Sequence record: PQ471516.1
DNA: 64,000 bases
Strand: one strand, 5' to 3'
Positions within the stretch are counted from its first letter, which is position 1; each line of letters begins with the position of its first letter. The notes beneath the pieces were generated by a model that saw only the letters and a program-made list of their open reading frames with translations, did not search any database and had not been told where the DNA came from. The translations under genes and the position numbers were made by a program. Of the stretch, positions 1 through 64,000 are shown in pieces.

Positions 1-1
1 G

Positions 2-913
2 TTCTTCAATGCTTACGAGAACCCATTCACTATGTTCAGTTCAGATACGACTTGTGAAGATATTTCGGTAGCGATGCCTAAACTTGACGGTTCAATCATC
101 AGTACATTTCGTGATAACGATGGTGAAATCCGTTGTAAATCACACACTTCCTTGTCATCTGACCATGCAATTAACAGTACTCGACTATTGAACGAGAACC
201 GTAATTTGTATGATTATGTAGACGAAGCAGACCGTTTGGGTTATACTGTGAATCTGGAGTATACAAGTCCAGAGTACCGAATAGTATTACCATATCAAGT
301 AGAACAATTATTTGTACTCAATGTTCGTCATCGTAAAAGTGGTGAGTTGTTATGCGGAGCAGCACTACGTAAGAAGTTCCCTTGTTTAGCACAATACAGT
401 ACTAATATGACGGGTAATAACATATGTTCATCATTTCCGGTGCGTTCTACCTTCAAAGAAAGTGTAGAAGAAGTCCGTAAAATGGTTGACATTGAGGGGT
501 TTGTGTGCATCCTAAATAATGGTACAATGTGTAAAATTAAAACGGATTGGTATTGCTCCTTGCATTTAACAAAGGATAGTATTATCATAGATTCCCATTT
601 ATATGAAGCTGTATTAAATGGTAGTAGTGATGACCTAAAGCAGTTGTTCAGTACTGATGCATATGCTATGCAGAAGATATTAAAAATGGAACAACATGTA
701 TTTGGATGCTATAATGCTTTACAAGATGAGGTAGAAAGCTTCGTCCAACAATACAAGCACTTGGAGCGAAAGGAATTCGCAATGAAGGTTCAGGAATGTC
801 TTAAGAATGAACTGAACCGTCAGGGCTTGGCCTTTGCGTTGTACAACGGTAAAGTGGTGAATTATAAAGAAACTTTATTGAAGTACTACAAAGATGTACT
901 AAAGGATTTTTAG
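2..913 (+). CDS. rnlA: RNA ligase 1 (T4 Rnl1-like), 5' end lies outside the window
   Basis: Frame is open from base 2 (FFNAYENPFTM, cf. T4 Rnl1 FFNLNENPFTM); adenylation motif KLDGSIIS, plus EGFV and KIKTDWY motifs. Confidence 0.9.
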   Translation, partial: FFNAYENPFTMFSSDTTCEDISVAMPKLDGSIISTFRDNDGEIRCKSHTSLSSDHAINSTRLLNENRNLYDYVDEADRLGYTVNLEYTSPEYRIVLPYQVEQLFVLNVRHRKSGELLCGAALRKKFPCLAQYSTNMTGNNICSSFPVRSTFKESVEEVRKMVDIEGFVCILNNGTMCKIKTDWYCSLHLTKDSIIIDSHLYEAVLNGSSDDLKQLFSTDAYAMQKILKMEQHVFGCYNALQDEVESFVQQYKHLERKEFAMKVQECLKNELNRQGLAFALYNGKVVNYKETLLKYYKDVLKDF

Positions 914-939
914 TACTAACTAGCCTAGCACAAGGAGAA

Positions 940-1197
940 GTGATGGCTAAACCTAAGTATAAAAATGACGGTTCCCTTTCTCCGACCGAGTTCAGGAAAA
1001 TACAACAAGATATCGATGAATTACAGCACAAACGCTCAAAGAAAGGTGTGAAGATTAGTAAGAAAAGAATCGAGAATACTTTTGGGTGTAGTAGTACTGA
1101 ATACAAGAAGAAGAGGAAACCAAAAGACGTGCAACCGAGAATACATGATGTGTCTCGACATACGTCTAAGCGTGAAAACAAATTCGATCCACTATAA
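940..1197 (+). CDS. small Lys/Arg-rich hypothetical protein
   Basis: ORF with SD AAGGAG before GTG start; very basic. Confidence 0.6.
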   Translation: MMAKPKYKNDGSLSPTEFRKIQQDIDELQHKRSKKGVKISKKRIENTFGCSSTEYKKKRKPKDVQPRIHDVSRHTSKRENKFDPL

Positions 1198-1206
1198 GGA
1201 GTTCAT

Positions 1207-1437
1207 ATGAAAGTTGAAGTTCAGCATAGTATTGTACAAGATATGTCCGTTGTGAAATTTCTATCATTGAAAGATTATTTCAGATGCATCAAGTTCCTAG
1301 AAGAATCGCAACTACAGTGGACACCGTTGAAGTACAGTTCATCCAATGATACAGCCAGTATTCGTTGTGATGAATCTGTACTTGTGAAAATCTCTAAGAG
1401 ATTTGGGGTAGGTAAAGTTAATGAGCACAGTAAGTGA
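1207..1437 (+). CDS. hypothetical protein
   Basis: ORF with SD AAGGAG. Confidence 0.6.
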   Translation: MKVEVQHSIVQDMSVVKFLSLKDYFRCIKFLEESQLQWTPLKYSSSNDTASIRCDESVLVKISKRFGVGKVNEHSK

Positions 1438-1675
1438 TCTAAAATACTACAACAAAACTGCGGAAACGTTTATTAATCATTTATATGATGAATTTAGTCG
1501 TATCCGCAAGGAATATACTGGTAAATGTATTTTATATTGTTCTTATCATAGTGGTGGAATTGAACGTGCTTACATTACTAAAGTAAAGTTTTCTGATGAC
1601 TATCAATTACTCTTTGAATTAGATAATTGTTTCGTTATTGAAGCTAGTTTGATAATGGATGTACTGGATAATTGA
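1421..1675 (+). CDS. hypothetical protein, helix + YxGKxV paralog family
   Basis: KEYTGKCI motif; packed in operon. Confidence 0.6.
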   Translation: MSTVSDLKYYNKTAETFINHLYDEFSRIRKEYTGKCILYCSYHSGGIERAYITKVKFSDDYQLLFELDNCFVIEASLIMDVLDN

Positions 1676-1681
1676 GGACAT

Positions 1682-1996
1682 ATGAATAAAGAACTTGCAC
1701 ATGAAGGTATCGAAAAGTTAAAGTACATTGAAAAGGAACTAATAGAATCCATTGAATCAATGGTCGAAGATTACGTTTTCGATTTTAAGAAAACATTGAT
1801 TGGATGTAAAGTTAAATGCTGGGATCATACTATCAGAGAATGGTTCAGTACTATTATTCTTGATGTTAAAGTATCTCGTACTGCTATTGGTAACTTAGTA
1901 AATGGTGAATGTTTTGTATACACTGAATACAATAACGGAACACGACACCTTTCAAAAGGATGGCACAGACTCGAAGATGTAGAATTCATCGAGTAA
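1682..1996 (+). CDS. hypothetical protein, YxGKxV-like family
   Basis: SD GAGGA; KTLIGCKV motif. Confidence 0.6.
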   Translation: MNKELAHEGIEKLKYIEKELIESIESMVEDYVFDFKKTLIGCKVKCWDHTIREWFSTIILDVKVSRTAIGNLVNGECFVYTEYNNGTRHLSKGWHRLEDVEFIE

Positions 1997-2008
1997 TAAG
2001 GAGTAATA

Positions 2009-2953
2009 ATGCCGACTATTACATTAACAGTTGGTCTGCCAGGATGTGGTAAAACTACATGGGCAGTTGAAGAAATTCGAAAAGCAAAGTTAAAGACTGT
2101 CAACATCAACCGTGATGACATTCGTGAGTCAATGGCTGGTTCACATGATGCATACAAATTCAACGACGCTAATGAGCAGTACGTAACTACATTACAGTTC
2201 AGTGCAGCAGATTTAGCAGCTAAGAATTCGTGGAACATCATCGTTTCTGACACGAACCTTAAACAAGGTTTTCGTGATAAATGGAAAATGTGGGCTTCAG
2301 ACAATGGTTACGACTACAAAGAAAAAGACTTCTATCAGGATTTTGAACCGAAAGAAGACCGTGGTGCTGATGTACATGAATTCTTTAAGATTAAAGAATA
2401 TGTAAAACTTTGTAAGACTCGTAACCTAAAACGCGAACGTTCAGTACAGGACAGTATCATTGATACTATGGCACATACGCACTATTACAGTAAAATGCGT
2501 ATGTTCAATGCGTATGAGCTTCAGAATTATGACTCATTACCGCATTGTATTATTGTTGATATTGATGGTACACTAGCTCATAAAGGGGGTCGTAACCCAT
2601 TCGATGAAAGTACTGTCCTACAGGATACCCCAGACGAGGAAGTAATTCTTTCTGTAATTGCAGAAGCACAGTTCTTTAAACGCAAGATTATCGTTATGTC
2701 CGGCAGGACTGAAGGGTGCAGAGAAGATACTGAGAAGTGGTTACTGACTTGGGGTGTGCCTTATGATGAACTATATATGCGAGCAATCGATGATAAACGT
2801 CCTGATGATGTAGTTAAGTACGAGCTACTATCTAAACACGTTGCTGGGAAGTACACAGTCAAGAAGGTTTATGATGACCGCGAGCAAGTAGTTTTTATGT
2901 GGCGTAACCTAGTAGGATTGAAAGTATTCCAAGTCGAACCTGGATTATTTTGA
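2009..2953 (+). CDS. pseT: polynucleotide 5'-kinase/3'-phosphatase (T4 PseT-like)
   Basis: N-terminal P-loop GLPGCGKT and NRDDIR; C-terminal HAD phosphatase DIDGT, SGR, R..DD.R.D, YDDR motifs. Confidence 0.93.
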   Translation: MPTITLTVGLPGCGKTTWAVEEIRKAKLKTVNINRDDIRESMAGSHDAYKFNDANEQYVTTLQFSAADLAAKNSWNIIVSDTNLKQGFRDKWKMWASDNGYDYKEKDFYQDFEPKEDRGADVHEFFKIKEYVKLCKTRNLKRERSVQDSIIDTMAHTHYYSKMRMFNAYELQNYDSLPHCIIVDIDGTLAHKGGRNPFDESTVLQDTPDEEVILSVIAEAQFFKRKIIVMSGRTEGCREDTEKWLLTWGVPYDELYMRAIDDKRPDDVVKYELLSKHVAGKYTVKKVYDDREQVVFMWRNLVGLKVFQVEPGLF

Positions 2954-2966
2954 TACAATAAAATAT

Positions 2967-2998
2967 ATGAGCGGATCATTTGATTCCGCTCATTTTTT
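2967..2998 (+). terminator. Rho-independent terminator
   Basis: ATGAGCGGA / TCCGCTCAT stem followed by T run. Confidence 0.8.
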
Positions 2999-3016
2999 AT
3001 CTAAGGATAAAGTACT

Positions 3017-3274
3017 ATGGATATGTTACAAGTGCAATTAAAACAAAGTACTGACTTGATCCTTTCTATTATTGAAGATCTAAATCAACAGTACTTAGGT
3101 AAACGTGTAATAACTCATACAAAGATTAAAGGATTTGTTTCGTTAATTTATTTTAATTCATATGAAAATAAACTATGCGTTCGAATTAGAACCATAGATG
3201 AAGAAACTGGGTATGAGGATGGTGGATTAGTATCTGTTCCTTTTCAAAATTTAAGGTTATTAGAAGATGATTAA
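3017..3274 (+). CDS. hypothetical protein, YxGKxV family
   Basis: QQYLGKRV motif; SD AAGGA. Confidence 0.6.
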   Translation: MDMLQVQLKQSTDLILSIIEDLNQQYLGKRVITHTKIKGFVSLIYFNSYENKLCVRIRTIDEETGYEDGGLVSVPFQNLRLLEDD

Positions 3275-3518
3275 AACAGAATTAGCATTAGTAAAACTGC
3301 ATGTAGACTACGCAACAGTACTCGTAGAAGATCTATCAAAAAAGTACGTTGGTAAACGTGTGCGTTGCTATTATAGTGAATATGATTATAAACATGATTT
3401 CCGTGTACAAGAGATTTTTCTGTTCGACGGAGTTATTAATATTCGTGTAATCAATGAACATAACCATACCTATACATATGGACTAAATGCTACTATAGAG
3501 GAATTACCAGATGAATAG
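3267..3518 (+). CDS. hypothetical protein, YxGKxV family
   Basis: KKYVGKRV motif; overlaps previous stop. Confidence 0.6.
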   Translation: MIKTELALVKLHVDYATVLVEDLSKKYVGKRVRCYYSEYDYKHDFRVQEIFLFDGVINIRVINEHNHTYTYGLNATIEELPDE

Positions 3519-3807
3519 TGTTTTGTCAAAATTAAAAGAATTGAATTTCTATACTTACCTGTGGCTTGCTGAACAAGAACAGTTTGTAAGCAGATCTTAT
3601 TCCCATATAATGATTGAGTTATCAAAGGATATACTAAAAACAGAAGTAAAAGTATTTTGTCCAGAAGCTAATATGAGTGGTAAGATTGTTGATTTTACTT
3701 TCGCTGGATTTATCAACTATAATTATGAACGTACACTGGGTATTAAGGTTGAAATTGGGGAAGACGACTATTGTACCTTTCAGTTGCCAGATTTGGTGAT
3801 ACAATGA
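3511..3807 (+). CDS. hypothetical protein
   Basis: ORF in tight operon, SD GAGGA. Confidence 0.55.
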   Translation: MNSVLSKLKELNFYTYLWLAEQEQFVSRSYSHIMIELSKDILKTEVKVFCPEANMSGKIVDFTFAGFINYNYERTLGIKVEIGEDDYCTFQLPDLVIQ

Positions 3808-4103
3808 ATGAGGAAGATTTAAGAATATTAACCCTCTATAGCAATCATTCGATAATTTTATATGAGATGGTTTATGAATACAAATACAGCGAGTATCCTT
3901 TATTTGATTTAGTACTGGATTTTTATAACGAAGTACGTGACAAATATTACGGTAAACCCATTGTAATATTAGATGATACATTTTATATAGCAGCAGTGTA
4001 TGGTTCATTAAATGGTATATTCTTTGATTTGAAATCGGATCTTAAATCAAAACATTTTGATGATAGTTTGTATATTTCGGAGATACCAAAATGTCGAATT
4101 TAA
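3804..4103 (+). CDS. hypothetical protein, YxGKxV family
   Basis: ATG at 3804 overlapping previous stop (ATGA) preferred to 3771; DKYYGKPI motif. Confidence 0.55.
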   Translation: MNEEDLRILTLYSNHSIILYEMVYEYKYSEYPLFDLVLDFYNEVRDKYYGKPIVILDDTFYIAAVYGSLNGIFFDLKSDLKSKHFDDSLYISEIPKCRI

Positions 4104-4417
4104 CAGAAGAAGATTTAAAGTATCTTCTGTACGTAGAAAAATCTACCATATTAATTTCGTCGGTTTGTGAAGAGTTTGACGATACCATGTGGAAAGGATG
4201 TGTACCAACATATATTTTTAACACTATGGAAATATTGGAAAATAAGTTCTATAATAAATTAGTATATGAAAAGGAATATCCTAAAGTCAAACTTTATATT
4301 AAAGAATGCTTTTTCGCTGGACGCAATGGTTTTATGTTTGACACAGGACGAAACGAAAAAGAAAAGTACACCTTCACTAGTGTTTATCTTGATGAGATTT
4401 TGTTAGCAAAAGATTGA
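4091..4417 (+). CDS. hypothetical protein
   Basis: SD GGAG; N-terminus NLTEEDLKYL resembles that of the preceding ORF (NEEDLRIL). Confidence 0.55.
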   Translation: MSNLTEEDLKYLLYVEKSTILISSVCEEFDDTMWKGCVPTYIFNTMEILENKFYNKLVYEKEYPKVKLYIKECFFAGRNGFMFDTGRNEKEKYTFTSVYLDEILLAKD

Positions 4418-4442
4418 CATTGAACTGGAATTGAACTATAAT
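4414..4442 (+). promoter_or_regulatory. sigma70-type promoter
   Basis: Perfect TTGACA-N17-TATAAT. Confidence 0.75.
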
Positions 4443-4755
4443 GGACGAAATATTAAAAGAAATAGTACAATGGGAAAAGGACTTTGTTTTCATCAGTGAA
4501 CAAAGAAACAATGCACCAAAGAGTGTTCGATGTGCCATTGAGTACTACATTGATGAAATATGTGAATACCTGACTAAAAAGTACTGTCCATTTAGTTCAG
4601 GATATTCCACCAACAGTTTTGTAACCAAACGAGATGCAGATGAAATTCATATTGTAAAACGTATTACCCCAGGGTTTGGAAACTGGTTTGTATTCAACAC
4701 TGAACAACATGAATACCTATACATCGAAGATTTAAGAAATATTATCAAAATATAA
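4441..4755 (+). CDS. hypothetical protein
   Basis: 104 aa ORF in operon. Confidence 0.55.
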   Translation: MDEILKEIVQWEKDFVFISEQRNNAPKSVRCAIEYYIDEICEYLTKKYCPFSSGYSTNSFVTKRDADEIHIVKRITPGFGNWFVFNTEQHEYLYIEDLRNIIKI

Positions 4756-4766
4756 GGAGAGTACAT

Positions 4767-5378
4767 ATGTTAACAACACTAGCAATTATTTGGGTTCTTG
4801 GTGTAATCATCACTGCTATGCTTGCATACAATCACAACCGCAGTATCATTGGGTATTCTGTACTCGGTGTAGTACTGTCACCTGTGATTTCAATCGGTGC
4901 TTTGCTTTTTCTAGGTGAACGCAACCCTAATCTATTCATCAATGATAACCGTGATAAGGTTACTCCAGAACCAGAAACTGTTCTTCCTGAAGAACTAGAA
5001 CCTGCACCTGAAGTTGTTGAAATAGTTGAAGAAGTCGTGGAACCTGTCAAACCAGTACCGCCAGTATTCCCTGAAGTACAGGTTGTTCCTGAAGTTAAAA
5101 AGCCTAAGTCCAATAAGTCTTCAAAGAAAGCACGATATACTAAAGGCAAGAACAAAGGCAAGAAACCAGATACCCAAAGCACTACCACTACTTCCACAAC
5201 TGCCCCTGATAACGCATCAGGCATCGCTACAGCAGCCGTAATGACCGCCCTGTACGTTGGTGACGATTACAGCGATTACACCACTACAACGACGTATAGC
5301 TCGTCCTCTGATAGTTCTTCATATGACAGTTCCAGTTCATGTGATAGCAGCAGTTCTTCTTCAGGTAGCTGTGATTAA
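4767..5378 (+). CDS. membrane protein with Pro/Glu/Val linker and Ser/Thr/Asp-rich tail
   Basis: Two N-terminal hydrophobic helices; low-complexity C-terminus; SD AAGGAG. Confidence 0.7.
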   Translation: MLTTLAIIWVLGVIITAMLAYNHNRSIIGYSVLGVVLSPVISIGALLFLGERNPNLFINDNRDKVTPEPETVLPEELEPAPEVVEIVEEVVEPVKPVPPVFPEVQVVPEVKKPKSNKSSKKARYTKGKNKGKKPDTQSTTTTSTTAPDNASGIATAAVMTALYVGDDYSDYTTTTTYSSSSDSSSYDSSSSCDSSSSSSGSCD

Positions 5379-5379
5379 T

Positions 5380-5742
5380 ATGAAAGACCTGAAATACGTT
5401 TCAATGTATTACGATGTACTCACTAATCAATTCTTGGAATACATCGATTCTGTCAGAACGGATCTTACGGGTAAAACCGTAGGATTCACCGAAGAATATA
5501 TTGAAAAACAGAACAGGATTGAATCTTATACCTTCATCGATGACGATGGTACAATTTTTGAAGGTGATGATGAAATTACACGCATCAGTACTGATATTAA
5601 GATGGAAGTCATTACTATAGTTAACAAGAATACAAAACTATACGCTGTAGTTGAATGTCTATCATGTCCAGATGACACTATATATGATTTTGACCAATAC
5701 ATAGATCTTAAAAATTTAGTACTGCTAGGAGTGGAGGAATAA
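5380..5742 (+). CDS. hypothetical protein, YxGKxV family
   Basis: ATG at 5380 directly after previous stop preferred to 5257; TDLTGKTV motif. Confidence 0.55.
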   Translation: MKDLKYVSMYYDVLTNQFLEYIDSVRTDLTGKTVGFTEEYIEKQNRIESYTFIDDDGTIFEGDDEITRISTDIKMEVITIVNKNTKLYAVVECLSCPDDTIYDFDQYIDLKNLVLLGVEE

Positions 5743-5744
5743 GC

Positions 5745-5969
5745 ATGTTAGGTTTATTTGGAATTTATGGTTTTGTTGCAGTAACATCTTTTATTTGCAA
5801 TTTGGTAGTACTTTCATTTGGTAAAACAGGCGAGGAAGACTTTGACAGTCGCCTTAAAACTGCTGCACTAATGGCAATACTTTGGCCTGTTACTTTGGTG
5901 TACCTAGGAAACTCATTGGTACAGGACGCTATCGAGAAGTACATTAAGAAATCTAAAAAGGGAGAGTAA
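5745..5969 (+). CDS. small two-helix membrane protein
   Basis: Hydrophobic segments, AILWPVTL; SD GGAGG. Confidence 0.6.
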   Translation: MLGLFGIYGFVAVTSFICNLVVLSFGKTGEEDFDSRLKTAALMAILWPVTLVYLGNSLVQDAIEKYIKKSKKGE

Positions 5970-5970
5970 T

Positions 5971-6174
5971 ATGTGGGCTGTTTTTGGGATTTATATTTTG
6001 GTAGTACTGGCAGTATTTGTTTATAACTTCTTCACTAATTACGGTACACAAACACTAAGCATTACTGAGGTTGCAGGTGATTCGGTAGTTTCCGCTATCA
6101 TGTGGCCTGTGAATCTTTTTGTGCAGATTCTATGTATTGTTCCAGGGTTAACCAAGGATATAAAACATGACTAA
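5971..6174 (+). CDS. small two-helix membrane protein, paralog of 5745-5969
   Basis: M.xxFGIY start and AIMWPVNL shared with neighbour. Confidence 0.6.
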   Translation: MWAVFGIYILVVLAVFVYNFFTNYGTQTLSITEVAGDSVVSAIMWPVNLFVQILCIVPGLTKDIKHD

Positions 6175-6424
6175 TATAGATAAATCTCATATTCGTTATT
6201 TGTTTTCTTTAGTTGATGATTTTGTACAAGATATCAAGCCCAAGTACATTGGGAAAGAAGTACGTTTGACACATACCAGAGGTTACCATAAACATATCAT
6301 TGAAGATGTTATTCTTCGTAAGGGTGAGTTGTGCTTTAAAGTTTGCAATTACCTTGATGATGGTACGTTTGCTGGTTCTCAAATGGTACATGATGATAAG
6401 ATTATTTGGTGGGATATTGAATGA
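6167..6424 (+). CDS. hypothetical protein, YxGKxV family
   Basis: PKYIGKEV motif; SD AAGGA. Confidence 0.6.
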   Translation: MTNIDKSHIRYLFSLVDDFVQDIKPKYIGKEVRLTHTRGYHKHIIEDVILRKGELCFKVCNYLDDGTFAGSQMVHDDKIIWWDIE

Positions 6425-7164
6425 AACATTTCTTAGAAGTAACTGTTCCAGATGATAAAGAACTATATATTGTGGGCGACATTCATGGTAATGCAAAACT
6501 ATGGGATATAACTAAAACAGAATTTGGCATTACTTCTGATGATTATGTTTTTAGCTTAGGTGATCTAATCGACCGAGGAACTCAAAGTGCTAAGTTACTT
6601 TTTGAGTTCCTTTTTGCCGATAACCGTTTCATGATTATCGGCAATCATGAACAACTATGTGTTGATTCTGAAAAGTACAGAGACTGGCATCACTGCTGGT
6701 TAATGAATGGTGGAGATAAGTTCATCGAGGAAATCGGTGATACTGGTATTCAGTTCTTTCGACAGTACTTAAATCAGTTACCATCAATCATCCAAATCAA
6801 CCACAGAGGTCTGAAGATTGGACTCGTTCATGCTGGTGTTGAACTGAAGTACCAGGACTGGGATCAGTTTATTTCTGGAACAAAATCGCTTAGTACTGAT
6901 ATAATTGAGTCATTGCTATGGGAACGTAAGACATTTGATTACTGCAAAGGAAACAATGTATATAATGCACCACGCATTCAGGGTGTTGACTACGTTCTTA
7001 GTGGTCATACTGGTGTGGTTGACCCATTGATTTATGGCAATCGCGTATGGATAGACAGTCAATTCATGAGTGGTGATTTAACCGTTGCCACCCCACAAAG
7101 TGGCAAGATGCGTTACTTGCGTCGAGAAAAGGACGATTATTCTTTTAATCGTTTTAAAAGGTAA
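6421..7164 (+). CDS. Ser/Thr protein phosphatase (lambda NinI/PrpA-like metallophosphoesterase)
   Basis: GDIHG, GDLIDRG, GNHE, HAG, GHT motifs. Confidence 0.9.
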   Translation: MKHFLEVTVPDDKELYIVGDIHGNAKLWDITKTEFGITSDDYVFSLGDLIDRGTQSAKLLFEFLFADNRFMIIGNHEQLCVDSEKYRDWHHCWLMNGGDKFIEEIGDTGIQFFRQYLNQLPSIIQINHRGLKIGLVHAGVELKYQDWDQFISGTKSLSTDIIESLLWERKTFDYCKGNNVYNAPRIQGVDYVLSGHTGVVDPLIYGNRVWIDSQFMSGDLTVATPQSGKMRYLRREKDDYSFNRFKR

Positions 7165-7167
7165 ATT

Positions 7168-7440
7168 ATGCACGAAGAGATACAACAATACCTAACTAAA
7201 CGCAACAATTTTGAAAGTATGATTTCATCGATAATTCAAGATTATCGAAATGAAGTTCATGCGTATCTATCTGACAAAATTGTTGGGAAACAAGTAATGT
7301 TTCAGTTAGAAGATGGCATTAATCCAGCAGGTATTCTAACGCGTATCGTCACTATGTCATATAATACTATCTACGTAGAAATCGAGTACAGTGGTAATAG
7401 ATTATATCAAACGGATATTAAGTACGTTACGTTTTTATAA
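7168..7440 (+). CDS. hypothetical protein, YxGKxV family
   Basis: DKIVGKQV motif. Confidence 0.55.
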   Translation: MHEEIQQYLTKRNNFESMISSIIQDYRNEVHAYLSDKIVGKQVMFQLEDGINPAGILTRIVTMSYNTIYVEIEYSGNRLYQTDIKYVTFL

Positions 7441-7450
7441 GGAAATAAAA

Positions 7451-7678
7451 ATGAAAGAAATTCTGGTACAAGTAAAGAAATATCAAACTGAAGATGGTAA
7501 GATTTTTGATTCAGCCCGTGAAGCAGAACACCATGAACGTATCATTGGCGGGGTAAGAAAGACATGTCCACATTGTAATGGTACACAGCAAGTTCCTGAT
7601 GAAGAATTTCGTCGTTTCTATGCATGTCCAACATGTGATGGTCGCGGGTGGGTAGAAAAACAAGAGGTATGGAAATGA
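7451..7678 (+). CDS. small zinc-finger protein (DnaJ-type CxxCxGxG repeats)
   Basis: CPHCNGTQ ... CPTCDGRG; SD AAGGA before ATG 7451. Confidence 0.65.
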   Translation: MKEILVQVKKYQTEDGKIFDSAREAEHHERIIGGVRKTCPHCNGTQQVPDEEFRRFYACPTCDGRGWVEKQEVWK

Positions 7679-8088
7679 AATTATATTGCTTAACAAATAT
7701 GTACTGTCAGGGTACACAAGGTGGAATACAGGCATTTCACGCTGGTGTACGACTAATCAAAGAGTATGAAGGTTCACACTTCAGTACTATGATTGATGAG
7801 TGGTACTATGACCATGAAACGGTTGTAGTACTGAATGCTGGATCTCACTCTTCCCTTGAGAAATACATGCAAGACTTAAAACAGCAAGGGCAGGTTCCAT
7901 ATGCTGAGTTCAAAGAGTACGGCTTAAATGATGCACTAACTAGTATTGCAGTACTATGCACAACTGAAATGGTTGAAGACATGTCCGTACTGCGTATGAA
8001 TCTACCTGCGGGTGATCAGCTAATGGAAGTTAAATATGGCAAGCTATATCCAGTACTGAAAGCTATTAGTACCATGAGGACATTGTAA
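7675..8088 (+). CDS. peptidyl-tRNA hydrolase II (PTH2)-like protein
   Basis: Q..HA, W....E.VVVL, E..L....T.IAV pattern of the PTH2 fold; ATG at 7675 overlapping previous stop. Confidence 0.55.
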   Translation: MKLYCLTNMYCQGTQGGIQAFHAGVRLIKEYEGSHFSTMIDEWYYDHETVVVLNAGSHSSLEKYMQDLKQQGQVPYAEFKEYGLNDALTSIAVLCTTEMVEDMSVLRMNLPAGDQLMEVKYGKLYPVLKAISTMRTL

Positions 8089-9296
8089 TGAAGTTTCCTG
8101 AACAACTCTATGTAGCAAGAAAATATGTATCATCCGAGCGTGTAGAAGCAATGGTAACTGATGCTACAAAAACACACACGAAAGCATTCGAAACTAAAAA
8201 AGAACGACTGGATAGTTGGGCTAGTAGAGCAGGTAGCAAAGAACTACCATCTATATTCATCGAAAACAAACCAACTATTGGTTTTAGTATTGTAAAAATG
8301 GTTTATTCCTACAACCGCGACACTTTCTTCACAGTTCGACACCCTGAAGGTTTTGAGTTCTATATTCCTGCAAGCAATATGAATGATCTTATTGCCAACA
8401 ATGATATCATTAAAGGTGTTTTCCAAGCCCCATTGTACTTCAATGACAAAATGGAACTAATCAATGAAAGTACTTCATTATTTGAAAAAATGAAAAAAGA
8501 GGAAGAGAAACAAAGTGAACGTAAAGATTTTGTACAAACTCTTAAAGTAGGTGATGGATTTACTTACAAAGATAATGACTATTATTATTGTGGTCGTGTT
8601 CACGCACTTTGTATGATGAAGTCAAAAGAATATAGTATTCCAGAAAAGAGTTCTCTGTATCATTTAGTTTATAATATTAGTAAGCAGCATTATGTACTGA
8701 ACACTAAACTGGATAAGTACACCTTAGCTCCTAAAGCATTACTTAATGCCAAAACTACAATTGATAAAGAAATTACCAAAGCAAATGCTGAAATATATGA
8801 ATCAAAAGATAAATTGAGTGATTATTTGAGTGATAGTCTCAAACCTATCGTTATGTCAGAGAAACCATTCAAGAAGACTAGTTTAAAAATCCGTTATGAG
8901 AAAATTGATGTAAAAGATATTTTCAACCAGACTAAACGCTTCAATAGTGATTTGATTTACAAAGTACACAAAGATGGTCAAGACTATCGCGTGTTTGTTG
9001 GGTTAAAGGCTACTGCGTATGATCGCTATTCATATAACAGAAATGATTACAGTTTGATTTATTACGGTGAATTTGATGTATTTGCTGGCACTGAAGTTGA
9101 TATTGATGAAAATGGTATCATGACATTAGATGTTGACCTAGATAAACATACATCATTCGGTTCATGGAATGGTTATCAATCTCCGTTCTATCCACCTACT
9201 AAAAAATATTCATCATCTAACAGTTATGCTGACAGAAAACAAATGGCACATCTATCAACTGACCTTGAATTGTTTGTAAGCCATTACTACCTGTAA
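8088..9296 (+). CDS. hypothetical protein (402 aa)
   Basis: Long ORF, no recognised motif. Confidence 0.75.
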   Translation: MKFPEQLYVARKYVSSERVEAMVTDATKTHTKAFETKKERLDSWASRAGSKELPSIFIENKPTIGFSIVKMVYSYNRDTFFTVRHPEGFEFYIPASNMNDLIANNDIIKGVFQAPLYFNDKMELINESTSLFEKMKKEEEKQSERKDFVQTLKVGDGFTYKDNDYYYCGRVHALCMMKSKEYSIPEKSSLYHLVYNISKQHYVLNTKLDKYTLAPKALLNAKTTIDKEITKANAEIYESKDKLSDYLSDSLKPIVMSEKPFKKTSLKIRYEKIDVKDIFNQTKRFNSDLIYKVHKDGQDYRVFVGLKATAYDRYSYNRNDYSLIYYGEFDVFAGTEVDIDENGIMTLDVDLDKHTSFGSWNGYQSPFYPPTKKYSSSNSYADRKQMAHLSTDLELFVSHYYL

Positions 9297-9324
9297 ACGG
9301 AATTTATATAAAAAGGATTTTACA

Positions 9325-10743
9325 ATGAGCATTCTATCTATTATCGAAAACATTAAAAGTGTTAGCAGTACTCTTGGCAAGAAAGCTATCCTAGAAGAGA
9401 ACAAAGATAATGAAACTCTCAAGAAAGTACTGAAATATACACTAGACCCTAGCATTGTAAGTGGTTATAAGAAGCTACCAGAAGCCCATGACGCATATCA
9501 ACATATGACATTGGATGAAGCTATAGATAAGCTGGAATGCATCTATAAGCGTGATGTGACGGGTCATGCAGGGCGTGATTTTATTGCTTCAGTACTGGGT
9601 AGTGTAAGTCCAGATGATGCTGAAGTTATTCGTAAGATGCTTACCAAGAACTTAGATTGTGGTATTCAAGAGAAGAACTGTAACGATGTATTCGGTAAAG
9701 GTTTCATCAAAGATGAACCATATATGCGTTGTTCTTTGCTTGATAAAAAGACTGTTAAGAACATCAACTTCAAAGGTCATGGTTATGCTGTCTCCGAGGT
9801 CAAAATGGATGGCACTTACCTGAACCACGTAGTCATCAATGGTTCTCTTACTTCTTCATCCCGTAATGGTAAACTATATGATTTCTTAGGTTGTCGTGAT
9901 GGTGAGATGGCAGGTCTTGCACATCAAATCCAAATGAATGATGATCGTTTTAGTAGTGGCGTAGTCTTTATGGGCGAAGGTCTAGTACTTGATAATGACG
10001 GCGAAACTATTCTCCCACGCACAACGGGTAATGGTATCATCCAGAAAGCTGGGAAAGACAGTATCAACCAAAATGAAGCAATGCGTACTGTATTTGTCCT
10101 GTGGGATGTTGTTCCTTACGATGCATTCTGTGACGGTACATGGAACGTAAAACGTAAAGAACGTCGTGAACTGCTTGAAAATGCAATCAATGCATTGGGT
10201 AGTGAATTTGTCCGTATGGTGAAATACCGTAAGGTTAAAAACATCAAAGAAGCATTTGAGTACAATAACGAACTCATGGATCAAGGTGAAGAAGGTTCAG
10301 TACTGAAATGTGAAGATGGTATCTGGAAATCACATACGTCTCCTAAGCAGTTGAAAGTAAAACTGAAAATGCAATTGGATTTGCGTATTGTTGGCTTCAA
10401 CGAAGGTGAAGGTAAGCGTAAAGGTTCACTTGGTTCTTTACAACTTGAAAGTGCATGTGGTACACTGAAAGTAAATGTAGGAACAGGTATCCGTGAAAAA
10501 GATGCAGAGTGGACATTCAAAACCATTTGGGAACGAATGCAAGAACTAATTGGTAAAGTCGTTACCGTTGAGTGTAATGAAATTGTAATCGATAAACGTA
10601 CTGGCGAGCCATCACTATTTTTACCAGTGTTTATTGAATTTAGATTTGACAAAAACACTTGTGACGATTATACTCGTATCTTAGAAATTCGTGATAGTGC
10701 TGTTGAGGTGTTCTCTAACAGTATTATTGAATCACTAGCTTAA
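9325..10743 (+). CDS. lig: ATP-dependent DNA ligase (T4 gp30-like)
   Basis: EVKMDG adenylation motif, MGEG, WDVV, EEGSVLK, KVKL, OB-fold GSLG and F.EFRFDK. Confidence 0.95.
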   Translation: MSILSIIENIKSVSSTLGKKAILEENKDNETLKKVLKYTLDPSIVSGYKKLPEAHDAYQHMTLDEAIDKLECIYKRDVTGHAGRDFIASVLGSVSPDDAEVIRKMLTKNLDCGIQEKNCNDVFGKGFIKDEPYMRCSLLDKKTVKNINFKGHGYAVSEVKMDGTYLNHVVINGSLTSSSRNGKLYDFLGCRDGEMAGLAHQIQMNDDRFSSGVVFMGEGLVLDNDGETILPRTTGNGIIQKAGKDSINQNEAMRTVFVLWDVVPYDAFCDGTWNVKRKERRELLENAINALGSEFVRMVKYRKVKNIKEAFEYNNELMDQGEEGSVLKCEDGIWKSHTSPKQLKVKLKMQLDLRIVGFNEGEGKRKGSLGSLQLESACGTLKVNVGTGIREKDAEWTFKTIWERMQELIGKVVTVECNEIVIDKRTGEPSLFLPVFIEFRFDKNTCDDYTRILEIRDSAVEVFSNSIIESLA

Positions 10744-10761
10744 CTTTATCTGGAGGTAATT

Positions 10762-11553
10762 ATGAAATTTGTCGTAACATCTGACGTACACGGTGGAACT
10801 AATTACCTCCATAGCGGTGATTACAGTGACGTAGTACTGATCATTGCTGGTGACTTTGACGAAGTGAAGCGTAGTCGTTATCGTACCGGAATCGAAGAAC
10901 TGTGTAAGCAGTTCTATAAGGTAGTGCTGGTTCCTGGTAATCACGAATACTACGGTTCCAATATCCAAAAGACGCATCAAGTACTGTCAAATATGCAGGA
11001 TGAGATTCCTAATTTCATCTTCCTGCAAAACAAGTTCCAGTGGATTGGTGATGTACTGCTTGTGGGTAGTACTTTGTGGACTGACTTTGATAAGGGCAAT
11101 TCTCTGGTTAAGTTTGATGCCAAGATGAAGATGAATGACTATAAACACATTCGTCATGGCACTACGTCTGAACCTTGGCGTAAGAAGCTGACACCTGAAG
11201 ATACTGAGTTCATGCACCATCAGGATAAGCAATTCATCAAGAATGCGATTTGTAGTGCTCGTTTGATGAGTGGTGACGATATTAAAGTACTGGTAGTTAC
11301 TCACCACGCACCGAGTTACCAGAGTGTGTCTCCACGATATAAGAATGATTCTCTGAATGGTTGTTACTGTTCTGATATGGATCAGTTCGTCGAAGACGTA
11401 GGAGCAGATGTATGGGTACATGGTCACGTACATAGCAGCTTTGACTACAATATCGGAAAGACACGTATTATTTGTAACCCAAAAGGTTATGAGTCATTTA
11501 GTGGTGCATCTGAGAACTTCGACTACAATCCACAATTTGTATTTGAAATCTAG
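10762..11553 (+). CDS. calcineurin-like metallophosphoesterase
   Basis: SDVH, AGD, PGNHEYY, THHAP, HGHVH motifs. Confidence 0.88.
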   Translation: MKFVVTSDVHGGTNYLHSGDYSDVVLIIAGDFDEVKRSRYRTGIEELCKQFYKVVLVPGNHEYYGSNIQKTHQVLSNMQDEIPNFIFLQNKFQWIGDVLLVGSTLWTDFDKGNSLVKFDAKMKMNDYKHIRHGTTSEPWRKKLTPEDTEFMHHQDKQFIKNAICSARLMSGDDIKVLVVTHHAPSYQSVSPRYKNDSLNGCYCSDMDQFVEDVGADVWVHGHVHSSFDYNIGKTRIICNPKGYESFSGASENFDYNPQFVFEI

Positions 11554-11561
11554 GAGTCAAA

Positions 11562-11960
11562 ATGTCCATAACTTGCTTTACTTTTTCACCTGATGTCAGC
11601 GAGATTGTTCGTGTGTATCAGGTTAATTACCAGGTTAATTACCAGGGACGACCCACTACTGATTCGTTTTTGGTAATGTCGGCTAACAAGGTAACTACTT
11701 TTTATCGTCATCAAGACCCATTTGTTATAAAAGACCGATATGGTATACGTGGAAATAAAGAACCGCCTATCAGTACTCATGCTGGTATTGTACTGGTATG
11801 TGTACCGACCAGAGACTATATGTTCAGTACTGAAACTATTCAACAGCAAACATTAAACATTGCAGCTTCACGTTCACGTGGAATGTATATTCGTGTAAAT
11901 TTAGATGACATTGACCCTGGTTTGCGTTATGATTATATTAATGCGTTAGGGAGATTGTGA
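11562..11960 (+). CDS. hypothetical protein
   Basis: SD AGGAG; contains a YQVN tandem duplication. Confidence 0.6.
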   Translation: MSITCFTFSPDVSEIVRVYQVNYQVNYQGRPTTDSFLVMSANKVTTFYRHQDPFVIKDRYGIRGNKEPPISTHAGIVLVCVPTRDYMFSTETIQQQTLNIAASRSRGMYIRVNLDDIDPGLRYDYINALGRL

Positions 11961-12367
11961 TAATGATTAAATTAGATATGGATATCACACAACTAACACT
12001 ACGCAAGGATAAGAAGATTTCATATGTTATGATGTTTGATGAAGTCTTTGCTAACAAGTTGACTGGGTGTGCAATAGAAATTCAAACTTTCTTCATTAAT
12101 GATGACAGCGTTTATGTTAGTCAAGGTGGTCAGCGTGGATGGTTTGATGAGGTATTCATGCATCCATATGATATTCAACCGAGTTATGACTACTACTTTT
12201 TAGTACCTGGTGATTATGGTACTGTTATAATTGATGATATCACTGACAGTTGTTATACCGATTCATTAAAACGCTTGACATTTATGAAGTTTGATCCTAC
12301 AATGTTTAACAAGTTCACAGTTTACTATCTAGCCGAAGTATTTGATGAAATGATGAAAAAAGGCTAG
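11957..12367 (+). CDS. hypothetical protein
   Basis: ORF in operon, SD GGGAG. Confidence 0.55.
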   Translation: MIMIKLDMDITQLTLRKDKKISYVMMFDEVFANKLTGCAIEIQTFFINDDSVYVSQGGQRGWFDEVFMHPYDIQPSYDYYFLVPGDYGTVIIDDITDSCYTDSLKRLTFMKFDPTMFNKFTVYYLAEVFDEMMKKG

Positions 12368-12392
12368 ACAAACCAAATCAACGTGATATAAT
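12365..12392 (+). promoter_or_regulatory. sigma70-type promoter of the clpP operon
   Basis: TAGACA-N16-TATAAT with extended TG. Confidence 0.7.
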
Positions 12393-12423
12393 ACTAACAC
12401 ATTAACAGCAGAGGAAATTAACA

Positions 12424-13119
12424 ATGGTTGAACAATTTATGTTTGGTGGTTATGCAAATGGTGAAGTACGTAACATTTCTATTCCTTATGTTGTAGAAAA
12501 AGTTAACGGTTCAGAACGTACATATGACTTGGCATCTCGTATGATGCAAGACCGTATCCTATTCTTGGATACCGATTTCAACGACCAGATGGCACACATT
12601 ATCAAACAACAATTGGTATGGCTGGATTCACAAGGTGATTCTCCAATCACTATGTATATTTCGTCACCGGGCGGTTCAGTTCACGCTGGATTGGGTATTG
12701 CTGATGTTGCAAAATCCTGTATCTCTCCAATTCGTACTGTTGTTATGGGTTATGCTGCTTCTATGGGTTGCTACACTCAATCAGTACTGGGTTCTAAGGG
12801 TTATCGTTTAGGTGGTAAGCGTTCATTCTTCATGTGTCACCAAGTAAGTTCTGGTACACAGGGTTTGATTACTGACCAGAAGATTTCATTGAAGCATTCT
12901 GACTCTCTGAACACGCTTCTAACGAAAGAAATCGCTGAAGCAGTAGGTGTGTCCCATGAACAACTTCTGAAAGACGCAGACCGCGATTTGTGGCTAAATG
13001 CCGAAGAAGCACTTGAGTACGGCGAACATGGTTTCATTGATGGTATCATCCTTGGGCCACGTGATGAAGCTGGTAAGTACCTTGTTAAGCGTCGTGGTGG
13101 CGTGGAAGAGTGGGTGTAA
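12424..13119 (+). CDS. clpP: ATP-dependent Clp protease proteolytic subunit-like
   Basis: ERTYDLASRMMQDRILFL, YISSPGGSV, AASMG (Ser), MCHQ (His), RDLWL (Asp): full triad. Confidence 0.92.
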   Translation: MVEQFMFGGYANGEVRNISIPYVVEKVNGSERTYDLASRMMQDRILFLDTDFNDQMAHIIKQQLVWLDSQGDSPITMYISSPGGSVHAGLGIADVAKSCISPIRTVVMGYAASMGCYTQSVLGSKGYRLGGKRSFFMCHQVSSGTQGLITDQKISLKHSDSLNTLLTKEIAEAVGVSHEQLLKDADRDLWLNAEEALEYGEHGFIDGIILGPRDEAGKYLVKRRGGVEEWV

Positions 13120-13129
13120 TTGGTTGAGA

Positions 13130-13154
13130 ATTGTGCCTCGAATTGAGGCACAAT
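13130..13154 (+). terminator. stem-loop after clpP (terminator or processing site)
   Basis: ATTGTGCCTC / GAGGCACAAT 10 bp stem, no strong U tail. Confidence 0.45.
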
Positions 13155-13181
13155 ATTGATATTTTATTGAGGTAATTTCAA

Positions 13182-13466
13182 ATGACAAAAGTACTCGTTC
13201 GTAATAACAGTACTGAAGAAGTTCAAGTACTCGATGATTCAGAATTCATTGATGTAGCACTAACTCAAATGTCCGAAGCTGCATTGTCAGTTAAAGGATG
13301 CACACAGTCTGAAGAACTGCTTAATGGTTTAGCTGTAGTTCTTGAACTAATGCAAGAAGTACTTGCAAAAAATAACATCAATCCAATTAACGTCGTGACA
13401 CATGCAACCAATCTACGTAATGAGTTTGGTTCATTCAGTGACAAAAAAGCATCCACTAAAGAATAA
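13182..13466 (+). CDS. hypothetical protein
   Basis: SD GAGGT. Confidence 0.65.
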   Translation: MTKVLVRNNSTEEVQVLDDSEFIDVALTQMSEAALSVKGCTQSEELLNGLAVVLELMQEVLAKNNINPINVVTHATNLRNEFGSFSDKKASTKE

Positions 13467-13480
13467 GGAATAATAAGACA

Positions 13481-13924
13481 ATGGCTAATGATCAATACAA
13501 AGATGGACTAGAAGCATTCAAAGCAAAAGTGGTTCTAACTAATGAACAACTAAAAATGCAGCATCCACTATTCCGTCAGGGTTATCGTTCTGCACAAGAA
13601 GCAGCTATGAAGAAAAACAATCCAACGTTCCCTACAGCATTGTTTGATATTCCTAAACGTCCTGAAGTGTTTAAGGCCGAATGGACAGACATTATGGCTG
13701 CGACCAAACGACCTCGTTTTGCAAAACTTCATACCGATGAAGGTCGCTGGATGCTCATGGAAATCATGAAAGCAGTAGAAAAACAAGCCGACAAAATCGT
13801 TCGTTATAAAGATGTAGTGAATATGGTAGACAAAGCGTTTAACATTATCCTACAGTACGGTTACGATGAAGGTGTACTGACCGTAACTGATTGCGAACAG
13901 TACGATTTCGTACCAGTACAATAA
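13481..13924 (+). CDS. hypothetical protein
   Basis: SD AAGGA; host-like optimal codons (CGT, GAA) suggest high expression. Confidence 0.7.
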   Translation: MANDQYKDGLEAFKAKVVLTNEQLKMQHPLFRQGYRSAQEAAMKKNNPTFPTALFDIPKRPEVFKAEWTDIMAATKRPRFAKLHTDEGRWMLMEIMKAVEKQADKIVRYKDVVNMVDKAFNIILQYGYDEGVLTVTDCEQYDFVPVQ

Positions 13925-14072
13925 TCTTTTAAGGGAGTCTTTATGGCTCCCTATTCTCATATGAGGAATATATGGAACTTTTAGTGCGGATATACATAAA
14001 TCATTGTACAAAAATTGTCACTTTTGGGGTAAATACCGAAGGGTAACAGTTTTATAACAAGGTAGGTGGCAT

Positions 14073-14588
14073 ATGCAACACAAACTAAGTGAAGATCAAA
14101 GTGATGTTTTCTTTAACCATATGTTTATAATTGATAAGTTTTTTGAGGGATTAAATGCGGAAGCAACTGCAATAATGAAGAAGTGGTATAAAGCTTATAA
14201 AAGAAATAAGAAATGGTATTGGTTGAATCGTGATATGGATTCTTTTATCCGAAAAATCACATACAAAGACACCATAGAATTGAAACGTAGTTCTATGGGT
14301 TATAGCTATCTTTCTAAAACTCACGAAGAATCATGGAATATTGGGATTAAAGTATCCGTTGTAGTTGAGATGACCGGATTACCACAATCTGTTATCCAGG
14401 AAGAAACTGAGAAGTTATGGAAGATAGTAGAGTTCATGCACAATAACATTTCGTTCGTTTATAAGAATTTCGATGCTTTTACTGACATAAAAGCGTATAA
14501 TAGAAGCCCATATGTTCTTAGTGATAAACTTTATCATCACATGGAACTATGTAAGGCTTATGTGAAGGAATGGAATCTAGAGGAATAA
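14073..14588 (+). CDS. hypothetical protein
   Basis: SD AGGTGG. Confidence 0.65.
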   Translation: MQHKLSEDQSDVFFNHMFIIDKFFEGLNAEATAIMKKWYKAYKRNKKWYWLNRDMDSFIRKITYKDTIELKRSSMGYSYLSKTHEESWNIGIKVSVVVEMTGLPQSVIQEETEKLWKIVEFMHNNISFVYKNFDAFTDIKAYNRSPYVLSDKLYHHMELCKAYVKEWNLEE

Positions 14589-14589
14589 A

Positions 14590-15114
14590 ATGAAATATAC
14601 AGTACTGTCAGCACAAGACACAGAGATATGGCTGGGTAACGTATTAAAAACACTAATGGTTATAAAGAAGTTGATTTCATCTATCGGTGCTATTGAGACT
14701 AATCTCAAGAAAGATATCTTAAATGACTTCCACCGAAACGCGTACATGAAGTTCTACTCCAACATGTTCTATGGACTTTATGATGCTGATGATATCTGCA
14801 TTTTTCCAAGTGGGAAAGCGTGGTCATTAAATAGTGCTTGCTTCAGTGATCTAAGGTACAGTTTAACCCAAGAGCAAGTAGATGCAAGAAAATACTTGGA
14901 ACAAATAATGGATGATGGTACAATTACTTTCGTATCGGAAATCAGTCATTGCTGGAATGTCTATGCAGATAAACCATTCAATATTGACGAAGAAGATATC
15001 ATCAATTACACCCGCATCATGAGAATTCATGAATGTGTAAAAATGGCATTAAAAGATATAGGACTATACGATGAAGCATGTAACTTGGATGAAGATAGCA
15101 GAAGTAGTAGCTGA
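14590..15114 (+). CDS. hypothetical protein
   Basis: SD GAGGA; weak resemblance to the preceding ORF. Confidence 0.65.
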   Translation: MKYTVLSAQDTEIWLGNVLKTLMVIKKLISSIGAIETNLKKDILNDFHRNAYMKFYSNMFYGLYDADDICIFPSGKAWSLNSACFSDLRYSLTQEQVDARKYLEQIMDDGTITFVSEISHCWNVYADKPFNIDEEDIINYTRIMRIHECVKMALKDIGLYDEACNLDEDSRSSS

Positions 15115-15547
15115 GGAAAGTAAGTGTCTTTCCCAGCACGTAGGTTGTGTAATCGTCAATAATGACCGAGTGTTGAGTACTGGATATAATGGCACTCCAT
15201 CTAAACAGGTAAACTGCTGTGATGCAAATGCACATTTAGTACACGATGGTAAGTTTCAAGATTGGGTATCAGATGATGCAAAACATGAACACCATGAGTG
15301 GAGTAACCTTCATGAGATTCATGCTGAGATGAATGCAATCCTTTACAGTTCTCCTACAGAACGTCAAGGTGCAACACTTTACAGTACTCTCCAGCCGTGC
15401 TATACTTGTTCTAAGTTAATCGCTGGAAGTGGTATTAAGCGTGTTATCTATATGAAAAGCTACCCAAGAACTCCAGCAGAAGCTATTAAAGTACTGGAAG
15501 ATGCTGGGATTGAAGTTAACTGTATTTTTGACATGGGATTAAAATAA
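15071..15547 (+). CDS. cd: dCMP deaminase
   Basis: S.C....VGCVIV, STGYNGTP, HAEMNAI, TLQPCYTC zinc ligands. Confidence 0.93.
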   Translation: MKHVTWMKIAEVVAEESKCLSQHVGCVIVNNDRVLSTGYNGTPSKQVNCCDANAHLVHDGKFQDWVSDDAKHEHHEWSNLHEIHAEMNAILYSSPTERQGATLYSTLQPCYTCSKLIAGSGIKRVIYMKSYPRTPAEAIKVLEDAGIEVNCIFDMGLK

Positions 15548-15846
15548 TGATTCAAGCTTTTGTTTTTCTTGGTCTGGGGGCGTTCTTACTAATCGTGTGG
15601 GTTATTGTTGGTGCTATTATATCTGTAACGGACAGTTCACAAAAGATTTCAGGGTACGAGGTTCGTTATGAACCAAAAAACAATAAGTACTACATTGTTC
15701 GTAAATTCAAGTACTTAGAAAAAGAAGAACGAATTCGTGGACGTTTGAAGCTAACGATTTATTATAAAGATATTTCGAAAGCATCATATGTATGTGAATT
15801 ACTGAATAAAGATTACAGTGCAATTTCTGGTAATACTGAACTATAA
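15547..15846 (+). CDS. hypothetical membrane-anchored protein
   Basis: N-terminal hydrophobic helix. Confidence 0.6.
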   Translation: MIQAFVFLGLGAFLLIVWVIVGAIISVTDSSQKISGYEVRYEPKNNKYYIVRKFKYLEKEERIRGRLKLTIYYKDISKASYVCELLNKDYSAISGNTEL

Positions 15847-15849
15847 AAG

Positions 15850-15876
15850 AAAAAGGAGCCTTATGGCTCCTTTTTT
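15850..15876 (+). terminator. Rho-independent terminator
   Basis: A-run GGAGCC-TTAT-GGCTCC T-run. Confidence 0.85.
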
Positions 15877-16088
15877 GTTATTTAAAAACTATGAATGTAA
15901 ATGTTAATAGAATGGTCTATTTGTGAAAAATTGGTACATTAGAAGTACTGTAATGTAGTTATATCTCACCCTGTTCGTTAAGAGATAATAAATTTAGTTT
16001 GACTTAAGGGAAACTTTCATGTATCATTACTTCATCGTCTTAGAAACACATGGCGATTGATGCACAAGTGAACTATAAGTGTTGACTT

Positions 16089-16751
16089 ATGGCAAATCTA
16101 GTGATACAATGCAAGAAACAACATAAAGAGGGCAAAAAAGTGTATCGATTCATGAAGGAAGTGTTTCAAGCAGTTATCGTTATGATGCTTATCAATTTCC
16201 CATGCAGTGCAGGTGTGGAACGAACAAGTGTCATGCGATATTATGAGGAACCTAATGCTCTGGTGGTTATATCAGAGTTAACGGATGGTTCTGCTGACCG
16301 TATAATCAATTTTTACGATAAGACCCCATTCAAAACATTAATCATTACATCTCCAGGTGGGAGTGTAGATGCAGGTCTGAAATTGGGTTCTTTAGTGAAA
16401 GAAAATGGAATTCAAGTGATTGTTGTAAAGTACTGCAACTCTGCATGTTCCCTCGTGTACTTCAGTTCACCGAAGGATAAGAGACTAATGGAAGATGATT
16501 CAGTACTTGGACTACATAACGTTTCAATTGAAAGCAAAGGGGGTGATGGTGATAACACTTATGTGACTATTCGACAGTTGAAGCAGTTCACAGAGGAATT
16601 GTCATCTAAAGTAGGTTTTATGTTTACGTTGTACGCCAGTAATGGTATTCCTACAAACGTACTAATGCGTATCGCAACTGCACGTGGTGATGATGTAATT
16701 GTTGTCACTAAAAAAGAATTAGAAGTTTGGGAAGCATCAATCCCTGACTGA
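16089..16751 (+). CDS. ClpP/crotonase-fold protein, probably exported (start may be 16152)
   Basis: ITSPGGSV, CNSACS, LGLH motifs; signal-like hydrophobic stretch after M at 16152. Confidence 0.7.
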   Translation: MANLVIQCKKQHKEGKKVYRFMKEVFQAVIVMMLINFPCSAGVERTSVMRYYEEPNALVVISELTDGSADRIINFYDKTPFKTLIITSPGGSVDAGLKLGSLVKENGIQVIVVKYCNSACSLVYFSSPKDKRLMEDDSVLGLHNVSIESKGGDGDNTYVTIRQLKQFTEELSSKVGFMFTLYASNGIPTNVLMRIATARGDDVIVVTKKELEVWEASIPD

Positions 16752-16824
16752 TTATAATTACAAGAGGATGATATGTGTTGTACTCCCCTTGTAAAAAACA
16801 TATAAAATACACTGGGATATTAAT

Positions 16825-17085
16825 ATGAGCACATTGCTTGATTGGATTTCAATCCTTTATTATTCAATTTTAGTTTTATACAGTTTCACTATTCTACTTT
16901 CCGTTGGAATGTATAAAGAATTTCGTAATGGTTTTTTGAATGAAAAAACTAATAAGTTTGCTTCTAAATTCGAAGCAGTACTTTATTATTGTTTAGCTTC
17001 TGGATACATTACCTGTTTAGTACTAATGGGCATTCTTATGTATTTTATGGGAACCATTTTACAAGTTCTTCCATTCCTAAATTAA
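16825..17085 (+). CDS. small membrane protein
   Basis: Two hydrophobic helices. Confidence 0.6.
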   Translation: MSTLLDWISILYYSILVLYSFTILLSVGMYKEFRNGFLNEKTNKFASKFEAVLYYCLASGYITCLVLMGILMYFMGTILQVLPFLN

Positions 17086-17094
17086 GTGAATAAA

Positions 17095-17118
17095 AAAAGG
17101 GAGCTTGTGCTCCCTTTT
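17095..17118. terminator. bidirectional terminator between convergent genes
   Basis: AAAAGGGAGC-TTGT-GCTCCCTTTT. Confidence 0.85.
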
Positions 17119-17123
17119 CTAAT

Positions 17124-18032
17124 TTAAGCTGCACTTACAACATAAGTACATTCAGCAGTATGTGAACCATCAACTGTAGTTACGATAACACTAGCATTAC
17201 CTTCACCAACTAATATTACAAAACCTGTTTCAGATACGGTTAGTACATCGTCATTAGTACTTGACCATACAACATCTTTGTTAGCTGCATTATCAGGCAG
17301 AACCGTTGCAACTAGTAATTCAGTACCACCAATTGGGCCATTACTTGATGTTTTACTTAAAGTAACACCAGTAACTGGGGTATTGACAACATATGCACAA
17401 GATGCTACTTTAGAGCCATCAACTGTTGTTGCGTTGACTGTTGCAGAACCGTTACCAACTAGAGTTACTAATCCAGAATTAGACACTGTGAGTACTGCGT
17501 CATTAGTACTTGACCATACAACTGATTTATTTGTTGCATTTTCAGGTAATACAGTTGCAACTAGTGTTTCAGAACCACCAATCGGACCATTACTAGAATT
17601 TTTATTCAATGAAATACTTTCGACTGGAACAACAACTGCGACATACTTAGTCGCGTACTTACCAGTTTGTACTTCATTGCCATTAGTAAGAATTACTTTA
17701 TGGGTGAAAAATTTATATGCAAAACCGAGTGCTTCCATAGTTGTTGCATCATATACTTTAACAGCGAATTCATCACGACCAAGTGCACTTGCAATTTCTT
17801 GGGCAGTGGCTGATAAATCAAGTAGGTTACGATTTTTATCTCGACCAACCATTGATACTCTTTGATAAACAGTAGTTGAATCACTATCAACTAAGTCAAA
17901 CATGCGAGTACTACACTCGTTGATAATGTATAGTTCTTTATCAATTTCTTGAGCACTGTGATCAGTTGCTGCAAAAACACAGATACCACCAACGTTGAAT
18001 GGCAATTCACCAAATTTAGCTATAGGCTTCAT
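17124..18032 (-). CDS. virion protein with two Big_2 Ig-like domains
   Basis: Two repeats V...SL.K.SS.GPIGG.E.LVATVLP.NA.NK.VVWSSTND.VLTVS..G.V.LVG.G.A....TTVDGS..A.C; DNA repeat 17250-17273 / 17499-17522. Confidence 0.85.
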   Translation of the reverse strand: MKPIAKFGELPFNVGGICVFAATDHSAQEIDKELYIINECSTRMFDLVDSDSTTVYQRVSMVGRDKNRNLLDLSATAQEIASALGRDEFAVKVYDATTMEALGFAYKFFTHKVILTNGNEVQTGKYATKYVAVVVPVESISLNKNSSNGPIGGSETLVATVLPENATNKSVVWSSTNDAVLTVSNSGLVTLVGNGSATVNATTVDGSKVASCAYVVNTPVTGVTLSKTSSNGPIGGTELLVATVLPDNAANKDVVWSSTNDDVLTVSETGFVILVGEGNASVIVTTVDGSHTAECTYVVSAA

Positions 18033-18063
18033 TTGCTTCTCCTATCAATAGAATTATTTTAAT

Positions 18064-18069
18064 TATTTA
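18064..18069 (-). promoter_or_regulatory. putative T4-like late promoter (TAAATA)
   Basis: TAAATA on the minus strand about 30 nt upstream of the Ig-domain gene. Confidence 0.45.
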
Positions 18070-18080
18070 TAAAATTCAGG

Positions 18081-18109
18081 TTGACAAACATCAACAATCC
18101 TAATACAAT
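18081..18109 (+). promoter_or_regulatory. sigma70-type promoter
   Basis: TTGACA-N17-TACAAT. Confidence 0.75.
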
Positions 18110-18140
18110 AGTACTAAATCCAACCGAATAGGAATAAGAC

Positions 18141-18743
18141 ATGACTTGCATCATCGCTCACGCAACACGTACTTCATCGTTTATTGCTGCTGACAAATTA
18201 GGTAGCAATAACTTTACAAAAGCAATCCAAACGGAACCAAAGATCTTTGAGAAAGAGTTCGATTCTCGTGTATTGGAAGAAGGGTTTATCCCAACAATTC
18301 ACAAAGATACCATGACAATCGGATACACTACATCGTTCCGTATGGGACAGTTGTTGGAACATTGTCTTGTTCTACCAGAGAAGCAACCAACCCAATCGTT
18401 CAAGGAATATCTAGTACAATCAGTAGTTCCAGCTATCCGCACTTTATTCCGTGAAGAATGGGGTTCTCGTGCCGATAATCAAGATGTAGGTGGTGGTCAG
18501 TTCATCATCCTTCATAAGCACAAGATCTATGAAATTCATGAAGACTTCTGTGTACTTGAACCAAAAAACAACATCAGTGCAGTTGGTAGTGGTGCATATC
18601 ATGCAATTGCAGCAATGGCAGCTTATCTAACAGTTGAAACTGAAACTGAAGTTCCATTGGTTGACCGTATTGGTTCGATCTTTGATATCGTCAGCGATCA
18701 TGTTGTTAGCGTGAGTTTTGAGCATGACATTCTAAAATACTAA
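18141..18743 (+). CDS. Ntn-hydrolase, HslV/proteasome-beta-like
   Basis: N-terminal M-T-C (Thr nucleophile after Met removal), IAADK, SAVGSGA motifs. Confidence 0.65.
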   Translation: MTCIIAHATRTSSFIAADKLGSNNFTKAIQTEPKIFEKEFDSRVLEEGFIPTIHKDTMTIGYTTSFRMGQLLEHCLVLPEKQPTQSFKEYLVQSVVPAIRTLFREEWGSRADNQDVGGGQFIILHKHKIYEIHEDFCVLEPKNNISAVGSGAYHAIAAMAAYLTVETETEVPLVDRIGSIFDIVSDHVVSVSFEHDILKY

Positions 18744-18771
18744 TAGGTGCACTAATATAATAAGAGAGTAC

Positions 18772-18966
18772 ATGATGACATGGGATATTCTTGACATTGT
18801 TTTGCAGTTCTTGATGATTTTGATTGCAGTTGTTTGGTACAATCACATTGTTCTGTTATATAATGAAGTTCGTAGTACTAAAGCAGATAAACATTTGACG
18901 TACCACATTTCAATCATCGTAAGTGCTTCAATTGTTCTTCTAACGAACTATTTGTTTGCACGTTGA
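18772..18966 (+). CDS. small membrane protein
   Basis: Two hydrophobic helices. Confidence 0.5.
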   Translation: MMTWDILDIVLQFLMILIAVVWYNHIVLLYNEVRSTKADKHLTYHISIIVSASIVLLTNYLFAR

Positions 18967-18977
18967 AAGGTCAACAT

Positions 18978-19730
18978 ATGTCTACACAATCCTTTTTAGA
19001 AAAAGCAGGGGAAAAACGTTTACTGATAATCAGCGGTGCTGGGTTATCGGTTGAAAGTGGGATGGAGCCATTTCGTTTTGATGATGGCTTATGGGATAAC
19101 TTTCAAATCAATGACGTGTGTAATATTGCACGTCTTAGTTCCAAATATCATATAGTACATGCATTCTATAATACTCTAAGAGTAAAATTAGGTTCGTGTG
19201 AACCAAATGCAATGCACTATTACATCAAATCATTAGAGGATCAGTACAAAGATAATTTCTTACACATGACCTCCAATATGGATGATTTGTACACTCGAAT
19301 CGGTGGAACCGAGTTGAAGCTTCATGGTAATCTACGAGAAGTTATTAAAAACTACTCAATCAATAGTGATGACTATGAAGTAATTGACTGTGGTTATGAA
19401 CCGTTCATTCCAGAGACTGATGTGTTCTCTAAACCAAATGTTGTTATGATTGGTGAATATCATCGTTATGTGGATGGGAACCGTCTTCCTATCTACGAAG
19501 AACGAAATGAAGTGTTGCGTAGTCTTACTGAAAATGATACAGTAATTGTTATTGGGAGCAGTGATACAGTACTGGTATGGTCCAGACTAGCTGGGGCGTT
19601 ACCTTGTTATAGTGTTACTGTTAACGTCAGAAAGAATGACAATGACTTCCTATTCAATGAACGTATCATTAAGCCAGCAACTAAAGCAATTCCAGTACTG
19701 GAGCCAATCATTAAGGAAAGAATGAAATGA
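18978..19730 (+). CDS. Sir2/sirtuin-family NAD-dependent enzyme
   Basis: SGAGLSVESG..PFR, TSNMDDL, KLHG, KPNVVMIGE, IGSS motifs; ATG 18978 preferred to TTG 18963. Confidence 0.88.
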   Translation: MSTQSFLEKAGEKRLLIISGAGLSVESGMEPFRFDDGLWDNFQINDVCNIARLSSKYHIVHAFYNTLRVKLGSCEPNAMHYYIKSLEDQYKDNFLHMTSNMDDLYTRIGGTELKLHGNLREVIKNYSINSDDYEVIDCGYEPFIPETDVFSKPNVVMIGEYHRYVDGNRLPIYEERNEVLRSLTENDTVIVIGSSDTVLVWSRLAGALPCYSVTVNVRKNDNDFLFNERIIKPATKAIPVLEPIIKERMK

Positions 19731-20278
19731 GTTTGAGAGAAGTACCACTCGGAGAATTTGGCAAACAAGCAAACTTTGTATTCTGTTACTTCTTTGCACG
19801 AAATTGTAATCCATATGAGAATTACGAGTTGAATGATATTCCAGTAGTTAATCTGGTACTCCTTCAACTCCGTTGGGATGGGTTGATGGGTGGATGTGGA
19901 GGAACAGTTGAAGATTCTGATACTTCACTTGAAGCTGCGTTGAAGCGTGAAATCCAAGAAGAAATGGATTATAATATTTCCATTGAACAGTTGAAACCTC
20001 TAAAGACGTTTGAATTGTTCCCTGGTGCTAACACTCATAGCTTCAGTTATGAAGTCACATATGATGAGTTGAAAGCGATTCGTGACGGGTACAGTACTGC
20101 TAAACATGCCAGTGCTGAAGTAGCGGGTGTAAATTTATGTCACATTTCTCGATATTCTAAGGGAAAAAATCGAGAAGCAGGATATAATAATCTCATGACA
20201 CAAAACTTCATTGGAACAGCTAAGGAAGAATTGCAGTACTTAGTTGAAAATGAAAACTTACTTATCAGTTACTTATAA
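19727..20278 (+). CDS. Nudix hydrolase
   Basis: GG.VEDSDTSLEAALKREIQEEM Nudix box. Confidence 0.85.
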   Translation: MSLREVPLGEFGKQANFVFCYFFARNCNPYENYELNDIPVVNLVLLQLRWDGLMGGCGGTVEDSDTSLEAALKREIQEEMDYNISIEQLKPLKTFELFPGANTHSFSYEVTYDELKAIRDGYSTAKHASAEVAGVNLCHISRYSKGKNREAGYNNLMTQNFIGTAKEELQYLVENENLLISYL

Positions 20279-20290
20279 GGGTAGAACAAA

Positions 20291-20611
20291 ATGTCATATG
20301 AAATGTTCCTCGATGATATTCGTAACCCAGGATACTATTATCCAGGTCGTTCGATGGTTGTATGTCGTGATTTTAAAAGTGCATGTAAACAAGTTGAAAA
20401 ATTTGGTATTCCATCATTTATTTCATTCGATCACGATTTGGGCGACATGAATTATGATGAAAAAACTGGGTATTCCTTCGCTAAATGGATTATTGATTAT
20501 ATGTTTGAGCACGAAATCAAAACACCTTTTGCATTTCATGTTCACAGTAGTAATCCAGTTGGTAAAGTGAATATCGAACATTACCTTAACAATGCATTCG
20601 AAAATTTATGA
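20291..20611 (+). CDS. cyclic-phosphate-processing receiver-like (cREC) domain protein
   Basis: FLDDIR.P, ISFDHDLG, TGY.FAKW, HS.NP.G pattern. Confidence 0.7.
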   Translation: MSYEMFLDDIRNPGYYYPGRSMVVCRDFKSACKQVEKFGIPSFISFDHDLGDMNYDEKTGYSFAKWIIDYMFEHEIKTPFAFHVHSSNPVGKVNIEHYLNNAFENL

Positions 20612-20898
20612 AACAGTTAATTATAAGTGCATTAATAACAATAGCGTTATGTACGGTGTGTATTCTAATTTTGAATTATATTGACCAAAATTCAAAACAG
20701 AATGAACACTTTCAGTCCGCTGTAGTAATTTCATTAGGTCAGTGCAGTAAAAGTGCATGTTCTTTCACTTACAAAACCGAAGATGGTTATGTAATGTCTG
20801 GACTGTCAGAAAAACCAGTATCGATTGGTCAGATTGTTTACCAAAAGTGCTGGGAAACTAAAGTGCGAGGTCATGCTTGTAGTGATTTCGTGCAATAA
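20608..20898 (+). CDS. membrane-anchored hypothetical protein
   Basis: N-terminal hydrophobic helix, Cys-containing ectodomain. Confidence 0.6.
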   Translation: MKQLIISALITIALCTVCILILNYIDQNSKQNEHFQSAVVISLGQCSKSACSFTYKTEDGYVMSGLSEKPVSIGQIVYQKCWETKVRGHACSDFVQ

Positions 20899-20949
20899 GT
20901 AATCTACCAATCGAGTACATGGATAGTACTCAACAATAAAGGATGTTTT

Positions 20950-22389
20950 ATGAAAAAATACACAATTGACACAAACGTACTACTTTCAGATCCTAATTCA
21001 ATCATTGCATTTGATGGTGCTACAGTAGTTCTCCCATTCACTGTTCTTGAAGAATTGGACTCAATTAAGAGCCGTAATGTTGACGTGTCACGTGATGCTC
21101 GCGTTGCAATCCGTAACATCGAAGCAATCCTCAGTGATGCTACACATGACGAAATTAGTACTTCCGGTGTAAATATTGCTGAAGTTCATACTAACATGGA
21201 TGCTGCCAGTAAGCTCTTTGTAATCACGAATGAAGAAGCAGAATCCATTATCCGTCTAACGGAGAAGGAAGAATCTGTACAGACTCTTATTCACAGTACT
21301 GTGCCAGATGACAAAATCATCCTAGTGGCACTGGCAACTGAATCAGTACTGGTAACTCGTGATATCAACATGCGTATTAAAGCACTAAGCTACGGCGTTG
21401 AAGTGCAAGATTATCGCCATGACGTTGTTATTGGTGACAGTGATTTGATTCACGTTGGTCAACACCATTTAGAAATCAATTTTTGGGACGTATACAGCAA
21501 TCTAACAGATGTAAACATTCATTCTGAACAGGTTGGTCGTCGTTTATATCATTACATTCCTAAGAGTTTGGTTGAGCATTTACTTCCACAAAATCTTTGC
21601 ATTGGTGATTATCTATATGATGATGCTGATGTTCTGTTTGTGTACGAAGGTCAATCAGCAATTGAGGAAGATGACGGTACTTTAACACCAGAAGATATCG
21701 TTGTATTCCAGGACATTGGACAATCAGTTGCTTTACGTGCTAAAGTGTGGGATATTAAAGCCAAGAATATTCAACAAGCACTAGCAATCAACAGTATTCT
21801 AGATCCTGAAGTACACTTAACAGTACTTCTAGGTTCAGCGGGTACTGGTAAAACTCTGATTACTATTGCCACTGCACTTGAGCTAGTACTAGAGAAGCGT
21901 CAATATGACCGTATCATCTTCTCTAAAACACAAGATTCCCAGTTCGAAGACATTGGTTTCTTGCCTGGTTCAGAAGCAGAGAAAGTTATTCCTTTCTGTG
22001 GTGCTGCAATCGATGCGTTGGAATTCCTACACAAAGATGATGCTAACCCACAAGGTAGTATTGAAGAGATTATGAAACGTAATGTTATTCAATTCAAAGC
22101 ACTAAACTTTGTTCGTGGTCGTTCTTTTACCAACACTATTCTTGTAGTGGATGAGTTCCAGAACATCACCCCAGCACAAGCAAAAACAATCTTGACTCGT
22201 GCGGGTATGAACTGTAAAGTGGTTATCATGGGTAACTTGAGTCAGATTGATAGCAAGTTTATTAGCCCAGTTAACAGTGGCTTAACGTATGTAACTGAAA
22301 AATTCAAAGACTGGGATGGTTGTCGTGTCATTGAACTAGAAGGTGTTGTACGTTCCCCACTAGCAGAATTTGCTGAAGAAAATATGTAA
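20950..22389 (+). CDS. phoH: PIN-PhoH family ATPase
   Basis: N-terminal PIN (IDTNVLL, DDKII, TRDINMRIKA); P-loop GSAGTGKT, IGFLPGS, RGRS, DEFQN, TR.G. Confidence 0.93.
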   Translation: MKKYTIDTNVLLSDPNSIIAFDGATVVLPFTVLEELDSIKSRNVDVSRDARVAIRNIEAILSDATHDEISTSGVNIAEVHTNMDAASKLFVITNEEAESIIRLTEKEESVQTLIHSTVPDDKIILVALATESVLVTRDINMRIKALSYGVEVQDYRHDVVIGDSDLIHVGQHHLEINFWDVYSNLTDVNIHSEQVGRRLYHYIPKSLVEHLLPQNLCIGDYLYDDADVLFVYEGQSAIEEDDGTLTPEDIVVFQDIGQSVALRAKVWDIKAKNIQQALAINSILDPEVHLTVLLGSAGTGKTLITIATALELVLEKRQYDRIIFSKTQDSQFEDIGFLPGSEAEKVIPFCGAAIDALEFLHKDDANPQGSIEEIMKRNVIQFKALNFVRGRSFTNTILVVDEFQNITPAQAKTILTRAGMNCKVVIMGNLSQIDSKFISPVNSGLTYVTEKFKDWDGCRVIELEGVVRSPLAEFAEENM

Positions 22390-22406
22390 TAAATTTGAAA
22401 AACATA

Positions 22407-22434
22407 TTGACATATCAAGCGTCCATGCTATAAT
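22407..22434 (+). promoter_or_regulatory. sigma70-type promoter
   Basis: TTGACA-N16-TATAAT with extended TG. Confidence 0.75.
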
Positions 22435-22467
22435 GGACGCATCAACAACAAAGAAGGAGAATCAATC

Positions 22468-22665
22468 ATGGCTAAACAACCTAAGAAAAAAGAACCTGAA
22501 GTTAAAGTTAAGAAAGTTAAAGTTATTCAATCTAAAGAACAACGTAATTACGAACTACGTAAAGCAGAAACCCTATCAGGTCTTCAAGCTCTACGTAAAC
22601 AAGGTGTTCTAACTCGTGCTCAATACCGTGAGATAGTAGCACAAAAAGGTTATTGGTCCATTTGA
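22468..22665 (+). CDS. small basic protein
   Basis: SD AAGGAG, own promoter, Lys-rich. Confidence 0.7.
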   Translation: MAKQPKKKEPEVKVKKVKVIQSKEQRNYELRKAETLSGLQALRKQGVLTRAQYREIVAQKGYWSI

Positions 22666-22760
22666 AGCAATAAACTGGAGTTCTTCATAAATACTTTCAT
22701 AAGAATAATAATACTTTTTATGAAAATTAAAAAGAACTCCATGTGTTATTTCAGTTTTTC

Positions 22761-22786
22761 ATCCCTGTCTTTTGGCAGGGATTTTT
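22761..22786 (+). terminator. Rho-independent terminator
   Basis: ATCCCTGTC / GGCAGGGAT stem plus T run. Confidence 0.7.
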
Positions 22787-22806
22787 TCTATCCATAGGAA
22801 AGTGAG

Positions 22807-23541
22807 ATGAGCATAACTGATATATCCAATAAAGTTATTAATGAATTGGTACAGAGAGGTTTTGCATCACCTATGATATATGGTTCGTGGTGCTACTATG
22901 AAAAGTACAAATTCGATGACAAGTATCCTAATGACATTGATGTGATTAACATAGTACATGAAGAGTCGGAAGAAGGTGAATTTACTTTGGAGTTGAATTG
23001 TATTGACATTCCAGTTAATGTCGAATGCATGACTCTTCAGCATTTTAGACAAGATTACAAGACTCCACAAATTAAGTACTTGGGTATAGGTCTTGCAGGT
23101 TCCAACAATTCATCAATCAATCACATCTTTTTATATCTAGGTGCAGTTCACAGTTACTATGCTGAACTTCCCAAAAATGTTGTTCGAACTATGTGCAGTT
23201 CATCATCGTCTAAGGCATTTAACAAAGGTGTTAAGAAACTGACACTTGACGATGACTACGATAAAGATTTGGGTCTAAAAAACATCTGGCATAGCATTCA
23301 TTTCATTTCTATAGTAGATTCATATTACAAGTCCTACGATGATAGTCTTAATGTTGCAGAATATGCGTTGTATACTGAATATAACATGTTGCGTTGTATC
23401 CCGATGCGTGATATGATATATAAAATTTACGAGGAAACTGAAGGTTCTCTTCAGGATAAGGCTCAAGCAGTCATAGACTATGCAAAGCCTTTACGTAACA
23501 AATTAATGACAGAATTTCGTGCCTTATACCCAAAGGAGTGA
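22807..23541 (+). CDS. putative pol-beta-fold nucleotidyltransferase
   Basis: hYGS...DIDV motif near the N-terminus, helical C-terminus. Confidence 0.55.
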   Translation: MSITDISNKVINELVQRGFASPMIYGSWCYYEKYKFDDKYPNDIDVINIVHEESEEGEFTLELNCIDIPVNVECMTLQHFRQDYKTPQIKYLGIGLAGSNNSSINHIFLYLGAVHSYYAELPKNVVRTMCSSSSSKAFNKGVKKLTLDDDYDKDLGLKNIWHSIHFISIVDSYYKSYDDSLNVAEYALYTEYNMLRCIPMRDMIYKIYEETEGSLQDKAQAVIDYAKPLRNKLMTEFRALYPKE

Positions 23542-23608
23542 TATAATGAAAAAACATACAGGAAAACAGCCGTTCCATTAGGTTAATTTAACTTAAAGGA
23601 GACTATAT

Positions 23609-24133
23609 ATGTTTTTTGAACAATCTTTTATTCTGTACTACGATTCTGGTGAAGTTGAATACACTGATAACCTTTTTGAAGTTATCAACCGAATGGGTGG
23701 AGTTGATAGTTTTCATGCTGCAATGAAATTCAATCTAGGTGAATTCAACAAACGTAACGGTAAACTGTATAATATCAGTACTGGATTTTTCTTGTGCAAT
23801 GCTAAAGGCTTGATGATTTCCCCTGATCTGTTATACGATGAGTATCAGATTGCATGGGATGAATTTTGGAAGAATAAGCGTAAAGCTATTGATGACAAAT
23901 TCAAACACAACAGGTCTTGGCGTTTTAAACACAGTCAAGTTCGTTACAAACACCCACATACTCAACAAGAACGTCGCATGGCATGTGCAGTTCAAAAAGA
24001 TGAGGGTGAACCTAGTATTCGTGGTAAACGCAAAATGCGTTCTATCCCTTCTTTATGGGATGATAAAAAGACAAGACACAGTACTGGATGGAAAACTAGT
24101 ACTAAGCGTAAACATCAATACAAAGGGAGCTAA
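23609..24133 (+). CDS. hypothetical protein with very basic C-terminus
   Basis: SD AAGGAG; RGKRKMRSIPSLWDD...WKTSTKRKHQYK tail. Confidence 0.7.
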   Translation: MFFEQSFILYYDSGEVEYTDNLFEVINRMGGVDSFHAAMKFNLGEFNKRNGKLYNISTGFFLCNAKGLMISPDLLYDEYQIAWDEFWKNKRKAIDDKFKHNRSWRFKHSQVRYKHPHTQQERRMACAVQKDEGEPSIRGKRKMRSIPSLWDDKKTRHSTGWKTSTKRKHQYKGS

Positions 24134-24147
24134 TGCTCCCTATTTTT
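24125..24147 (+). terminator. Rho-independent terminator
   Basis: GGGAGC-TAAT-GCTCCC then TATTTTT. Confidence 0.7.
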
Positions 24148-24161
24148 ATGGATACAATTAA

Positions 24162-24500
24162 ATGAATACAAATGACAGACAATCAATTATCGTGGAATTA
24201 GGTTACATCGAAATTGAAAATTGTAGTATTGATAAAATGATTGAAGTACTTAAACAGTATCGTTCATCACATGAAGGGTATATGTCACTCGTCCCTGAAG
24301 GTGGGTATAGTGGTTTTGACGGTTATAAAATCCTTGTAGAACGTTACGAAACTGATGAAGAGATTATTACTCGACATGTAGAAGAAAAGAAACGTAAGGC
24401 TGATGCTGAACGTACTGAAATGTATCGTTTAATGAAAAAGAAATCATTGAACGCTGCTCAAAAAGAAACCCTTATTAAATATATCCAGGAATATATGTAA
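24162..24500 (+). CDS. hypothetical protein
   Basis: ORF in operon. Confidence 0.6.
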   Translation: MNTNDRQSIIVELGYIEIENCSIDKMIEVLKQYRSSHEGYMSLVPEGGYSGFDGYKILVERYETDEEIITRHVEEKKRKADAERTEMYRLMKKKSLNAAQKETLIKYIQEYM

Positions 24501-25156
24501 TGAAAAACATCACACAAGAGAAGATCCTGTACCTCGCAAAATATAATGGTGGTTTTAATATCCAAAGCTGTGAGTACACTGGAAATATGGCTAAAATACT
24601 TGACTCTCTATTAAGCCTAGGATTGATTCGTTGGGATACTAATGAACTTTGGTATGAATATGCTGGACAGCAATGGGAAAGTGATTATGACCATGCAATC
24701 CATTCATATACCATTACTAAAGCAGGTGAAGTTCGTTTAGCCATTATGCGTTGTGCCTATACCTATAAAAACTTCAAAGGTGAAGAGAAACATATCCGAC
24801 GTAATCAAGAACTCATTCATCTCATGGGTGAAGCTGGTATCAAGATGGATGTTTTGTTGAATGAACCACGTTGGGTTAACAATCTCACCAAAGCAGAGTC
24901 GAAAGCACTACGATACATTACAGAACAAGAAGTTCAACCTTCTAAACCGGAAAAAGTACTACAAGGTGATGGTGAGTTAAGTCTTCAAAATGTGTTCGAA
25001 AGTACCAGTACTGAAAGTATTTCTGATATATCAGTCCAGATGGCAATCAAAGCTATGGAGCTTTTTAAGACCCAATACGAAGGTACAAGTGCAGATGAAG
25101 TAGAACGTGAGTTCATTACTCGTGTACAAATTGCGTTACATAAAAATAAAAAGTAG
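24500..25156 (+). CDS. hypothetical protein
   Basis: 218 aa ORF, overlapping stop/start. Confidence 0.65.
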   Translation: MKNITQEKILYLAKYNGGFNIQSCEYTGNMAKILDSLLSLGLIRWDTNELWYEYAGQQWESDYDHAIHSYTITKAGEVRLAIMRCAYTYKNFKGEEKHIRRNQELIHLMGEAGIKMDVLLNEPRWVNNLTKAESKALRYITEQEVQPSKPEKVLQGDGELSLQNVFESTSTESISDISVQMAIKAMELFKTQYEGTSADEVEREFITRVQIALHKNKK

Positions 25157-25162
25157 GTTCAT

Positions 25163-25342
25163 ATGAAAATTTTACTTGTACTAATAGCCGTAGTTATGGT
25201 ATTATCTTGTTCAGTTAGTAATGGTAAGTACATTTACATGTCTGCGTTCGAGGAAGCACCGACAAACTGTGTACAAACTCATTCAGGTCTTATGCTAGTT
25301 AATGGCAGACCTTCAATTGAATACTTATGTATAGGTGATTAA
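25163..25342 (+). CDS. small putative lipoprotein (absent from supplied ORF track)
   Basis: MKILLVLIAVVMVLSC signal/lipobox-like; 59 aa. Confidence 0.5.
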   Translation: MKILLVLIAVVMVLSCSVSNGKYIYMSAFEEAPTNCVQTHSGLMLVNGRPSIEYLCIGD

Positions 25343-25345
25343 ATT

Positions 25346-25576
25346 ATGAAATTATTGTGTATTGCTATTGTTTCTTCTATTGTATTTCTAAGTGGGTGTG
25401 CACCTAAAGTTAATGAGATGGATGCTGAACTCATCCGTCTTGGATTGACTAAACTCAATCACGATGGTACACTGTATGCATGTCATGAAATGCGTCACGG
25501 TCAAGATCTGAACTTAATGTGCAGAAAGATTGTGAATCGTAAACGTATTAATACAATCCCAAGGGATGTACAATGA
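25346..25576 (+). CDS. small putative lipoprotein
   Basis: MKLL...FLSGC lipobox. Confidence 0.6.
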   Translation: MKLLCIAIVSSIVFLSGCAPKVNEMDAELIRLGLTKLNHDGTLYACHEMRHGQDLNLMCRKIVNRKRINTIPRDVQ

Positions 25577-25794
25577 AAGCAAAAGAATTAGCAGAATTAC
25601 TGTTACAACATCCTGACGCAGAAGTTATTGTTTGTGATGAAGAAATGTTTTTAGTTAATGCGTCTAAAGTAACGGTTTATGAAAAAGATGAGATGATAAA
25701 AGAAGGTGATGGTAGTACCAAATCGGAAGACCTTACTTCTCTTGGAATCTACGATTATCCAATTTGTAATACACAAGTTATTTTTATTTCATGA
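25573..25794 (+). CDS. hypothetical protein
   Basis: N-terminus MKAKELAELLLQHPDAEV paralogous to 49097 ORF. Confidence 0.6.
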   Translation: MKAKELAELLLQHPDAEVIVCDEEMFLVNASKVTVYEKDEMIKEGDGSTKSEDLTSLGIYDYPICNTQVIFIS

Positions 25795-25801
25795 GGAAAC
25801 T

Positions 25802-26161
25802 ATGAGTGATTATGTTGGATTCCTATACCGCTTTGGTGTTGCACAAGAAAAACACATCATCCGTATGCCAGCATATGGTGAGAAAGGATGGTATAAGAGT
25901 ATTATCAGTGTAGGTGCATTTCGTGACCGTGAAGCAGCATACTTCCTTAAGAGTCTCAGTGATGAACCTATTCGCTTCTCACTTCAGCGTTTATCAGAAT
26001 GGGAGGAAAGTAATAAAATCACAGCAGAATCAATGCAAGCCGTATGTGGTATTCAAAATTATGTCCATCCATATGACAATCTTCCTTGTACTGTGCATAA
26101 TTCAGTGTTTGACTTTTATGCAGCAGTAGGGTATGATTATAAAAAGAAACGTTACATTTGA
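25802..26161 (+). CDS. hypothetical protein
   Basis: SD GAGGA before ATG 25802. Confidence 0.6.
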   Translation: MSDYVGFLYRFGVAQEKHIIRMPAYGEKGWYKSIISVGAFRDREAAYFLKSLSDEPIRFSLQRLSEWEESNKITAESMQAVCGIQNYVHPYDNLPCTVHNSVFDFYAAVGYDYKKKRYI

Positions 26162-26180
26162 ATTTCAATGGGGATTTAAA

Positions 26181-26798
26181 ATGACAGCAGCCGACAAGTA
26201 CTGGTGGATTTACAACCACGCCTCATTCGTCAACAAAGATTTAGTATATCCAAAGATTGAGATTGAACCACATAACGTATGCCCTGATACCAATCGCATT
26301 GAAGACCATGAATATCTAAATACAAAGGTTCAGTACTGGGTAGAGTTGATGACCCCTGAATTCGATGAAGATTCACAAAACTGGATTCTTTCACACGATT
26401 ATCAGTTAGATTGTGGCGGCGATACATTTGAAGAAGCAATTGATGCATTGTACAATAAGGTTTTGGAACGTTACGGTACATACAAACAAGAAGATGCAGA
26501 TGCTTTATTTGATTCATTGTTTAAAAAATCATCACAGCCAAATCCAGCATACCAGCAATTTAGCAATCCACATGAACGATTGTACAGTGCTAAGTTTCTG
26601 TTGTTGAATTACGATGACAAGTTCTCGCTGATTGATAGCATAGATACTCGTAAAAATACAATAAAGTCCTTGCAGAAGTACATTGCTTCTTGTACAATAG
26701 AGCAATCAGAGAAAGCAAAGATTGCATTAGAAGATGAAGAATGTTTGCTTTGGTTACAAGAACTATCACTTAAAACAGGCGTGGATTTATTACTATGA
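26181..26798 (+). CDS. hypothetical protein
   Basis: ATG 26181 with GGGA SD preferred to 26133. Confidence 0.6.
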   Translation: MTAADKYWWIYNHASFVNKDLVYPKIEIEPHNVCPDTNRIEDHEYLNTKVQYWVELMTPEFDEDSQNWILSHDYQLDCGGDTFEEAIDALYNKVLERYGTYKQEDADALFDSLFKKSSQPNPAYQQFSNPHERLYSAKFLLLNYDDKFSLIDSIDTRKNTIKSLQKYIASCTIEQSEKAKIALEDEECLLWLQELSLKTGVDLLL

Positions 26799-27163
26799 AC
26801 AGTAAACTGGAAAAACTAATTGAAGAACTTCGACGGATGCCACCAATTGAGCAAGTTGGCAATTACAAGCGTTATCGCGTTATAGCACGAGCACTGGATA
26901 AGAAAGGTCGAGTACTGGCAACTCGTACCAACTCTTATACACAAACTCATCCTAAACAGAAAGGGTTTGCGATTCGTGCTGGACGTCCACAAGGTGAGTT
27001 TCTTCATGCTGAAATTTCATGTTTACTGGCTGCACGGGCTGATGTACATACACTGTTGATTGCACGAGTGAGTAAAGATGGCATTCCAGTCCCAGCCAAA
27101 CCATGTGAGATTTGCACTTTAGCTATTCAAGAATATGGAGTGAAAGAAATTATTCACACATGA
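26795..27163 (+). CDS. zinc-dependent cytidine/deoxycytidylate deaminase-fold protein
   Basis: HAE and PCxxC (KPCEIC) zinc motifs. Confidence 0.75.
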   Translation: MNSKLEKLIEELRRMPPIEQVGNYKRYRVIARALDKKGRVLATRTNSYTQTHPKQKGFAIRAGRPQGEFLHAEISCLLAARADVHTLLIARVSKDGIPVPAKPCEICTLAIQEYGVKEIIHT

Positions 27164-27384
27164 AAACTGAATACTACGAAAAACATACTGTATTCTATAC
27201 TAAATCAACAATACTGTATTATTACATATTTGATCCTAATTATTGTTTACAGATAACAACCTACGCAAATGGTAGATTTAAAGATGTAAACTTCCCAATA
27301 ACTGATTTAGCAAAACATATCAGTACTGAACATTTCATTAATTTAGTACAAGTATATTGTAAACCAAACCCTAACAACACTTAA
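27160..27384 (+). CDS. hypothetical protein
   Basis: ATG at 27160 overlapping previous stop. Confidence 0.45.
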   Translation: MKTEYYEKHTVFYTKSTILYYYIFDPNYCLQITTYANGRFKDVNFPITDLAKHISTEHFINLVQVYCKPNPNNT

Positions 27385-27399
27385 ACTAAGGAGTCAATA

Positions 27400-27762
27400 A
27401 TGGCTAAAACAATTTCAATGAAAGACGATACCGTTGGTATTCGCAAAGATGGTTTCTATGGTTTCTCATGGACTACCCTATTCTTCGGTCCAATCCCTGC
27501 ACTATTCCGTGGTGATTTCCTAACATTCCTTGGTGTAGTAGCTGTGTACGTAGTTCTTAACGTATTCACTATGGGTATTCTCGGAACCCTAGCTATGGTA
27601 GTATGGGCGTTCATGTACAACAAATATTACACCCAAAGCCTACTCAAGAAAGGTTTTAAATTCAATGGCAGTGATGAAGACAACAAAGAAGCAGCAATGT
27701 ATTTGCATGTGGAATTGAACTCTCATAACACGGTTGATAAAAACAAAGGTCCAGAGGTCTAA
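27400..27762 (+). CDS. membrane protein (DUF2628/HrgC-like)
   Basis: GFSWTTLFFG..PALFRGD, two hydrophobic helices, YNK.Y...LLKKGF; SD AAGGAG. Confidence 0.7.
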   Translation: MAKTISMKDDTVGIRKDGFYGFSWTTLFFGPIPALFRGDFLTFLGVVAVYVVLNVFTMGILGTLAMVVWAFMYNKYYTQSLLKKGFKFNGSDEDNKEAAMYLHVELNSHNTVDKNKGPEV

Positions 27763-27941
27763 TGGAAATCTTTAAAAAAGATTATGATGGGGAAAGTCTT
27801 TATGATATGCAGCGTGACGTACACGAAGCGTTTGATTCAAGATTTAACCCATTAGCCGACCAGATTCCACAAGATGAATTTGGTTTTCAAGAAGGTACAT
27901 TCACAGTAACTATTACCTGGACACCGGATGAGAATAATTAA
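27762..27941 (+). CDS. small acidic protein (absent from supplied ORF track)
   Basis: 59 aa MEIFKKDYDGESLYDMQRDVHEAFD...; SD GAGG, stop/start overlap. Confidence 0.55.
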   Translation: MEIFKKDYDGESLYDMQRDVHEAFDSRFNPLADQIPQDEFGFQEGTFTVTITWTPDENN

Positions 27942-28044
27942 ACTTTTGATTGGCTTATTAGCAATGATATTGTTTTTTATATGTTCCGCTCCAATTAATA
28001 CTATGGTGTTGATTTGGGCAGTTGTAATTTTAGCAGTACTTTAA
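27928..28044 (+). CDS. 38 aa hydrophobic peptide
   Basis: MRIIKLLIGLLAMILFFICSAPINTMVLIWAVVILAVL, ends just before terminator. Confidence 0.35.
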   Translation: MRIIKLLIGLLAMILFFICSAPINTMVLIWAVVILAVL

Positions 28045-28067
28045 AAGCACCCTAGTGGTGCTTTTTT
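28043..28067 (+). terminator. Rho-independent terminator
   Basis: AAAAGCACC-CTAGT-GGTGCTTTTTT. Confidence 0.8.
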
Positions 28068-28205
28068 CATTTGTACAAATAAAAACCTATCTACCATTTC
28101 ATTGATTCAGGTCAAAAGAAACATAGCGTTCTGGAGCTATAATGTTGTCTTGTGGAGTTAAATAACTTCACCCCAGATGAATTATAGAATACAAGGAAGA
28201 ATTAA

Positions 28206-30008
28206 ATGCAACTAGATAAACTTTACACGGACGTGACTAATTTCCTCAATCAGAACAATTCTGACCTAACCAACGAAAACGCGAATAAGGATGCTAAATG
28301 TGTCAATACCCATAGAGACTTGCTTGCAGGTATTCTTTCTAAACACTATTCACAAGATGTTATTGCACCCGACCTGATGCAATGGCATAATGATGGATAT
28401 GGTCATATTCATGATTTGGACTACTATATTAGCCCGTTAACTAACTGTTGCTTAGTAAATTACCCTGATATGCTCAAGAACGGTTTTACTATTGGCTGTG
28501 CCAAAATTGAAGAACCAAAGAGTTTCAGTGTAGCGTGTACAGTACTGACACAGATTGTTCAAGCTGTCGCTAGTTCCCAGTACGGTGGTCAATCACTGGC
28601 ACATATTGATGTTGGTTTAGAACCATACGTCGAAAAGTCATGGAATAAGCTATTAGCTAAACAAAAGAAATACAATCTAAGTACTGAATATATTGAAGAA
28701 GAATTACGTAAAGAAGTATATGATGGCTGTCAAACTCTCCTGTACCAGACTAACTCTATGATTAGTACCAATGGTCAGGCTGCATTCATTTCTTTAAGCT
28801 TAGGACTGAATACTTCCAAATTTGGCAAACTAATCACTGAACAGTACTTAAAAGTACATGAAAATGGTTTAGGTGTTAATAAGATCACTCCGGTGTTCCC
28901 TAAAGTGATTTTCTTTTTACAAGATGGCATTAACATGAATCCAAAGGATATTAGCTACGATATGAAGCAATTGGCTATGCGTTGTGCTTCTAAGCGTATA
29001 TACCCTGATTTCGTTAGTGTTCCACTAAATCACAAGGTTACTGGGGCATCAAGTGCTGTTACTCCTATGGGATGCCGAAGCTTCTTAGGTAAATGGGAAG
29101 ATGCTAATGGAAACGAACAGTACAATGGTCGCTTCAACTTAGGTGTAGTGTCTATCAACTTACCGCTAATTGCTCTTGAAAGCACTTCAGATGGTGATTT
29201 CTTTGATAAGATAGACGAGCACATGAATATTGCGTACAGAGCACAGATGAACCGTGTAGAGCGTTTAAAAGGTACTAAGGCTAAACAGAACCCTATCCTG
29301 TTCATGGAAGGTGCTCTTGCTCGTCTTGGTGCAGAAGAAACTATTGACAAACTCTTCTACGATGGTTATGCTAGTATCAGTATTGGATATGTAGGATTAG
29401 TTGAATGTTCAGAGATTTTGACTGGTTCAATCAGTAAAGAGTTCTGCATGTCAGTACTGAATTATATGAAAGTGAAATGTGATGAATTCAAGAACGAGAG
29501 CAATATAGCCTTTAGTCTATACGGAACTCCTGCTGAATCATTATGTTACAAGTTTGCCCGTTGTATCGAGGCAAAACACCCATCAGTACTAAAACGTGAC
29601 TACATTACAAACTCATTCCATCAACCTGTATGGGTTGAGAGTACTCCATTCGAGAAGTGGGTTTATGAAGAAGGGTTTGCATATTTGAGTGCAGGTGGTA
29701 ACATTAGCTACGTCGAGTCACCAAATCTTTCAAACAACATACAAGCACTAGAAACACTAATAAACTACGCATATACTAAGATTCCTTACTTTGGCATCAA
29801 CCAACCAGTGGATCGTTGTTATGAGTGTAATTTTGAAGGTGAGTTCAGTGTTGATAAGCACGGGTTCCATTGTCCAGTTTGTGATAACAGAAATGAGAAA
29901 ACCATCTCTGTAATTCGTCGTGTATCTGGATACTTAGGAAATCCGTCTTCCCGTGGTTTTAACAAGGGAAAACAGCAAGAATGTTGTGAGAGAGTACAAC
30001 ACAAATAA
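28206..30008 (+). CDS. nrdD: anaerobic (class III) ribonucleotide reductase large subunit
   Basis: HIHDLDY, LTNCCLV, QYGGQ, MGCRSFL, RFNLGVVSINL, YGTPAESL, two CxxC and glycyl-radical RRVSGYL; no ATP-cone. Confidence 0.96.
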   Translation: MQLDKLYTDVTNFLNQNNSDLTNENANKDAKCVNTHRDLLAGILSKHYSQDVIAPDLMQWHNDGYGHIHDLDYYISPLTNCCLVNYPDMLKNGFTIGCAKIEEPKSFSVACTVLTQIVQAVASSQYGGQSLAHIDVGLEPYVEKSWNKLLAKQKKYNLSTEYIEEELRKEVYDGCQTLLYQTNSMISTNGQAAFISLSLGLNTSKFGKLITEQYLKVHENGLGVNKITPVFPKVIFFLQDGINMNPKDISYDMKQLAMRCASKRIYPDFVSVPLNHKVTGASSAVTPMGCRSFLGKWEDANGNEQYNGRFNLGVVSINLPLIALESTSDGDFFDKIDEHMNIAYRAQMNRVERLKGTKAKQNPILFMEGALARLGAEETIDKLFYDGYASISIGYVGLVECSEILTGSISKEFCMSVLNYMKVKCDEFKNESNIAFSLYGTPAESLCYKFARCIEAKHPSVLKRDYITNSFHQPVWVESTPFEKWVYEEGFAYLSAGGNISYVESPNLSNNIQALETLINYAYTKIPYFGINQPVDRCYECNFEGEFSVDKHGFHCPVCDNRNEKTISVIRRVSGYLGNPSSRGFNKGKQQECCERVQHK

Positions 30009-30015
30009 GGTACAT

Positions 30016-30345
30016 ATGTGCGATTTGAAACCAATAGTTGTTAACAAATACAAAGAACAGTATGATGTGTACATTGGTCGTGGGTCGAAATGGGGAAATC
30101 CATTCACCCACATTAAAGACAAGGAAACTAAGGCAGAATTCATTGTTGCTACCCGTGAAGAGTCCATTGAGAAGTTCAGAGACTATATTCTTGAACGTAT
30201 CGAAAAGGGTGAAGTCCAAATTGATGAACTCCTTGAACTCACTGGGAAACGTCTTGGTTGCTTTTGTAAGCCCAAATCATGTCATGGTGATGTTCTTGTT
30301 GAAATAGTGAGTGCTATACTAGATGAACTATCAGACGATAATTAA
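30016..30345 (+). CDS. DUF4326 family protein
   Basis: VYIGRGSKWGNPF and LGCFCKPK.CHGDVL; start at 30016 (SD AAGG) preferred to 29953. Confidence 0.8.
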   Translation: MCDLKPIVVNKYKEQYDVYIGRGSKWGNPFTHIKDKETKAEFIVATREESIEKFRDYILERIEKGEVQIDELLELTGKRLGCFCKPKSCHGDVLVEIVSAILDELSDDN

Positions 30346-30793
30346 AGACGATTTAGTTAACGGGGAGGGAGTACGATGCTCTCTCTTCGTGAGTGGTTGT
30401 AGCCACGGATGTGATGGGTGTTTCAATGAAGAAGCATGGGATTACAGAAGTGGTTCAAAATTCAGTCCAACTGAAGTTGAAGTTATTCTTAAAGAGTTAG
30501 ATAAGCCATATGTTGCCGGATTATCTTTACTTGGGGGAGATCCTCTTATGCCAAAGAATATCAGTACTGTTATTGATTTATGTAAAACTGTAAAAGAATT
30601 ACATCCTACCAAAACAATTTGGTGCTGGAGTGGATATACTTTAGAAGAGATTAAACTAAATCATTCTAAGGACATTCTTCAGTACTTAGATGTATTAGTT
30701 GATGGTAAGTTTATTGAGTCAGAAAAGAATTTAAAATTACCTTTCCGTGGTTCTAATAATCAACGTATTCTTCGCAAAGACAAAGATTTTTAA
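30323..30793 (+). CDS. nrdG: anaerobic ribonucleotide reductase activase (radical SAM)
   Basis: D.VNGEGVR.SLFVSGCSHGCDGCFN, LLGGDP, DVLVDG.F, FRGS.NQR. Confidence 0.95.
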   Translation: MNYQTIIKDDLVNGEGVRCSLFVSGCSHGCDGCFNEEAWDYRSGSKFSPTEVEVILKELDKPYVAGLSLLGGDPLMPKNISTVIDLCKTVKELHPTKTIWCWSGYTLEEIKLNHSKDILQYLDVLVDGKFIESEKNLKLPFRGSNNQRILRKDKDF

Positions 30794-30798
30794 AATGT

Positions 30799-30822
30799 GG
30801 CTTCCCTAGTGGAAGCCTTTTT
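30799..30822 (+). terminator. Rho-independent terminator
   Basis: GGCTTCC-CTAGT-GGAAGCC TTTTT. Confidence 0.85.
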
Positions 30823-30858
30823 GCGTTCAAAGGAACTGTAGGTACGCGAATATGTGCA

Positions 30859-30864
30859 TAAATA
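30859..30864 (+). promoter_or_regulatory. putative T4-like late promoter (TAAATA)
   Basis: CATAAATA about 35 nt upstream of structural gene. Confidence 0.45.
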
Positions 30865-30897
30865 CATGAACAAATATCTATAATAAAAGGGATATAT

Positions 30898-33597
30898 ATG
30901 TCAAAGAAAATATATGGTGGCTTAGATGTCACACATAATGTTACAGTAAAAGGGAAACGTACTGTTCAAGGTATCAATGATCAAGTTTTTGATGCCAATG
31001 GTAACATGGAACTTGATACTTATACTAAAGAAGAAATTCTTGACGTAATTAGTATGATGCCTTTGTCACATTATGGTACACATAACTATCTACCTGCTGG
31101 TGTAAGTGGTGACTTCAACGGAGCATCAGAAAACACATCACAGCGTAGAAACAAAATTCTATTAGAAGATGACGGAACATTAGTAATGTTGCGTGCTGGT
31201 ACAAACGGTAGTGTGGAAGGTCTATTCTACTCTTACCTAGCGAACGCATTAACTATTGAAGATATGGGTCGTACCGTGAATACTGGTAAGCAGTATCAAC
31301 CTGGGTTCTTGGGTTCCACAAAAGTTGCTTTCGGTTTATATAACACTGATAGTAATATAATGATTGGTCAATATAAAGATACAACTAATAGCACTACAGG
31401 TTATTTTGTATCTATTACAAACAATACACTTGATGATACTCAGCACTCAGGATTTATCATTAATCAGTACACTGACCTTTCACCACAAGGTAACATTGAA
31501 TATGCAATGATGGCAGAAGATGGTTCAATCTATGTGTTTAGTTTAGATGTTGCAGATAATAAAATGCACATGATTGTACAGCGTATTGTGTTTAATATTA
31601 GTGCTGGTACATACACTACATCACGTATATCTGGATGGACTACAAAAACATTCTACAATACAACTATCAGTGCTAATACTAATATAGTATTAACCAACAG
31701 AACTTATTCAACTGATATTGTAGATAAACCATATGCTCTTGTACCAACTAACCTACGTGGTATTGGTATATACATGACTTCATATGATTTATATGTTGCA
31801 CAACAGCCTGGTACTCAGAACTTCCGTTTCCGTTTAAATGGGGACTTATGGGCGACAATGGCAGACTATAATACACGTCCACAACATAGTTTTAGTTTCA
31901 ATTTCAATATGAGTACTAAACAATGTACGTTAGATACTGGCAATGACATTGGTTCATTCCAAGCACCTATCGTTATTACAAATACTGGGACTCAATTAGT
32001 TGCTACTGGTAATGCTCTAAACAAAGATGATTTTTATAACCACAGTGGTGCACGTAACATTTATAGTGGATATTACTATTCAGTAGAAGGTGTTGCTTTC
32101 TGTACAATATGTCCAAACCTAGCAGAACCATTACACATGGAAAAAGGTCATTACCCAGCACAATCTGTTTATAGCATGATAAATGTTAGAGCAGTGAGTT
32201 GTACAGATTTTCGTGATGGAAGAGTTGGTCCGACATTTGGTTCAGCAGTAGGGTCATATATCAACGGTGTTGAATTGTTACCTGATAACAGTACTAAACA
32301 GTTCTCTCGTGCTTCCGGTACAGGTTCTTACCAACCATCATATGCAGTGCATAAGAGTACTCCTAACTTTACGTTCAAATCACTTTCAATGGGGACTATT
32401 CAGGGTTATGAGCCAACAGCAGAACGTGCAAACGTAGCTGATACGACAAACAACCAAGTATTCATTAGTTCAATTTCAGGAAGTACAGTTACAACTAATG
32501 GTGGTGTACTAATTTGTGGTCAACGTTACTCACAGTCGTTATCATATGATAAGTACATGAATGGTACTAACGTAATTAGTGTTACTCAATCAGTACTTGA
32601 CAACTTCAGAACAGCAGAGTATGCTAAAGTTGCTAGTTCATGGAACCTATCAAGTGCATCGGGTAAAGACATGTCGTTGTTTGTTCCACAGCAATCTGAC
32701 ATTCCAGCGTTTGTGTTCCTCAGTTCTGTAACTAATAATAACCAGAACTATATTCGTGTTGCAGAAGTTAATGTGAATACCAGAGTAGGTAACATTACTA
32801 GTATTACATTTAAACGTTTAGTTTATGAAAACGTTCATGGTGATAACTTTGTTTCAAATACATCAGGTTCATTCTCTTCTTCATCTGTTGGTATGACAAT
32901 TTATGATGGTGGTTCATTCTATTTCTTAGGTGGTTCTGATCCATTAACACATAATACTATCGGTAACACAAATACACATATGTTCCGTGCTTATGTTACT
33001 AAATCCACTGCAACTATTGATAGCTTTATTATTGCGGGTGGTCATGCCAGTTATGAACAAGGTGCTCAACCAGCAGCGTTACCTGGATTGGGTTTTGGTA
33101 TTTTTGCTGCAATTGACTATTCTAACAAAATGACATTCGTACCTTTTGGAACAACTATTGCTGATTATAACGCATGGACACAGAAAGCGACTGCAATAAA
33201 CTTAGTATCACAAGACGTTGCACAAGGTTTTATCGTGTACTTCACCGAAGAAACACCAGTAATACTATCAGGTAAATCATTTACTCTACCTATTTCGAAT
33301 ATTGATTTAACAACTGTAAAAGCTAATCCAGCCAATACAACGTTTTATCTTTATATTAAAATGGAGCAAGGTAATGTTAAATACCACATAACTACTGAAG
33401 TTATTTCAGAAGCTGGTACTTCTGCATATAACGTATTTTGGATTGGAACAATTAAAACTAACTCTCTTCAAATTGAAACAGTAAATGTTGAAAAACGTTC
33501 TCGTTTGGATATATTTGGTGCATCACTAGAAGCAGCAGGTTCTTCATTCCCAGTAAGTTATGGTTTACCATCACAAACAGGATCTATCAACTGGTAA
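30898..33597 (+). CDS. putative tail-fibre/baseplate structural protein (899 aa)
   Basis: Thr/Ser/Gly/Asn-rich beta-type composition; N- and C-terminal segments shared with the next two ORFs. Confidence 0.6.
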   Translation: MSKKIYGGLDVTHNVTVKGKRTVQGINDQVFDANGNMELDTYTKEEILDVISMMPLSHYGTHNYLPAGVSGDFNGASENTSQRRNKILLEDDGTLVMLRAGTNGSVEGLFYSYLANALTIEDMGRTVNTGKQYQPGFLGSTKVAFGLYNTDSNIMIGQYKDTTNSTTGYFVSITNNTLDDTQHSGFIINQYTDLSPQGNIEYAMMAEDGSIYVFSLDVADNKMHMIVQRIVFNISAGTYTTSRISGWTTKTFYNTTISANTNIVLTNRTYSTDIVDKPYALVPTNLRGIGIYMTSYDLYVAQQPGTQNFRFRLNGDLWATMADYNTRPQHSFSFNFNMSTKQCTLDTGNDIGSFQAPIVITNTGTQLVATGNALNKDDFYNHSGARNIYSGYYYSVEGVAFCTICPNLAEPLHMEKGHYPAQSVYSMINVRAVSCTDFRDGRVGPTFGSAVGSYINGVELLPDNSTKQFSRASGTGSYQPSYAVHKSTPNFTFKSLSMGTIQGYEPTAERANVADTTNNQVFISSISGSTVTTNGGVLICGQRYSQSLSYDKYMNGTNVISVTQSVLDNFRTAEYAKVASSWNLSSASGKDMSLFVPQQSDIPAFVFLSSVTNNNQNYIRVAEVNVNTRVGNITSITFKRLVYENVHGDNFVSNTSGSFSSSSVGMTIYDGGSFYFLGGSDPLTHNTIGNTNTHMFRAYVTKSTATIDSFIIAGGHASYEQGAQPAALPGLGFGIFAAIDYSNKMTFVPFGTTIADYNAWTQKATAINLVSQDVAQGFIVYFTEETPVILSGKSFTLPISNIDLTTVKANPANTTFYLYIKMEQGNVKYHITTEVISEAGTSAYNVFWIGTIKTNSLQIETVNVEKRSRLDIFGASLEAAGSSFPVSYGLPSQTGSINW

Positions 33598-33609
33598 GGG
33601 ATTACAATT

Positions 33610-34197
33610 ATGGCTTATATTATAAGATCAGATATTGAAGCAATGACAACAATTAAGTCCAGAGGATTAGATACTGGACTTTCATTGACTGACATTAATG
33701 ACGTATCTTATGCAACCGATGTTAACGGGGAATGTACGTTCCCTGTATTAACCTCAGATGAAATCGACTACATTATGAATGGTTTACCACTGTCACAGTA
33801 CGGTGAACTATATGATTCAACCAGTCTAGGTGTTACATTTTCTGGTTATGATTTGAAATTTGGACGAATTGTTCCGGCGTTTATTGGTGGACATTTATAT
33901 GATTACCCAGTCAGTACTGTTAAAGCTAAAACAGTAACATCAGGTACACAGACACAATATGTGTATGCTACGTTAGTACTGGGTGTACCATTATATGAAA
34001 TTTCAGCTACCGCCATTGCTGAAACACAAATTCAAATGTTCATTGGTACAATAACAGTTGGTACAGCAGGAATAACAGCAGCAAACATAGAACGCGTTTC
34101 AAGGTTCAGTACATATAGACCTAGTACTACACAGAAAGGTTCGTCCTTCCCAGTCAGTACAGGAAATCCGGCACAAACTGGTTCTATAGGCTGGTAA
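33610..34197 (+). CDS. short paralog of the flanking structural proteins (195 aa)
   Basis: LPLSQYG and C-terminal GSSFPVS.G.P.QTGSI.W shared with 30898 ORF. Confidence 0.6.
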   Translation: MAYIIRSDIEAMTTIKSRGLDTGLSLTDINDVSYATDVNGECTFPVLTSDEIDYIMNGLPLSQYGELYDSTSLGVTFSGYDLKFGRIVPAFIGGHLYDYPVSTVKAKTVTSGTQTQYVYATLVLGVPLYEISATAIAETQIQMFIGTITVGTAGITAANIERVSRFSTYRPSTTQKGSSFPVSTGNPAQTGSIGW

Positions 34198-34213
34198 TTA
34201 AAGGGAAATTAAC

Positions 34214-36940
34214 ATGTCATCACAAAGAATTATTGGTAACGCCAGTATATTAGGCAACTTGGCAATTGCTGGAAAAAATGCAATGCGTACTTTTAATGGA
34301 GTCTCACCAGACTCCAATACTGGTATCGTCGATTACCCAATATACAAACGTTCTGAAGTTCAGAAAATTCTTGATATGATGCCTATTTCGCGTATAGGGG
34401 AGATGGACTATCTCCCTTTGAACGTAAATGGTTCATATGAAGGTGCAACTTCAAACTCAGCTACATATCGTATTCAGCCAACTATCATTGAAGATGATGG
34501 TACTGGTGTAGTAATACGTGCAGGTACAAACGGAAGTAAAAATGGTTACTATTACTCTTTTATACGAGATTTAAGAAACATTACTTCTTTTACTCAGGAT
34601 ATGGTTATATCAACTACAACTGAATATAAACCATCTATTCTAAGTACTGGTGAAAATATTATTCGTTTCATCGGCACAAATGGTTATGAACTTTTAGTTT
34701 CATATACCTCCGGCTCTAATTATGTTTTCACATTAACAAACGGTACATTCAACGAAGTATCACATATTCATGCTAAGTTAGCTGAATCAAGATTCGGTAC
34801 TGACAAACCATTATATGCTCACGTGGTTGGTTCAAATATTTTTGTTTGGTGTAAAGACACCACGGTAGCAAACGGTGGATTAGCATATTCATTGTATACA
34901 GTTTCCAGAAGTAATATAGTTGATGGTACTATGACTTCTTTTGCTAAAGTGACTGGTTTTTCCGGTCAAACAGTAAGGAATACAAACTATAGTGCATCAA
35001 ATAATATTAGAGTTTTTGACCGTTACTGGTCTACAACTACTGGTACTGATTCACTATATGATATTGTTAGTCCAGTGAACAGCGTTGAATATATTGATTA
35101 TAATGATTATAATATCCAAGCAAATGCCAGTACTGACAACTCTAAAATACGAGTTACTTTATACATAACTCCACGTTTCAAGACTCCATTAGCAATTTCA
35201 ACTGTTCAGCCAACTGGTATTAGTTTTGTTTATAATATTAGTTCAAAGGTTATGACATTAGATGGGTCAGCAAGAGCACCAGCAACAGCAACATACACTA
35301 ATAATAATTTTGTTGTTACCAACCCATTCTCAATTTCAATGAGTAACTTTACTGGTTCAACTAATAGTTCATCTTCATTAGGTGACTGCGGTTCAATCTG
35401 TCAAACATCAGATGGTCTTGTTTTTACATCAAAATCAAGATGGATATCAGATGAAACCTATGGTTTACAACTATATAAAGTACAAGGCACTCCATACGAT
35501 AGTTGGGTCGCTAGTACTCGTAAGTCCAGTGATTTAACTAACGTAAATGTTAAACCGACATATGGTTCTGCTGTAGGGGAAAACTTACTTGGTGTTAGAT
35601 TTATTGATAAAAGAAAAGTACTTCTTGCATGTTCCAGTACTAGCGATGGTGTTACTTATGGCTATGACAGTACTGTATCCTCTGATATAGGAGACTCTCC
35701 AGTATACACATATAATAGTGTTGTAACTGGGTCTACAATTGAAGGTTTTGCTCCTGAAGCTGGGCGTGAATATCATGGAAATAGTTATGATTATACCGCT
35801 ATGGTTTCTTTGATTGCGGCTGATGGAACAGTAAAAACATATGGTTCTTCATTTATTGAAGGTGTAACCAAAGATGCAAATGGATTATTAGATCCAAATA
35901 CTATGACATTCTCTGGAAAATACACAATGAGTAATACTGCATTGATGAATCTTAAACAAGCAATCATCGATAGTGCAGATATCACTGATACCAGTACTTC
36001 TAGGATTTGTTTTTATTATGTACCTGATAATACATTCTCAAGATCTATGGCAGTTGTTTGTACATACAATCCAACTAACAACCAAGGTTATGCTATTTTT
36101 GCAGAAGTCAATGCTGTTCTAAGTGGTTCAGAAATTACAAGTGCATCAGTATATACAACCAGATATGAAGTGCTTGGGAGTATATCAGGAATCCAAAGTA
36201 ATGCTCTAATGAAGCGTTGTACTGGATTAACAGTTGCAAAATACTCTGGATTCAATTATCTTGGTATTGATACTATCCATCAGTTCACAGTTCCTGGTGA
36301 TGTTAGTCAGAAAATGATGATAGCTAAAGTTAAAAATGGTGATATTAGTACTAACCGTTATTTTACAACCTATCATGTTAGCAACGGTTCCGCTTTCCAG
36401 AGTGGTGCTATTCCTGGTGGTGGATTCGGTTATTACAACTTCAGTAATTCCGACTTACAGACAAAAGCAGTTCTTTCTGTATTCGGGACGACAGAAGCCC
36501 AGATGGATGGTTTGATTGCTGGTACTGGTGCAGTACTGAACAATTATGTTATAGTTTCTCAAGATGTAGCTGCTGGTTTCAACGTGTACTTCACCCGTGA
36601 AGTTCCGGTGTTCCTTGCGGGTATGTTCGACCGTCTGGTAGTTCAGACACTTGACTTAACGACCATAAAGAGTAATCCAGCTAACAGTACTTTCTACATT
36701 TACATAGAAATGAACCGAAGTACTGGTAAGGCTTCTTATGTTGTGAGTACTACACTCCTTGATGAAACGTTGACACGAGCCTTCATAGGAACTATAATTA
36801 CTGGTGCTACTAACATATCATCAATTGAAACAGAAAAAGTGACAAGGTTCTTGACCTATCGACCAAGTACAACAAAACGTGGTTCTGCAATCCCGTCCAG
36901 TACTGGCGTACCGTCAGGCACTGGTACACGTTGGAAATAA
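34214..36940 (+). CDS. putative tail-fibre/baseplate structural protein (908 aa), paralog of 30898 ORF
   Basis: MMPISRIG..DYLP..V.G...GA, EDDGT.V..RAGTNGS, SQDVA.GF.VYFT.E.PV shared. Confidence 0.6.
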   Translation: MSSQRIIGNASILGNLAIAGKNAMRTFNGVSPDSNTGIVDYPIYKRSEVQKILDMMPISRIGEMDYLPLNVNGSYEGATSNSATYRIQPTIIEDDGTGVVIRAGTNGSKNGYYYSFIRDLRNITSFTQDMVISTTTEYKPSILSTGENIIRFIGTNGYELLVSYTSGSNYVFTLTNGTFNEVSHIHAKLAESRFGTDKPLYAHVVGSNIFVWCKDTTVANGGLAYSLYTVSRSNIVDGTMTSFAKVTGFSGQTVRNTNYSASNNIRVFDRYWSTTTGTDSLYDIVSPVNSVEYIDYNDYNIQANASTDNSKIRVTLYITPRFKTPLAISTVQPTGISFVYNISSKVMTLDGSARAPATATYTNNNFVVTNPFSISMSNFTGSTNSSSSLGDCGSICQTSDGLVFTSKSRWISDETYGLQLYKVQGTPYDSWVASTRKSSDLTNVNVKPTYGSAVGENLLGVRFIDKRKVLLACSSTSDGVTYGYDSTVSSDIGDSPVYTYNSVVTGSTIEGFAPEAGREYHGNSYDYTAMVSLIAADGTVKTYGSSFIEGVTKDANGLLDPNTMTFSGKYTMSNTALMNLKQAIIDSADITDTSTSRICFYYVPDNTFSRSMAVVCTYNPTNNQGYAIFAEVNAVLSGSEITSASVYTTRYEVLGSISGIQSNALMKRCTGLTVAKYSGFNYLGIDTIHQFTVPGDVSQKMMIAKVKNGDISTNRYFTTYHVSNGSAFQSGAIPGGGFGYYNFSNSDLQTKAVLSVFGTTEAQMDGLIAGTGAVLNNYVIVSQDVAAGFNVYFTREVPVFLAGMFDRLVVQTLDLTTIKSNPANSTFYIYIEMNRSTGKASYVVSTTLLDETLTRAFIGTIITGATNISSIETEKVTRFLTYRPSTTKRGSAIPSSTGVPSGTGTRWK

Positions 36941-36945
36941 ATTTT

Positions 36946-36976
36946 AAGCTCGTCTATTGACGGGCTTTTCTTTTAT
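36946..36976 (+). terminator. Rho-independent terminator
   Basis: AAGCTCGTC-TATT-GACGGGCTT then T-rich. Confidence 0.8.
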
Positions 36977-36985
36977 GTGTATACT
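36957..36985 (+). promoter_or_regulatory. sigma70-type promoter overlapping the terminator
   Basis: TTGACG-N17-TATACT. Confidence 0.6.
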
Positions 36986-37010
36986 GTATGAAAACTGGGA
37001 GGTATTTTGT

Positions 37011-37553
37011 ATGAAATTCTTTAAGAAGAAAGACGATTTAGATTGGTCTTCATATGTCCAAGAACGTAAGATTAATAAATGTATTTTTAAATTAATTACT
37101 AAAAGTATCTTACTCAAAGAAAGTATCACTACGGATCAAGACCGTAGAGATTTAATCAATTTAAAGTACAAAGTAAGTTCATTTTTCTTTTACAATCTAA
37201 TGAAAGAAATTGCAACGAGTACAGATCCTGAACGTTGGGATGTTGATGTTGACCGATATTACGGTGGGGACATTAGTTTCACTATTCGTGATAGAAAGAA
37301 GAATGTATCCATCAACGCTGATTATGATACGGCTGATAATGTTCAGTTTGATGATCCCAATTTACGAATAAAAGATGAAGAAATCAGAGTGAGTATTCGC
37401 AAAGATTTTGTTAAAACACATTTAGAAAGTCCAGAGAAATTCATTATGATTTACTTTGTTATGGAGTACGTTAGTGTTACAGAAAATCTAAAGAATTTAA
37501 GAAGACTACAAAATGAGCACGAGCTAAAACTATCAGTCAGAGATTGGTACTAG
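37011..37553 (+). CDS. hypothetical protein, first of a paralogous triplet
   Basis: SD GGAGG before ATG 37011. Confidence 0.65.
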   Translation: MKFFKKKDDLDWSSYVQERKINKCIFKLITKSILLKESITTDQDRRDLINLKYKVSSFFFYNLMKEIATSTDPERWDVDVDRYYGGDISFTIRDRKKNVSINADYDTADNVQFDDPNLRIKDEEIRVSIRKDFVKTHLESPEKFIMIYFVMEYVSVTENLKNLRRLQNEHELKLSVRDWY

Positions 37554-37561
37554 GAGAGAAC

Positions 37562-38080
37562 ATGTTTTTCAAAAAAGACAAAGTGGAAAAAGAAGAGAAG
37601 AATTTAAACTTTCTTAATGACGTTATCCAAGTCCTTATGAAAAGTTATCAACTCAAAGATAAAGTACTGAATGATGACGACCGCCGATTGGTTATCGATA
37701 TTAAGTACAAATTGAGTAAACATCCTTTACTAACTCTAATCACAGAGATTGTTAAAGATCCACATGACAGCCGATGGAGATGGATTGAACAGTGTGCTTC
37801 CGTTTATTCCACTACTCGTTATGAATTACTTGACACAGTAACTGACGTTCAAGTGGGTGTGCGATGCTTTGATATAAAAAACGCAACACGACACAAAAAC
37901 ATCCGAAGTTCTGTTGATTTTAATAGTGATGTATTAGTAGAAGAAGAATCCATCTTTTTATTCTGTTTCTTGCACGGTTTGAATCAAATGTACACAACGA
38001 TTTCAGTACTGAACCAGCAGCAGAAAAATCTACAAAAACGTAATGAAATTAAGGATTTATATCAATGTTCAAAATCTTAA
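37562..38080 (+). CDS. hypothetical protein, paralog of 37011
   Basis: SD AGGAG before ATG 37562; KS..LK....D.DRR..I..KYK.S shared. Confidence 0.65.
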   Translation: MFFKKDKVEKEEKNLNFLNDVIQVLMKSYQLKDKVLNDDDRRLVIDIKYKLSKHPLLTLITEIVKDPHDSRWRWIEQCASVYSTTRYELLDTVTDVQVGVRCFDIKNATRHKNIRSSVDFNSDVLVEEESIFLFCFLHGLNQMYTTISVLNQQQKNLQKRNEIKDLYQCSKS

Positions 38081-38565
38081 AGAAGCAACAAGCAAATACA
38101 AATCCTCTTACTGAGTTCATTGGCTCACTTATTCTAAGCAAAAGTCCATTACTTGTTCAACACTGCAAGGATGATTATGAACGTGAAATTATCATTAACA
38201 GAAAATACATTCATTCAAAATGCGACTCTATGATTTACAGCTTCGTAAAGTACTGCTTAGTGAATCGTAATTACGTCAGTGTTCATTGTGAAGATGAACC
38301 GTGTTATGATGGATGGGCGAAAGAATGGTTTATTTTTGAAAATGGTCGTGGGTTCAAATTCTTTTCATTACCTGATGGTTCAGTTTGTATCTTCATCGCT
38401 AACCGTAATGAGTGGGTAGAGTATTCCACATCAAAATATGATTATGATGTTCTCGCTGATTTATATCGTTGTATTAAGAATTTTCAAGTAATTGAAGCCA
38501 ATTTAGAAAAACAACGTAGAAATCTCAAATGCGTCGAACAATACAATGAAATGTACAGGTGCTAA
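38065..38565 (+). CDS. hypothetical protein, paralog of 37011
   Basis: SKS.LL....DD..R..II.RKY..S shared. Confidence 0.6.
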   Translation: MFKILKKQQANTNPLTEFIGSLILSKSPLLVQHCKDDYEREIIINRKYIHSKCDSMIYSFVKYCLVNRNYVSVHCEDEPCYDGWAKEWFIFENGRGFKFFSLPDGSVCIFIANRNEWVEYSTSKYDYDVLADLYRCIKNFQVIEANLEKQRRNLKCVEQYNEMYRC

Positions 38566-38966
38566 TTATGGATATTAACGATATCTATAGTACTATACGT
38601 TCTATGGGTGATAGTCGAAAAGTATATGGTGATAGTAATCGCCAAAAGATATATGGCATTAACTCATACGATGTAATATCGTTTGAGTATGATGAAGGTG
38701 GACATAGTTCAATAAACATTGTTTGCCCACGTGACTCTGAAAATAACTTCATGTACGTTGAAATTAACAACGAAGGAATCAATTTCATTAAGATTCACAA
38801 AGGTGGAAAGACACATGAAGTACTGGATTTATCAGAAGAAGATCGTTTCTTTCAGGAAGATACAGTGATTGATTTAGGCTTTAGTCTAAGTGATTATCAC
38901 ATTCTCCAAGAAGATTTCCTAAAATATTACAATGGCTTCCTAAAGGAGTTAACAATACACTTATGA
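38559..38966 (+). CDS. hypothetical protein (FFQ-motif family)
   Basis: C-terminal EEDRFFQEDTVIDL. Confidence 0.6.
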   Translation: MLIMDINDIYSTIRSMGDSRKVYGDSNRQKIYGINSYDVISFEYDEGGHSSINIVCPRDSENNFMYVEINNEGINFIKIHKGGKTHEVLDLSEEDRFFQEDTVIDLGFSLSDYHILQEDFLKYYNGFLKELTIHL

Positions 38967-39400
38967 ACCTAAATGTATCTAAAGAGTTTTTTGATGATGT
39001 CAAAGAATCTTTCTTACAATTAAACGAGAATAGTCGTTTAGATCCTGAAATCAAAGAGGTTGTTCTTCGTTGGCAGAAGAGTCCTTTATTAGATAAAATT
39101 GTTCCTAGATGGAGTTGTCAGGGTCACAGTGATACACATAGTGATTCTGATTATTACATTATTTTCTGTACACAGGACGATGGTGCTGATATTCTATATG
39201 ATATTTTTGATGAGTTTTGTAAGAGTGCCCGTTGGAACTACCGTGTTATTAAGTTGATTCACCAGAATCACTTAGTTGCGGAACCGCACATTGAAATTGG
39301 TCGATACACGGAAGGTCACCAGGAGACTATGAACCACATGAAAGCTTTATGGCTCGCCAAATTACAGGAGATTGAGGATAATCATGAGCAATACAAATAA
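38963..39400 (+). CDS. hypothetical protein
   Basis: WSCQGH motif; SD AAGGAG. Confidence 0.6.
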   Translation: MNLNVSKEFFDDVKESFLQLNENSRLDPEIKEVVLRWQKSPLLDKIVPRWSCQGHSDTHSDSDYYIIFCTQDDGADILYDIFDEFCKSARWNYRVIKLIHQNHLVAEPHIEIGRYTEGHQETMNHMKALWLAKLQEIEDNHEQYK

Positions 39401-40625
39401 ATTTCTTGAACAAACAATTGTCAAGCACTTAGCTGGCTCACAGGCATACGGAACCAGTACACCACAAAGTGATACCGATTATCGTGGTATCTTTTTGGCA
39501 AACAAAGAGTTCATCATGACTCCTTTTTATCGAGTCAAGGAAGTATCTGATGTAAATGAAGAAGATACGAAATTCTATGAACTAAATCAGTACTTACAAC
39601 TGTATACTGAAGCTAACCCGAACATTCTTGAATCACTATGGGTTGACCCTGAACACATCGTAGAAAGTACTGAGATTTATGATTATCTCCGTAGCTTCAA
39701 CCGTGATCTTCTTAGTTCTAAGATTGCATTCTCTTACACTGGTTATGCATACAATCAGGTAAAACGCATGTCAAATCACCACGGTTGGATTGGTAAAGAA
39801 CAAGTAGCAGAACGCCGCTTACGTGAAATCTTCACCGAGCACCCAACTAATGAAGTTGTTGATTGGATGTACGCGTATTTCCCTGATTATGTGGTAGAGC
39901 GTGTTGTAGAAGAAGATAAGGTACTAGACCGTAAAGATATAGTTGATTTCGACAAATACATGCGTGATACTTCCTTACAACTTATCAGTACTGTTCCTTT
40001 AGCACAACATCATTTTGTTCGTTTAGTTCATAACTATCTACCACAAAAAGTACTAGATCGTGACTTTAGTCTAGCTAACTTCAATCATGGGTACGAGTTA
40101 ATTCACTACGGTGATAATATCTTTGCAGTTATTCCTAACGTTAATACTAAAACTATTAGTGTAAACAATGATCTAGTATGGGATAGTTCCAAAGAACGCA
40201 CACCAGAAGAACTAAAGATTACTCCTGCACTTATTGTTAAATTCAATCGTAAAGAGTACGAAGAAAACAATGAAGGTCGCAAGAACTATCACAAGTGGAA
40301 AGAGAACCGTAATGCGAAGCGTGCAATTTTAGAATCAAAACACGGATATGACAGTAAACATGCTATGCATACGATTCGCCTGTTGAATACAGCAGAAGAA
40401 GCATTACTTACTGGTGAAGTTCTTGTAAAACGCCCTGATGCTGATATGCTTATGGATATTCGCAACGGTAAGTGGACTTATGAAGAAGTCATGGAGTACT
40501 TCAACGATAAGGTTGACTATATTCGTAATGTGGTTTACAAGAAGTCTGTACTGCCGAAGAAGCCAAATATTGAATTAGCATCTAAAGTACTAATCGATAT
40601 TCGAGAAATGCAGTGGTATAAGTAA
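39384..40625 (+). CDS. pol-beta superfamily nucleotidyltransferase (T4 NrdC.11/RlaP-like)
   Basis: GSQAYGTSTPQSDTDYRGIF; ANPNILE.LW; C-terminal GYD.KHAMH.IRLL. Confidence 0.8.
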   Translation: MSNTNKFLEQTIVKHLAGSQAYGTSTPQSDTDYRGIFLANKEFIMTPFYRVKEVSDVNEEDTKFYELNQYLQLYTEANPNILESLWVDPEHIVESTEIYDYLRSFNRDLLSSKIAFSYTGYAYNQVKRMSNHHGWIGKEQVAERRLREIFTEHPTNEVVDWMYAYFPDYVVERVVEEDKVLDRKDIVDFDKYMRDTSLQLISTVPLAQHHFVRLVHNYLPQKVLDRDFSLANFNHGYELIHYGDNIFAVIPNVNTKTISVNNDLVWDSSKERTPEELKITPALIVKFNRKEYEENNEGRKNYHKWKENRNAKRAILESKHGYDSKHAMHTIRLLNTAEEALLTGEVLVKRPDADMLMDIRNGKWTYEEVMEYFNDKVDYIRNVVYKKSVLPKKPNIELASKVLIDIREMQWYK

Positions 40626-40670
40626 TAGTTTTATTGGTCACAATGCACCTAAAAATGGCACTGTGACCAA

Positions 40671-40676
40671 TAAATA
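40671..40676 (+). promoter_or_regulatory. putative T4-like late promoter (TAAATA)
   Basis: AATAAATA about 40 nt upstream of ATG 40715. Confidence 0.45.
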
Positions 40677-40714
40677 TCCAATATAAACGTAATTAAACTT
40701 AAGGATATCCCTTT

Positions 40715-41342
40715 ATGTCAAGAAAATTATATGCAGATTTACAAACATCTGGTGTTATTAAATTCAGTAAATCCGTATCTGGTAATACTGATGTTAATAT
40801 CAAGACAGATTCCTTCAATATTACCGAAACTCGGATCAATTGAAGGTAACGATAGTCACTTAAGTGATTCAGTCATTACATCTTTGGGTACTGAAAATAA
40901 TAAATCATTAATCATTTCCGCATGGACTGGATTAAATGAACATGAAAACAACGTAAACATTAAAGTGAAAACTACCAACCAAACTCATGAATCTGAATGG
41001 GTTACTTTATACAATTCTTTGGGTGAAAAACTATATCAAGTTCCAAGTAATAGTAACATACTTATTGATGCATTAAAAGGTAGTAAAGTATTCAATCTTA
41101 ATTTATCAGACCGTACTACTAAACTAGAAATTAGTACTGCTCCGGCTGAAATCTATGCCATTACCATAATTCTTGAACAAGGTACTGGTTCAAATTTAGT
41201 TAACTGGAGTCCTAATGTTAAATGGTCTTATAGCCGTCCAGTAGTTCTTTCTTATGAACAAGGCGAAAAAGATATTATTGCATTAGAAACTTATGACAGT
41301 GGAGTTACATGGTACGGTGCATTAATCAGAGCAGGAGTATAA
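40715..41342 (+). CDS. tail-associated structural protein interrupted by an apparent +1 frameshift near 40826-40834
   Basis: SD AAGGA + ATG 40715 gives MSRKLYADLQTSG (like MSKKIYGGLDVTH of 30898 ORF) but stops at 40843; the +1 frame continues to NWSPNVKWSYSRP.L.....D.....T.D.G.TWYG, a motif seen in tail-fibre modules. Confidence 0.6.
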
Positions 41343-41343
41343 T

Positions 41344-44133
41344 ATGTTAAACAACAACATTGATAATATTATACAACTCATATATGGACACCATAAATTT
41401 CTTGAAAGAAACACTGGTGATACTATTGACCCTACGGTACAGCACTATGCTATCAACGATCAGGGTGTATTAGCAAACAACCGTCACTTCATTAACCACT
41501 CCGCGATGGAAGGTCAACCAAATGGTGATGGAACAACAGAAGGTCAAAGTGTTCTTATTCTTGGTTACATTTATGCTTATCTTGCAACAAACGATGATTT
41601 GTTTCTAGAAAAAGCAAAATGGTACTGGGATGCATATCATCAGTACTTCTACAATGGTAGAGAATTTCCTGATCCTCCTACGCCATTACAATGCAACTGG
41701 ATTGTGAACGCCAAAGAACCAATTCTTGCGAACTGGCCTTTAGCTGACGATGGCTGGCCTACTCATGGTGGCTTTAAAGGTATTGAGTTCCCTTTCGTTA
41801 ATGGTCTGTGTAAAGTTCCTCACGATGCACCATATTACGGTCAATTTCTTGATAAGGTAACATTTGCATTTAAAGGTGCATTAGCATGGAACCAAATCAA
41901 CGCATCAGTGAAAGCATTACTACCAGATGGTAGTACTGATTGGGATAACCCAGGTGAGCAGTATGATGTGGACTGGGTAATTGATTACTTAGGTCGTAAG
42001 ATTGACTGGGACGGTAACATTCTAGCTGAAGGTTTTGATGAATCAGAGAAAGGCACTGTACAGCTAAAAGATACAACTATTAATGGAACATATAAACTGA
42101 ACTTTGCAAACAGACAACCTGTTGAATACGGTGGTGTTTATATTGAACGTAACCAAATGCAACATAACCGCCCATTGCACGTTCCAATTAGTTTAGAATT
42201 TGCTGATAACGCGAGTGATGCTGAATTATGGTTCAGTGATGCTTCTTACTTGTTATATAAAATAACAAAAGAAAGAAAACATTATCTTGGTTGGAAATGT
42301 TCACTACTTACTTGTTATGCATACGGTGATATTGATGCAAGAGATAAATTCTTCCGTCAAAGTACTTTAGTTACTACTCCTTATACTGATGGTATTTCTT
42401 ATGAGTATTTCTATCCTAGTACTGCAATCGCTGAATTTGGTAGAAACTCACTTGGTTATATAACTATTAAGCAATTGGAAAGTGCACAAAGTACACTTGA
42501 GCAACAGGCTATCTGGTTCAGATTGAATACTTCTTCCAGCTTAGTTGTAGATTACGGTGGTGTTTGTGTTGATGGAAAACCATTATCATTTAAACCAGTA
42601 CTGGAATTATCAAAAACTAAAAATGACCACGATGTTGTACGTTACCGTTGTGGCTTACCAGAAAGTACTAATAGAGATATTAAGCATTCTGTTACTCCGC
42701 TAAGTGCATTTGTTCGTGAGAAAAAAGATGATGGTTCATCTTACATTATTGCTGATAGCAGAATCGTAGTTCCTTACGGTGATGGTACTTCTGAAATGCA
42801 ATACAGTACTGATATTCTTGTTACTCGTCGTGACACTATTAACCAATTAGTTTGTGGTGAAGATGATGGTGCAGTTATTGGTTTCTGGTTACTTGATTCC
42901 GGTAAATCTGAAGTGAAAGCTTTTACTTATCGTTCATATGAAGATGATTTTAACATCCGTATCGTTGATGATAATGGATGGCGTTGGTGGTGGATGATTC
43001 CTGCAACCCACGGTGAATGGAGTACAATAGAATTAACTGCTGATACTTTACATTTATCTGGATGGCAACCAAATCACCCTGATGATCCAGATCCTGCTGC
43101 TCCGGTATATACTGAATTAGAAGATATTACCATTCTTCCTGACACCACTCCTGTAAATGGAGTTGCAGTACTGGATTGGTATTGTTTAAACGAGCTACCA
43201 GAACTGTACAACAACGAAGATGGTGATGATTACACAATGGCATTCGCCATTACAATTGCTGGTGAGAGTGCTTATACGGCTCTTTTAGGGGATTGCGTAA
43301 TCAAAGATTATTTGCTAAACTCATTACATTATACACCAGGAACTATCCCGTTCTCTAACATTACCGACCCATATGCGAGTCAGTACTCTGGATGGCGTGG
43401 ATTACCATATCCTGGATACCAATCACCAGTGATTTATTGTTTTGAAGATGTAGCAGTTGATTATACACGTCTTGGAAATATGGTTGATTTCATGAAAGAT
43501 TCCCAAGAATGGTTTACTGCACAATTCGGTACTGTTGGTCCTTGTGCTCAAGCATATGTATGGAACCGTTGGGATAACCTGAAATATGGTGAACCAGATA
43601 CGTTTACTATGTTACACTGGGGTGATCAAGCGTGGAGTGGTTATGAGCCTCGTGCATTCTTTGGTGCATGTAGAGCATGGCAAGAACTCCATGACCGTGG
43701 TGCAGAAGTTCCTCAAACAATTATTGATTTCTGTGAGAACTGGATTCATTTCTTGATTAAGTTTCAGAAAGACAATGATGGTCGTTCTCCGACTATATTC
43801 AACAAAGATGGTACAGTTGAAGGTCCAGATTGGGACTTCACCGGACATATGTGTGGATTGTGGTTGGCTGGTGCATGTTGTGCTGGGCTGGCTGGATGTA
43901 CCATTGAGGGATTAGATGAACTCGCTGATGGTTTAGTACTGGAACTCCAGAACAACTATGTGGTAGTTTCTCCTGGCTCTGTTATGAACGGTTCATGGAG
44001 TCCGGGTGTTCGTGAAGGTACTGATAATGGTATGTTCTTCGGATTCTGGGCTGGTGAGATTATGCGTGGTTTAGGATTGTACTCACTTTACCGTCTTAAC
44101 ACACCTAACCGTTATGCTGCATTTCCTGGTTGA
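41344..44133 (+). CDS. large virion-associated protein with glycoside-hydrolase-like (alpha/alpha)6 signature
   Basis: TTEGQS.L..GY (cf. GH8 T.SEGQ.Y), DA.DA..W, Trp/Asp-rich; follows structural adaptor gene. Confidence 0.5.
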   Translation: MLNNNIDNIIQLIYGHHKFLERNTGDTIDPTVQHYAINDQGVLANNRHFINHSAMEGQPNGDGTTEGQSVLILGYIYAYLATNDDLFLEKAKWYWDAYHQYFYNGREFPDPPTPLQCNWIVNAKEPILANWPLADDGWPTHGGFKGIEFPFVNGLCKVPHDAPYYGQFLDKVTFAFKGALAWNQINASVKALLPDGSTDWDNPGEQYDVDWVIDYLGRKIDWDGNILAEGFDESEKGTVQLKDTTINGTYKLNFANRQPVEYGGVYIERNQMQHNRPLHVPISLEFADNASDAELWFSDASYLLYKITKERKHYLGWKCSLLTCYAYGDIDARDKFFRQSTLVTTPYTDGISYEYFYPSTAIAEFGRNSLGYITIKQLESAQSTLEQQAIWFRLNTSSSLVVDYGGVCVDGKPLSFKPVLELSKTKNDHDVVRYRCGLPESTNRDIKHSVTPLSAFVREKKDDGSSYIIADSRIVVPYGDGTSEMQYSTDILVTRRDTINQLVCGEDDGAVIGFWLLDSGKSEVKAFTYRSYEDDFNIRIVDDNGWRWWWMIPATHGEWSTIELTADTLHLSGWQPNHPDDPDPAAPVYTELEDITILPDTTPVNGVAVLDWYCLNELPELYNNEDGDDYTMAFAITIAGESAYTALLGDCVIKDYLLNSLHYTPGTIPFSNITDPYASQYSGWRGLPYPGYQSPVIYCFEDVAVDYTRLGNMVDFMKDSQEWFTAQFGTVGPCAQAYVWNRWDNLKYGEPDTFTMLHWGDQAWSGYEPRAFFGACRAWQELHDRGAEVPQTIIDFCENWIHFLIKFQKDNDGRSPTIFNKDGTVEGPDWDFTGHMCGLWLAGACCAGLAGCTIEGLDELADGLVLELQNNYVVVSPGSVMNGSWSPGVREGTDNGMFFGFWAGEIMRGLGLYSLYRLNTPNRYAAFPG

Positions 44134-44157
44134 CAACAAAATTTAAACTGATATAAT
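44130..44157 (+). promoter_or_regulatory. sigma70-type promoter
   Basis: TTGACA-N16-TATAAT with extended TG. Confidence 0.75.
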
Positions 44158-44187
44158 GAGAACTTCAATATGAGGTTCTCATTTTTT
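44158..44187 (+). terminator. Rho-independent terminator overlapping the promoter start site
   Basis: TGAGAAC / GTTCTCA stem plus T7. Confidence 0.7.
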
Positions 44188-44200
44188 TAAGGTGAATATA

Positions 44201-44596
44201 ATGCTAAATCAAAATATCATGAAAGCTCTGAAAATCATCCAACACGAAGTTAGTCTGGTACAGAAAAGTACTGATCGTTATTGCCTGATGGAAGATATCC
44301 AAGAGCAAATTGAACTTATTCGTAAAAATAAGGCTGTTGTTTCTCAATCTGAATCGTTAGAGGCAATTGCTGATATCATTTCATCCAAAACTGGAACAGC
44401 ACGTGAAAATATTCTCGGTGCACGCGACCTCGAACAAAGCGAGATTGAACATTTATATAAGTTCGATAACTGCGATTGGATTGAGATGATTATGGAACTA
44501 GAAGATAAGTTCGATTTAGAGATCCCTACACACTTTGAAAGCAGAGACACTACACTTGGTTCTTTAGTCAATTTTATTGATCTAAAATATAATTAA
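44201..44596 (+). CDS. acyl-carrier-protein-like protein, canonical Ser replaced by Asn
   Basis: FDNCDWIEMIMELEDKFDLEIP...TTLGSLVNFI aligns with ACP [22 protein letters not shown]...TTVQAAIDYI. Confidence 0.7.
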   Translation: MLNQNIMKALKIIQHEVSLVQKSTDRYCLMEDIQEQIELIRKNKAVVSQSESLEAIADIISSKTGTARENILGARDLEQSEIEHLYKFDNCDWIEMIMELEDKFDLEIPTHFESRDTTLGSLVNFIDLKYN

Positions 44597-44639
44597 TAAT
44601 GTACTCTAAATAATATCATCAACTATAGGAGATATTATT

Positions 44640-45014
44640 ATGAGTATGCTAGAACTATTGCTTAAACATGTAATTATACCATATTGGAAACCATTATTAG
44701 TTGTTTTAGTAATGTCTGGATGTGTGTATGGTGGTTGGGAAGCAAACAATTACTACACCGGATACAAAGAAAGCATTGATTTGAAAATTGAAAAACAAGT
44801 CAATGCTGCTTTGGATCAGATGCAACAAGAATCGGCTAAAAGTTATATTGAAACTAAGCAAATCATGCAAGATAATGCTAAGGTCATTGAAACTAAAATA
44901 CCTTACATCGTTGAACGTGAAGTTTACTACAATGTATGTTTAGACCAAGATGGTGTGAATGTTCTTAAAGAACTAAAAGAAAATTCACGTAAAGCGAGGA
45001 ATCAGTACAAATGA
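44640..45014 (+). CDS. putative inner-membrane spanin (Rz-like)
   Basis: N-terminal TM, coiled-coil, C-terminal Cys; adjacent to lipoprotein; TAAATA at 44607. Confidence 0.7.
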   Translation: MSMLELLLKHVIIPYWKPLLVVLVMSGCVYGGWEANNYYTGYKESIDLKIEKQVNAALDQMQQESAKSYIETKQIMQDNAKVIETKIPYIVEREVYYNVCLDQDGVNVLKELKENSRKARNQYK

Positions 45015-45316
45015 AATATATTCTGATTTTATCATGTGCACTATTATTTGCTGGATGTGCTCAAAAAGTACAATTACCTGCTGACCGAGTAGTAAAGCAA
45101 GAGATTCTACTTGAGCGTTGTTCGTTTGATACCCCACTCCCTGAACAAATTGTTGTTGACAAACACGGCAATTCAGGATACTCTGGTAAAGAAGTTTTGG
45201 ATGTACTACGTAAATGGGATTCAATCTACAATGATTGTGCTCTAAAGCACGATGCATTAATTGACTTGATTCGTAAACTACAAGGTGAAAACATCACGGT
45301 CATTATTAAAGAGTAA
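45011..45316 (+). CDS. putative outer-membrane spanin lipoprotein (Rz1-like)
   Basis: Lipobox LFAGC; two further Cys; overlaps Rz-like stop. Confidence 0.7.
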   Translation: MKYILILSCALLFAGCAQKVQLPADRVVKQEILLERCSFDTPLPEQIVVDKHGNSGYSGKEVLDVLRKWDSIYNDCALKHDALIDLIRKLQGENITVIIKE

Positions 45317-45326
45317 GGACATTTGA

Positions 45327-45920
45327 ATGAAGAAATATCAGGTTTACTATAAAACTAATTTAGATTTAATTCATAAACTATCTACTACTGGAGAAGGTAC
45401 TAAGCGTTATACTTTCAATAAGGTAACATTCAGATACTTCCCACAAAAAGTACTGACATTTGTTAAAAATTGCAAATGCATTGCTTGTGGTATCGAAGGA
45501 ACAGAAGTTCGTATTGAACGTTCTCACTGTAACGATCCAATTTATGGTAAACCTCATCTCAATGTCTATGCAGTGTGTGGATTGTATGAAGTACTCATGA
45601 CCGTAGATCATAACCAACTGGCTTCTAAAGGCGGTGATGATTTAGAAAGTAATTTTAATACCATGTGCATTCACTGTAATCAAATGCGTTCAAATAAAAC
45701 TGAAACAGTCCAAGAATTTCTTGAAAATGTTAAAGGTCGAAATCTATTAGATGAACACATGAAACTTTTTTTCGATAAACAGGAAAAGAAAAAGAACCCC
45801 AGTACACGAAAGCCAGAAACAATCGCTTATGAAAAATGGTGGAATGAAGATCATTTATGGCATTACCGTGATTATCTTCGTAAATTGAAAAAAGAAGAAA
45901 AAGCTTTACTAAAACAATAG
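45327..45920 (+). CDS. HNH endonuclease-like protein
   Basis: CIACG; VDH......GG.D...N....C..CN..RSN. Confidence 0.7.
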   Translation: MKKYQVYYKTNLDLIHKLSTTGEGTKRYTFNKVTFRYFPQKVLTFVKNCKCIACGIEGTEVRIERSHCNDPIYGKPHLNVYAVCGLYEVLMTVDHNQLASKGGDDLESNFNTMCIHCNQMRSNKTETVQEFLENVKGRNLLDEHMKLFFDKQEKKKNPSTRKPETIAYEKWWNEDHLWHYRDYLRKLKKEEKALLKQ

Positions 45921-45934
45921 TAGTATGTATAATG

Positions 45935-45960
45935 GGACTTGAGAAATCAAGTCCTTTTTT
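45935..45960 (+). terminator. Rho-independent terminator
   Basis: GGACTTGA-GAAA-TCAAGTCC TTTTTT. Confidence 0.85.
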
Positions 45961-45974
45961 TATAGGTAAAATAT

Positions 45975-46331
45975 ATGAAAACAAAAATCTTTCTACCACA
46001 AACCATGATGGAACTGTGTGAACATGATGCAGGAGATGTTGTCACTATTAGTGGTTCCTGGATTGAGAGTACTGAAGACTTTATGCCAGATGAGGTATAT
46101 TCTGTTGTTTTAAATGAACAGTACAATACAAGCCGTTGGAATGCACAGTACAATCTAGTTTTTCTTGACAAGAACAATGAAAAGTACTATCATTGTACGT
46201 ATGAACGAGGTCTGACAGAACGTAACTACACAACTCCTTTCTGTGATGAAATGGATGGTGTAAAGTGCTATGAAGTTTCTGTTCGTCAGGTTCCAGTTGT
46301 TACTTACAAAACCGAGTGGGATTATCTGTAA
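45975..46331 (+). CDS. hypothetical protein
   Basis: ORF after promoter TTTACT-N17-TATAAT (45905-45933). Confidence 0.65.
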   Translation: MKTKIFLPQTMMELCEHDAGDVVTISGSWIESTEDFMPDEVYSVVLNEQYNTSRWNAQYNLVFLDKNNEKYYHCTYERGLTERNYTTPFCDEMDGVKCYEVSVRQVPVVTYKTEWDYL

Positions 46332-46729
46332 TGCTTAAAGATTTAGATTTTTCAAATTTAGAGATCATCAGTGCAGTGAAGAATATTACTGATATGGATG
46401 ATGAAAAAGGTGTAATGGTAACTATCACTTTCGTAAAGGAAGAGGATAGCTATAAGCATCTTACTGGAATTGAAGAACTAATCCACAAGACCAATCTCGA
46501 AAACGATGGTAAGCTTATCAAGCTTCAGGCATCCTATTCCCAAAAAACGTCATTTTTTGTAGACCTAAATAATGTAGTCAAGGTGGTATACAATCATCCT
46601 GACAACAAATACAGAAGCACAACACGAAACGAAGAAGCAGCCATCGACACTAATATCAAAGATGATGTCGAATTTGTTAATACAGTTTTTGAGCGTTGTG
46701 CACCTGAATTGAAAAAAGTATACTTATAG
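46331..46729 (+). CDS. hypothetical protein
   Basis: ATG at 46331 overlapping previous stop. Confidence 0.6.
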   Translation: MLKDLDFSNLEIISAVKNITDMDDEKGVMVTITFVKEEDSYKHLTGIEELIHKTNLENDGKLIKLQASYSQKTSFFVDLNNVVKVVYNHPDNKYRSTTRNEEAAIDTNIKDDVEFVNTVFERCAPELKKVYL

Positions 46730-46730
46730 T

Positions 46731-46760
46731 TTGGGAAATACTCCAGAAAAGTGCTATAAT
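46731..46760 (+). promoter_or_regulatory. extended -10 promoter driving the non-coding unit
   Basis: TTGGGA-N18-TATAAT with TG-C-TATAAT extended -10. Confidence 0.6.
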
Positions 46761-46765
46761 GTATA

Positions 46766-47288
46766 GTGAAAATGACAATGGGCGGTGTAAGCCGGATAAC
46801 GAGAACCTAATTCTCTTGAAAATGTAAAGGATAGATGAGCTTTACCATTGTAGCGAAGTGCAGAAGAAACCCGTTAGAGTACTAGCAGCCATTCAAACAA
46901 GGCATAAGAACTACGAATCACGGCAATGCGGCACTATAAAGAACTCCGACAGCATAACAGAGAGTTCCTAGATAGACATATAAGGATCGCACCTTACCAG
47001 ATTTGCTAAGGGAGTTTAACTCAATAAATGCGGTCGCAATTTTTCACAAGAAAGTTGCGTCCAAATTTTGAGTAAACAAGTACTACTTTGGTCGAATAGA
47101 GTTAGTACTTTGTGCTGGGGATGAAAAGACCAGTGACCGTTGCATATGACTGCGATAGAGAGAAACAGAGCAACCCGCTTTCGTTCTCTTAAATTAGACG
47201 AGAAAGATCCGTCTAAAATTTGAGAAATTCGCAATTCGACAATTCCGATGCCATCAGCGTCAAGAAGAGACTTAATTGTCTCTTTTTT
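46766..47288 (+). ncRNA. candidate large structured non-coding RNA (~520 nt), family unassigned
   Basis: No + strand ORF of 60 aa or more; promoter upstream and terminator downstream; about 12 hand-identified helices including a multi-way junction and a GUAA tetraloop. Confidence 0.6.
47265..47288 (+). terminator. Rho-independent terminator
   Basis: AAGAGAC-TTAATT-GTCTCTT TTTT. Confidence 0.8.
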
Positions 47289-47293
47289 ATTAC

Positions 47294-47429
47294 TTTCATT
47301 CCCCTGCGGGGGGATGAAATGTCCTCAACAAATCCCGTCAAGCTTTTAAAGTACAATATAAAGGAATGAATGAGTTTACGAAGTAAACGATATGAATTCT
47401 TGAGTTACGAAGGAACGAAGTGAATGAGT
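47294..47429. repeat. GC-rich hairpin followed by short direct repeats
   Basis: 11 bp stem 47294-47319; GAGT(T)TACGAAG at 47372 and 47402; GAATGAGT at 47368 and 47422. Confidence 0.5.
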
Positions 47430-47852
47430 AACACAGCGAATATTTCAAATAAATCTGAATTCACACAAGAGTTGTTTAATGTGTTTTTCAAATATCAAAT
47501 ATTAGAAGAGAGTCAATGCTTTCAGCTTTATTACAAACAAGTCGGTAGTACATACAACAACTACAAAGAACCTAATTTTTATAAAGAAATTTTGGATTTT
47601 GCAGTTAATATAAGAAATAACAGACCAATAGCAATACTGTTTTTTGACAGATCTATTCCAGTAGAAGTACCTAATCACATTTACTTCATTGAACCAGAAG
47701 ATTTATCTTCAAAGAATCAATTAGATTACTTAAGGAATTGTATACTGATAGTATGTGATGAAGTGAAGTATAACCGTCAGTTGAGATGGGATATACGTCA
47801 TCAAAGAGTACTCACGGACATGAATCCCGAATTAGCCTTTATAATTAACTAA
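47424..47852 (+). CDS. hypothetical protein
   Basis: 142 aa ORF. Confidence 0.5.
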   Translation: MSNTANISNKSEFTQELFNVFFKYQILEESQCFQLYYKQVGSTYNNYKEPNFYKEILDFAVNIRNNRPIAILFFDRSIPVEVPNHIYFIEPEDLSSKNQLDYLRNCILIVCDEVKYNRQLRWDIRHQRVLTDMNPELAFIIN

Positions 47853-47883
47853 ATATCATAGAAGAACTCTAAGGAGAGATTTT

Positions 47884-48324
47884 ATGGAAAATATTGAAAA
47901 TTTACGACATGTAATGGACTTCATTGGAAGTACTGAAGAAGATAGTGCATACGATGAAGTACTACTTACTTTTATTGAAAATAGTTTGTTTCTATCTAGT
48001 TTAGCTCATAGTTGGCATTTACAATGTCATTTCTATACTAAGCACTTACAGTTAGATGAACTATACAAAGACTTACCAGAGTACGTTGATGCATTCGTAG
48101 AAGGTATTATGAATAATCGCGGTGCTTTGCAGGTTGGTACTGGACATAGTTACAAATTCACCCCAGTGGAAGAATGTGTTCCTATTCTTGAAGAATATGT
48201 TGAGCAATGCAAAGCAATTCATGCTATGCTTACTGAAGCTGAAGACTATGGCAGTACTAACACACTAGAAGATATTATGAGTTTTGTTGAAGGAATGCTT
48301 TACAAACTCAAAGTTTTACAATAA
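47884..48324 (+). CDS. ferritin/Dps-like four-helix-bundle protein
   Basis: AHSWHLQ..FY.KHLQLDELY..L.E..D.F.E pattern; SD AAGGAG; TAAATA at 47850. Confidence 0.7.
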   Translation: MENIENLRHVMDFIGSTEEDSAYDEVLLTFIENSLFLSSLAHSWHLQCHFYTKHLQLDELYKDLPEYVDAFVEGIMNNRGALQVGTGHSYKFTPVEECVPILEEYVEQCKAIHAMLTEAEDYGSTNTLEDIMSFVEGMLYKLKVLQ

Positions 48325-48331
48325 AATATAC

Positions 48332-48360
48332 GGAGAGTCCATAACGGATTCTCCTTTCTT
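48332..48360 (+). terminator. Rho-independent terminator
   Basis: GGAGAGTCC-ATAAC-GGATTCTCC then T-rich. Confidence 0.7.
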
Positions 48361-48373
48361 TTGGAGAAAATTA

Positions 48374-48727
48374 ATGAGTGAATACCGAGTAACAACTGGC
48401 CTAATGGCACGTTTAGTAGAAGCTGTACCTGAAGATGATTATGAATCTGTTTCTGACCGTCTATTCGAAGCTGACTCTGGCCTTCATATTACATATGATG
48501 GTTCATTAATTTTCAGTACTGATGTTGATGTTCCTGCATATGAATTTGATATTTCAATTGGTACTAAACTAAGCAAAACTGCATTTATTGAAAAGTGCTT
48601 ACGTGAAGGTTTTTGTGTTGATGAAAATTCAATTGAACCATATGTATCAGTATGGTGTGATAATGCTGATAGTCCAATGTCAACTACAACAATTGGTGAT
48701 TTTCTAAATGCAAATCAAAAAGATTAA
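48374..48727 (+). CDS. hypothetical protein
   Basis: SD GGAG before ATG 48374. Confidence 0.6.
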   Translation: MSEYRVTTGLMARLVEAVPEDDYESVSDRLFEADSGLHITYDGSLIFSTDVDVPAYEFDISIGTKLSKTAFIEKCLREGFCVDENSIEPYVSVWCDNADSPMSTTTIGDFLNANQKD

Positions 48728-49100
48728 ATTCCATCAGCATTCTTCCTATCATGATTGTGATGACTGTGGGATGATGATAAGTGATATTTACACTGTTTCA
48801 TGTAAAGGATTCAAATTCACTCACGGTGAACCTGCATACTGTTATGGCACAGAAGAAGGTGATATCGAAGTAGTACTAAAAGAGTTGTTTCAGTACTTGC
48901 AAAGTGCAGGTCACAATGTTACAATGCCCACATATTATGAAGATGATTATGAATCACATGTAGAAGAAAATACATATTATAATCAATTCGTACATGGTAA
49001 TGGTTTTATTACATACCTTCATGAGAATGGTATTGAGGTAAAAACCAAGTACACCAGTGATGACTACGATAGTGATGATTCTATGGAGATTGAAGAATGA
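48708..49100 (+). CDS. hypothetical acidic protein with CxxC
   Basis: YHDCDDCG. Confidence 0.6.
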   Translation: MQIKKIKFHQHSSYHDCDDCGMMISDIYTVSCKGFKFTHGEPAYCYGTEEGDIEVVLKELFQYLQSAGHNVTMPTYYEDDYESHVEENTYYNQFVHGNGFITYLHENGIEVKTKYTSDDYDSDDSMEIEE

Positions 49101-49666
49101 AGGCAAAAGATTTAGCAGCGTTGCTGATGCAGAATCCTGAAATGGAAGTGTATCATGAAAATTGGCACAGTGATGATATGTGCGAGGTATATTATTCCCC
49201 AGAAACAATTGATGGGATTGAAATTACTCCCAGTGGTGTATTCATCAAGACTGCAAGTGTTGATTTCAATGACAGTCGTGAAATTAAACTCCCGTGTGAT
49301 AAACCAATCATTGGAACAATTGACCTAGTATTCCACCAGGAACGTCAGATTGATACTGAAAATGAAGATGGTGAACCTGTAGTTGATGTTGCCAATGTCG
49401 TTTTCCCTTTTTACGATTCTGATTCACAACCAATACACGGTAATGATTTCTTCCGTGAACTTTTGGAAGATGGTGAGGTATATGGTCGTGATGGGAATGT
49501 ATTTGCACTTGATGAGAACTACGAACCAGACCACAACACATGGCAGTTCTACACACCAGCAGATGTTTTGGAAGTAAAAGTACTAACATCATTTGACGAA
49601 CAGTGGAATGTACAGTATACTTCAATGAAGTTTGAAGAAGCTAAAAAATACTTTGAAACCAAATAA
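49097..49666 (+). CDS. hypothetical acidic protein
   Basis: N-terminus paralogous to 25573 ORF. Confidence 0.65.
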   Translation: MKAKDLAALLMQNPEMEVYHENWHSDDMCEVYYSPETIDGIEITPSGVFIKTASVDFNDSREIKLPCDKPIIGTIDLVFHQERQIDTENEDGEPVVDVANVVFPFYDSDSQPIHGNDFFRELLEDGEVYGRDGNVFALDENYEPDHNTWQFYTPADVLEVKVLTSFDEQWNVQYTSMKFEEAKKYFETK

Positions 49667-49691
49667 GATTATCAAATAAGGATCTAATAAT

Positions 49692-49976
49692 ATGAAAATT
49701 GTTGCAAGTGCGTGGATGGGATTTGAGGATAAAACAACTGGTTACGAATCTAGCCTAATCGTTGAAAGTACTGAAGAATTAAAACGATTCAAAGCTGAAA
49801 CCGATGATGATGTATTTGATATTGTATACACTTATCATCTTATCCCTAACGATACCGACTATGACAAATATTATTATGATCCAGACAGCCTCATGGAGCT
49901 AGTGTCTTGTACTGAAAATGAAGTAAATGAGACAACGGCACTACTAATGTTGAGTACTGTCCCAGCAAAGGGGTAG
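49692..49976 (+). CDS. hypothetical protein
   Basis: SD AAGGA. Confidence 0.6.
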   Translation: MKIVASAWMGFEDKTTGYESSLIVESTEELKRFKAETDDDVFDIVYTYHLIPNDTDYDKYYYDPDSLMELVSCTENEVNETTALLMLSTVPAKG

Positions 49977-49979
49977 TTT

Positions 49980-50465
49980 ATGTATACACTTATTTTCTTA
50001 CGTGAACCAGACGGTGACAGTACTGATGGTGTTGTTGAATTTCATGGTGCTGACTCCATTGTTGCAGTAGAACGACTTATCAAAGCTGTTGTTCGTAGGC
50101 AGGTTCTTCTTGAACGTACTAACAAAGGAAAATACACTTATGGTGAATGTGGCTTTGTACTGCTGAAAAATGGCGAATTAGTTGATGAATACAATAGTTC
50201 TTTTTCAAACATGTATTCTGATTTTGAATGTATTTCTCAATCTAAAGAAAAATACAGCATAAACAAAGTTGTGCAACAAATTTCCAGACTTCTATCAAGA
50301 CAAACAAGTTTTATCAATGACCAGAAAACTGATGAGCGATTCGTATCAAATTCATTAAAACCTTTGTATGAACGTGTGGAAAAAGAAAATACGGAGCGTA
50401 AACGACTAAAAGAATTGATGAAAAAGTATCCTGACGTGGTGAAAGAATATGGCAAAGAGATCTAA
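49980..50465 (+). CDS. hypothetical protein
   Basis: ORF in operon. Confidence 0.6.
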   Translation: MYTLIFLREPDGDSTDGVVEFHGADSIVAVERLIKAVVRRQVLLERTNKGKYTYGECGFVLLKNGELVDEYNSSFSNMYSDFECISQSKEKYSINKVVQQISRLLSRQTSFINDQKTDERFVSNSLKPLYERVEKENTERKRLKELMKKYPDVVKEYGKEI

Positions 50466-50769
50466 TTTATCATATGAAGCATGTGAAACATACATGACCA
50501 AAGATGGAAAGGAACATCGAGGGGTTAAGCCAGAGTACGTAGTGCTACGTGAAGTTCTGTTGAATGAAAGTTACGGCAGTAATCGCCGTAACAAGATCTT
50601 AGATTTACTAAGAAGCGGAATTGAAATTGCAGTAAATCGCAAGTACTCTGTCCAGACTAAAGATGATCCAGATATCAAGAAATTGATTAAGGACGGTAAA
50701 ATTGAAATGTTCAATGTAGCTACTGGTCCGAAATCAAAATGCACATACTTAAGGATTAAGAATGGGTAA
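50449..50769 (+). CDS. hypothetical basic protein
   Basis: ORF in operon. Confidence 0.6.
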   Translation: MAKRSNLSYEACETYMTKDGKEHRGVKPEYVVLREVLLNESYGSNRRNKILDLLRSGIEIAVNRKYSVQTKDDPDIKKLIKDGKIEMFNVATGPKSKCTYLRIKNG

Positions 50770-51343
50770 ACTAATATATTACTATGGGAGTATGAGTTCA
50801 GGTAAAAGTACTAACTTATTACAAACAGCCTACAACCATAAAAAGAATGGAATGGAAGTGGTGTATCTCACCAGTGCGTTAGATGACCGATACGGGGTTG
50901 GTACGATTAAATCCAGAATTGGCATCGAAGCCCAGGCCGAGATTATCCCAAAAGATGACAGTACTTTATTATTGGACATTAAGAAACGTCTTGAGCAGAA
51001 CTTAGATATTAACAGTATCTATGTTGATGAATGCCAGTTCCTGAATAAAGAACAAGTTGATATTCTTTCTGAAATTGCAGATGAATACAATGTTGACGTT
51101 TACTGTTATGGTATTCGTACTGATTTCGAAACAAATCTTTTTGATGGTTCACGACGTTTGTTCGAAATTGCAGATGAAATCCATCAGTTACATAATGTAT
51201 GTGAAAACCAAAAATGTGGTCACCCAGCAACAATGAACGTCCGCATAGCAAACAGTACTGATAAAGTTTTCATCGGTGGTGATGAATCATATAAAAGTAT
51301 GTGCAGAAAATGCTATAAAGAATACATGAGGAAAAAGAAATGA
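50762..51343 (+). CDS. tk: thymidine kinase
   Basis: YGSMSSGKST, D.RYG.G.I.SRIG, VDECQF, YG.RTDF...LF.GS, zinc site CEN..C ... CRKC. Confidence 0.95.
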   Translation: MGKLIYYYGSMSSGKSTNLLQTAYNHKKNGMEVVYLTSALDDRYGVGTIKSRIGIEAQAEIIPKDDSTLLLDIKKRLEQNLDINSIYVDECQFLNKEQVDILSEIADEYNVDVYCYGIRTDFETNLFDGSRRLFEIADEIHQLHNVCENQKCGHPATMNVRIANSTDKVFIGGDESYKSMCRKCYKEYMRKKK

Positions 51344-51564
51344 TTGATAACTTTCTAAAATCTATTACTCAAAGAGTATTTGGTGCTTTACTGGATAGTA
51401 TCAAATTAGTATTCAGTACTGTCTATATGCTTATTATTGTATGTCTATTTTCTTTAGTACTGCATTTTGTACCAACATGGCTAGTTATTACTGCTATTAT
51501 TGTATTCCTGGCATTTGGTGTTTATGGAACATACCTGGCAGAACTTGAAGATTCAGACGTGTAA
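51340..51564 (+). CDS. small membrane protein
   Basis: Two hydrophobic helices. Confidence 0.55.
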   Translation: MIDNFLKSITQRVFGALLDSIKLVFSTVYMLIIVCLFSLVLHFVPTWLVITAIIVFLAFGVYGTYLAELEDSDV

Positions 51565-51570
51565 CACATT

Positions 51571-51594
51571 AGACCCTTTATGGGTCTATTTTTT
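51571..51594 (+). terminator. Rho-independent terminator
   Basis: AGACCC-TTTAT-GGGTCT then T run. Confidence 0.75.
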
Positions 51595-51605
51595 AAGGAA
51601 AATAC

Positions 51606-52085
51606 ATGGAACCTATCTTTGGTGCATTGAAGCGTTTTGTAGATATTATATCTCATACTAACGTTCTCTATAATGACAATGACAGTACTGTAAAAATGAT
51701 GGAAGTACTGGGATACACAGACGTACAAAGTGTGTATTATGACGGTATCATGGTCAGAGGTATCGAAGGAGATTGTCGATTATCTTACATGGGTATGATT
51801 GACACCTTTGTTGTACAGAAAGGAAAGATTGAAATTGTCCTTGAAGTACGTTATACAGGTTCATCAAACACAATATATTACGATTGTACCCGTACTGATT
51901 GTGCATATGAAACAGACTTTGACCAGCAAACGACTATGCAATCCAGACCAATCGATTACCCTGATGATTCTTTTGTGCAAATTCATAAGGATTTATTTGA
52001 TTTATGTGCTACAATGTCAGAGAGTGAAGACGTATATTACTTCCCAATCATCACAGTAAGAGAGAATGGTAATGCGATGGCGTAA
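51606..52085 (+). CDS. hypothetical protein
   Basis: SD AAGGA. Confidence 0.6.
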   Translation: MEPIFGALKRFVDIISHTNVLYNDNDSTVKMMEVLGYTDVQSVYYDGIMVRGIEGDCRLSYMGMIDTFVVQKGKIEIVLEVRYTGSSNTIYYDCTRTDCAYETDFDQQTTMQSRPIDYPDDSFVQIHKDLFDLCATMSESEDVYYFPIITVRENGNAMA

Positions 52086-52470
52086 ACATAAAGTGAAACA
52101 GCTTGAAAAAATTGTCAAGAAGTTTTATAGCAAAAAAAGTGATCCAATGATGGTTATGCTTCGTGATAGTGTAGGGGTACGAAAGTATCCTGAATGCTTA
52201 ACCAACTCTATTGGTCGCATGAACAATCGATACTACGTTAATGATTATGCAAGTGCTGAAACCTCTTTTTTCGGAAATCGTGTATCTGTACCATCATACG
52301 TTCATTCAAGAGTGAAGCGAAGCCGTGTTCAAGGTGTTCTGCATGGTTATTTGCTGATTACGATGGAAGAATTAAACAAAGAGTTAGGTTCTAACTACAC
52401 CCAAGGTTGTTTGGACAATATCAAATTCATAAAAGATTTGGACGAAGAGTTAGATGATGATACAATGTAA
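52066..52470 (+). CDS. hypothetical protein
   Basis: ORF in operon. Confidence 0.55.
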   Translation: MVMRWRKHKVKQLEKIVKKFYSKKSDPMMVMLRDSVGVRKYPECLTNSIGRMNNRYYVNDYASAETSFFGNRVSVPSYVHSRVKRSRVQGVLHGYLLITMEELNKELGSNYTQGCLDNIKFIKDLDEELDDDTM

Positions 52471-52500
52471 ATTGTACAACTGGAAAAAGGAAAATGAATA

Positions 52501-52632
52501 ATGAACGGATTAAAGAAGTTTGGAACTGACGTTCTTAAGTGCATTCGATACACTTATGACGCTAATCCAGAAATGACTGCAATTGTGGGTGTTTTCATTG
52601 CATTCGTTGTTTTATCTTGTATTATGGTGTAA
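52501..52632 (+). CDS. 43 aa membrane peptide (absent from supplied ORF track)
   Basis: MNGLKKFG...TAIVGVFIAFVVLSCIMV. Confidence 0.4.
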   Translation: MNGLKKFGTDVLKCIRYTYDANPEMTAIVGVFIAFVVLSCIMV

Positions 52633-52635
52633 AAT

Positions 52636-53046
52636 ATGATTGAAATGGAAGGTACTCTGGTGTATGATCCAGACCGTGGTACAATGAAAAAGAAGAAAGA
52701 CTTTTGGTTAGTACTACAGCTTCCAATGCAACTTGTAAAGTACTATCAGTACTTCATCAGGACTGACTTACATATTGACGTTAAAGACCCACAATGGGGA
52801 GCACATGTCAGTATTGTTAGGGGAGAAGACCCTCCTAATAAGCAGTACTGGAAGAAGTACGATGGACAAAAAGTTAGAATCAAATTTAACCCTGATGTAA
52901 TGGAAGTGAAAGACAAAAAACAAGCCGGTTCTTTCTTTATCATTGAGTTCGATGATGATTTCATCACTCATATCAGGGAAGAACTGGGGTTACCGTCAAA
53001 GTATTTTCGTTATCATATCACTGTTGGTAGAACGTACTATGATTAA
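52636..53046 (+). CDS. 2H phosphoesterase-family protein (Acb1-like fold)
   Basis: Two HxS/T motifs: AHVSIV and YHITVG. Confidence 0.7.
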   Translation: MIEMEGTLVYDPDRGTMKKKKDFWLVLQLPMQLVKYYQYFIRTDLHIDVKDPQWGAHVSIVRGEDPPNKQYWKKYDGQKVRIKFNPDVMEVKDKKQAGSFFIIEFDDDFITHIREELGLPSKYFRYHITVGRTYYD

Positions 53047-53053
53047 ATAACGT

Positions 53054-53081
53054 TTGTAATACTAAAAAAGTATGCTATAAT
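53054..53081 (+). promoter_or_regulatory. sigma70-type promoter
   Basis: TTGTAA-N16-TATAAT with extended TG. Confidence 0.6.
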
Positions 53082-53193
53082 ACTCACATGTTCTGAAAAG
53101 TGTGAGTACTGTAGAAAGTCCAGTGAGGCTTTTGCATAATGGCCTCTATGCCATCTTTGTAAATGCTCACTAAACATTCACTAAGGAGGCGTT

Positions 53194-54120
53194 TTGAAAA
53201 TAGCGAATAAAGCACTTATAACTAAGATCTCAGTAGGGGTTCTAGTTTCATCTGCAATCTTCGCTGCTATTGGATTTTATGGTTTTTCTCACAATGATCA
53301 TGCATCATCATTAGACGAAAGTCAGGTGCATAAATTAAAACCACAAGTTACGCAAATTCAAAAGCAGGAACCACCGAAGGTAGTTGATCCTAAAGTAGTT
53401 CCGAGCAGCGAGAAGCATTATACGGTTGAACCAGGTGATAGTTATTTCTCTATTGCTAAAAAGTTTAAACCTAAAAATGTTAATATTGACGATTATGTTA
53501 TTGTACTTCAAAACATCAATCTCAATAAAAAACTTCATACTTCTCAAGGTATCCTCATACCTACCAATGAGGATTTGAAATACGTATTGTTACCAGATGT
53601 GTCGGTTTATTTTGATTATAAAGATCCTGAAATAATCGCACACATAAAAGAAGCTGAAGGCTCAATTGAGTTTCAGTCAAAGAACAAACGCCGTTTACTT
53701 GGTGGGAAAGTCGGAGTTCCTTTCCACAATTCTAAATTCTATCCTTACAAGGATATGAAAGGTAATTATACGATAGCGTATGGTCATTACTTAGGTCGTA
53801 AAGATTCTGATGCGTTTAAATACCGTAATGGTATTACCAAGAGTCAAGCCCATACCCTATTATTGCAGGACATGAAGAGAACCAATGATGATTTGGTCAT
53901 GTTGATGCAAAAGAAGAATGCTGTAAATTTAACAAAAGAACAGCAACGTATTCTGTTTGAGATGGCTTTTACAATGGGGATTGATAAACTTTCATCATTT
54001 GACAAACTTTGGAAAAGTGTTAAAATGGAGAACGATAAAAAGTTCAAGAAAGAAATCAAAAATTCATTGTGGTATCGCCAAGTTTCAAACAGAGCGGACA
54101 TTTTGTTAAGCTCACTCTAA
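53194..54120 (+). CDS. membrane-anchored LysM + T4-lysozyme-like muramidase
   Basis: TTG start with SD AAGGAGG; N-terminal TM; LysM YTVEPGDSYFSIAKKF; E-x-G ... YKD..G.YTIAYGH and C-terminal EMAF.MG...L..F...S.WY.QV..RA. Confidence 0.8.
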   Translation: MKIANKALITKISVGVLVSSAIFAAIGFYGFSHNDHASSLDESQVHKLKPQVTQIQKQEPPKVVDPKVVPSSEKHYTVEPGDSYFSIAKKFKPKNVNIDDYVIVLQNINLNKKLHTSQGILIPTNEDLKYVLLPDVSVYFDYKDPEIIAHIKEAEGSIEFQSKNKRRLLGGKVGVPFHNSKFYPYKDMKGNYTIAYGHYLGRKDSDAFKYRNGITKSQAHTLLLQDMKRTNDDLVMLMQKKNAVNLTKEQQRILFEMAFTMGIDKLSSFDKLWKSVKMENDKKFKKEIKNSLWYRQVSNRADILLSSL

Positions 54121-54136
54121 AAAAGGAAGGTGAAGT

Positions 54137-54463
54137 ATGCTAAATTTCGTTATCCAAGGTAATGTAGATGTTACTCCAGCAATTCATGACGCAATCCGCG
54201 ATGAAGCAACAGTACTAAGTAAATTTAGTGATGCTTCAGTACTGAATCTTGGTGTTCATCTGAAGAAAGAGCATAAAACACAGTACACTGTAACACTAAC
54301 TTCTAATGGTAAGTCTGTTACTGCAAATGCAGCAGATTTATACAAAGCAATTAGTGATTCATTTGAAAAAATGGAAGTTGTACTTGGTAAAGACAAAAGC
54401 ATTAAACTGCATCGTCGTAACCACCCAACACGTCCTCTGGACTTGACAGAAGACGAAGAGTAA
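54137..54463 (+). CDS. hpf: ribosome hibernation promoting factor (HPF/RaiA)-like
   Basis: F.I.G.VDVTPAI...I.....L.KF ... A...DLY.AI...F.KME..L.K.K pattern. Confidence 0.75.
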   Translation: MLNFVIQGNVDVTPAIHDAIRDEATVLSKFSDASVLNLGVHLKKEHKTQYTVTLTSNGKSVTANAADLYKAISDSFEKMEVVLGKDKSIKLHRRNHPTRPLDLTEDEE

Positions 54464-54471
54464 TTTATAAT

Positions 54472-54505
54472 AAAGGGACAGTATATTTCTGTCCCTTTTC
54501 TTTTT
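54472..54505 (+). terminator. Rho-independent terminator
   Basis: AAAGGGACAG / CTGTCCCTTT then T-rich. Confidence 0.8.
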
Positions 54506-54519
54506 GGAGTTTTTTTAAT

Positions 54520-54912
54520 ATGCATAGTGTATGGCTGGAAATAATCAAGACTCTTATATCAGTACATGACAAGGACTTACCCGATAATCTAGTCATTAAC
54601 CGATGGTACTATCCAGACCAATTTGACAGAAAGGTTGGATGCATCTTTTATCACGACGATTACGGTAAATTTTGTGGATTAATTGAAGATATCAAATCCA
54701 ATGTATCTTTCTCTATCGAAATGAACGTAGATCACATAAAATACTACAACAGTAAAATGGATGAAGAACATGATGATGTTATAATCCCTATGGATATCGA
54801 TGAAGCTGAGTTTTTTCAGTTATCAACAATTTATAATTTATCTGACATTACTTATGATAATGTTAAAGACCTTATTAAATTGTATGATAAAATGTATAAT
54901 TACTTTTTGTGA
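54520..54912 (+). CDS. hypothetical protein (FFQ-motif family)
   Basis: IDEAEFFQLSTIYNL. Confidence 0.6.
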   Translation: MHSVWLEIIKTLISVHDKDLPDNLVINRWYYPDQFDRKVGCIFYHDDYGKFCGLIEDIKSNVSFSIEMNVDHIKYYNSKMDEEHDDVIIPMDIDEAEFFQLSTIYNLSDITYDNVKDLIKLYDKMYNYFL

Positions 54913-54924
54913 TTGAGGTAGAAG

Positions 54925-55296
54925 TTGAGAAATACATTAATTAAAGTTAATTTATCACATTTCGATCCATACCAGAAATATGAAGAAAGTAAAAGGTATA
55001 ATATTAATGATGATTTCACAATATATTTCAATAGAACATACAGCACAATCATCATTACTATTTGTGATCATATAAAAATTTGTATAACAAAAGATATAAT
55101 AACTTTGTACATTCAAAACAAAGAAACTGATATACCAACAGATTTGGATGAAGATGCATATGCTCAAGACGAATTCGTGAGAGATCACTTGTTGATTGAG
55201 TACGATACTTATGCATTGATTAATTTCTACAAAGTAAATTACATTAAGTGGTTGTCTGGTGAAAGTGATGATGGTGTAATAGAGTGGAGCATTTAA
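54925..55296 (+). CDS. hypothetical protein
   Basis: TTG start with SD GAGG; weak FFQ-family similarity. Confidence 0.5.
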   Translation: MRNTLIKVNLSHFDPYQKYEESKRYNINDDFTIYFNRTYSTIIITICDHIKICITKDIITLYIQNKETDIPTDLDEDAYAQDEFVRDHLLIEYDTYALINFYKVNYIKWLSGESDDGVIEWSI

Positions 55297-55297
55297 T

Positions 55298-55423
55298 ATG
55301 AATATAATTATGTTAGAAGAAGATTGGGGTGTTTCTGAACAAGGAACCGACGAGTACAAAGAGCCAGAATACAAGCCTAAAGGCTTCTGGGAACGTCTCT
55401 TTGACTGGTTGATGGGGGAGTGA
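55298..55423 (+). CDS. 41 aa hypothetical peptide (absent from supplied ORF track)
   Basis: SD GGAG; ends GFWERLFDWLMGE, stop overlaps next start. Confidence 0.45.
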   Translation: MNIIMLEEDWGVSEQGTDEYKEPEYKPKGFWERLFDWLMGE

Positions 55424-55608
55424 TGGAATATACGATATGTGCTGTCATTTGTATCTTAGCTTTAATCGGTGGTGTTAGTGTGATGGTGTATTGTGATGCA
55501 GAACCCAGTACTGAAATTGGTATCAGAACAAATGCCAAGCCAGGGTTGAAAATCAATGAGAAGTACTGCTATAATATCAGAACTAACTCCTATGACATTT
55601 GCCTATAA
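55423..55608 (+). CDS. small membrane-anchored protein
   Basis: N-terminal hydrophobic helix. Confidence 0.5.
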   Translation: MEYTICAVICILALIGGVSVMVYCDAEPSTEIGIRTNAKPGLKINEKYCYNIRTNSYDICL

Positions 55609-55617
55609 GGAAACATT

Positions 55618-56730
55618 ATGAAAAAATATCTCGTGGGTGGATTCGTCCGCGACCGACTACTGGGCTTACGTGCTAAAGACAAAGATTATGTCATTGTCAG
55701 TGCGTCTGAATCTGATATTAAGTACTTGAAAAGTATTGGGTACAAACAAGTCGGTATTGATTTCCCTGTATTCTTGAGTCCAGAGGGAAATGAATATGCA
55801 TTAGCCAGGACTGAACGTAAAGTCGGTGTAGGCTACAATGGCTTTGAAGTTAATACTAAAGGTGTAACCTTAGAAGAAGACTTATATCGCCGTGACCTCA
55901 CCATCAATGCTATTGCATACGATCCAGTACTGCAAATTCACATCGACCCATACGGTGGGAAAGATGATATTAAGAATAAAGTACTGCGTCACGTTTCAGA
56001 GCATTTCAAAGAAGACCCATTACGTGTTCTTCGTCTTGCACGCTTTGCAACACGATATAATGACTTTACAATTCACGAAAGTACTGTTACAATGTGCACT
56101 GAAATGGTTAGTACTGGTGAGTTGAATCATCTTGTACCAGACCGTGTGTATGTTGAATTTGAAAAAGCATTCTCTGAAGAGAAACCTGCCAAGTTCCTGA
56201 AAACACTGGCTAATTTCGGCTATTATGAAAAAGCATTTACTAAAACACTAACCCGTAAGGTATTAGAATTGGTTGATAATATTTCAGATAATTGTACAGA
56301 AGCATATAAGCCATATTTCATTTGGAGTGCACTTCTCGAAACAGAAGAAGTAAATAAAGACTCAGTACTGAACGAATCAATTAAAATGCCCGTTAAGTAC
56401 GTGAAGTTTAGCAATTATGTAAAACGATTCCGTGATGATATCAAGACATTCCGTAAGAAAACACCTGAAGAGATGGGTGCGTTGTTACTGGAAATGAACA
56501 TTCGAAATAACGGTGGGGAAGAATTCCTGTACAAAGTGCTGGAGTACTTTATTCTTCGTCGTGAAATCGACCTTGAACTTGAAGATTTGATTATTAAGGT
56601 GTATGATCGTTACACCGATACTGTATTACCTGATATTGAAGAAATGGTTAAAGACGGTTCTCTGGACAAGAAAGATATTCGTGACTTTGTACAAGGTTTG
56701 CGTATTACTGAAATCCAGAAAATGTTCTGA
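55618..56730 (+). CDS. cca: tRNA nucleotidyltransferase (CCA-adding enzyme, class II)
   Basis: YLVGGFVRD.LLG....DKDY, EYALARTE.K, EDL.RRDLTINA, EDPLR.LR.ARF. Confidence 0.93.
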   Translation: MKKYLVGGFVRDRLLGLRAKDKDYVIVSASESDIKYLKSIGYKQVGIDFPVFLSPEGNEYALARTERKVGVGYNGFEVNTKGVTLEEDLYRRDLTINAIAYDPVLQIHIDPYGGKDDIKNKVLRHVSEHFKEDPLRVLRLARFATRYNDFTIHESTVTMCTEMVSTGELNHLVPDRVYVEFEKAFSEEKPAKFLKTLANFGYYEKAFTKTLTRKVLELVDNISDNCTEAYKPYFIWSALLETEEVNKDSVLNESIKMPVKYVKFSNYVKRFRDDIKTFRKKTPEEMGALLLEMNIRNNGGEEFLYKVLEYFILRREIDLELEDLIIKVYDRYTDTVLPDIEEMVKDGSLDKKDIRDFVQGLRITEIQKMF

Positions 56731-56736
56731 AATCAT

Positions 56737-56764
56737 TGGACAAATCTTCAAGTACTGATATAAT
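56737..56764 (+). promoter_or_regulatory. sigma70-type promoter
   Basis: TGGACA-N16-TATAAT with extended TG. Confidence 0.7.
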
Positions 56765-56806
56765 TAATGGTATCTGAACATCATATGATGAAAACGAGAT
56801 AAGATT

Positions 56807-57239
56807 ATGCGTTATAGTTGTGGTATAATATTTTATCGTGATGGTCAGATACTTGTTGGTCATACAACACGGACAACAGCACTGGGATTTACCTAAAGGT
56901 AAAACTGAAGGTGATGAAACATTCAAAGAAGCTGCGGTTCGTGAGTGTTATGAAGAGACAGGATTCCAAATCAATGAAGATGATTTACTTCTTCTTGGTG
57001 ATGTTTCTTATAGAAAGGGTAAGAGATTAGTATTATTCTTTTATACTGCAAAGGATAAGCCAATCCCTTCAGAACTGGAATGTAAAAGCACTTATACCAA
57101 TCGATACGGTAGAAGTCATCCAGAACTGGATAAGTTCATGTACATTGATGTAGAAGATTGTCAAAAGTATTTGACTGAACGAATGTGTAATAGTATAATA
57201 AAGGCTGTTAAAGCTTTTCAAAGAAACAGAAGGAAATGA
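56807..57239 (+). CDS. nudE: Nudix hydrolase (T4 NudE-like) with an apparent +1 frameshift near 56867-56872
   Basis: ATG 56807 gives MRYSCGIIFYRDGQILVGHTT, +1 frame gives GQQHWDLPKG..E.DET.KEAAVRECYEETG; joined product matches T4 NudE SAGIIF...GRVTG...WDIPKG. Confidence 0.75.
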
Positions 57240-57490
57240 ATATGAAAGTTAAAATTTATGGTCGTAAGACTGGCTGTAAGTTCTGTGATACTGCGAAGCA
57301 AGTATGTGAAGCGAACAAATTTGATATGGAATTCATTGATATCGCTGAAGCGGGTATCGATGGTGTTAAACTGGCAGAAATCTGTGGTCAAGCAGTTCGC
57401 CAAGTTCCACAAATCTTTGTAAACGAAGAATACGTACCAGGTGGTTGTACTGGTTTTATCGATGGTCTACGTGAAGGTCGCTGGAATTAA
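57236..57490 (+). CDS. glutaredoxin
   Basis: GCKFC dithiol, VPQIFV, GG motif. Confidence 0.9.
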   Translation: MNMKVKIYGRKTGCKFCDTAKQVCEANKFDMEFIDIAEAGIDGVKLAEICGQAVRQVPQIFVNEEYVPGGCTGFIDGLREGRWN

Positions 57491-57732
57491 TGAATATTGA
57501 TAAAGTATCATTACGTGCTAAACAATTAGCAGAACAATTTGGTATTGAGTTTAAAGTACCAGATATTAAGGCTGCTCAAGAACAAGCACAACGTAAGATT
57601 CACAAATTGAAAGAGTATACTTCCAATAAAGAGAAGTATGATGAAGCTATCGCACGCATTGTTGAGTCATTCAGTAAAGATGATATTTTGGCATTCTTAG
57701 ATTCTGTAGCGGTTTCTAAAAACCCTAAATAA
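57490..57732 (+). CDS. hypothetical protein
   Basis: stop/start overlap with glutaredoxin. Confidence 0.6.
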   Translation: MNIDKVSLRAKQLAEQFGIEFKVPDIKAAQEQAQRKIHKLKEYTSNKEKYDEAIARIVESFSKDDILAFLDSVAVSKNPK

Positions 57733-57777
57733 TATTGAAGAACACAAGTTCTTCGTAACAATTTGGGAGATACTATT

Positions 57778-58017
57778 ATGCTCAGTTTTCGTGAACAATT
57801 AGCAAAAGGCAATTTCGCTGCTCAAGCTCAAACCAAAATTCCTAAAAAGTCAGCTTTCTTAGGGACGATTACAGAATATGGTTATTGTGATTTTAATGCA
57901 CCAGAAGATACGTGGTACATTGAAAAAGACACAAAACGTAGTAGTAGACTTCACAAAAGTACTGTCGCTAGAAAACAGCGTAAAGAATTAAAACGTATAC
58001 GTTTTGGTGAAGAATAA
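57778..58017 (+). CDS. hypothetical basic protein
   Basis: SD GGGAG before ATG 57778. Confidence 0.55.
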   Translation: MLSFREQLAKGNFAAQAQTKIPKKSAFLGTITEYGYCDFNAPEDTWYIEKDTKRSSRLHKSTVARKQRKELKRIRFGEE

Positions 58018-58024
58018 TAAAATT

Positions 58025-58054
58025 AAGGACTCTTACAAGGAGTCCTTTCTTTTC
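58025..58054 (+). terminator. Rho-independent terminator
   Basis: AAGGACTC / GAGTCCTT then T-rich. Confidence 0.75.
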
Positions 58055-58064
58055 GGGGTATAAA

Positions 58065-58541
58065 ATGATACACGAACATATTGGTAATCTGTTTGAATTA
58101 TTCAGTACTGTAACAAATGATGACGGTGTATTGCACATCATCGCTCATGGTTGTAATGCTCAAGGTAAGATGGGTTCTGGTTTTGCAAAAGAATTACGAA
58201 ATCGTTACCCAATGGCCTACGATGATTACAAGAAGTATGAAAAGGAAATGGGATTTTTACGAACTGGTCAAATTTCCTATTCTGCCATCAATGATGATTT
58301 GATTATTGCAAACTGTATTACCCAAAAATGGTATGGTACTGATGGTGCAAAATACGTAAGTTATGATGCAATTGACGAAGTATTTCATAAACTAAATATG
58401 TTCTGTAAAATTGAACGCAATGTTCATTTACACTTCCCGAAAATTGGAGCCGACTTAGGCGGTGGTAACTGGAACGTTATCAAAGAAATCATTGATCACA
58501 GGATGGTTAATGCAGAAAAACACTTATATATTTTGAAATAA
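58065..58541 (+). CDS. macrodomain (ADP-ribose glycohydrolase-like) protein
   Basis: GNLF, IAHGCNAQGKMGSGFA, IAN..TQ, HFPKIGA.LGGGNW. Confidence 0.88.
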   Translation: MIHEHIGNLFELFSTVTNDDGVLHIIAHGCNAQGKMGSGFAKELRNRYPMAYDDYKKYEKEMGFLRTGQISYSAINDDLIIANCITQKWYGTDGAKYVSYDAIDEVFHKLNMFCKIERNVHLHFPKIGADLGGGNWNVIKEIIDHRMVNAEKHLYILK

Positions 58542-58554
58542 CATACAAAAGGAA

Positions 58555-58872
58555 TTGACAAAAATGACTATGACCGTTAAACTACTAAACATCAACAGCA
58601 TTGGCCCAGTACTAGCAGTTCTACAAAACGATGCACCAGAAGCAGTAGTTGTGAACTATCCAGCACAACTAGGCACTGATGAGAAAGGTGAAATCATTCT
58701 ACGTGATTACCTAGAGTTTGTAAGTTCTGAAAAAGGTGTTATTTTCTATAAATCTAACATCATTAGTATTAGCGATGCTAACCCAGCACTAGTTGATGCA
58801 TACGTAGAAGCAATTAAAGCAATTGAAGAAACTCCACGAGTCTTCGTTCCAGAAAACAAAATTATCGTATAA
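58555..58872 (+). CDS. hypothetical protein
   Basis: SD AAGGA. Confidence 0.6.
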   Translation: MTKMTMTVKLLNINSIGPVLAVLQNDAPEAVVVNYPAQLGTDEKGEIILRDYLEFVSSEKGVIFYKSNIISISDANPALVDAYVEAIKAIEETPRVFVPENKIIV

Positions 58873-58884
58873 TAGAGGTATATA

Positions 58885-59262
58885 ATGGCTGCTAATGAAA
58901 CTAAAGTTGAAACTATCCAAGCAATCGTAGTACTGAAAGGTACTGTCCCATCACCAGCGGAATTGGTTATGGCTGGAATGACTATGCTACACCAGTACAA
59001 TCCAGCATCACCTAACTATGTTCAAGATTATGAGGCAAAGGAATTCAATAAACATTGGCAGTCATGGTTATCTGACAACGAAGCAAAACAAGTTGTCTTT
59101 GAAGCAGATGATATTTTTGAACTAGAACAGATTGAGTTCTTGGCATCACAGCAATCTGTTCCATTGAGTAACTTCGGTAATGGTGAAGAGGTTCTAGTAC
59201 TTGGACCATTCAGTAAAGGTGAAATCATTCATCTACTATCAAACTGCTCCGAAGTAAAGTAA
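58885..59262 (+). CDS. degenerate PTH2-fold protein
   Basis: QAIVV, W......KQVV, L...A....P, LVLGP pattern; catalytic residues not evident. Confidence 0.45.
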   Translation: MAANETKVETIQAIVVLKGTVPSPAELVMAGMTMLHQYNPASPNYVQDYEAKEFNKHWQSWLSDNEAKQVVFEADDIFELEQIEFLASQQSVPLSNFGNGEEVLVLGPFSKGEIIHLLSNCSEVK

Positions 59263-59321
59263 TCTAATAAACATCCAGCACCTCTAAATAATGTATATAA
59301 ACATTAATGAGGTGCTTTTTT

Positions 59322-60113
59322 ATGTCTTACGATTATATGGGTGGAAACCCTGATGCTCCGAATTTTGATCACAGAGAAAAACTGAAAGATGTGGTCACAC
59401 AAATGTTAGGTGCAGGTGCAGTTGAAGTTGAAATCACTGATGGTCAACTAGAAATTGCAATTGATAATGCTGTTGCTAACTACCGTGCATGGAGTTCAGC
59501 TTCTAAAGAAGAAGCATTTTTAAATATGAAATTTTACGATTCTCAGTCGGTCTATATGCTACCAACAGAAGTAGAAATCGTAAAACAAATCTACCGTTAT
59601 GGTAATGGTTATTTGAGTTCAGGTAGTGGTAACTCCGTTGACCCATTCTCACTTGCATTCACTAACTCATATTTGCTAACATCTGCTCGTAACGCAGGTG
59701 GTTATGACTTAACTACTTATGACTTCAGTTTCCAGTTCCAAGAACTAGTGGGTCGTATGTTTGGTCGTGAAATTATATTTCAATTTAACCCAATGACTAA
59801 GAAACTAGTTATTGACCGTGATATTCGCGGTACTGAAGAAGTACTGTTACACGTTTATCACAACATCCCTGAACCGCTCCTATTCATGCGTCAGATGAGC
59901 TATCCGTGGCTTCGTGACTGGACACTATCTGAAGCTATGATTATGCTTGGTCGTAACCGTGCGAAGTTTGCTACGCTACCAGGACCACAAGGGACATTCT
60001 CAATGGATGGTGATACACTACGTAATGAAGGTCTTCAACTACAAGAACAGTTGAAAGAACGTTTGAAACGTTACGAAGATGGTGCAGATCCACTAGGTAT
60101 GATTATCGGCTAA
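59322..60113 (+). CDS. neck protein (T4 gp13-like)
   Basis: LGA..VEVEITD.QL..AI..A, W.....L...M..LG.NR.K....LPG; SD GAGG before ATG 59322; TAAATA at 59285. Confidence 0.7.
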   Translation: MSYDYMGGNPDAPNFDHREKLKDVVTQMLGAGAVEVEITDGQLEIAIDNAVANYRAWSSASKEEAFLNMKFYDSQSVYMLPTEVEIVKQIYRYGNGYLSSGSGNSVDPFSLAFTNSYLLTSARNAGGYDLTTYDFSFQFQELVGRMFGREIIFQFNPMTKKLVIDRDIRGTEEVLLHVYHNIPEPLLFMRQMSYPWLRDWTLSEAMIMLGRNRAKFATLPGPQGTFSMDGDTLRNEGLQLQEQLKERLKRYEDGADPLGMIIG

Positions 60114-60115
60114 TA

Positions 60116-60143
60116 AAAAAGACTCCTTTATGGGGTCTTTTTT
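60116..60143 (+). terminator. Rho-independent terminator
   Basis: AAAAAGACTCC-TTTAT-GGGGTCTTTTT. Confidence 0.85.
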
Positions 60144-60188
60144 CATATGTGGTGATATAATGTTTTTAAGTGAATTGAGGAATTTAAA

Positions 60189-60449
60189 ATGGGAACACAA
60201 AATTACAGAATTAACAAATGTTATGACACATTCAAAGGTTCAGAAAGAATGTGGGAATTTGTCAAAACAGCACTTACTGACGTATTTGATAAAGAACGTT
60301 TGCATGTGTGGTGTAGCATTTATCGTTGTAATGATGTAACCAAATATGCAGTTTACTTAAGATTATTTGATGATGATGAGATTTTGAAGATTATGGTCGA
60401 ATCAGCAGTTGGTAAAATTTTAAATGTATCAAAAGACACGGATGATTGA
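60189..60449 (+). CDS. hypothetical protein
   Basis: SD GAGGA. Confidence 0.55.
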   Translation: MGTQNYRINKCYDTFKGSERMWEFVKTALTDVFDKERLHVWCSIYRCNDVTKYAVYLRLFDDDEILKIMVESAVGKILNVSKDTDD

Positions 60450-60476
60450 TACAGTACTGAATTACATGGAGAAAAT

Positions 60477-61109
60477 ATGAAAAGGAAAATCGTAGCAGTT
60501 AATGGTACAATCGGTAGTGGTAAGAATGCATTCTCTGAACCATTCATCGATAATGGATTTACACAAATGTCTTTTGCAAAGAATCTCAAGGATTCAGTTG
60601 CAGCTATCTTTGGTTGGGATCGTGAAATGCTGGAAGGTATTACCAAAGAAAGTCGTGCTATCCGTGAAATTCCAGATGCGTACTGGTGTAAAAAACTAGG
60701 TCGTGATGATGTATCACCGCGTTGGGTACTTCAATATTACGGTACTGACGTAGTTCGTCGTTATCTTGACAACAATATTTGGGTATACAGTTTAGAGAAA
60801 TCAATGCAAGACATTAAAGGTGATATTATCATAAGTGATTGTCGTTTCCCAAATGAATTAACGATGATTCGTGAAAATGGTGGTGTTGTTATTGAAGTAC
60901 AACGAGAATTACCAGAATGGTATAATGATGCATATCGTTATAATGTTCGTGGTGGTGATTTACCAGAGGCACTAAAAACTATTCACCCTTCAGAGTGGGC
61001 TTGGATTGGTATTAATAAACCAGATTATGTGGTTCAGAATAACAGTACCTTAGAAGAACTGAATAAACAAGCAGAATGGATTATTCACGGTATCAAAGAC
61101 AAAAACTGA
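60477..61109 (+). CDS. deoxynucleoside monophosphate kinase (T4 gp1-like)
   Basis: GTIGSGK, SFA..LKD, PR.VLQ.YGTD..R, ISDCRFPNE. Confidence 0.9.
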   Translation: MKRKIVAVNGTIGSGKNAFSEPFIDNGFTQMSFAKNLKDSVAAIFGWDREMLEGITKESRAIREIPDAYWCKKLGRDDVSPRWVLQYYGTDVVRRYLDNNIWVYSLEKSMQDIKGDIIISDCRFPNELTMIRENGGVVIEVQRELPEWYNDAYRYNVRGGDLPEALKTIHPSEWAWIGINKPDYVVQNNSTLEELNKQAEWIIHGIKDKN

Positions 61110-61141
61110 TCACTTTCAATAGCTAACTTTATATCCTCCAA

Positions 61142-61147
61142 TAAATA
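61142..61147 (+). promoter_or_regulatory. putative T4-like late promoter (TAAATA)
   Basis: AATAAATA about 50 nt upstream of sheath gene. Confidence 0.45.
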
Positions 61148-61197
61148 AGACTATACGAATATATTTCGAATAACCAATTATTTTTGGAGGATTTAAT

Positions 61198-63861
61198 ATG
61201 GCAGGAGATCTACTCTCACCTGGCGTTTCCGTAACAGTAACTGATGAAAGTATGAGTACTGCGTCTGCTCCTGGTACAGTCCCACTATTCATTATCGCAA
61301 CTGCGGAAGACAAACTAGTACCTGGTAGCAGTGCAATCGCTGCTGGTACAACGAAAGCAAATGCTGGTAAACTACAGCTTTTAACATCACAAAAAAGTTC
61401 TTTGGACACCTATGGTACTCCAATTTTCCAAATGAGCAATGGTTCAGTTGTTCAAGGTGACGAACTTAACGAATATGGCCTACATGCAGTGTATTCCTAT
61501 CTTGGAATTACTAATCGTGCATACGTAGTGCGTGCTGACATTGACTTAGCTCAACTAGCACCATCTGCAACTGCACCAACTGGCCCAGTATCTAATGGCA
61601 CTCTATGGCTTGATGTTGCTCAATCACAAGTTGAAGCATATGTAGCACGTAAAGACAGCCCAAGCAGTTTCTATGATTGGGAACTAAAAACCGTAACTAT
61701 CGTATCTTCTGAAGAAGTTGCTGACGTTAGTACTATCGGTATGAATGTAAATGATCTAGTACTACGCTATAAGCCAAGTAACGGTCAGATGCTAATGTAC
61801 AAATTTACTGCTTCTGGTTTGGTACAGATGGAAACTTATCTATCACCAATCAATAAAGTTCCAGTAGGCAGTACTATTGAACAAGGCAATATCTGGATTC
61901 GTGATGGCTATACTCAAAATGGTTCTAACTATTTCGGTACTCGCTTTGTAATTAAACGTTACGCTTCCCTAACTCAAGTTTGGAATACCGTTGCAGCTTA
62001 TACTGGTAACTCTTTCCAAGAAATCGAAGCTAAAAGCGGTGCTCTAAGTAGTGCATTTATCGCAGTTCGTTTTGACGATGATAGTAAGAGTTTCTCTTTC
62101 TACATTCAAAGTGCTAAACTTTCTGTAATTAGTGCTCCAGCAATGCCACTAGGCGAAACTGTTATTGAACAGGCTGGTGAAGACAGCTATTTAACTTTCC
62201 AATTCCTAAATCAAACTGTTAAAGTACTAGCAGTACCGCAAGGTAATGTTATTAATACTCAAACAATCGTTGATAACGTGAATAAAAGTGCTGATCTAAT
62301 TAACAATGGCTTTAAATTTAAACGTGAATCTAATGGTGGTTTCGTAGTTACTAACGTTAAAGGTTATAGTTTCAAAATTACCCAAAGTGGTGATGATATT
62401 TTTGATGCAACTGAAATCAAAAAACTAACTGTTGACAGTAACAACTACTCTCTAATCAACGTTAACAACTTCCGTGTTGATTCTTCTGTGCCACGTAGTA
62501 CTGCTAAAGAAGGTACTCTATGGTATGATTTCGGTAACTCTGACAACCTAACCGTTACTATGTACATCGCTGATGTAGCTAATGACGAATGGGACGTAGT
62601 TCAAGAAGACAACAAATACGTTCAACTAGACGAACCTGCTGCTGACCGTTTGATTTGGGTATCTCCTAAATCTCAAGGTATCGATGGTTATGACTTCTAT
62701 CGTAACGTAAATGGTGAGTGGGTTAAACTAGACCAAACTGACCAAAGTACTCTAAACGGTATGATCTTCGAAGATTTCAACTTCCCTGAACAAGTACCTG
62801 CTGCTGCTCTATATCAGAATGGTATGCTCGCAATCGACCTAGGCAATACCGAAGGTGTTGTTAAGAAAATGGTTAATGGTCAATGGCAAGTAGTTAGTGG
62901 TGTTGGTATTGATGGTAATGGTCTATTTGGTCGTTCTGCACAACGTCAACTAATCGTTGAAGCACTAGCTGCTGTTGTTGTTGGTAACGATGATATCCGT
63001 TCCGAATTTATCGACTTTAACCTAATCTGTGTTCCTGGTTATGTTGAACTACTAGATGAGTGTGTTACTCTAAACACTGACCGTAAAGAAACTGCTTTCA
63101 TCGTAACTGATGTTCCAGCACGTTTGAACCCAACTGGTAACGGTAGTGAAGTTCAAGAATGGGCTACTAACGCTAACAACGCACCAAGCAACGGTTCTGT
63201 AGGTCGTACTACTGCTTATGATTATGCTGCTCAGTATATGGGCTGGGGTCTAAGTACTAACGTTGATGGTGAAGAAGTTGCAGTTCCTGGTAGTACTATT
63301 GCAATGCGTACCTATGCGTACAGTGATAGTGTTAGCTACGTTTGGTATCCACCTGCTGGTACTACTCGTGGTGTGGTAACTAACGCTTCATCTATTGGCT
63401 TTATTAACGACGAAGGTGAATATCAACCAGTTGTTTATAACCAAGGTCAACGTGATGTAATGTATACCAACAACATCAACCCAATTGCAATGCGTCCTAA
63501 CCGTGGTTTGCTAGTTTATGGAGATAAAACTCTATCTGCTAACCAAACTTCAGCACTAAGCCGTGTTAACGTTGCTCGTTTAGTTGTTTATATTCGTCGT
63601 CAACTAGAAATCATTTCTGAACCATTCCTATTCCGTTTGAATACTCCAAGTACTCGTCAGGAATTCGCTGGTGTAGTGAATAGTTTCCTAGCAGAAATCG
63701 TTCAACAACAAGGTCTATATAACTTCGCAGTAGTTTGTGACGAAAGTAACAACACTTCCGAGCGTATTGACCGTAACGAACTCTGGATGGATATCGCAAT
63801 TCAACCAACTAAGAGTATCAACTTCATTTACGTACCAATTCGTATTGAAAAAACTCAATAA
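61198..63861 (+). CDS. contractile tail sheath protein (T4 gp18-like)
   Basis: LSPGV.V...D.S N-terminus; C-terminal SR.NV.RL..YI, N....R..F...V, VVCDESNNT...IDRNE...DI.I.PTKSINFI. Confidence 0.93.
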   Translation: MAGDLLSPGVSVTVTDESMSTASAPGTVPLFIIATAEDKLVPGSSAIAAGTTKANAGKLQLLTSQKSSLDTYGTPIFQMSNGSVVQGDELNEYGLHAVYSYLGITNRAYVVRADIDLAQLAPSATAPTGPVSNGTLWLDVAQSQVEAYVARKDSPSSFYDWELKTVTIVSSEEVADVSTIGMNVNDLVLRYKPSNGQMLMYKFTASGLVQMETYLSPINKVPVGSTIEQGNIWIRDGYTQNGSNYFGTRFVIKRYASLTQVWNTVAAYTGNSFQEIEAKSGALSSAFIAVRFDDDSKSFSFYIQSAKLSVISAPAMPLGETVIEQAGEDSYLTFQFLNQTVKVLAVPQGNVINTQTIVDNVNKSADLINNGFKFKRESNGGFVVTNVKGYSFKITQSGDDIFDATEIKKLTVDSNNYSLINVNNFRVDSSVPRSTAKEGTLWYDFGNSDNLTVTMYIADVANDEWDVVQEDNKYVQLDEPAADRLIWVSPKSQGIDGYDFYRNVNGEWVKLDQTDQSTLNGMIFEDFNFPEQVPAAALYQNGMLAIDLGNTEGVVKKMVNGQWQVVSGVGIDGNGLFGRSAQRQLIVEALAAVVVGNDDIRSEFIDFNLICVPGYVELLDECVTLNTDRKETAFIVTDVPARLNPTGNGSEVQEWATNANNAPSNGSVGRTTAYDYAAQYMGWGLSTNVDGEEVAVPGSTIAMRTYAYSDSVSYVWYPPAGTTRGVVTNASSIGFINDEGEYQPVVYNQGQRDVMYTNNINPIAMRPNRGLLVYGDKTLSANQTSALSRVNVARLVVYIRRQLEIISEPFLFRLNTPSTRQEFAGVVNSFLAEIVQQQGLYNFAVVCDESNNTSERIDRNELWMDIAIQPTKSINFIYVPIRIEKTQ

Positions 63862-63870
63862 TAAAACATT

Positions 63871-63897
63871 AAGGGAGCCGTTTGGCTCCCTTTTTTT
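63871..63897 (+). terminator. Rho-independent terminator
   Basis: AAGGGAGCC-GTTT-GGCTCCC T7. Confidence 0.85.
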
Positions 63898-64000
63898 ATT
63901 GTAAAAATTAAATACAATACAATATTATTATATGGGTAATTATATGGAAGAAATATTAAAGTCGATATTACAAGAACTTAGCTCCCATGTATCAACTCAA

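Follow-up and report, generated by a model that had tools for sequence, protein, structure and literature searches.

The window analyzed here is a stretch of 64,000 nucleotides (sequence record PQ471516.1) from the 351,311-bp genome of Escherichia phage Turkey5, a jumbo myovirus of the 121Q/RaK2 group, and nearly all of its genes lie on one strand. Across this window, 193 copies of the palindrome AGTACT are dispersed at 3.0 per kb, and the whole genome holds 1001, or about one per 350 bases. The gene at 13182..13466 (+) is the densest in the window, with four sites in 285 bp (13190, 13209, 13226, and 13358). The 694-bp non-coding gap at 46730..47423, which had been proposed as an ncRNA candidate, contains three sites (46878, 47079, and 47104), and neither an Rfam family nor a tRNA was found there. 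At 56725..56765 (+), upstream of the NUDIX gene at 56841, a site is embedded in a promoter-like sequence, TTGGAC-N17-TATAAT, where AGTACTG fills the 3' end of the spacer and supplies the extended -10 TG, an architecture that recurs in the early region of the genome. The tail sheath gene at 61198..63861 (+) carries 10 sites, among them those at 63253 and 63292 (63253..63297) and that at 63649..63654, and was used to test deep positional conservation.

The over-representation of AGTACT claimed in the earlier note is confirmed by our counts. Exactly 31 sites lie in bases 1-10000, at the positions counted by hand in that note, and exactly 20 lie in 30898-36940, where it gave about 20. Independent bases predict 21.7 sites in the window, and dinucleotide shuffles give 20.6±5.0 with a maximum of 36, so the roughly 9-fold enrichment stated in the note is correct (8.9-fold), whereas Markov models of order 2, 3, and 4 give 40, 75, and 158, respectively. 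AGTACT is the commonest of all 4096 hexamers. The disappearance of the excess under a codon- and dinucleotide-aware null model had been named beforehand as a possible refutation, but against 181 sites observed in coding sequences, a synonymous-codon shuffle within genes gave 49.6±6.2 (z=21), a codon-order shuffle gave 27.6, and 3-periodic Markov models of order 1, 2, 3, and 4 gave 19, 41, 71, and 145. All three codon phases are used (84/28/69), each at 3.4-4.3 times the level of the synonymous shuffle. Non-coding DNA holds 11 sites in 4062 bp against 0.98 expected (P=8e-9), and the density is 2.95/kb there and 3.02/kb in coding DNA. The excess even distorts the proteome, because Ser-Thr occurs 131 times against 85 expected, with 64% of cases encoded by AGTACT, and Val-Leu occurs 165 times against 115. 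The sites are spread evenly, at 9-16 per 4 kb, with Poisson-like spacing (CV 1.06) and no periodicity, and their density depends neither on gene class within the window nor on how conserved the gene is (Spearman -0.03). They are not copies of a dispersed, REP- or MITE-like repeat, given that the best flank identity to any other site has a median of 0.50 against 0.47 for random positions, and the window contains no N.

These observations bear on the possibility that the cause lies at the level of RNA or translation, for example AGUACU as an RNase site or a self-pairing RNA element, or a preference for particular codon pairs or dipeptides. The one-strand arrangement of the genes, the existence of a strand-specific ACU-free block elsewhere in the genome, and the presence of phage tRNA-Ser(GCU) and tRNA-Thr(UGU) might be taken in its favor. 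However, the equal density in non-coding DNA, including positions upstream of -35 elements, the enrichment in all three codon phases over synonymous shuffles, the symmetric flanks (C at -1 in 40% and G at +1 in 50% of sites on the + strand), and the occurrence of the motif in genes on the minus strand already largely refute this explanation, which we consider very unlikely.

The motif is graded rather than strict. C at -1 and G at +1 are found in 45% of sites against a background of 18%, and G at -1 is disfavored in all relatives. AGTACT is 8.4-9.3 times over the order-0/1 expectation, while CAGTACTG occurs 214 times against 5.8 expected (37-fold) and TTCAGTACTGAA 15 times against 0.06 (about 250-fold). 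AGTACT is the core of a 12-bp palindrome, TTC-AGTACT-GAA, and such graded flanks fit protein-DNA binding energy better than a strict type II site.

The selected unit is the half-site (C)AGTAC, which is independently enriched. In a 4.4-kb block where ACT is banned on the sense strand, AGTACT is replaced by AGTACA in all three codon phases; there, + strand AGTAC occurs 33 times against 5.0 expected and CAGTAC 13 times against 1.1, while GTACT is absent. The total half-site density in the block (7.5/kb) about equals that of the genome (8.7/kb) regardless of orientation, which favors an orientation-blind reader of duplex DNA, although the argument rests on this one block. An alternative is that (C)AGTAC is read on unwound DNA, either as an unusually long primase start site or as a Chi-like stop/load signal for a helicase-nuclease, and that the palindrome is simply the cheapest way to place the word on both strands. 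The enrichment of the half-site, the uniform, Poisson-like density of the sites independent of gene class and gene conservation, the 48-fold rarity of the motif in host DNA, and the T4-type recombination-dependent replication genes of the phage (a primase, a DnaB-like helicase, UvsX/UvsY, gp46/47-like proteins, a Dda-like and a UvsW-like helicase, and a PD-(D/E)XK nuclease) are compatible with this idea. A strand-specific need does not, however, predict that the half-site doubles on one strand of the ACT-free block rather than staying at the per-strand level, known primases use trinucleotides, no RecBCD- or AddAB-type enzyme was seen among the helicases and nucleases checked, and the fixed promoter positions described below would be left unexplained. 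We thus regard a single-strand signal as unlikely.

The trait is shared by every enterobacterial relative sampled. AGTACT is enriched in 121Q (82 vs 12.5 expected), EJP2 (143 vs 16), Muenster (103 vs 10), CBB (51 vs 6), Munch (42 vs 6.7), and XbC2 (52 vs 7), and RaK2, fHe-Yen9-04, Serratia BF, and a GAP32-sized contig have early regions at 6-7.7 sites per kb. It is not enriched in PA5oct (1 vs 7.8), CM1 (2 vs 6), phi92 (0 vs 8), or JSF5 (2 vs 8). Density is highest in the early region (about 6-7/kb), but this figure does not separate the effect of the larger share of intergenic, promoter-bearing DNA there. Host DNA is about 48-fold poorer in the motif, with three sites in 50 kb of K-12 DNA, so the motif could serve as a self mark.

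The confinement of the enrichment to phages of Enterobacterales, whereas the non-enriched relatives infect Pseudomonas and Stenotrophomonas, also raises the possibility that the phage captures the host nucleoid-occlusion factor SlmA, to block cell division or to titrate SlmA. The SlmA-binding site of E. coli, GTGAGTACTCAC, is a palindrome bound by a dimeric helix-turn-helix protein and has an identical central AGTACT (PMC3020112). SlmA, however, needs G, T, A, and G at positions 1, 2, 4, and 5 and a purine at position 3, and the flanks (GT at positions 1-2 and a purine at position 3) are not enriched in the phage, which prefers TTC. The genome contains no copy of GTGAGTACTCAC and only two matches to GT.AGTACT.AC among its 1001 sites, about the chance number, C is preferred and G disfavored at position 3, and GAGTACTC is the rarest flank class. 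The host, moreover, has about 50 SlmA sites against 1001 AGTACT in the phage. The possibility seems remote.

Individual sites are conserved far beyond matched controls. Of 144 sites, 68 are conserved in 121Q against 37.0±5.0 for gene- and phase-matched hexamers (z=6.2), and of 135 sites, 126 are conserved in JNE01 against 111.6±3.9. Third-codon-position identity is 0.765 inside sites and 0.600 outside. In the sheath gene, 12 alignment columns carry the site in two or more of seven relatives at about 70% amino-acid identity, while random placement gives 1.07 columns (maximum 7). The site at 63649..63654 (column 2574) is present in all seven clade members sampled (Turkey5, 121Q, EJP2, Muenster, CBB, Munch, and XbC2), which represent seven genera, and those at 63253 and 63292 (columns 2178 and 2217) are each shared by five of the seven; the PA5oct sheath gene has no site. 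Such positional conservation indicates purifying selection, but it can also arise from a restoring mutational bias, in which a very-short-patch-like or biased gene-conversion process would convert near-cognate sequences to AGTACT with no benefit from any individual site. Klebsiella phage Muenster encodes a protein whose record annotation cites an HHpred match to Vsr (1CW0), and a 4.9-kb lineage-specific block shows that composition can differ by region. On the other hand, single-mismatch neighbors are not depleted: the observed/expected ratio of AGTATT/AATACT is 1.25, and the other neighbors are at 1.2-2.4 except for AGTCCT/AGGACT at 0.6, which is not a deamination product. The Muenster Vsr-like protein has no homolog in Turkey5, the C5 methyltransferase of the phage is probably CpG-specific, and gains and losses between Turkey5 and JNE01 look balanced. 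A 9- to 37-fold excess accompanied by amino-acid changes such as Ser-Ser to Ser-Thr also far exceeds the VSP effect known in E. coli. A mutational or repair drive is therefore improbable.

About 5% of the sites sit at fixed positions in sigma70-type early promoters, in the forms AAAGTACTTGCA-N15-19-TATAAT and TTGACA-N9-12-AGTACTG-N-ATAAT, with pairs 20 bp apart. This holds for about 40-50 sites in the early region and for a few in the window, such as that at 56751, but not for the remaining sites, about 95%, which are intragenic, and paralogous promoters are not independent observations. The first form is conserved in 121Q, CBB, fHe-Yen9-04, Serratia BF, and others.

The abundance of AGTACT stands against an extreme avoidance of other palindromes, since GCGC is absent from the genome against about 237 expected and 25 of the 64 six-base palindromes are also absent. 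Keeping 1001 ScaI-type sites in such a genome implies a benefit and some form of protection. No ScaI-like endonuclease is annotated, but two orphan methyltransferases are conserved through the clade. The annotated C5 methyltransferase is DNMT3-like and probably targets CpG, and RaK2 DNA was reported to be CpG-methylated (PMC3622015), so it is probably not the reader of AGTACT. The other, a Dam-family PF05869 enzyme at genome positions 55185-55712 that is annotated only as hypothetical, belongs to a clade-specific lineage, with at least 60% identity within the clade and about 40% for the nearest outsider, and remains a candidate. AGTACT, or its GTAC/AGTAC core, might thus be the target of this enzyme, and the methylated palindrome would serve repair, recombination, or self/non-self marking, as proposed for GCGATCGC in cyanobacteria. 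The reported resistance of RaK2 DNA to methylation-sensitive enzymes (PMC3622015) and the same statistical behavior of the cyanobacterial palindrome, which is tied to two orphan methyltransferases (PMC4390886, PMC5861425), agree with this view. Characterized members of the Dam family, however, act on GATC or nonspecifically, flanks graded out to ±3 are unusual for a type II methyltransferase site, and methylation alone does not explain why more sites would be better. In addition, both methyltransferase families occur outside the clade without enrichment, and homologs in phi92, JSF5, and Sazerac go with avoidance of AGTACT. A purely methylation-based mark is possible but doubtful.

The earlier note had inferred that AGTACT is a recognition or modification site of a phage-encoded system, and listed self/non-self marking by methylation, genome organization or packaging, recombination, and protection from a phage nuclease without choosing among them; this interpretation is only partly supported. 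A DNA-level signal that is not due to amino-acid or codon preference, specific to the clade and far denser than in host DNA, agrees with it, but no reader was identified, and no methyltransferase, nuclease, or binding protein was tied to the motif by any test here. The graded palindrome, the orientation-blind compensation of half-sites, and the fixed promoter positions narrow the choice modestly in favor of a reader of double-stranded DNA, although the Poisson-like spacing and flat density fit a requirement for density and do not single out binding. Our tentative reading, which is the most likely of those considered, is that selection maintains the motif across the whole genome of the enterobacterial 121Q/RaK2/CBB-type jumbo phages as the recognition site of a phage-encoded, sequence-specific DNA-binding protein, a dimer on the palindrome, possibly coupled to methylation. 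Such a protein would occupy phage DNA about once every 350 bp and mark it as distinct from host DNA, and at early promoters, where the motif sits just 5' of the -35 and -10 elements, the site would double as an operator. What the analysis itself establishes is the enrichment, its independence from coding, its restriction to the clade, purifying selection on individual sites, selection on the half-site, and the fixed promoter positions. That the reader is a protein acting on duplex DNA, what it does once bound, whether marking, protection, organization, or early-promoter control, and that the sites are shielded from ScaI-type restriction by that protein or by the Dam-family methyltransferase are inferences.

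[quoted passage not shown] HIP1 is also a short palindrome hyper-abundant genome-wide, at up to about one per 350 nt, present in coding DNA in all frames and in non-coding DNA, maintained by selection and conserved between relatives, restricted to a lineage, and accompanied by orphan methyltransferases, with its function still unsettled (PMC4390886, PMC5861425). AGTACT shows the roughly ten-fold over-representation, the independence from codon usage, and the conservation between relatives that characterize HIP1, but it is an analog and not a member, because the A+T-rich sequence is different (CGATCG does not occur in the genome) and it resides in a virus rather than a cell. It also differs in its soft flanks and independently selected 5-6-nt half-site, in the placement of part of its sites at fixed promoter positions, in its lack of periodicity, and in that no methyltransferase has been shown to recognize it. 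Chi, KOPS, and DNA uptake sequences are likewise short words enriched well above chance because a DNA-processing machine, that is, RecBCD, FtsK, or the uptake machinery, reads them, and can distinguish self from foreign DNA, but they are asymmetric and strand-polarized, whereas AGTACT is a palindrome without polarity, several-fold denser, and without a known reader; it is not a Chi-like signal in this sense. Finally, AGTACT is itself a type IIP recognition sequence (ScaI, AGT^ACT), and the genome shows textbook restriction-site avoidance of the 25 other hexamer palindromes and of GCGC, but for AGTACT the sign is reversed to an 8-9-fold enrichment, while the unrelated phages phi92, PA5oct, JSF5, and Sazerac do avoid it.

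The window corresponds to bases 62001-126000 of the 351,311-bp genome of Escherichia phage Turkey5 (PQ471516.1; 100% identity), a jumbo myovirus of the 121Q/PBECO4/RaK2 group whose closest relative is JNE01 (about 97% identity), while 121Q-type phages are about 77-82% identical at the DNA level. The window contains no N, and almost all of its genes lie on the + strand. AGTACT was found 193 times in this region, and the over-representation described in the earlier note is real: its hand counts of 31 sites in bases 1-10000 and 20 in 30898-36940 are exact. In contrast, 21.7 sites are expected from independent bases, 20.6±5.0 from dinucleotide shuffles (maximum 36), and 40, 75, and 158 under Markov models of order 2, 3, and 4, respectively. 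AGTACT is the single most frequent hexamer, and the next two, CAGTAC and GTACTG, are its extensions.

Codon-aware controls did not remove the excess, although its disappearance under a codon- and dinucleotide-aware null model had been named in the earlier note as one outcome that would refute it. Against the 181 sites located in CDS, the shuffling of synonymous codons within genes gave 49.6±6.2 (z=21), the shuffling of codon order gave 27.6, and codon-phase-specific Markov chains of order 1-4 gave 19, 41, 71, and 145. All three codon phases are enriched (84/28/69 against 25/7/16), and 64% of Ser-Thr dipeptides are written as AGTACT, against 16% expected from codon usage. The dipeptides themselves are in excess (Ser-Thr, 131 vs 85; Val-Leu, 165 vs 115), and therefore the DNA motif is shaping the proteins. 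Non-coding DNA has the same density (2.95 vs 3.02 per kb), with 11 sites against 0.98 expected (P=8e-9). These results rule out a codon, dipeptide, or dinucleotide artifact, and an origin at the level of RNA or translation is considered very unlikely. The flanks of different sites are no more alike than random positions, so the sites do not constitute a repeat family.

The flanks of the motif are symmetric and graded: C at -1 and G at +1 occur in 45% of sites against 18% in the background, and T is favored at -2 and -3. In the whole genome, AGTACT occurs 1001 times, CAGTACTG 214 times against 5.8 expected, TCAGTACTGA 41 times against 0.57, and TTCAGTACTGAA 15 times against 0.06. The 5-mer AGTAC is enriched on its own (3.9x), and AGTACA, AGTACC, and AGTACG are each 1.8-2.4x over expectation. 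The spacing of the sites is Poisson-like (CV 1.06). Within the window, gene conservation does not explain the local density (Spearman -0.03), and genes with no 121Q counterpart have 2.8 sites per kb. Across the genome, however, density peaks at 5.6-7.1 per kb in the early small-gene region (340-351 kb and 0-20 kb) and falls to 1.2-2.5 per kb in the late structural region.

The same genome shows extreme avoidance of palindromes. GCGC occurs 0 times against about 237 expected, 25 of the 64 hexamer palindromes are entirely absent, including GGTACC and CGTACG, which share the GTAC core, and GATC is halved. AGTACT is thus kept against a strong general purge. DNA of the host K-12 has only 3 sites in 50 kb, which is about 48-fold fewer per kb.

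The enrichment is shared by every enterobacterial member sampled: the observed and expected numbers are 82 vs 12.5 in 121Q, 143 vs 16 in EJP2, 103 vs 10 in Klebsiella phage Muenster, 51 vs 6 in Pectobacterium phage CBB, 42 vs 6.7 in Salmonella phage Munch, and 52 vs 7 in XbC2. The early regions of RaK2, fHe-Yen9-04, Serratia BF, a GAP32-sized contig, and several 355-371-kb metagenomic contigs are at 3-7.7 per kb, all with GCGC = 0. The absence of GCGC is shared by all clade members sampled but not by PA5oct. AGTACT enrichment is lacking, and the site is in fact depleted, in the more distant PA5oct (1 vs 7.8) and Stenotrophomonas phage CM1 (2 vs 6), as well as in the unrelated phi92 (0 vs 8), JSF5 (2 vs 8), and Sazerac (1 vs 6.5). 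G at -1 is disfavored in all clade members, while the preferred flank shifts from C in the Asteriusvirus and Alcyoneusvirus phages toward A in Munch and CBB. A non-exhaustive scan of IMG/VR for three clustered sites returned clade-type contigs with dispersed sites (one is RaK2 itself; the others share GC ~0.36 and GCGC = 0), and its other hits were tandem coding repeats.

Individual sites are under selection. Of 144 Turkey5 sites alignable to 121Q, 68 are still AGTACT, whereas hexamers matched for gene and codon phase give 37.0±5.0 (z=6.2), and the corresponding figures for JNE01 are 126/135 against 111.6±3.9. Identity to 121Q at third codon positions is 0.765 inside the sites and 0.600 outside. 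In the tail sheath gene, 12 alignment columns carry the site in two or more of seven relatives at about 70% amino-acid identity, while random placement gives 1.07 columns (maximum 7). The site at window position 63649 is present in all seven relatives, those at 63253 and 63292 are present in five, and the PA5oct sheath gene has none. About half the sites nevertheless turn over between Turkey5 and 121Q, often through amino-acid changes such as AGTTCT to AGTACT. The gains and losses between Turkey5 and JNE01 were too few to show polarity, and they look balanced. One possibility is that a repair process of the VSP type drives near-cognate sequences toward AGTACT. This is considered quite unlikely, because one-mismatch neighbors are not depleted and no Vsr-like enzyme is present in Turkey5. 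A 667-aa protein of Klebsiella phage Muenster (positions 17248-19251 of L012, the Muenster locus), whose record annotation cites an HHpred match to Vsr (1CW0), has no homolog in Turkey5.

In the early region, the motif sits at fixed places in sigma70-type promoters. It is found immediately 5' of a TTGCAA -35 element (AAAAAGTACTTGCAA) and/or at the 3' end of the spacer, where AGTACTG supplies the extended -10 TG (…AGTACTGTATAAT), and the two copies are 20 bp apart. The early promoters in positions 1-20000 of L003, a locus of Turkey5, and in the related loci L143-L219 follow a conserved design composed of an A-tract, AGTACT, TTGCAA, N15-19, and TATAAT, often with a second AGTACTG just 5' of the -10 element, and this design is shared across genera of the clade. 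The first form recurs in 121Q, CBB, fHe-Yen9-04, Serratia BF, and others, and one clear example lies in the window at 56751, but these sites account for only about 5% of the total. The phage sigma factor (genome 303905-304867; 27905-28867 in locus L007 of Turkey5) matches sigma70 regions 2 and 3 but not region 4, which would suit extended -10 promoters such as AGTACTGTATAAT. A ParE-like toxin gene (PF24732) is also encoded in L003 (15164-15418 and 15420-15717 are the positions concerned), and it is followed by two promoters with an unusual TTGAC-AGTACT-N10-AGTACT layout, placed in front of a 72-aa "transcriptional regulator" and the gene after it.

A protein tied to the motif did not emerge from the candidates considered. 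Turkey5 encodes a 286-aa C5 methyltransferase (PF00145; genome 276796-277656, L007:796-1656), which is annotated as "DNMT2" but whose best matches among solved structures are the DNMT3A/B catalytic domains, over its full length. This agrees with the CpG methylation reported for RaK2 by bisulfite sequencing in a paper that also reports two methyltransferases (PMC3622015), and the enzyme is therefore probably not AGTACT-specific. A homology search of 5.8 billion proteins gave no information on its specificity. The JNE01 copy matches only residues 78-286 and appears as two places, so it may be disrupted. A second gene, annotated as "hypothetical protein" (genome 55185-55712; 5185-5712 in locus L008 of Turkey5), belongs to the Dam family of N6-adenine DNA methyltransferases (PF05869, E=2.7e-33, NPPY motif). 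Its lineage is specific to the clade, and no solved structure matches it. Homologs of either family outside the clade go with avoidance of AGTACT, as seen in phi92, JSF5, and Sazerac, and the presence of a methyltransferase family therefore does not predict enrichment. A methylation mark like that proposed for HIP1 remains possible but is considered unlikely on present evidence. Pfam gave no DNA-binding family for either the small early "transcriptional regulator" or the phage "Dps." The site of the host protein SlmA shares the AGTACT core, but the flanks that SlmA requires are not enriched, with 0 full sites and 2 matches to the relaxed form among 1001, and capture of SlmA by the phage is thus very improbable.

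An informative exception lies outside the window, at genome 26032-30434 (L003), where the sense strand has no ACT trinucleotide for 4402 nt. This gap is 94 times the mean spacing, while the next largest gap for any trinucleotide is 24 times its mean. The block is composed of about 10 small paralogous genes sharing an E-x-FQYSTL motif and is found only in Turkey5 and JNE01. AGT, the complement of ACT, is abundant, and the Thr codons there are ACT 0 and ACA 39. The homologous block of JNE01 (positions 2967-7414 of its locus L252) is also ACT-free despite about 5% divergence, although random substitutions with the observed spectrum would already have created about 5 ACT in half of the block (P(0)=0.002). 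In this block AGTACT is replaced by AGTACA in all three codon phases: on the + strand, AGTAC occurs 33 times against 5.0 expected, CAGTAC 13 times against 1.1, and GTACT 0 times. The total density of half-sites is 7.5 per kb, against 8.7 per kb genome-wide. These results show that the half-site (C)AGTAC is itself selected and that, when one orientation is forbidden, the other compensates. Such compensation is predicted by an orientation-blind reader of duplex DNA and not by a strand-specific one, and a single-strand signal for a primase or a helicase-nuclease is accordingly a doubtful alternative, though not an excluded one. As for the ban on ACT, one idea is that the transcripts of the block may be immune to an ACU-specific RNase; the known E. 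coli enzymes cut ACA (MazF) and UAC (ChpB) (PMC8546651).

The analysis establishes a DNA-level, clade-specific palindrome that is selected site by site, with soft symmetric flanks, an independently selected half-site, and fixed promoter positions, in a setting of general palindrome purging. These features are best explained, albeit tentatively, by a phage-encoded sequence-specific protein acting on duplex DNA and possibly coupled to methylation. The existence of such a protein, its binding to AGTACT, any methylation of the site, and what the protein does once bound are inferred. The proposal of the earlier note that AGTACT is a recognition or modification site of a phage-encoded system is thus supported in part. 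The high density in the first-expressed region and the need to shield 1001 ScaI-type sites suggest a protective or marking role that begins early, while the promoter positions suggest shut-off of early transcription. A bolder possibility, which we hold with less confidence, is that the 121Q/RaK2/CBB clade runs a so far undescribed genome-tagging system, in which a dedicated phage protein would read (C)AGTAC about 1000 times per genome, would identify phage DNA against host DNA for protection, organization, replication, or recombination, and would switch off early promoters. Such a system would be the first viral counterpart of genome words of the HIP1, Chi, or uptake-sequence type and would have co-evolved with the extreme purge of other palindromes.

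Full-text searches found no description of AGTACT or ScaI-site enrichment in these or any other phages, and the genome papers on CBB, RaK2, and Sharanji do not mention it. The closest known phenomenon is HIP1 of cyanobacteria (PMC4390886, PMC5861425), and we regard the present motif as a variation on it with a different sequence and as the first one in a virus. Phage genomes are expected to lose restriction-type palindromes, and the complete loss of GCGC and 25 hexamer palindromes in a clade, together with the build-up and conservation of about 1000 copies of one palindrome, breaks that rule, pointing to an unknown protein-DNA system in a poorly understood group of therapeutic-candidate jumbo phages. 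The motif reshapes protein sequences, marks clade membership in metagenomes, and gives a direct experimental handle, since an oligonucleotide probe could be used to fish out the reader. It may also throw light on the 30-year-old HIP1 problem by providing a second, independent, and genetically tractable example.

The 694-bp non-coding gap at 46730-47423 of the window, which the earlier note had proposed as an ncRNA candidate, lies upstream of a DUF5856 gene annotated as DpsA, and Rfam and tRNA scans of the window found nothing there or elsewhere in it. Outside the window, the phage tRNA set (L007:10480-15754; genome about 286-292 kb) includes Ser(GCU), Ser(UGA), two Thr(UGU), Leu(UAA), Gly(UCC), and Asn(GUU). 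Ser(GCU) and Ser(UGA) match the two commonest Ser codons, AGT (33%) and TCA (26%), of which AGT is inflated by the motif.

What the first reader, a model, noticed from the sequence alone, without database searches (positions are those of the whole stretch)
44130..44596. Acyl carrier protein mimic lacking the phosphopantetheine serine
Seen: the C-terminal ~75 aa align with bacterial ACP across its helices, but the invariant D-S-L motif is D-N-C, and a ~55 aa helical extension precedes the domain. It has its own strong sigma70 promoter, suggesting early expression. Established: ACP needs Ser36 for 4'-phosphopantetheinylation and is a hub partner of SpoT, MukB, IscS and lipid A/fatty-acid enzymes through acidic helix II, which is preserved here (EMIMELEDKFDLE). 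Inference: a non-acylatable decoy that could hijack ACP partners (stringent response, chromosome organisation, lipid synthesis) or a defence system that uses ACP as cofactor.
Basis: partly seen in the sequence, partly recalled or inferred. Interest (0 to 1): 0.66.

Follow-up and report, generated by a model that had tools for sequence, protein, structure and literature searches.

The report
Phage carrier-protein look-alike without attachment serine
A giant E. coli phage encodes a small acidic protein with the fold and docking helix of the bacterial acyl carrier protein, but without the serine and greasy pocket needed to carry fatty acids, so it most likely acts by binding other proteins; which ones is unknown.

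Summary
The window is Escherichia phage Turkey5, a 351 kb jumbo phage of the 121Q/Asteriusvirus group. The gene at 44201-44596 (+) encodes a 131 aa soluble acidic protein.

- Residues 46-131 are a carrier-protein four-helix bundle. Family-only profile against PDB: all ACPs, best E 1.4e-7. AF2 pLDDT 90-96. VIA-align Z 11.2, rmsd 2.0 A.
- The D-S-L motif reads D89-N90-C91.
- Residues 4-43 form a separate helical hairpin joined by a flexible linker.
- A 12/12 sigma70 promoter sits directly upstream, overlapping the terminator of the preceding tail gene.

New here: this is a core gene of RaK2-like jumbo phages, always directly upstream of the spanin pair, and it splits into two clades. Mimasvirus and Eneladusvirus keep canonical D-S-L-D and hydrophobic residues at ACP positions 59 and 62. 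Asteriusvirus, Alcyoneusvirus and metagenomic relatives have N/R/E/W/D/T (rarely S) at position 36, an invariant Trp at 39, and mostly acidic 59/62. They keep the acidic helix II and evolve under purifying selection (dN/dS 0.16-0.28).

It is therefore a degenerate, non-acylatable carrier-fold protein acting by protein binding. A host-decoy role is plausible but untested. SpoT is an unlikely target, and AcpP abundance argues against simple competition. No complex prediction could be run.

The parts
44130..44157 (+). sigma70-type promoter, TTGACA - 16 nt - TG-TATAAT. The predicted transcription start is near 44164.
   Evidence: 12/12 match. There are 5 perfect sites in the window against 0.25 expected. 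It is conserved in 121Q and UE-S1, and in A4 with a weaker -10. The transcription start is inferred, not mapped.
44155..44190 (+). Intrinsic-terminator hairpin (13 bp stem, 3 nt loop) plus T-run. It ends transcription of the upstream tail gene, and its left arm overlaps the -10 box and the predicted transcription start.
   Evidence: The full hairpin folds at -16.1 kcal/mol (z -4.9). RNA starting at 44164 folds at only -2.5 kcal/mol (z +1.1). Promoter-initiated transcripts should therefore read through, which is an inference.
44189..44194 (+). Shine-Dalgarno sequence AAGGTG, 6 nt before the ATG.
   Evidence: Read from the sequence.
44201..44596 (+). CDS of the 131 aa ACP-like protein (P0001; GenBank XMR01742.1, 'hypothetical protein'). 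pI 4.6, net charge -11, no transmembrane segment.
   Evidence: dN/dS is 0.16-0.28 among the orthologue pairs that carry amino-acid changes.
44210..44329 (+). N-terminal helical hairpin (residues 4-18 and 23-43). The family motif S23-T-D-R-Y27 sits at the turn, and a flexible linker follows at residues 45-47.
   Evidence: AF2 with a 22-row alignment gives pLDDT 81-90 for the hairpin, below 50 for the linker, and pTM 0.61. Y27 is invariant and R26 near-invariant.
44336..44593 (+). Carrier-protein (ACP) fold domain, residues 46-131.
44465..44479 (+). Degenerate attachment motif D89-N90-C91-D92-W93, which corresponds to ACP D35-S36-L37-D38-V/T39.
44468..44512 (+). Helix II (recognition helix), residues 90-104. 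The acidic face is retained: E95, E99, E101 and D102.
44537..44548 (+). E113 to D116. E113 and D116 sit at ACP positions 59 and 62, which are hydrophobic in real ACPs and in the Ser-keeping phage clade.
   Evidence: The pocket role of positions 59 and 62 comes from my knowledge of E. coli acyl-ACP structures.
44640..45014 (+). i-spanin (Rz-like, one N-terminal transmembrane segment). It is the constant right-hand neighbour of the gene and lies in the same predicted transcription unit.
   Evidence: phrog_1152 at 1.9e-25. Synteny.
45011..45316 (+). o-spanin-like lipoprotein (lipobox LFAGC), overlapping the end of the i-spanin gene.
   Evidence: Homologues are annotated as spanins.
45327..45920 (+). 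HNH endonuclease, the last gene of the predicted unit.
   Evidence: phrog_23285 at 9.5e-89.
45934..45962 (+). Terminator-like hairpin plus T-run that closes the predicted unit.
41344..44133 (+). Upstream 929 aa tail protein. It is context only. Its stop codon lies inside the -35 box.
   Evidence: phrog_2871. The phAPEC6 orthologue gp314c is in the virion mass-spectrometry list, whereas the ACP-like gp313c is not.

Best explanation
The gene encodes a degenerate ('pseudo') acyl carrier protein that can no longer carry a phosphopantetheine or an acyl chain and works purely by protein-protein binding.

Architecture:
- A conserved N-terminal helical hairpin is joined by a flexible linker to an ACP-fold domain.
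- The acidic recognition helix II of that domain is kept under selection.
- The attachment serine and the pocket-lining residues have been replaced: N90, W93, E113 and D116.

Expression: it is transcribed by host RNA polymerase from a consensus sigma70 promoter. That promoter is built into the terminator of the preceding tail gene. The predicted transcript also carries the two spanin genes and an HNH endonuclease gene.

Proposed mechanism (inferred): helix II docks onto the basic ACP-binding patch of a target protein, most likely a host client of AcpP. The hairpin supplies extra affinity, oligomerisation or a second binding partner. The protein would then sequester or block that client instead of serving it.

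Candidate clients: PlsB, which apo-ACP is reported to inhibit, and MukB, which binds apo- and holo-AcpP alike and is already known as a phage target.

Shown: the fold, the loss of the serine and pocket residues across a whole clade, purifying selection, promoter and terminator anatomy, and gene order.
Inferred: lack of modification, the binding mode, the identity of the target, and early timing.

The confidence of 0.4 is for the full statement including a host AcpP client as target. That the protein is a non-acylatable ACP-fold protein acting by protein binding I hold at about 0.7.
For: Fold and homology.

Loss of carrier features is clade-wide and correlated:
- Position 36 is N/R/E/W/D/T, and S only in A4, UE-S1 and P0006.
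- Position 39 is W in every clade-B sequence.
- Position 59 is E/D/Y. Position 62 is D/E/N, with one I.
- The sister clade (GAP32, CBB, XbC2, Yen9-03, BF) keeps D-S-L-D, has A/I/L at 59 and F/C at 62, and carries precomputed PF00550 hits.

Helix II positions D35, D38, E41, M44, E47 and F50 stay conserved in both clades.

The gene is functional, not decaying. dN/dS is 0.16-0.28, and it is present in every genome of four genera plus metagenomic relatives.

It is the most diverged of 12 neighbouring genes between Turkey5 and 121Q: 37.7% identity against 46-88%. This pattern is typical of host-interaction genes.

Turkey5, 121Q, RaK2 and GAP32 encode no carrier-protein enzymes: no PPTase, AMP-ligase, ketosynthase, PlsC-type acyltransferase or LYR protein.

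The orthologue is not listed among the 62 virion proteins of phAPEC6.

Promoter and terminator design.

Precedents from the literature:
- Apo-ACP inhibits glycerol-3-phosphate acyltransferase more strongly than holo-ACP and stops growth (PMC3896788).
- Apo- and holo-AcpP stimulate the MukB ATPase equally, through helix II (PMC8602292).
- T7 gp5.9 inhibits MukBEF (PMC7617805).
Against:
- AcpP is at about 100 uM, with 86,000-358,000 copies per cell. A competitor needs much higher affinity or very high expression.
- Three clade-B members keep Ser36, and the sister clade keeps a canonical motif. The ancestral and perhaps shared function may therefore involve pantetheinylation.
- The constant adjacency to the spanin genes, while the left neighbour varies, hints at a role tied to lysis or to a phage partner rather than a host enzyme.
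- An 'ACP' was detected by LC-MS/MS in Eneladusvirus particle preparations (PMC7760394).
- The timing of expression is unmeasured. RNA-library contigs covering the gene cannot distinguish RNA from contaminating phage DNA.
Confidence: 0.4

Rival explanations
1. The protein is a subunit or adaptor of a phage-encoded complex, not a host decoy. The ACP fold would act as a structural docking module, as mitochondrial ACP does in complex I and with LYR proteins. The hairpin and helix II would bind phage proteins.
For: - It is a core gene conserved across four genera of RaK2-like phages with the same N-terminal motif.
- An 'ACP' was found by LC-MS/MS in Eneladusvirus particle preparations.
- The two-module architecture with a flexible linker suits a bridging role.
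- Structural ACP subunits of respiratory complexes are among the fold matches.
Against: - It is not listed among phAPEC6 virion proteins.
- No LYR-type partner is found in four of the genomes.
- Its divergence is high relative to its neighbours, which is unusual for a structural subunit.
- A host-type early promoter precedes it in Asteriusvirus.
Confidence: 0.22
2. The protein is an accessory of the lysis module. It would be a cytoplasmic factor made together with the i-spanin and o-spanin that regulates their production, their membrane insertion or the timing of lysis.
For: - The spanin pair is the constant right-hand neighbour in every genome examined. The left neighbour varies: tail protein, RlaP nucleotidyltransferase, a 287 aa ORF, or a 187-191 aa ORF.
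- No terminator lies between the gene and the spanin genes.
- The adjacency has been noted in print (PMC7760394).
Against: - The whole region is collinear in these phages, so adjacency may simply be inherited.
- No known spanin function needs a cytoplasmic partner, and lipoprotein acylation uses phospholipids rather than acyl-ACP (my own knowledge).
- The protein has no membrane segment.
- The endolysins are encoded elsewhere in the genome (phAPEC6 Gp241 and Gp293).
Confidence: 0.12
3. The protein is an acidic nucleic-acid mimic or other anti-defence protein that merely reuses the ACP scaffold, in the manner of Ocr, ArdA or AcrIIC5.
For: - Net charge is -11, concentrated in the C-terminal domain.
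- It evolves fast and has an early-type promoter.
- The N-terminal profile gives a weak hit to AcrIIC5 (E 0.003, 36 residues).
Against: - AcrIIC5 has an unrelated alpha/beta fold (PMC9976890), so that hit is probably chance.
- The charge is no higher than in ordinary ACPs.
- There is no PADLOC hit or other link to a defence system.
Confidence: 0.08
4. It is still a working carrier protein, modified at a non-canonical residue or by an unusual enzyme.
For: - The sister clade and three clade-B members keep Ser36.
- An ACP with a variant attachment site exists among the fold matches (2AFE).
- Cys91 lies next to the lost serine in Turkey5.
Against: - Position 36 takes seven different residues, and Cys91 is L or W in the orthologues.
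- Positions 59 and 62 are mostly acidic.
- The phage genomes contain no PPTase and no loading or condensing enzymes.
- S36T ACP is a standard non-modifiable mutant (my own knowledge).
Confidence: 0.04
5. It is a decaying relic of an ACP gene with no remaining function.
For: The defining serine has been lost and scores fall below family thresholds.
Against: - dN/dS is 0.16-0.28 and the frame is intact in all but one genome.
- W39, Y27, D35 and D38 are invariant.
- AF2 models it with high confidence.
- The promoter and Shine-Dalgarno sequence are conserved.
Confidence: 0.03

Closest known systems
Bacterial acyl carrier protein AcpP (PF00550, TIGR00517)
   Same: It shares the four-helix carrier fold (Z up to 11.2, rmsd about 2 A). 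Helix II is conserved, with D35, D38, E41, M44, E47 and F50 equivalents. It is also small and acidic.
   Different: - It has no Ser36 (N90), Trp at position 39, and acidic residues at positions 59 and 62.
- It has a 5-residue longer loop I and a 45 aa N-terminal helical hairpin.
- Its scores are below all curated thresholds.
N-terminally extended 'acyl carrier proteins' of Mimasvirus and Eneladusvirus jumbo phages (GAP32_159, CBB gp163, Serratia phage BF gp158, Yersinia phage fHe-Yen9-03 g156)
   Same: These are orthologues. They share the length, the hairpin with the (S/T)xxRY motif, and the position directly upstream of the i-spanin and o-spanin genes.
   Different: They keep canonical D-S-L-D, hydrophobic residues at positions 59 and 62, no Trp39, and pass Pfam PP-binding. 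They could therefore still be pantetheinylated. In those phages the gene overlaps an upstream ORF rather than having its own promoter.
Non-modifiable apo-ACP (apo-AcpP, S36 mutants) as an inhibitor in E. coli
   Same: Both are ACP folds without the prosthetic group. Apo-ACP is reported to inhibit glycerol-3-phosphate acyltransferase and arrest growth (PMC3896788). This gives a precedent for how a Ser-less ACP could act.
   Different: That is a laboratory or overexpression phenomenon of the host's own protein. Here the state is genetically fixed, the pocket has been remodelled and an extra domain is attached. No inhibition has been shown.
Free-standing phage ACPs (PHROG 5934 and 4154; e.g. Achromobacter phage Motura, ICP1, phiCbK, ViI)
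   Same: They are phage-encoded and share the carrier fold.
   Different: They are about 80 aa, have a canonical D-S-L-D motif and lack the hairpin. They are regarded as auxiliary metabolic genes.
Mitochondrial ACP as a structural subunit (complex I SDAP/ACPM, ISD11-NFS1)
   Same: In both cases an ACP fold serves as a protein-binding module. Some of these carry N-terminal extensions (7tgh_AC aligned over model residues 12-131).
   Different: Those proteins keep Ser36 and an acyl-pantetheine that inserts into the LYR partner. No LYR protein is found in these phages.

Membership tests
Acyl carrier protein (PF00550 PP-binding / TIGR00517) | Four-helix carrier-protein fold | tested here: met
   AF2 pLDDT is 90-96 over residues 51-130. 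Foldseek and VIA-align top hits are all carrier proteins, with best Z 11.2 and rmsd 2.0 A over 81 residues.
Acyl carrier protein (PF00550 PP-binding / TIGR00517) | Score above the curated family threshold | tested here: not met
   Pfam gives 15.3 bits against a 20.8 cutoff. TIGR00517 gives 29.9 against 70.45, and the best NCBIfam model gives 31.7 against 66. Clade-B proteins have no precomputed Pfam hit.
Acyl carrier protein (PF00550 PP-binding / TIGR00517) | Conserved Ser of the D-S-L motif at the N-terminus of helix II (the pantetheine attachment site) | tested here: not met
   The motif is D89-N90-C91. Across the clade, position 36 is N/R/E/W/D/T/S.
Acyl carrier protein (PF00550 PP-binding / TIGR00517) | Hydrophobic acyl-chain pocket between helices II, III and IV (positions 59 and 62) | tested here: not met
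   By sequence only, E113 and D116 replace A59 and I62, and W93 replaces V/T39. The geometry of the pocket in the model could not be inspected.
Acyl carrier protein (PF00550 PP-binding / TIGR00517) | Acidic recognition helix II | tested here: met
   D89, D92, E95, E99, E101, D102 and the F104 core residue are present. Residues 89-107 hold 8 acidic and 1 basic residue.
Acyl carrier protein (PF00550 PP-binding / TIGR00517) | Actual 4'-phosphopantetheinylation and acyl transfer | not testable with these tools
   This needs intact-mass MS or an AcpS/Sfp assay.
Acyl carrier protein (PF00550 PP-binding / TIGR00517) | Cognate enzymes encoded nearby (PPTase, ligase, synthase or acyltransferase) | tested here: not met
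   PF01648, PF00501, PF00109 and PF01553 gave no hit in Turkey5, 121Q, RaK2 or GAP32. Control genomes were positive. The host's own enzymes remain available.
N-extended ACP-like family of RaK2-like jumbo phages (phrog_18343) | Full-length match to the family profile | tested here: met
   phrog_18343 scores 9.5e-20 over residues 2-126. Orthologues at 34-40% identity are found in 38 other phage records.
N-extended ACP-like family of RaK2-like jumbo phages (phrog_18343) | N-terminal helical hairpin with the (S/T)-x-x-R/Q-Y motif | tested here: met
   The motif is S23-T-D-R-Y27, and Y27 is invariant. The hairpin has pLDDT 81-90.
N-extended ACP-like family of RaK2-like jumbo phages (phrog_18343) | Position directly upstream of the i-spanin/o-spanin pair | tested here: met
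DNA-mimic anti-defence proteins (AcrIIC5, Ocr, ArdA) | Shared fold or significant sequence similarity | tested here: not met
   The only signal is a 36-residue N-terminal hit to AcrIIC5 at E 0.003. AcrIIC5 has an alpha/beta fold with a four-stranded sheet, whereas this protein is all-helical.
Holin/antiholin lysis regulators | Transmembrane segment(s) | tested here: not met
   The maximum Kyte-Doolittle hydropathy over a 19-residue window is 0.48.

The most novel reading that the evidence does not exclude
This would be the first viral mimic of the bacterial hub protein AcpP. A permanently 'apo', pocket-less ACP domain is tethered to a helical hairpin. It would out-compete AcpP on a pantetheine-independent client, such as the MukB joint or PlsB. 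That would switch off chromosome organisation or phospholipid synthesis early in jumbo-phage infection. The Ser-keeping sister clade would represent the ancestral, still-loadable state.
Probability: 0.25. Interest if true: 0.8.

Novelty: new variant of a known kind. Interest (0 to 1): 0.55.

Why it matters
ACP is one of the most connected proteins in bacteria, and no virus is known to mimic it. This family offers a natural before-and-after pair for study. One clade keeps a canonical carrier motif. The other has lost the serine and pocket residues but keeps the docking helix under selection.

If the Ser-less form binds a host client, it would reveal a new route of host takeover. It would also provide a ready-made, non-acylatable probe for pantetheine-independent ACP interactions such as those with MukB and PlsB.

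If it instead binds phage proteins or acts with the spanins, it would be a new example of a carrier fold recruited as a structural module outside mitochondria.

A practical point also follows. Several GenBank records name these proteins 'acyl carrier protein', 'acpP' or 'D-alanyl carrier protein', which is misleading for the Asteriusvirus and Alcyoneusvirus members.

Tried and rejected
- **Complex prediction.** No docking evidence of any kind exists.
- **AcrIIC5.** The N-terminal profile hit it at E 0.003. I rejected this as chance because the published fold is alpha/beta.
- **SpoT as target.** Disfavoured, because SpoT is reported not to bind apo-ACP.
- **AcpS as target.** Considered and set aside. 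Blocking new holo-ACP formation should matter little during a short infection, given the large existing holo-ACP pool. This is reasoning only.
- **Defence-system link.** There is no PADLOC hit.
- **Phage-encoded carrier-protein partners.** Searches for PPTase, AMP-binding, PlsC acyltransferase, ketosynthase and LYR families found none in four genomes.
- **The ORF overlapping the gene start in RaK2, GAP32 and Yen9-03.** It has no Pfam family and no homologue in Turkey5 or 121Q, so it cannot be an obligate partner.
- **RNA evidence.** Contigs from three RNA-type libraries match parts of the gene and the spanin genes at 100% identity (44132-44321, 44363-44542, 44738-45123). One contig starts upstream of the predicted transcription start, and phage DNA can contaminate such libraries, so this proves neither transcription nor a start site.
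- **Sequence searches.** The word search with the single protein found only near-identical copies. The exhaustive phmmer search found 11 proteins, so the family is small.
- **ESM Atlas.** It gave only a 0.90 feature hit to a cluster with weak PP-binding content, which adds nothing.
- **BFVD hit A0A2Z5HFQ2** (432 aa, 33% identity). It could be a fusion or a mis-annotation. I did not resolve it.
- **Rfam and tRNA scans** of the surrounding region were empty.

Full report
**Where the window comes from.** Bases 43000-46000 are 100% identical to Escherichia phage Turkey5 (PQ471516.1, 351,311 bp) and 97.6% identical to vB_EcoM_JNE01. Both are jumbo myoviruses of the 121Q/PBECO4 group, genus Asteriusvirus. 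Window position 44201 equals record position 106201. Near-identical DNA occurs in chicken-gut, wastewater, faecal and food metagenomes from 12 studies.

**The gene.**
- The ORF starts at ATG 44201, with AAGGTG six bases upstream, and ends at 44596. This is the deposited CDS XMR01742.1, 'hypothetical protein'.
- The GTG at 44192 that a mechanical ORF list offers lies inside the Shine-Dalgarno sequence.
- The product (P0001) is 131 aa, pI 4.6, net charge -11. Residues 46-131 hold 19 acidic residues, and there is no hydrophobic segment.
- It is a real, selected gene. Nei-Gojobori dN/dS is 0.16-0.28 among orthologue pairs that carry amino-acid changes. The JNE01 copy differs from Turkey5 by one synonymous change.

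**Is it ACP-like?** Yes.
- Single-sequence scans are sub-threshold but consistent. Pfam PP-binding gives 15.3 bits against a 20.8 cutoff. NCBIfam ACP models reach 1.4e-7 but lie far below their cutoffs. phrog_5934 'acyl carrier protein' scores 3.3e-9. The best match is the uncharacterised phrog_18343 at 9.5e-20 over the full length.
- A profile built only from members of the phage family, with no genuine ACP included, retrieves only ACPs from the PDB. The best hit is E 1.4e-7, and all 60 hits shown are ACPs.
- AlphaFold2 gives helices at 51-64, 68-72, 79-86, 90-104, 110-113 and 119-130, with pLDDT 90-96.
- Foldseek against the PDB lists only ACPs, with TM 0.67-0.78 normalised to the target and rmsd 2-3.5 A. 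Its E-values are only about 7e-3.
- The Foldseek-independent VIA-align search of 48,161 chains puts carrier proteins in all top 50 places. The best match has Z 11.2, rmsd 2.0 A and 81 of 81 residues aligned on model residues 46-131.

**The attachment motif.** The HMMER alignment to B. subtilis ACP fixes the numbering: D89-N90-C91-D92-W93 corresponds to D35-S36-L37-D38-V39. Helix II continues I-E-M-I-M-E-L-E-D-K-F, so E41, M44, E47, D/E48 and F50 are all kept.

**The N-terminal extension.**
- With an 8-row alignment the first 45 residues were modelled as two helices at pLDDT 56-68.
- With 22 rows they become a confident hairpin, with helices at 4-18 and 23-43 and pLDDT 81-90. The linker at 45-47 stays below 50 and pTM is only 0.61.
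- I read this as two well-defined modules whose mutual orientation is undefined.
- The turn carries the family's only strongly conserved N-terminal motif, (S/T)-x-(D/E/N)-(R/Q)-Y. Y27 is invariant.
- A profile of this part alone finds nothing convincing in the PDB. The best hit is AcrIIC5 at E 0.003 over 36 residues. AcrIIC5 has an unrelated alpha/beta fold (PMC9976890), so I treat this as chance.

**Family and evolution: the main new result.**
- tblastn finds full-length orthologues in all Asteriusvirus genomes. It also finds them in Alcyoneusvirus (RaK2 ORF009, K64-1, Muenster), Mimasvirus (GAP32_159, CBB gp163, XbC2_157) and Eneladusvirus (Yersinia fHe-Yen9-03/04, Serratia BF, Erwinia pEa_SNUABM phages).
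- The exhaustive phmmer search of 1.8 billion representatives found only 11 proteins at E <= 1e-3. A profile word search found 53 at E <= 1e-5, about half of them ordinary short ACPs. The family is small and confined to this phage group.
- Tabulating ACP positions 35-72 separates two clades:

| Feature | Clade A (Mimasvirus, Eneladusvirus, metagenomic P0014/16/34/35) | Clade B (Asteriusvirus, Alcyoneusvirus, metagenomic P0002/3/5/6) |
|---|---|---|
| Attachment motif | canonical D-S-L-D | D-x-[L/C/W]-D-W |
| Position 36 | S | N (Turkey5, JNE01), R, E, W (121Q, PBECO4, TH47, EcMJ, Ecwhy_1), D, T (RaK2 and all 17 RaK2-like clusters); S only in A4, UE-S1 and P0006 |
| Position 39 | L/Y/M/E/K | W without exception |
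| Position 59 | A/I/L | E, D or Y |
| Position 62 | F/C | D, E or N (I once) |
| Precomputed Pfam PF00550 hit | yes | no |

- Positions 39, 59 and 62 line the acyl-chain cavity in E. coli acyl-ACP structures. This is my own knowledge, not tested here. Relaxation of Ser36, fixation of Trp39 and acidic replacements at positions 59 and 62 therefore look like one event: loss of the carrier function.
- The docking face of helix II (D35, D38, E41, E47) remained under constraint.
- Thr and the other residues at position 36 cannot be pantetheinylated by AcpS-type enzymes (my own knowledge).

**No carrier-protein enzymology in the phage.** Six-frame HMM searches of the complete Turkey5, 121Q, RaK2 and GAP32 genomes were run with positive controls in reference bacteria. 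They found no PPTase (PF01648), AMP-dependent ligase (PF00501), ketosynthase (PF00109), PlsC-type acyltransferase (PF01553) or LYR protein (PF05347). The gene is the only PP-binding-like ORF in Turkey5.

**Genomic context.**
- Downstream, in every genome and in two metagenomic contigs, lie an Rz-like i-spanin (window 44640-45014, phrog_1152 at 1.9e-25) and an overlapping lipoprotein with a lipobox (45011-45316). Homologues of the latter are annotated as o-spanin.
- In clade B an HNH endonuclease follows (45327-45920), and then a terminator at 45934-45955.
- The left neighbour varies. It is a 929 aa tail protein in Turkey5, 121Q, A4 and PBECO4. It is the RlaP nucleotidyltransferase in UE-S1, vB_Ec-M-J, Ecwhy_1 and contig L025. 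It is a 287 aa ORF in contig L026, and a 187-191 aa ORF without a Pfam family in RaK2, GAP32, CBB, BF and Yen9-03.
- The Eneladusvirus genome paper already remarked that the 'ACP' lies next to the spanin-like gene. It also reported the protein among 89 proteins seen by LC-MS/MS (PMC7760394).
- In phAPEC6 the upstream tail fibre gp314c is in the virion proteome table, but the ACP-like gp313c is not.

**Promoter.**
- TTGACA-16 nt-(TG)TATAAT at 44130-44157 matches 12 of 12 positions.
- The window has five such perfect sites, all on the + strand, against 0.25 expected from shuffles.
- The element is conserved in 121Q and UE-S1, and in A4 with a weaker -10. It is absent where the gene abuts its upstream neighbour.
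- It overlaps a 13-bp-stem terminator hairpin at 44155-44183, followed by T7. RNA arriving from the tail gene folds this at -16.1 kcal/mol (z -4.9). RNA initiated about 7 nt after the -10 box lacks most of the left arm and folds at only -2.5 kcal/mol (z +1.1).
- The inferred design is an insulator. Late tail transcripts stop there, while host-polymerase transcripts start there and read into the ACP-like, spanin and HNH genes.
- A second copy of this design lies at 54443-54498.
- 'Early expression' is an inference from the promoter type. Contigs from RNA-type libraries cover parts of the gene but cannot prove transcription.

**Rate of change.** Between Turkey5 and 121Q the protein is 37.7% identical. 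This is the lowest of 12 neighbouring genes, which range from 46% to 88%. Selection nevertheless remains purifying. This combination is common in genes that face the host.

**Mechanism.**
- What is shown: a soluble, acidic, two-module protein whose ACP domain has lost the features needed to carry an acyl-pantetheine but kept the helix that all ACP partners recognise.
- My best reading (confidence about 0.4) is that it binds, through helix II, a protein that normally binds AcpP, with the hairpin adding affinity, valency or a second partner.
- The literature gives two pantetheine-independent precedents. Apo-ACP inhibits glycerol-3-phosphate acyltransferase more strongly than holo-ACP and arrests growth (PMC3896788). 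MukB's ATPase depends on AcpP bound at its joint through helix II and is stimulated equally by apo- and holo-AcpP (PMC8602292).
- MukBEF is already a known phage target, inhibited by T7 gp5.9 (PMC7617805).
- The main difficulty is stoichiometry, since AcpP is present at about 100 uM.
- Rivals are a phage-internal adaptor, a lysis-module accessory, an acidic anti-defence protein, a still-active carrier and a relic. They are weighed in the report sections.
No interaction has been tested.

**Comparison with what is known.**
- The protein is a homologue of ACP but fails the membership tests for a functional ACP: threshold scores, Ser36 and pocket residues.
- It is a clear member of the N-extended phage family phrog_18343.
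- Several records annotate orthologues as 'acyl carrier protein', 'acpP', 'carrier domain-containing protein' or 'D-alanyl carrier protein 1'.
- In the searchable literature I found only the Eneladusvirus remark. I found nothing on the loss of the serine or on function. The library is incomplete, so absence there is not proof.
- I rate it a new variant of a known kind.

**Verdict.** Interest is 0.55. The clade-wide, correlated loss of carrier features with retention of the docking helix is a clean and testable finding. Function is still inferred, and homologues are already annotated as ACPs.

Noticed in passing
window 54443-54498 (+); also 22407-22434 (+): A second perfect sigma70 promoter (54443-54471) is fused to a terminator hairpin (54472-54498), the same design as at 44130-44190. 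A third perfect promoter (22407-22434) has its -10 box inside the palindrome GCGTCCAT..ATGGACGC, with no T-run after it. All five perfect promoters in the window are on the + strand.
   Followed up: partly
window 40884-44133; loci L004, L005, L015, L025: The 152 aa tail-fibre gene and the 929 aa tail-protein gene lie between the RlaP nucleotidyltransferase and the ACP-like gene in Turkey5, 121Q, A4 and PBECO4. They are absent from that position in UE-S1, vB_Ec-M-J, Ecwhy_1 and one metagenomic contig. This looks like a movable receptor-binding module.
   Followed up: no
window 45327-45920: An HNH endonuclease follows the spanin pair in Asteriusvirus, Alcyoneusvirus and the two metagenomic relatives. 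It does not in GAP32, CBB or Serratia phage BF. Yersinia fHe-Yen9-03 has an unclassified 177 aa ORF at that place.
   Followed up: no
window 46730-47423: This is about 0.7 kb with no convincing ORF. Metagenomic contigs show insertions, deletions and skipped stretches here. There is no tRNA and no Rfam match.
   Followed up: partly
L016 (Salmonella phage SD-1_S14) 201-650: This phage's copy of the ACP-like gene has an unrelated C-terminus after '...KFNVE' (149 aa), and the record annotates only small ORFs there. It is either a frameshift or a sequencing error.
   Followed up: no
L020 (Cronobacter phage GAP32) 2438-2887: GAP32_159 is annotated from an internal start (84 aa). The open frame extends upstream and includes the conserved N-terminal hairpin, as in CBB gp163.
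   Followed up: partly
L012 4015-4578; L020 1924-2499; L022 954-1523: In RaK2, GAP32, CBB, BF and Yen9-03 a 187-191 aa ORF overlaps the start of the ACP-like gene. It has no Pfam family, and the RaK2 copy contains a 'GFHIDC' motif. No homologue was found in Turkey5 or 121Q.
   Followed up: partly
BFVD entry A0A2Z5HFQ2: A 432 aa viral protein aligns to the whole model at 33% identity. It could be a fusion of the ACP-like protein with another domain, or a mis-called gene.
   Followed up: no

What the first reader, a model, noticed from the sequence alone, without database searches (positions are those of the whole stretch)
46766..47288. Candidate ~520 nt large structured non-coding RNA with its own promoter and terminator
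Seen: by far the longest non-coding gap in an otherwise wall-to-wall coding window, bracketed by an extended -10 promoter (TGcTATAAT, 46752-46760) and a terminator (47265-47288). Helices found by hand: ACAATGG 46775-81 / CCATTGT 46845-51, enclosing three hairpins (CGGT-GTAA-GCCG with a GNRA loop 46783-94; GAGAA/TTCTC 46801-15; GTAAAG/CTTTAC 46824-45); AGTGC 46857 / GCACT 46931 enclosing CCGT/ACGG; GAACTC/GAGTTC 46941-67; CCTTA/TAAGG 46992-47011; GTTTAACTCAA/TTGAGTAAAC 47014-77 enclosing a 12 bp helix 47032-62; AAGTACTA/TAGTACTT 47078-110; CTGG/CCAG 47115-33; helices at 47139-56, 47158-90 and 47194-216; then three tandem AATTC units 47224-47. Established: bacteria and phages encode large ornate ncRNAs of unknown function (ROOL, GOLLD, OLE classes). 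Inference: a transcribed, highly folded RNA that may belong to one of these classes or be new. It is not a tRNA, tmRNA or RNase P as far as I can recognise.
Basis: partly seen in the sequence, partly recalled or inferred. Interest (0 to 1): 0.88.

Follow-up and report, generated by a model that had tools for sequence, protein, structure and literature searches.

The report
New large pseudoknotted jumbo-phage RNA family
The gap holds a gene for a roughly 520-580-nucleotide, intricately folded non-coding RNA that matches no family in Rfam 15, is present in four copies in this jumbo coliphage, and also occurs in small defence-carrying islands in bacterial chromosomes, which makes it a strong candidate for a new class of large functional RNA.

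Summary
The window is Escherichia phage Turkey5, a 351-kb jumbo phage of the 121Q/PBECO4 type. The gap, promoter and terminator are real.

The region is one of four paralogues in this genome. About 72 related jumbo-phage records hold 1-5 blastn-detectable copies. Single copies sit in roughly 10-kb islands of Enterobacterales chromosomes that carry an integrase and defence genes.

On 53 non-redundant homologues, a 126-pair model that includes three pseudoknotted interactions is 85% paired, against 70% in shuffles. Its covariation score is 0.40, against 0.15 in shuffles and 0.06-0.11 in slid controls. Frequent G·U pairs assign the fold to the + strand.

No open reading frame (ORF) is conserved, and no Rfam 15 family matches. 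The conserved RNA runs past the terminator to about 47342, and the terminator hairpin is an optional insertion.

The promoter (TGrrAC box plus TGnTATAAT) is conserved across the family. In Turkey5 it also precedes replication genes.

Best reading: a new family of free-standing, ribozyme- or RNP-like RNA. Main rival: a primer or origin RNA that islands use to hitch-hike on jumbo phages. Transcription and function are untested.

The parts
46732..46760 (+). Promoter: TGGGAA box (46732-46737) about 15 nt upstream of the extended -10 TGCTATAAT (46752-46760). The predicted start is near 46766.
   Evidence: The promoter scan finds it. The same TGrrAC box plus TGnTATAAT layout precedes nearly all 53 homologues. 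It occurs 22-23 times in Turkey5 against about 1 in shuffles, including in front of replication genes.
46766..47342 (+). The full conserved RNA, about 577 nt. A short form would end at the internal terminator near 47288, giving about 523 nt.
   Evidence: Alignments of 4, 23 and 53 homologues show it. nhmmer envelopes cover it. GC content is 41%, against 30-35% in the flanking genes.
46775..46854 (+). 5' pseudoknot domain.
- P1: 46775-81 with 46845-51
- P1a: GNRA-capped hairpin, 46783-94
- P2: 46807-09 with 46832-34, and 46815-17 with 46827-29, with the conserved loop GAAAAUGUA
- Conserved GAUGAG
- P3: 46839-41 with 46852-54, which crosses P1
   Evidence: P2 is 91-97% paired and P3 100% paired, both with double changes. 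P1 forms at least 6 bp in 40 of 53 sequences, in at least 12 sequence versions.
46857..47077 (+). Central domain.
- P4: 46857-61 with 46931-35
- P5: 46871-74 with 46920-23, around a variable insert
- P6: 46941-46 with 46962-67
- P7: 46981-85 with 46992-96
- P8: 47014-17 with 47074-77, and 47019-24 with 47068-73
- P8a: 47032-39 with 47055-62
- Near-invariant joining strands (AGAAACCCGU, CACGGCAAUGCGGC, GAUAGACAUAUAAGG, UAAGGGAG)
   Evidence: Percent paired is P4 99%, P5 98%, P6 94% and P7 84%, with many compensatory changes. P8ii and P8a are poorly aligned, at 55-58%. Invariant columns are listed.
47078..47261 (+). 3' core with nested pseudoknots.
- P9 hairpin: 47078-47110. Its loop (47091-96) pairs with 47235-40 (PK1).
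- P10: 47113-18 with 47130-35
- P11: 47139-43 with 47170-74
- P12: 47151-55 with 47229-33
- P13: 47158-62 with 47178-82. P11 crosses both P12 and P13; P13 lies nested inside P12.
- P14: 47184-88 with 47222-26, holding an inserted hairpin at 47194-47216
- P15: a small hairpin at 47247-61
   Evidence: Percent paired is PK1 98.7% (6 of 6 pairs changed on both sides), P11 100%, P12 99.2% (5 of 5 pairs), P13 100%, P9 88% and P14 87%. P15 is not resolved in this alignment, at 42%. The helices were first detected.
47264..47289 (+). P16: an intrinsic-terminator-like hairpin (47264-71 with 47278-85) followed by a U run. It is an optional insertion within the family.
   Evidence: The terminator scan finds it. 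The spacer between P15 and P17 is 29-39 nt in 29 of 53 members, 0-9 nt in 22 and 19 nt in 2. Paralogues A and C of this same genome lack the hairpin.
47295..47342 (+). P17: a 10-bp hairpin, UUCAUUCCCC-UGCG-GGGGGAUGAA (47295-47318). It is followed by a linker and the conserved tail CAACAAAUCCCGUCAAG (47326-47342).
   Evidence: It is conserved in all 53 members. The 3' arm is nearly invariant, while the 5' arm varies through G·U and C-G exchanges. It directly abuts P15 in members that lack P16.

Best explanation
This is a gene for a free-standing, highly structured RNA of about 520-580 nt. It belongs to a family that matches nothing in Rfam 15. I found no description of it in the searched literature.

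Inferred from sequence: host RNA polymerase starts near 46766, at a promoter made of a TGrrAC box and an extended -10. The same promoter class stands in front of the phage's DNA-replication genes, so the RNA is probably made together with them.

Shown by covariation: the transcript folds into three parts.
- A 5' pseudoknot domain (P1-P3).
- A central multi-helix domain (P4-P8).
- A 3' core, in which P11 crosses both P12 and P13, and the P9 loop pairs with a distant strand (PK1).

About 150 near-invariant, mostly unpaired nucleotides sit between helices that vary freely.

A terminator hairpin, P16, stops part of the transcripts at about 47288. Read-through adds a conserved G-rich hairpin and tail, ending at about 47342.

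My commitment (inference): the folded RNA itself is the product. It acts in trans, like a ribozyme or an RNP/assembly scaffold of the ROOL, GOLLD or OLE type. Its conserved pseudoknot core binds or acts on a macromolecule common to all its carriers, which points to a host component or a nucleic acid. The four paralogues keep the same core but have different peripheral helices and different PK1 sequences.
For: - Paralogues. Turkey5 has exactly four, each in its own intergenic gap with its own promoter.
- Distribution. About 72 jumbo-phage records carry it, as do 63 metagenome loci, 33 IMG/VR loci and 8 bacterial-genome loci.
- Fold. The 126-pair model is 85.3% paired against 69.7% in shuffles. 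Covariation is 0.399 against 0.152, reached by 0 of 500 shuffles, and slid controls give 0.06-0.11. P3, P4, P11, P12, P13 and PK1 are 99-100% paired with compensatory changes.
- P1 pseudoknot. It appears in at least 12 sequence versions.
- Strand. G·U is the commonest pair at several positions, so the fold belongs to the + strand RNA and not to DNA or the antisense strand.
- Folding energy: z = -3.9.
- Composition: GC is 41%, against 30-35% in the flanks.
- Not coding: no ORF is positionally conserved.
- Not a leader. Copy D is followed by convergent genes. Island copies converge on the repressor gene.
- No shared protein. No protein is common to the islands and the phage, which argues for a host or nucleic-acid partner.
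- Promoter. It is conserved across the family and enriched 22-fold in Turkey5, in front of the polymerase, clamp, SSB, primase, RNR and topoisomerase genes.
Against: - No transcript has been observed. I found no RNA-seq study of this phage clade.
- No catalytic or binding activity can be inferred from sequence.
- No known ribozyme or RNP family matches.
- The conserved module downstream of an apparent terminator is odd for a simple trans-acting RNA. So is the family's status as a core part of small non-autonomous islands. Both facts fit a cis role in element propagation at least as well.
- P8ii, P8a, P15 and P16 are poorly supported in the MAFFT alignment.
Confidence: 0.55

Rival explanations
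1. Origin or primer RNA, with island hitch-hiking. The locus is a replication origin of the T4 oriF/oriG or ColE1 RNA II kind. A replication-class promoter makes a structured transcript whose 3' part (G-run hairpin plus tail, next to AT-rich DNA) primes or marks DNA synthesis. The phage has four such origins. Small islands carry one copy, so an infecting jumbo phage amplifies them and packages them by the headful. By my recollection, T4-origin plasmids are replicated and transduced by T4 in this way (Kreuzer and Alberts, 1985). That paper was not checked here.
For: - The promoter class is shared with the DNA polymerase, clamp, SSB, primase, RNR and topoisomerase genes.
- Four dispersed copies sit at about 54, 109, 192 and 305 kb.
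- A single copy is a core feature of roughly 10-kb islands that have an integrase and defence cargo but no recognisable replication or packaging genes.
- Island copies nest among jumbo-phage copies in the tree.
- The terminator is optional and would meter read-through into the conserved 3' module.
- Downstream DNA is AT-rich, at 31% GC.
- Satellites of jumbo phages now have a precedent (PMC12595487, PMC12772148).
Against: - Primer RNAs are not known to need conserved double pseudoknots or about 150 invariant unpaired bases.
- GC skew of the RNA is only 0.05, so it is not prone to R-loops.
- Cumulative GC skew shows no inflection at the copies and simply follows gene direction.
- The terminator lies upstream of the putative priming module.
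- The 286-aa island core protein has no known function and could be an initiator.
Confidence: 0.22
2. Decoy or sponge in phage-host conflict. The RNA binds and neutralises a host factor, such as a nuclease, an immune sensor or an RNA-binding regulator. One version would be an RNA anti-CRISPR in which the 3' hairpin mimics a CRISPR repeat.
For: - The carriers are all conflict-related elements: lytic jumbo phages and defence islands.
- No element-encoded protein partner is shared.
- The P17 region gives faint matches to CRISPR-repeat models on the minus strand, at E = 5-7.
- From memory, UUCCCC...GGGGAU resembles type I-E repeats.
Against: - The CRISPR-repeat matches are at chance level and on the wrong strand.
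- The flanks of the hairpin are base-paired here, whereas the handles of a CRISPR repeat are single-stranded.
- The hairpin is equally conserved in a Xanthomonas phage.
- A 580-nt pseudoknotted fold is far more than a decoy of known type needs.
- An anti-defence RNA as the core of defence islands is counter-intuitive.
Confidence: 0.1
3. A cis-regulatory leader or attenuator, in which a large sensor plus terminator controls the downstream genes.
For: In the window the RNA is followed by a terminator and then by co-directional genes.
Against: - Downstream genes differ between the paralogues.
- Copy D and the island copies are followed by convergent genes.
- About 40% of members have no terminator hairpin.
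- Copy C is followed by a separate consensus promoter for the next gene.
Confidence: 0.04
4. There is no functional RNA. The region is a chance-structured spacer, a small protein gene or a purely DNA-level repeat.
For: Some records annotate hypothetical proteins over it.
Against: - Compensatory changes are far above both the shuffled and the slid controls.
- G·U pairs are strand-specific.
- No ORF is conserved.
- The region is conserved from Escherichia phages to Xanthomonas phages.
Confidence: 0.02

Closest known systems
ROOL (RF03087) and GOLLD (RF01998) RNAs
   Same: These are large (more than 500 nt), ornate, stand-alone RNAs of unknown function that are carried mainly by phages and prophages. 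They have many conserved unpaired nucleotides and long-range contacts. They are now known to form RNA-only multimers (10.1101/2024.12.08.627333).
   Different: Neither covariance model matches, even at E up to 10. The hosts here are phages and islands of Gammaproteobacteria. The RNA is not next to tRNA genes, and the window has none. Each genome keeps up to four or five diverged paralogues. The helix layout is different. Multimerisation is untested.
OLE RNA (RF01071)
   Same: It is about 600 nt long, with very high sequence conservation interspersed with covarying helices. It is thought to act as an RNP.
   Different: OLE is a chromosomal gene of extremophilic Firmicutes, with dedicated oap partner genes. 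There is no model match here, and no protein partner is shared among the carriers.
T4 replication origins oriF/oriG and ColE1 RNA II (named from my own knowledge)
   Same: A non-coding transcript is made from a replication-phase promoter. T4 has several origins per genome. RNA II is about 550 nt, and its fold matters. By my recollection, plasmids with a T4 origin are amplified and transduced by the phage, a possible model for the islands.
   Different: Those RNAs have no conserved multi-pseudoknot core. This RNA has no G-rich skew. A terminator precedes its putative priming module. There is no sequence similarity.
phi29 pRNA
   Same: It is a phage-encoded structured RNA whose function depends on loop-loop pairing that covaries. 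PK1 here could in principle form between molecules.
   Different: pRNA is about 174 nt, present as a single copy and part of the packaging motor of a small phage. These jumbo phages have T4-type terminases. There is no homology.
ncRNA001-004 of jumbo phage PA5oct (PMC7318152)
   Same: These are abundant non-coding transcripts of 236-619 nt, found by RNA-seq in a jumbo phage distantly related to the RaK2/121Q group. There are four per genome.
   Different: nhmmer with the family profile finds nothing significant in the stretches holding ncRNA001, 002 and 004. Its only match has E = 2 and lies outside the annotated ncRNAs. The core motifs are absent. ncRNA003 was not fetched. No structure has been reported for them.
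I55-type satellites of jumbo phages (PMC12595487; commentary PMC12772148)
   Same: These are integrase-bearing islands with defence cargo and no transfer genes, shown to be transduced by a jumbo phage. How they are recognised, replicated and packaged remains open.
   Different: They are Pseudomonas elements of 20-70 kb that integrate at tmRNA. No shared RNA is reported. The islands seen here are about 10 kb, sit in Enterobacterales, and have not been shown to be mobilised.

Membership tests
ROOL / GOLLD / OLE / raiA / HEARO (large bacterial ncRNA classes in Rfam) | Match to the family covariance model at or near the gathering score | tested here: not met
   The whole window gave 0 matches at gathering threshold. 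For 46600-47500 at E up to 10, only chance-level hits to unrelated small families appeared. For 15 homologous loci at E up to 5, nothing fell on the RNA.
ROOL / GOLLD | Association with phages or prophages, often next to tRNA genes | tested here: inconclusive
   The association with phages and mobile islands is met. tRNA adjacency is not met. The window has no tRNA, and the Turkey5 tRNAs lie at 286-292 kb, away from all four copies.
ROOL / GOLLD | Self-assembly into RNA-only multimers | not testable with these tools
   This needs cryo-EM, native gels or mass photometry on the transcribed RNA. PK1 covaries, but covariation cannot separate pairing within one molecule from pairing between molecules.
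RNase P RNA, tmRNA, SRP RNA, 6S RNA | Covariance-model or ARAGORN match | tested here: not met
   Searches found nothing. My remembered resemblance of ACAGAGCAACCCGCUUUCG and CCUAGAUAGAC to conserved blocks of RNase P was a lead only. No RNase P model scored at E up to 10.
Group I / group II introns and small self-cleaving ribozymes | Model match; location inside a gene with flanking exons (introns); conserved catalytic core (ribozymes) | tested here: not met
   No model matched. All copies are intergenic with their own promoter. The CAGAUGAG...CGAAA stretch departs from the hammerhead core, with A in place of the conserved U, a different element order and a non-conserved GAA (read).
CRISPR repeat / RNA anti-CRISPR (solitary repeat unit) | Repeat-like hairpin with single-stranded handles that matches the host's CRISPR repeat | tested here: not met
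   Only E = 5-7 matches appeared, on the minus strand. The flanks of the hairpin are paired. Host repeats were not compared directly.
T4-type origin (oriF/oriG) or ColE1-type primer RNA | Transcript from a replication-phase promoter | tested here: met
   The TGrrAC plus TGnTATAAT promoter class is shared with the polymerase, clamp, SSB, primase, RNR and topoisomerase genes. This is an analogy. The timing of this promoter class has not been measured.
T4-type origin (oriF/oriG) or ColE1-type primer RNA | Persistent RNA-DNA hybrid at a DNA-unwinding element; origin activity in cis | tested here: inconclusive
   Downstream DNA is AT-rich at 31% GC, but the RNA shows no G-rich skew (0.05). Cumulative GC skew is uninformative. 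Origin activity needs a plasmid replication assay.
Cis-regulatory leader / riboswitch | Always upstream of, and co-directional with, the regulated genes; an expression platform is present | tested here: not met
   Copy D and the island copies face convergent genes. The terminator hairpin is absent in about 40% of members.

The most novel reading that the evidence does not exclude
The RNA locus is the module through which small islands parasitise jumbo phages. These islands are about 10 kb, carry an integrase and defence genes, and sit in Enterobacterales chromosomes. In the phage, the RNA would be a structured origin or primer RNA, or a replication-phase recruiting RNA, present four times per genome. 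An island that carries one copy under the same phage-type promoter would be amplified and packaged by the headful when a phage of the 121Q, RaK2 or GAP32 type infects. That would give the newly discovered jumbo-phage satellites their first molecular handle, and it would be an RNA one.
Probability: 0.2. Interest if true: 0.95.

Novelty: new variant of a known kind. Interest (0 to 1): 0.86.

Why it matters
Large, highly conserved, pseudoknotted RNAs of unknown function are rare, and they have repeatedly led to new biochemistry. RNase P, group II introns, OLE and the ROOL/GOLLD cages are examples.

This family is found mainly in phages and islands of Enterobacterales, including laboratory-tractable coliphages. 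One of them, Sharanji, plates on E. coli K-12 MG1655. It has deep comparative support, and each genome offers a natural series of four diverged paralogues. Genetics, structure probing and cryo-EM are therefore immediately feasible.

The family also links lytic jumbo phages to small defence islands by a shared RNA gene with a shared phage-type promoter. That bears directly on questions raised in 2025: how do satellites of jumbo phages sense, replicate with and get packaged by their helpers?

In addition, public records often carry spurious 'hypothetical protein' calls over these loci.

Tried and rejected
- **Rfam 15.** I searched at gathering and permissive thresholds on the window, the region, 8 bacterial loci and 15 homologous loci. 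Nothing fell on the RNA.
- **RNase P, group I intron and hammerhead resemblances.** These came from reading the sequence and from memory. No model supports them, so I dropped them.
- **CRISPR-repeat or anti-CRISPR reading of the 3' hairpin.** The matches are at chance level, on the wrong strand, and the flanks are paired.
- **Homology to the PA5oct ncRNAs.** None was found for ncRNA001, 002 or 004. ncRNA003 was not fetched.
- **A protein partner shared by the islands and Turkey5.** tblastn finds only a DUF4326 protein of one island, and no common partner.
- **Function of the island core proteins.** Pfam, PHROGs and NCBIfam say nothing useful about the 286-aa family.
- **Plasmids (PLSDB).** No match.
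- **GC skew as evidence for an origin.** It is uninformative, because skew follows gene direction.
- **Conserved ORFs.** None.
- **RNAalifold consensus alone.** It recovers only the nested helices. The pseudoknots had to be found by a column-pair scan.
- **Covariance model.** I did not build one, because the RNA exceeds the size that the tool can calibrate. nhmmer profiles were enough to collect homologues.
- **Literature.** Searches for a prior description in jumbo-phage, Asteriusvirus, RaK2 and structured-RNA papers found none. Two searches were wasted on poorly chosen terms.
Full report
**Where we are.** The window is identical to Escherichia phage Turkey5, PQ471516.1, positions 62001-126000. 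Turkey5 is a 351-kb jumbo myovirus of the 121Q/PBECO4 (Asteriusvirus) type. Window position plus 62000 gives the genome position.

**The observation.**
- The record annotates no gene between 46729 and 47424. Only short mechanical ORFs occur there.
- The scan finds a sigma-70-type promoter with an extended -10 at 46731-46760, and the only terminator-like site in 2 kb at 47262-47287.
- The + strand folds at -139.8 kcal/mol, against -115.6 ± 6.2 for dinucleotide shuffles. That is z = -3.9. The - strand gives z = -3.0.

So the gap, the promoter, the terminator and the above-chance foldability are all real.

**It is one of four paralogues of a wide family.**
- blastn reported four places per genome in about 70 related jumbo phages.
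- In Turkey5 the other copies lie at about 54.0 kb (A), about 192.1 kb (D, beside endonuclease VII) and about 304.9 kb (C, directly after an RpoS-like sigma gene). The window copy is B. A profile search finds exactly four.
- Position is conserved across genera. The RaK2 copy follows its sigma-factor gene. The Munch and Hallingskeid copies lie beside the endonuclease VII and baseplate genes.
- A 21-base degenerate core pattern retrieved 33 IMG/VR loci, 63 metagenome loci and 8 bacterial-genome loci. Most of these, and all eight bacterial loci, are full-length profile matches.
- Among sequenced phages, the family occurs only in jumbo genomes longer than 310 kb. Their hosts are Escherichia, Klebsiella, Salmonella, Erwinia, Yersinia, Serratia, Cronobacter, Pectobacterium and Xanthomonas. 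The one exception is a 23-kb record, Klebsiella phage phiKp_21, apparently partial, which matches a 46-nt stretch of the core.
- No plasmid in PLSDB matches.

**Structure.** I aligned 53 homologues that are less than 96% identical to one another and scanned column pairs for stacked, covarying pairs. The resulting model has 126 pairs.
- 85.3% of cells are paired, against 69.7% in shuffles.
- 968 cells changed on both sides, against 303 in shuffles.
- The covariation score is 0.399 against 0.152, and 0 of 500 shuffles reach it.
- Controls with the partner slid by 1-3 columns give 0.06-0.11.

Helices P3, P4, P11, P12, P13 and PK1 are 99-100% paired and carry many compensatory changes. Three interactions are pseudoknotted:
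- P1 crosses P3. P1 forms at least 6 contiguous pairs in 40 of 53 sequences and appears in at least 12 sequence versions, such as ACAAUGG/CCAUUGU, CUGCUUGG/UCAAGCAG and CUGAUUGA/UCAAUCAG.
- The loop of P9 pairs with a strand about 140 nt downstream (PK1). All six pairs covary, and the four Turkey5 paralogues each have a different PK1 sequence.
- P11 crosses both P12 and P13.

At several positions G·U is the commonest pair, for example 36 G·U against 17 A-U in P13. The antisense strand and duplex DNA cannot keep such pairs, so the fold belongs to the + strand RNA. Between the helices lie about 150 near-invariant nucleotides.

As a negative control, the five reader helices that my model contradicts show no signal: 61.1% against 60.5% paired, and 0.092 against 0.095 covariation. 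P8ii, P8a, P15 and P16 are poorly resolved in the MAFFT alignment.

**Boundaries.** Conservation does not stop at the terminator. A 10-bp hairpin at 47295-47318 has a nearly invariant G-rich 3' arm. The tail CAACAAAUCCCGUCAAG, ending at 47342, is present in all members. The terminator-like hairpin P16 is an insertion. The spacer between P15 and P17 is 29-39 nt in 29 of 53 members, 0-9 nt in 22 and 19 nt in 2. Paralogues A and C and three of the five bacterial copies in the 53-member alignment are among those with no hairpin. The other two carry an inserted hairpin that is not followed by a U run. The window copy can therefore give a form of about 523 nt and, by read-through, one of about 577 nt. 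No consistent terminator follows the tail.

**What it is not.**
- No Rfam 15 family matches. I tested the window at gathering threshold, the region at E up to 10, and 23 further loci.
- ARAGORN finds no tRNA or tmRNA in the window.
- No ORF is conserved in position, strand or length.
- It is not a leader. Copy D and the island copies are followed by convergent genes.
- nhmmer finds nothing significant in the fetched PA5oct stretches that hold ncRNA001, 002 and 004 (PMC7318152).

**Promoter.** Almost every member is preceded by a TGrrAC(a) box about 15 nt upstream of TGnTATAAT. In the islands the -10 is TATACT. In Turkey5 this composite motif occurs 22-23 times, against about 1 in locally shuffled sequence. 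It stands in front of the four RNA genes. It also stands in front of the genes for DNA polymerase, sliding clamp, SSB, primase, RNR-beta, topoisomerase and a 5'-3' exonuclease. I infer that the RNA is expressed with the replication genes. This has not been measured.

**Islands.**
- Serratia fonticola: the RNA lies beside a large serine recombinase and two ParB/RepB-like genes, next to rof and tilS.
- Enterobacter chinensis and relatives: a roughly 10.5-kb insertion sits in the pilin gene ppdD. It carries a UvrD-like helicase, DarT and an ADP-ribosylglycohydrolase. It also carries a resolvase, LprI, a 286-aa protein of unknown function, an HTH_35 protein and a CI-like S24 repressor. The RNA comes next, then a large serine recombinase.
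- Buttiauxella and strain RIT714: a tyrosine integrase replaces the serine recombinase.
- E. coli: 2 of 5426 complete genomes carry a roughly 10.7-kb island downstream of ffs. It has an integrase remnant, the RNA, a homologue of the 286-aa protein and DUF4326/DUF488/dual-OB genes.

The RNA is thus part of the island core, not of the cargo. No protein is shared between the islands and the phage. In a tree of the 53 RNAs, island copies nest among jumbo-phage copies (XaC1 and a 349-kb metagenomic phage) with 98% SH-aLRT support. That implies exchange between the two kinds of element.

**Mechanism.**
- *Shown:* a conserved, strand-specific, multi-pseudoknot RNA fold with a conserved promoter.
- *Inferred and preferred (0.55):* the folded RNA is itself the product and acts in trans as a ribozyme-like or RNP/assembly-scaffold RNA. 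Its invariant core engages a partner common to all carriers, which points to a host component or a nucleic acid.
- *Main rival (0.22):* a structured origin or primer RNA, comparable to T4 oriF/oriG or ColE1 RNA II. This would explain several facts:
  - the replication-class promoter;
  - the four dispersed copies;
  - the optional terminator in front of a conserved 3' module;
  - the single copy in islands that lack replication and packaging genes.

  By my recollection, T4 replicates and transduces plasmids that carry a T4 origin. I did not check that here. Satellites of jumbo phages were first demonstrated in 2025, and their recognition and replication remain unexplained (PMC12595487, PMC12772148). 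Against the rival stand the elaborate conserved fold, the lack of G-rich skew and the uninformative GC skew.
- *Minor rivals:* a decoy or anti-defence RNA (0.10), a leader (0.04), and no function (0.02).

**Novelty.** No Rfam family matches, and I found no description in the searched literature. The nearest kinds are the large ornate RNAs ROOL, GOLLD and OLE. The resemblance is one of kind only, because the membership tests fail. I rate it a new class within a known kind. It would become categorically new if the link between origins and satellites, or a new catalytic activity, were shown.

**Limits.**
- There are no expression data.
- The MAFFT alignment is imperfect in variable hairpins.
- The shuffle control ignores phylogeny, although the slid control and the failed reader helices argue that the signal is real.
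- Copy numbers outside Turkey5 come from blastn.
- The island survey covers only a handful of loci.

Noticed in passing
window 687, 6876, 14897, 46732 and 55547 (+ strand); also 17 further sites elsewhere in PQ471516.1: A phage promoter class, TGrrAC box about 15 nt upstream of TGnTATAAT, occurs 22-23 times in Turkey5 against about 1 in shuffles. Outside the window it precedes the DNA polymerase, clamp, SSB, primase, RNR-beta and topoisomerase genes. The box is not a good sigma-70 -35 element, so it may be read by a phage factor. A sigma-like gene lies just upstream of RNA copy C.
   Followed up: partly
L121-L124 (e.g. L121:3100-13590); L036: A roughly 10.5-kb integrative island splits the type IV pilin gene ppdD in Enterobacter chinensis and relatives. 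It carries a DarT toxin, an ADP-ribosylglycohydrolase and a UvrD-like helicase (a DarTG-like defence set). It also carries a CI-like repressor, an HTH_35 protein, a resolvase, a large serine recombinase and the RNA.
   Followed up: partly
L118:15900-26600 (E. coli LR-29-1, NZ_AP027515.1): A roughly 10.7-kb island lies immediately downstream of ffs (4.5S RNA). It has an IS3-disrupted integrase, the RNA inside a 1.4-kb unannotated gap, a homologue of the 286-aa island core protein and DUF4326/DUF488/dual-OB genes. It is present in only 2 of 5426 complete E. coli genomes.
   Followed up: partly
window 29992-30324 (+ strand): The phage encodes a homologue of the DUF4326 protein found in the E. coli island (38% identity over 122 aa, E = 2e-16). 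It is the only protein shared between any of the islands and Turkey5.
   Followed up: no
window 47040-47066 and 47194-47222; L034:3790-3830 and 3925-3960 (- strand): A sub-module of the form [stem]-UACAAUAUAG-[stem]-CCGUCCAAAAUUU occurs in P8a. In some members (the window copy, BF, CBB, the Serratia islands) it occurs a second time as the insertion in P14. This looks like an internal duplication of a structural motif.
   Followed up: no
L025, L029, L031, L034, about 20 nt upstream of the P2 loop: The island/XaC1 subfamily has a perfectly conserved UGGUAUAAU inside the RNA, between P1a and P2. It could be an internal second promoter or a conserved RNA element.
   Followed up: no
121Q gene 516 and 'hypothetical protein' calls in many records: Several public annotations place one to six hypothetical-protein genes over the RNA loci. 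Given that no ORF is conserved, these are probably false gene calls.
   Followed up: partly
window 47286-47321 (- strand): Rfam gives faint matches (E = 5-7) to CRISPR repeat models DR37 and DR57 on the minus strand of the P17 hairpin. I judged them to be chance.
   Followed up: yes
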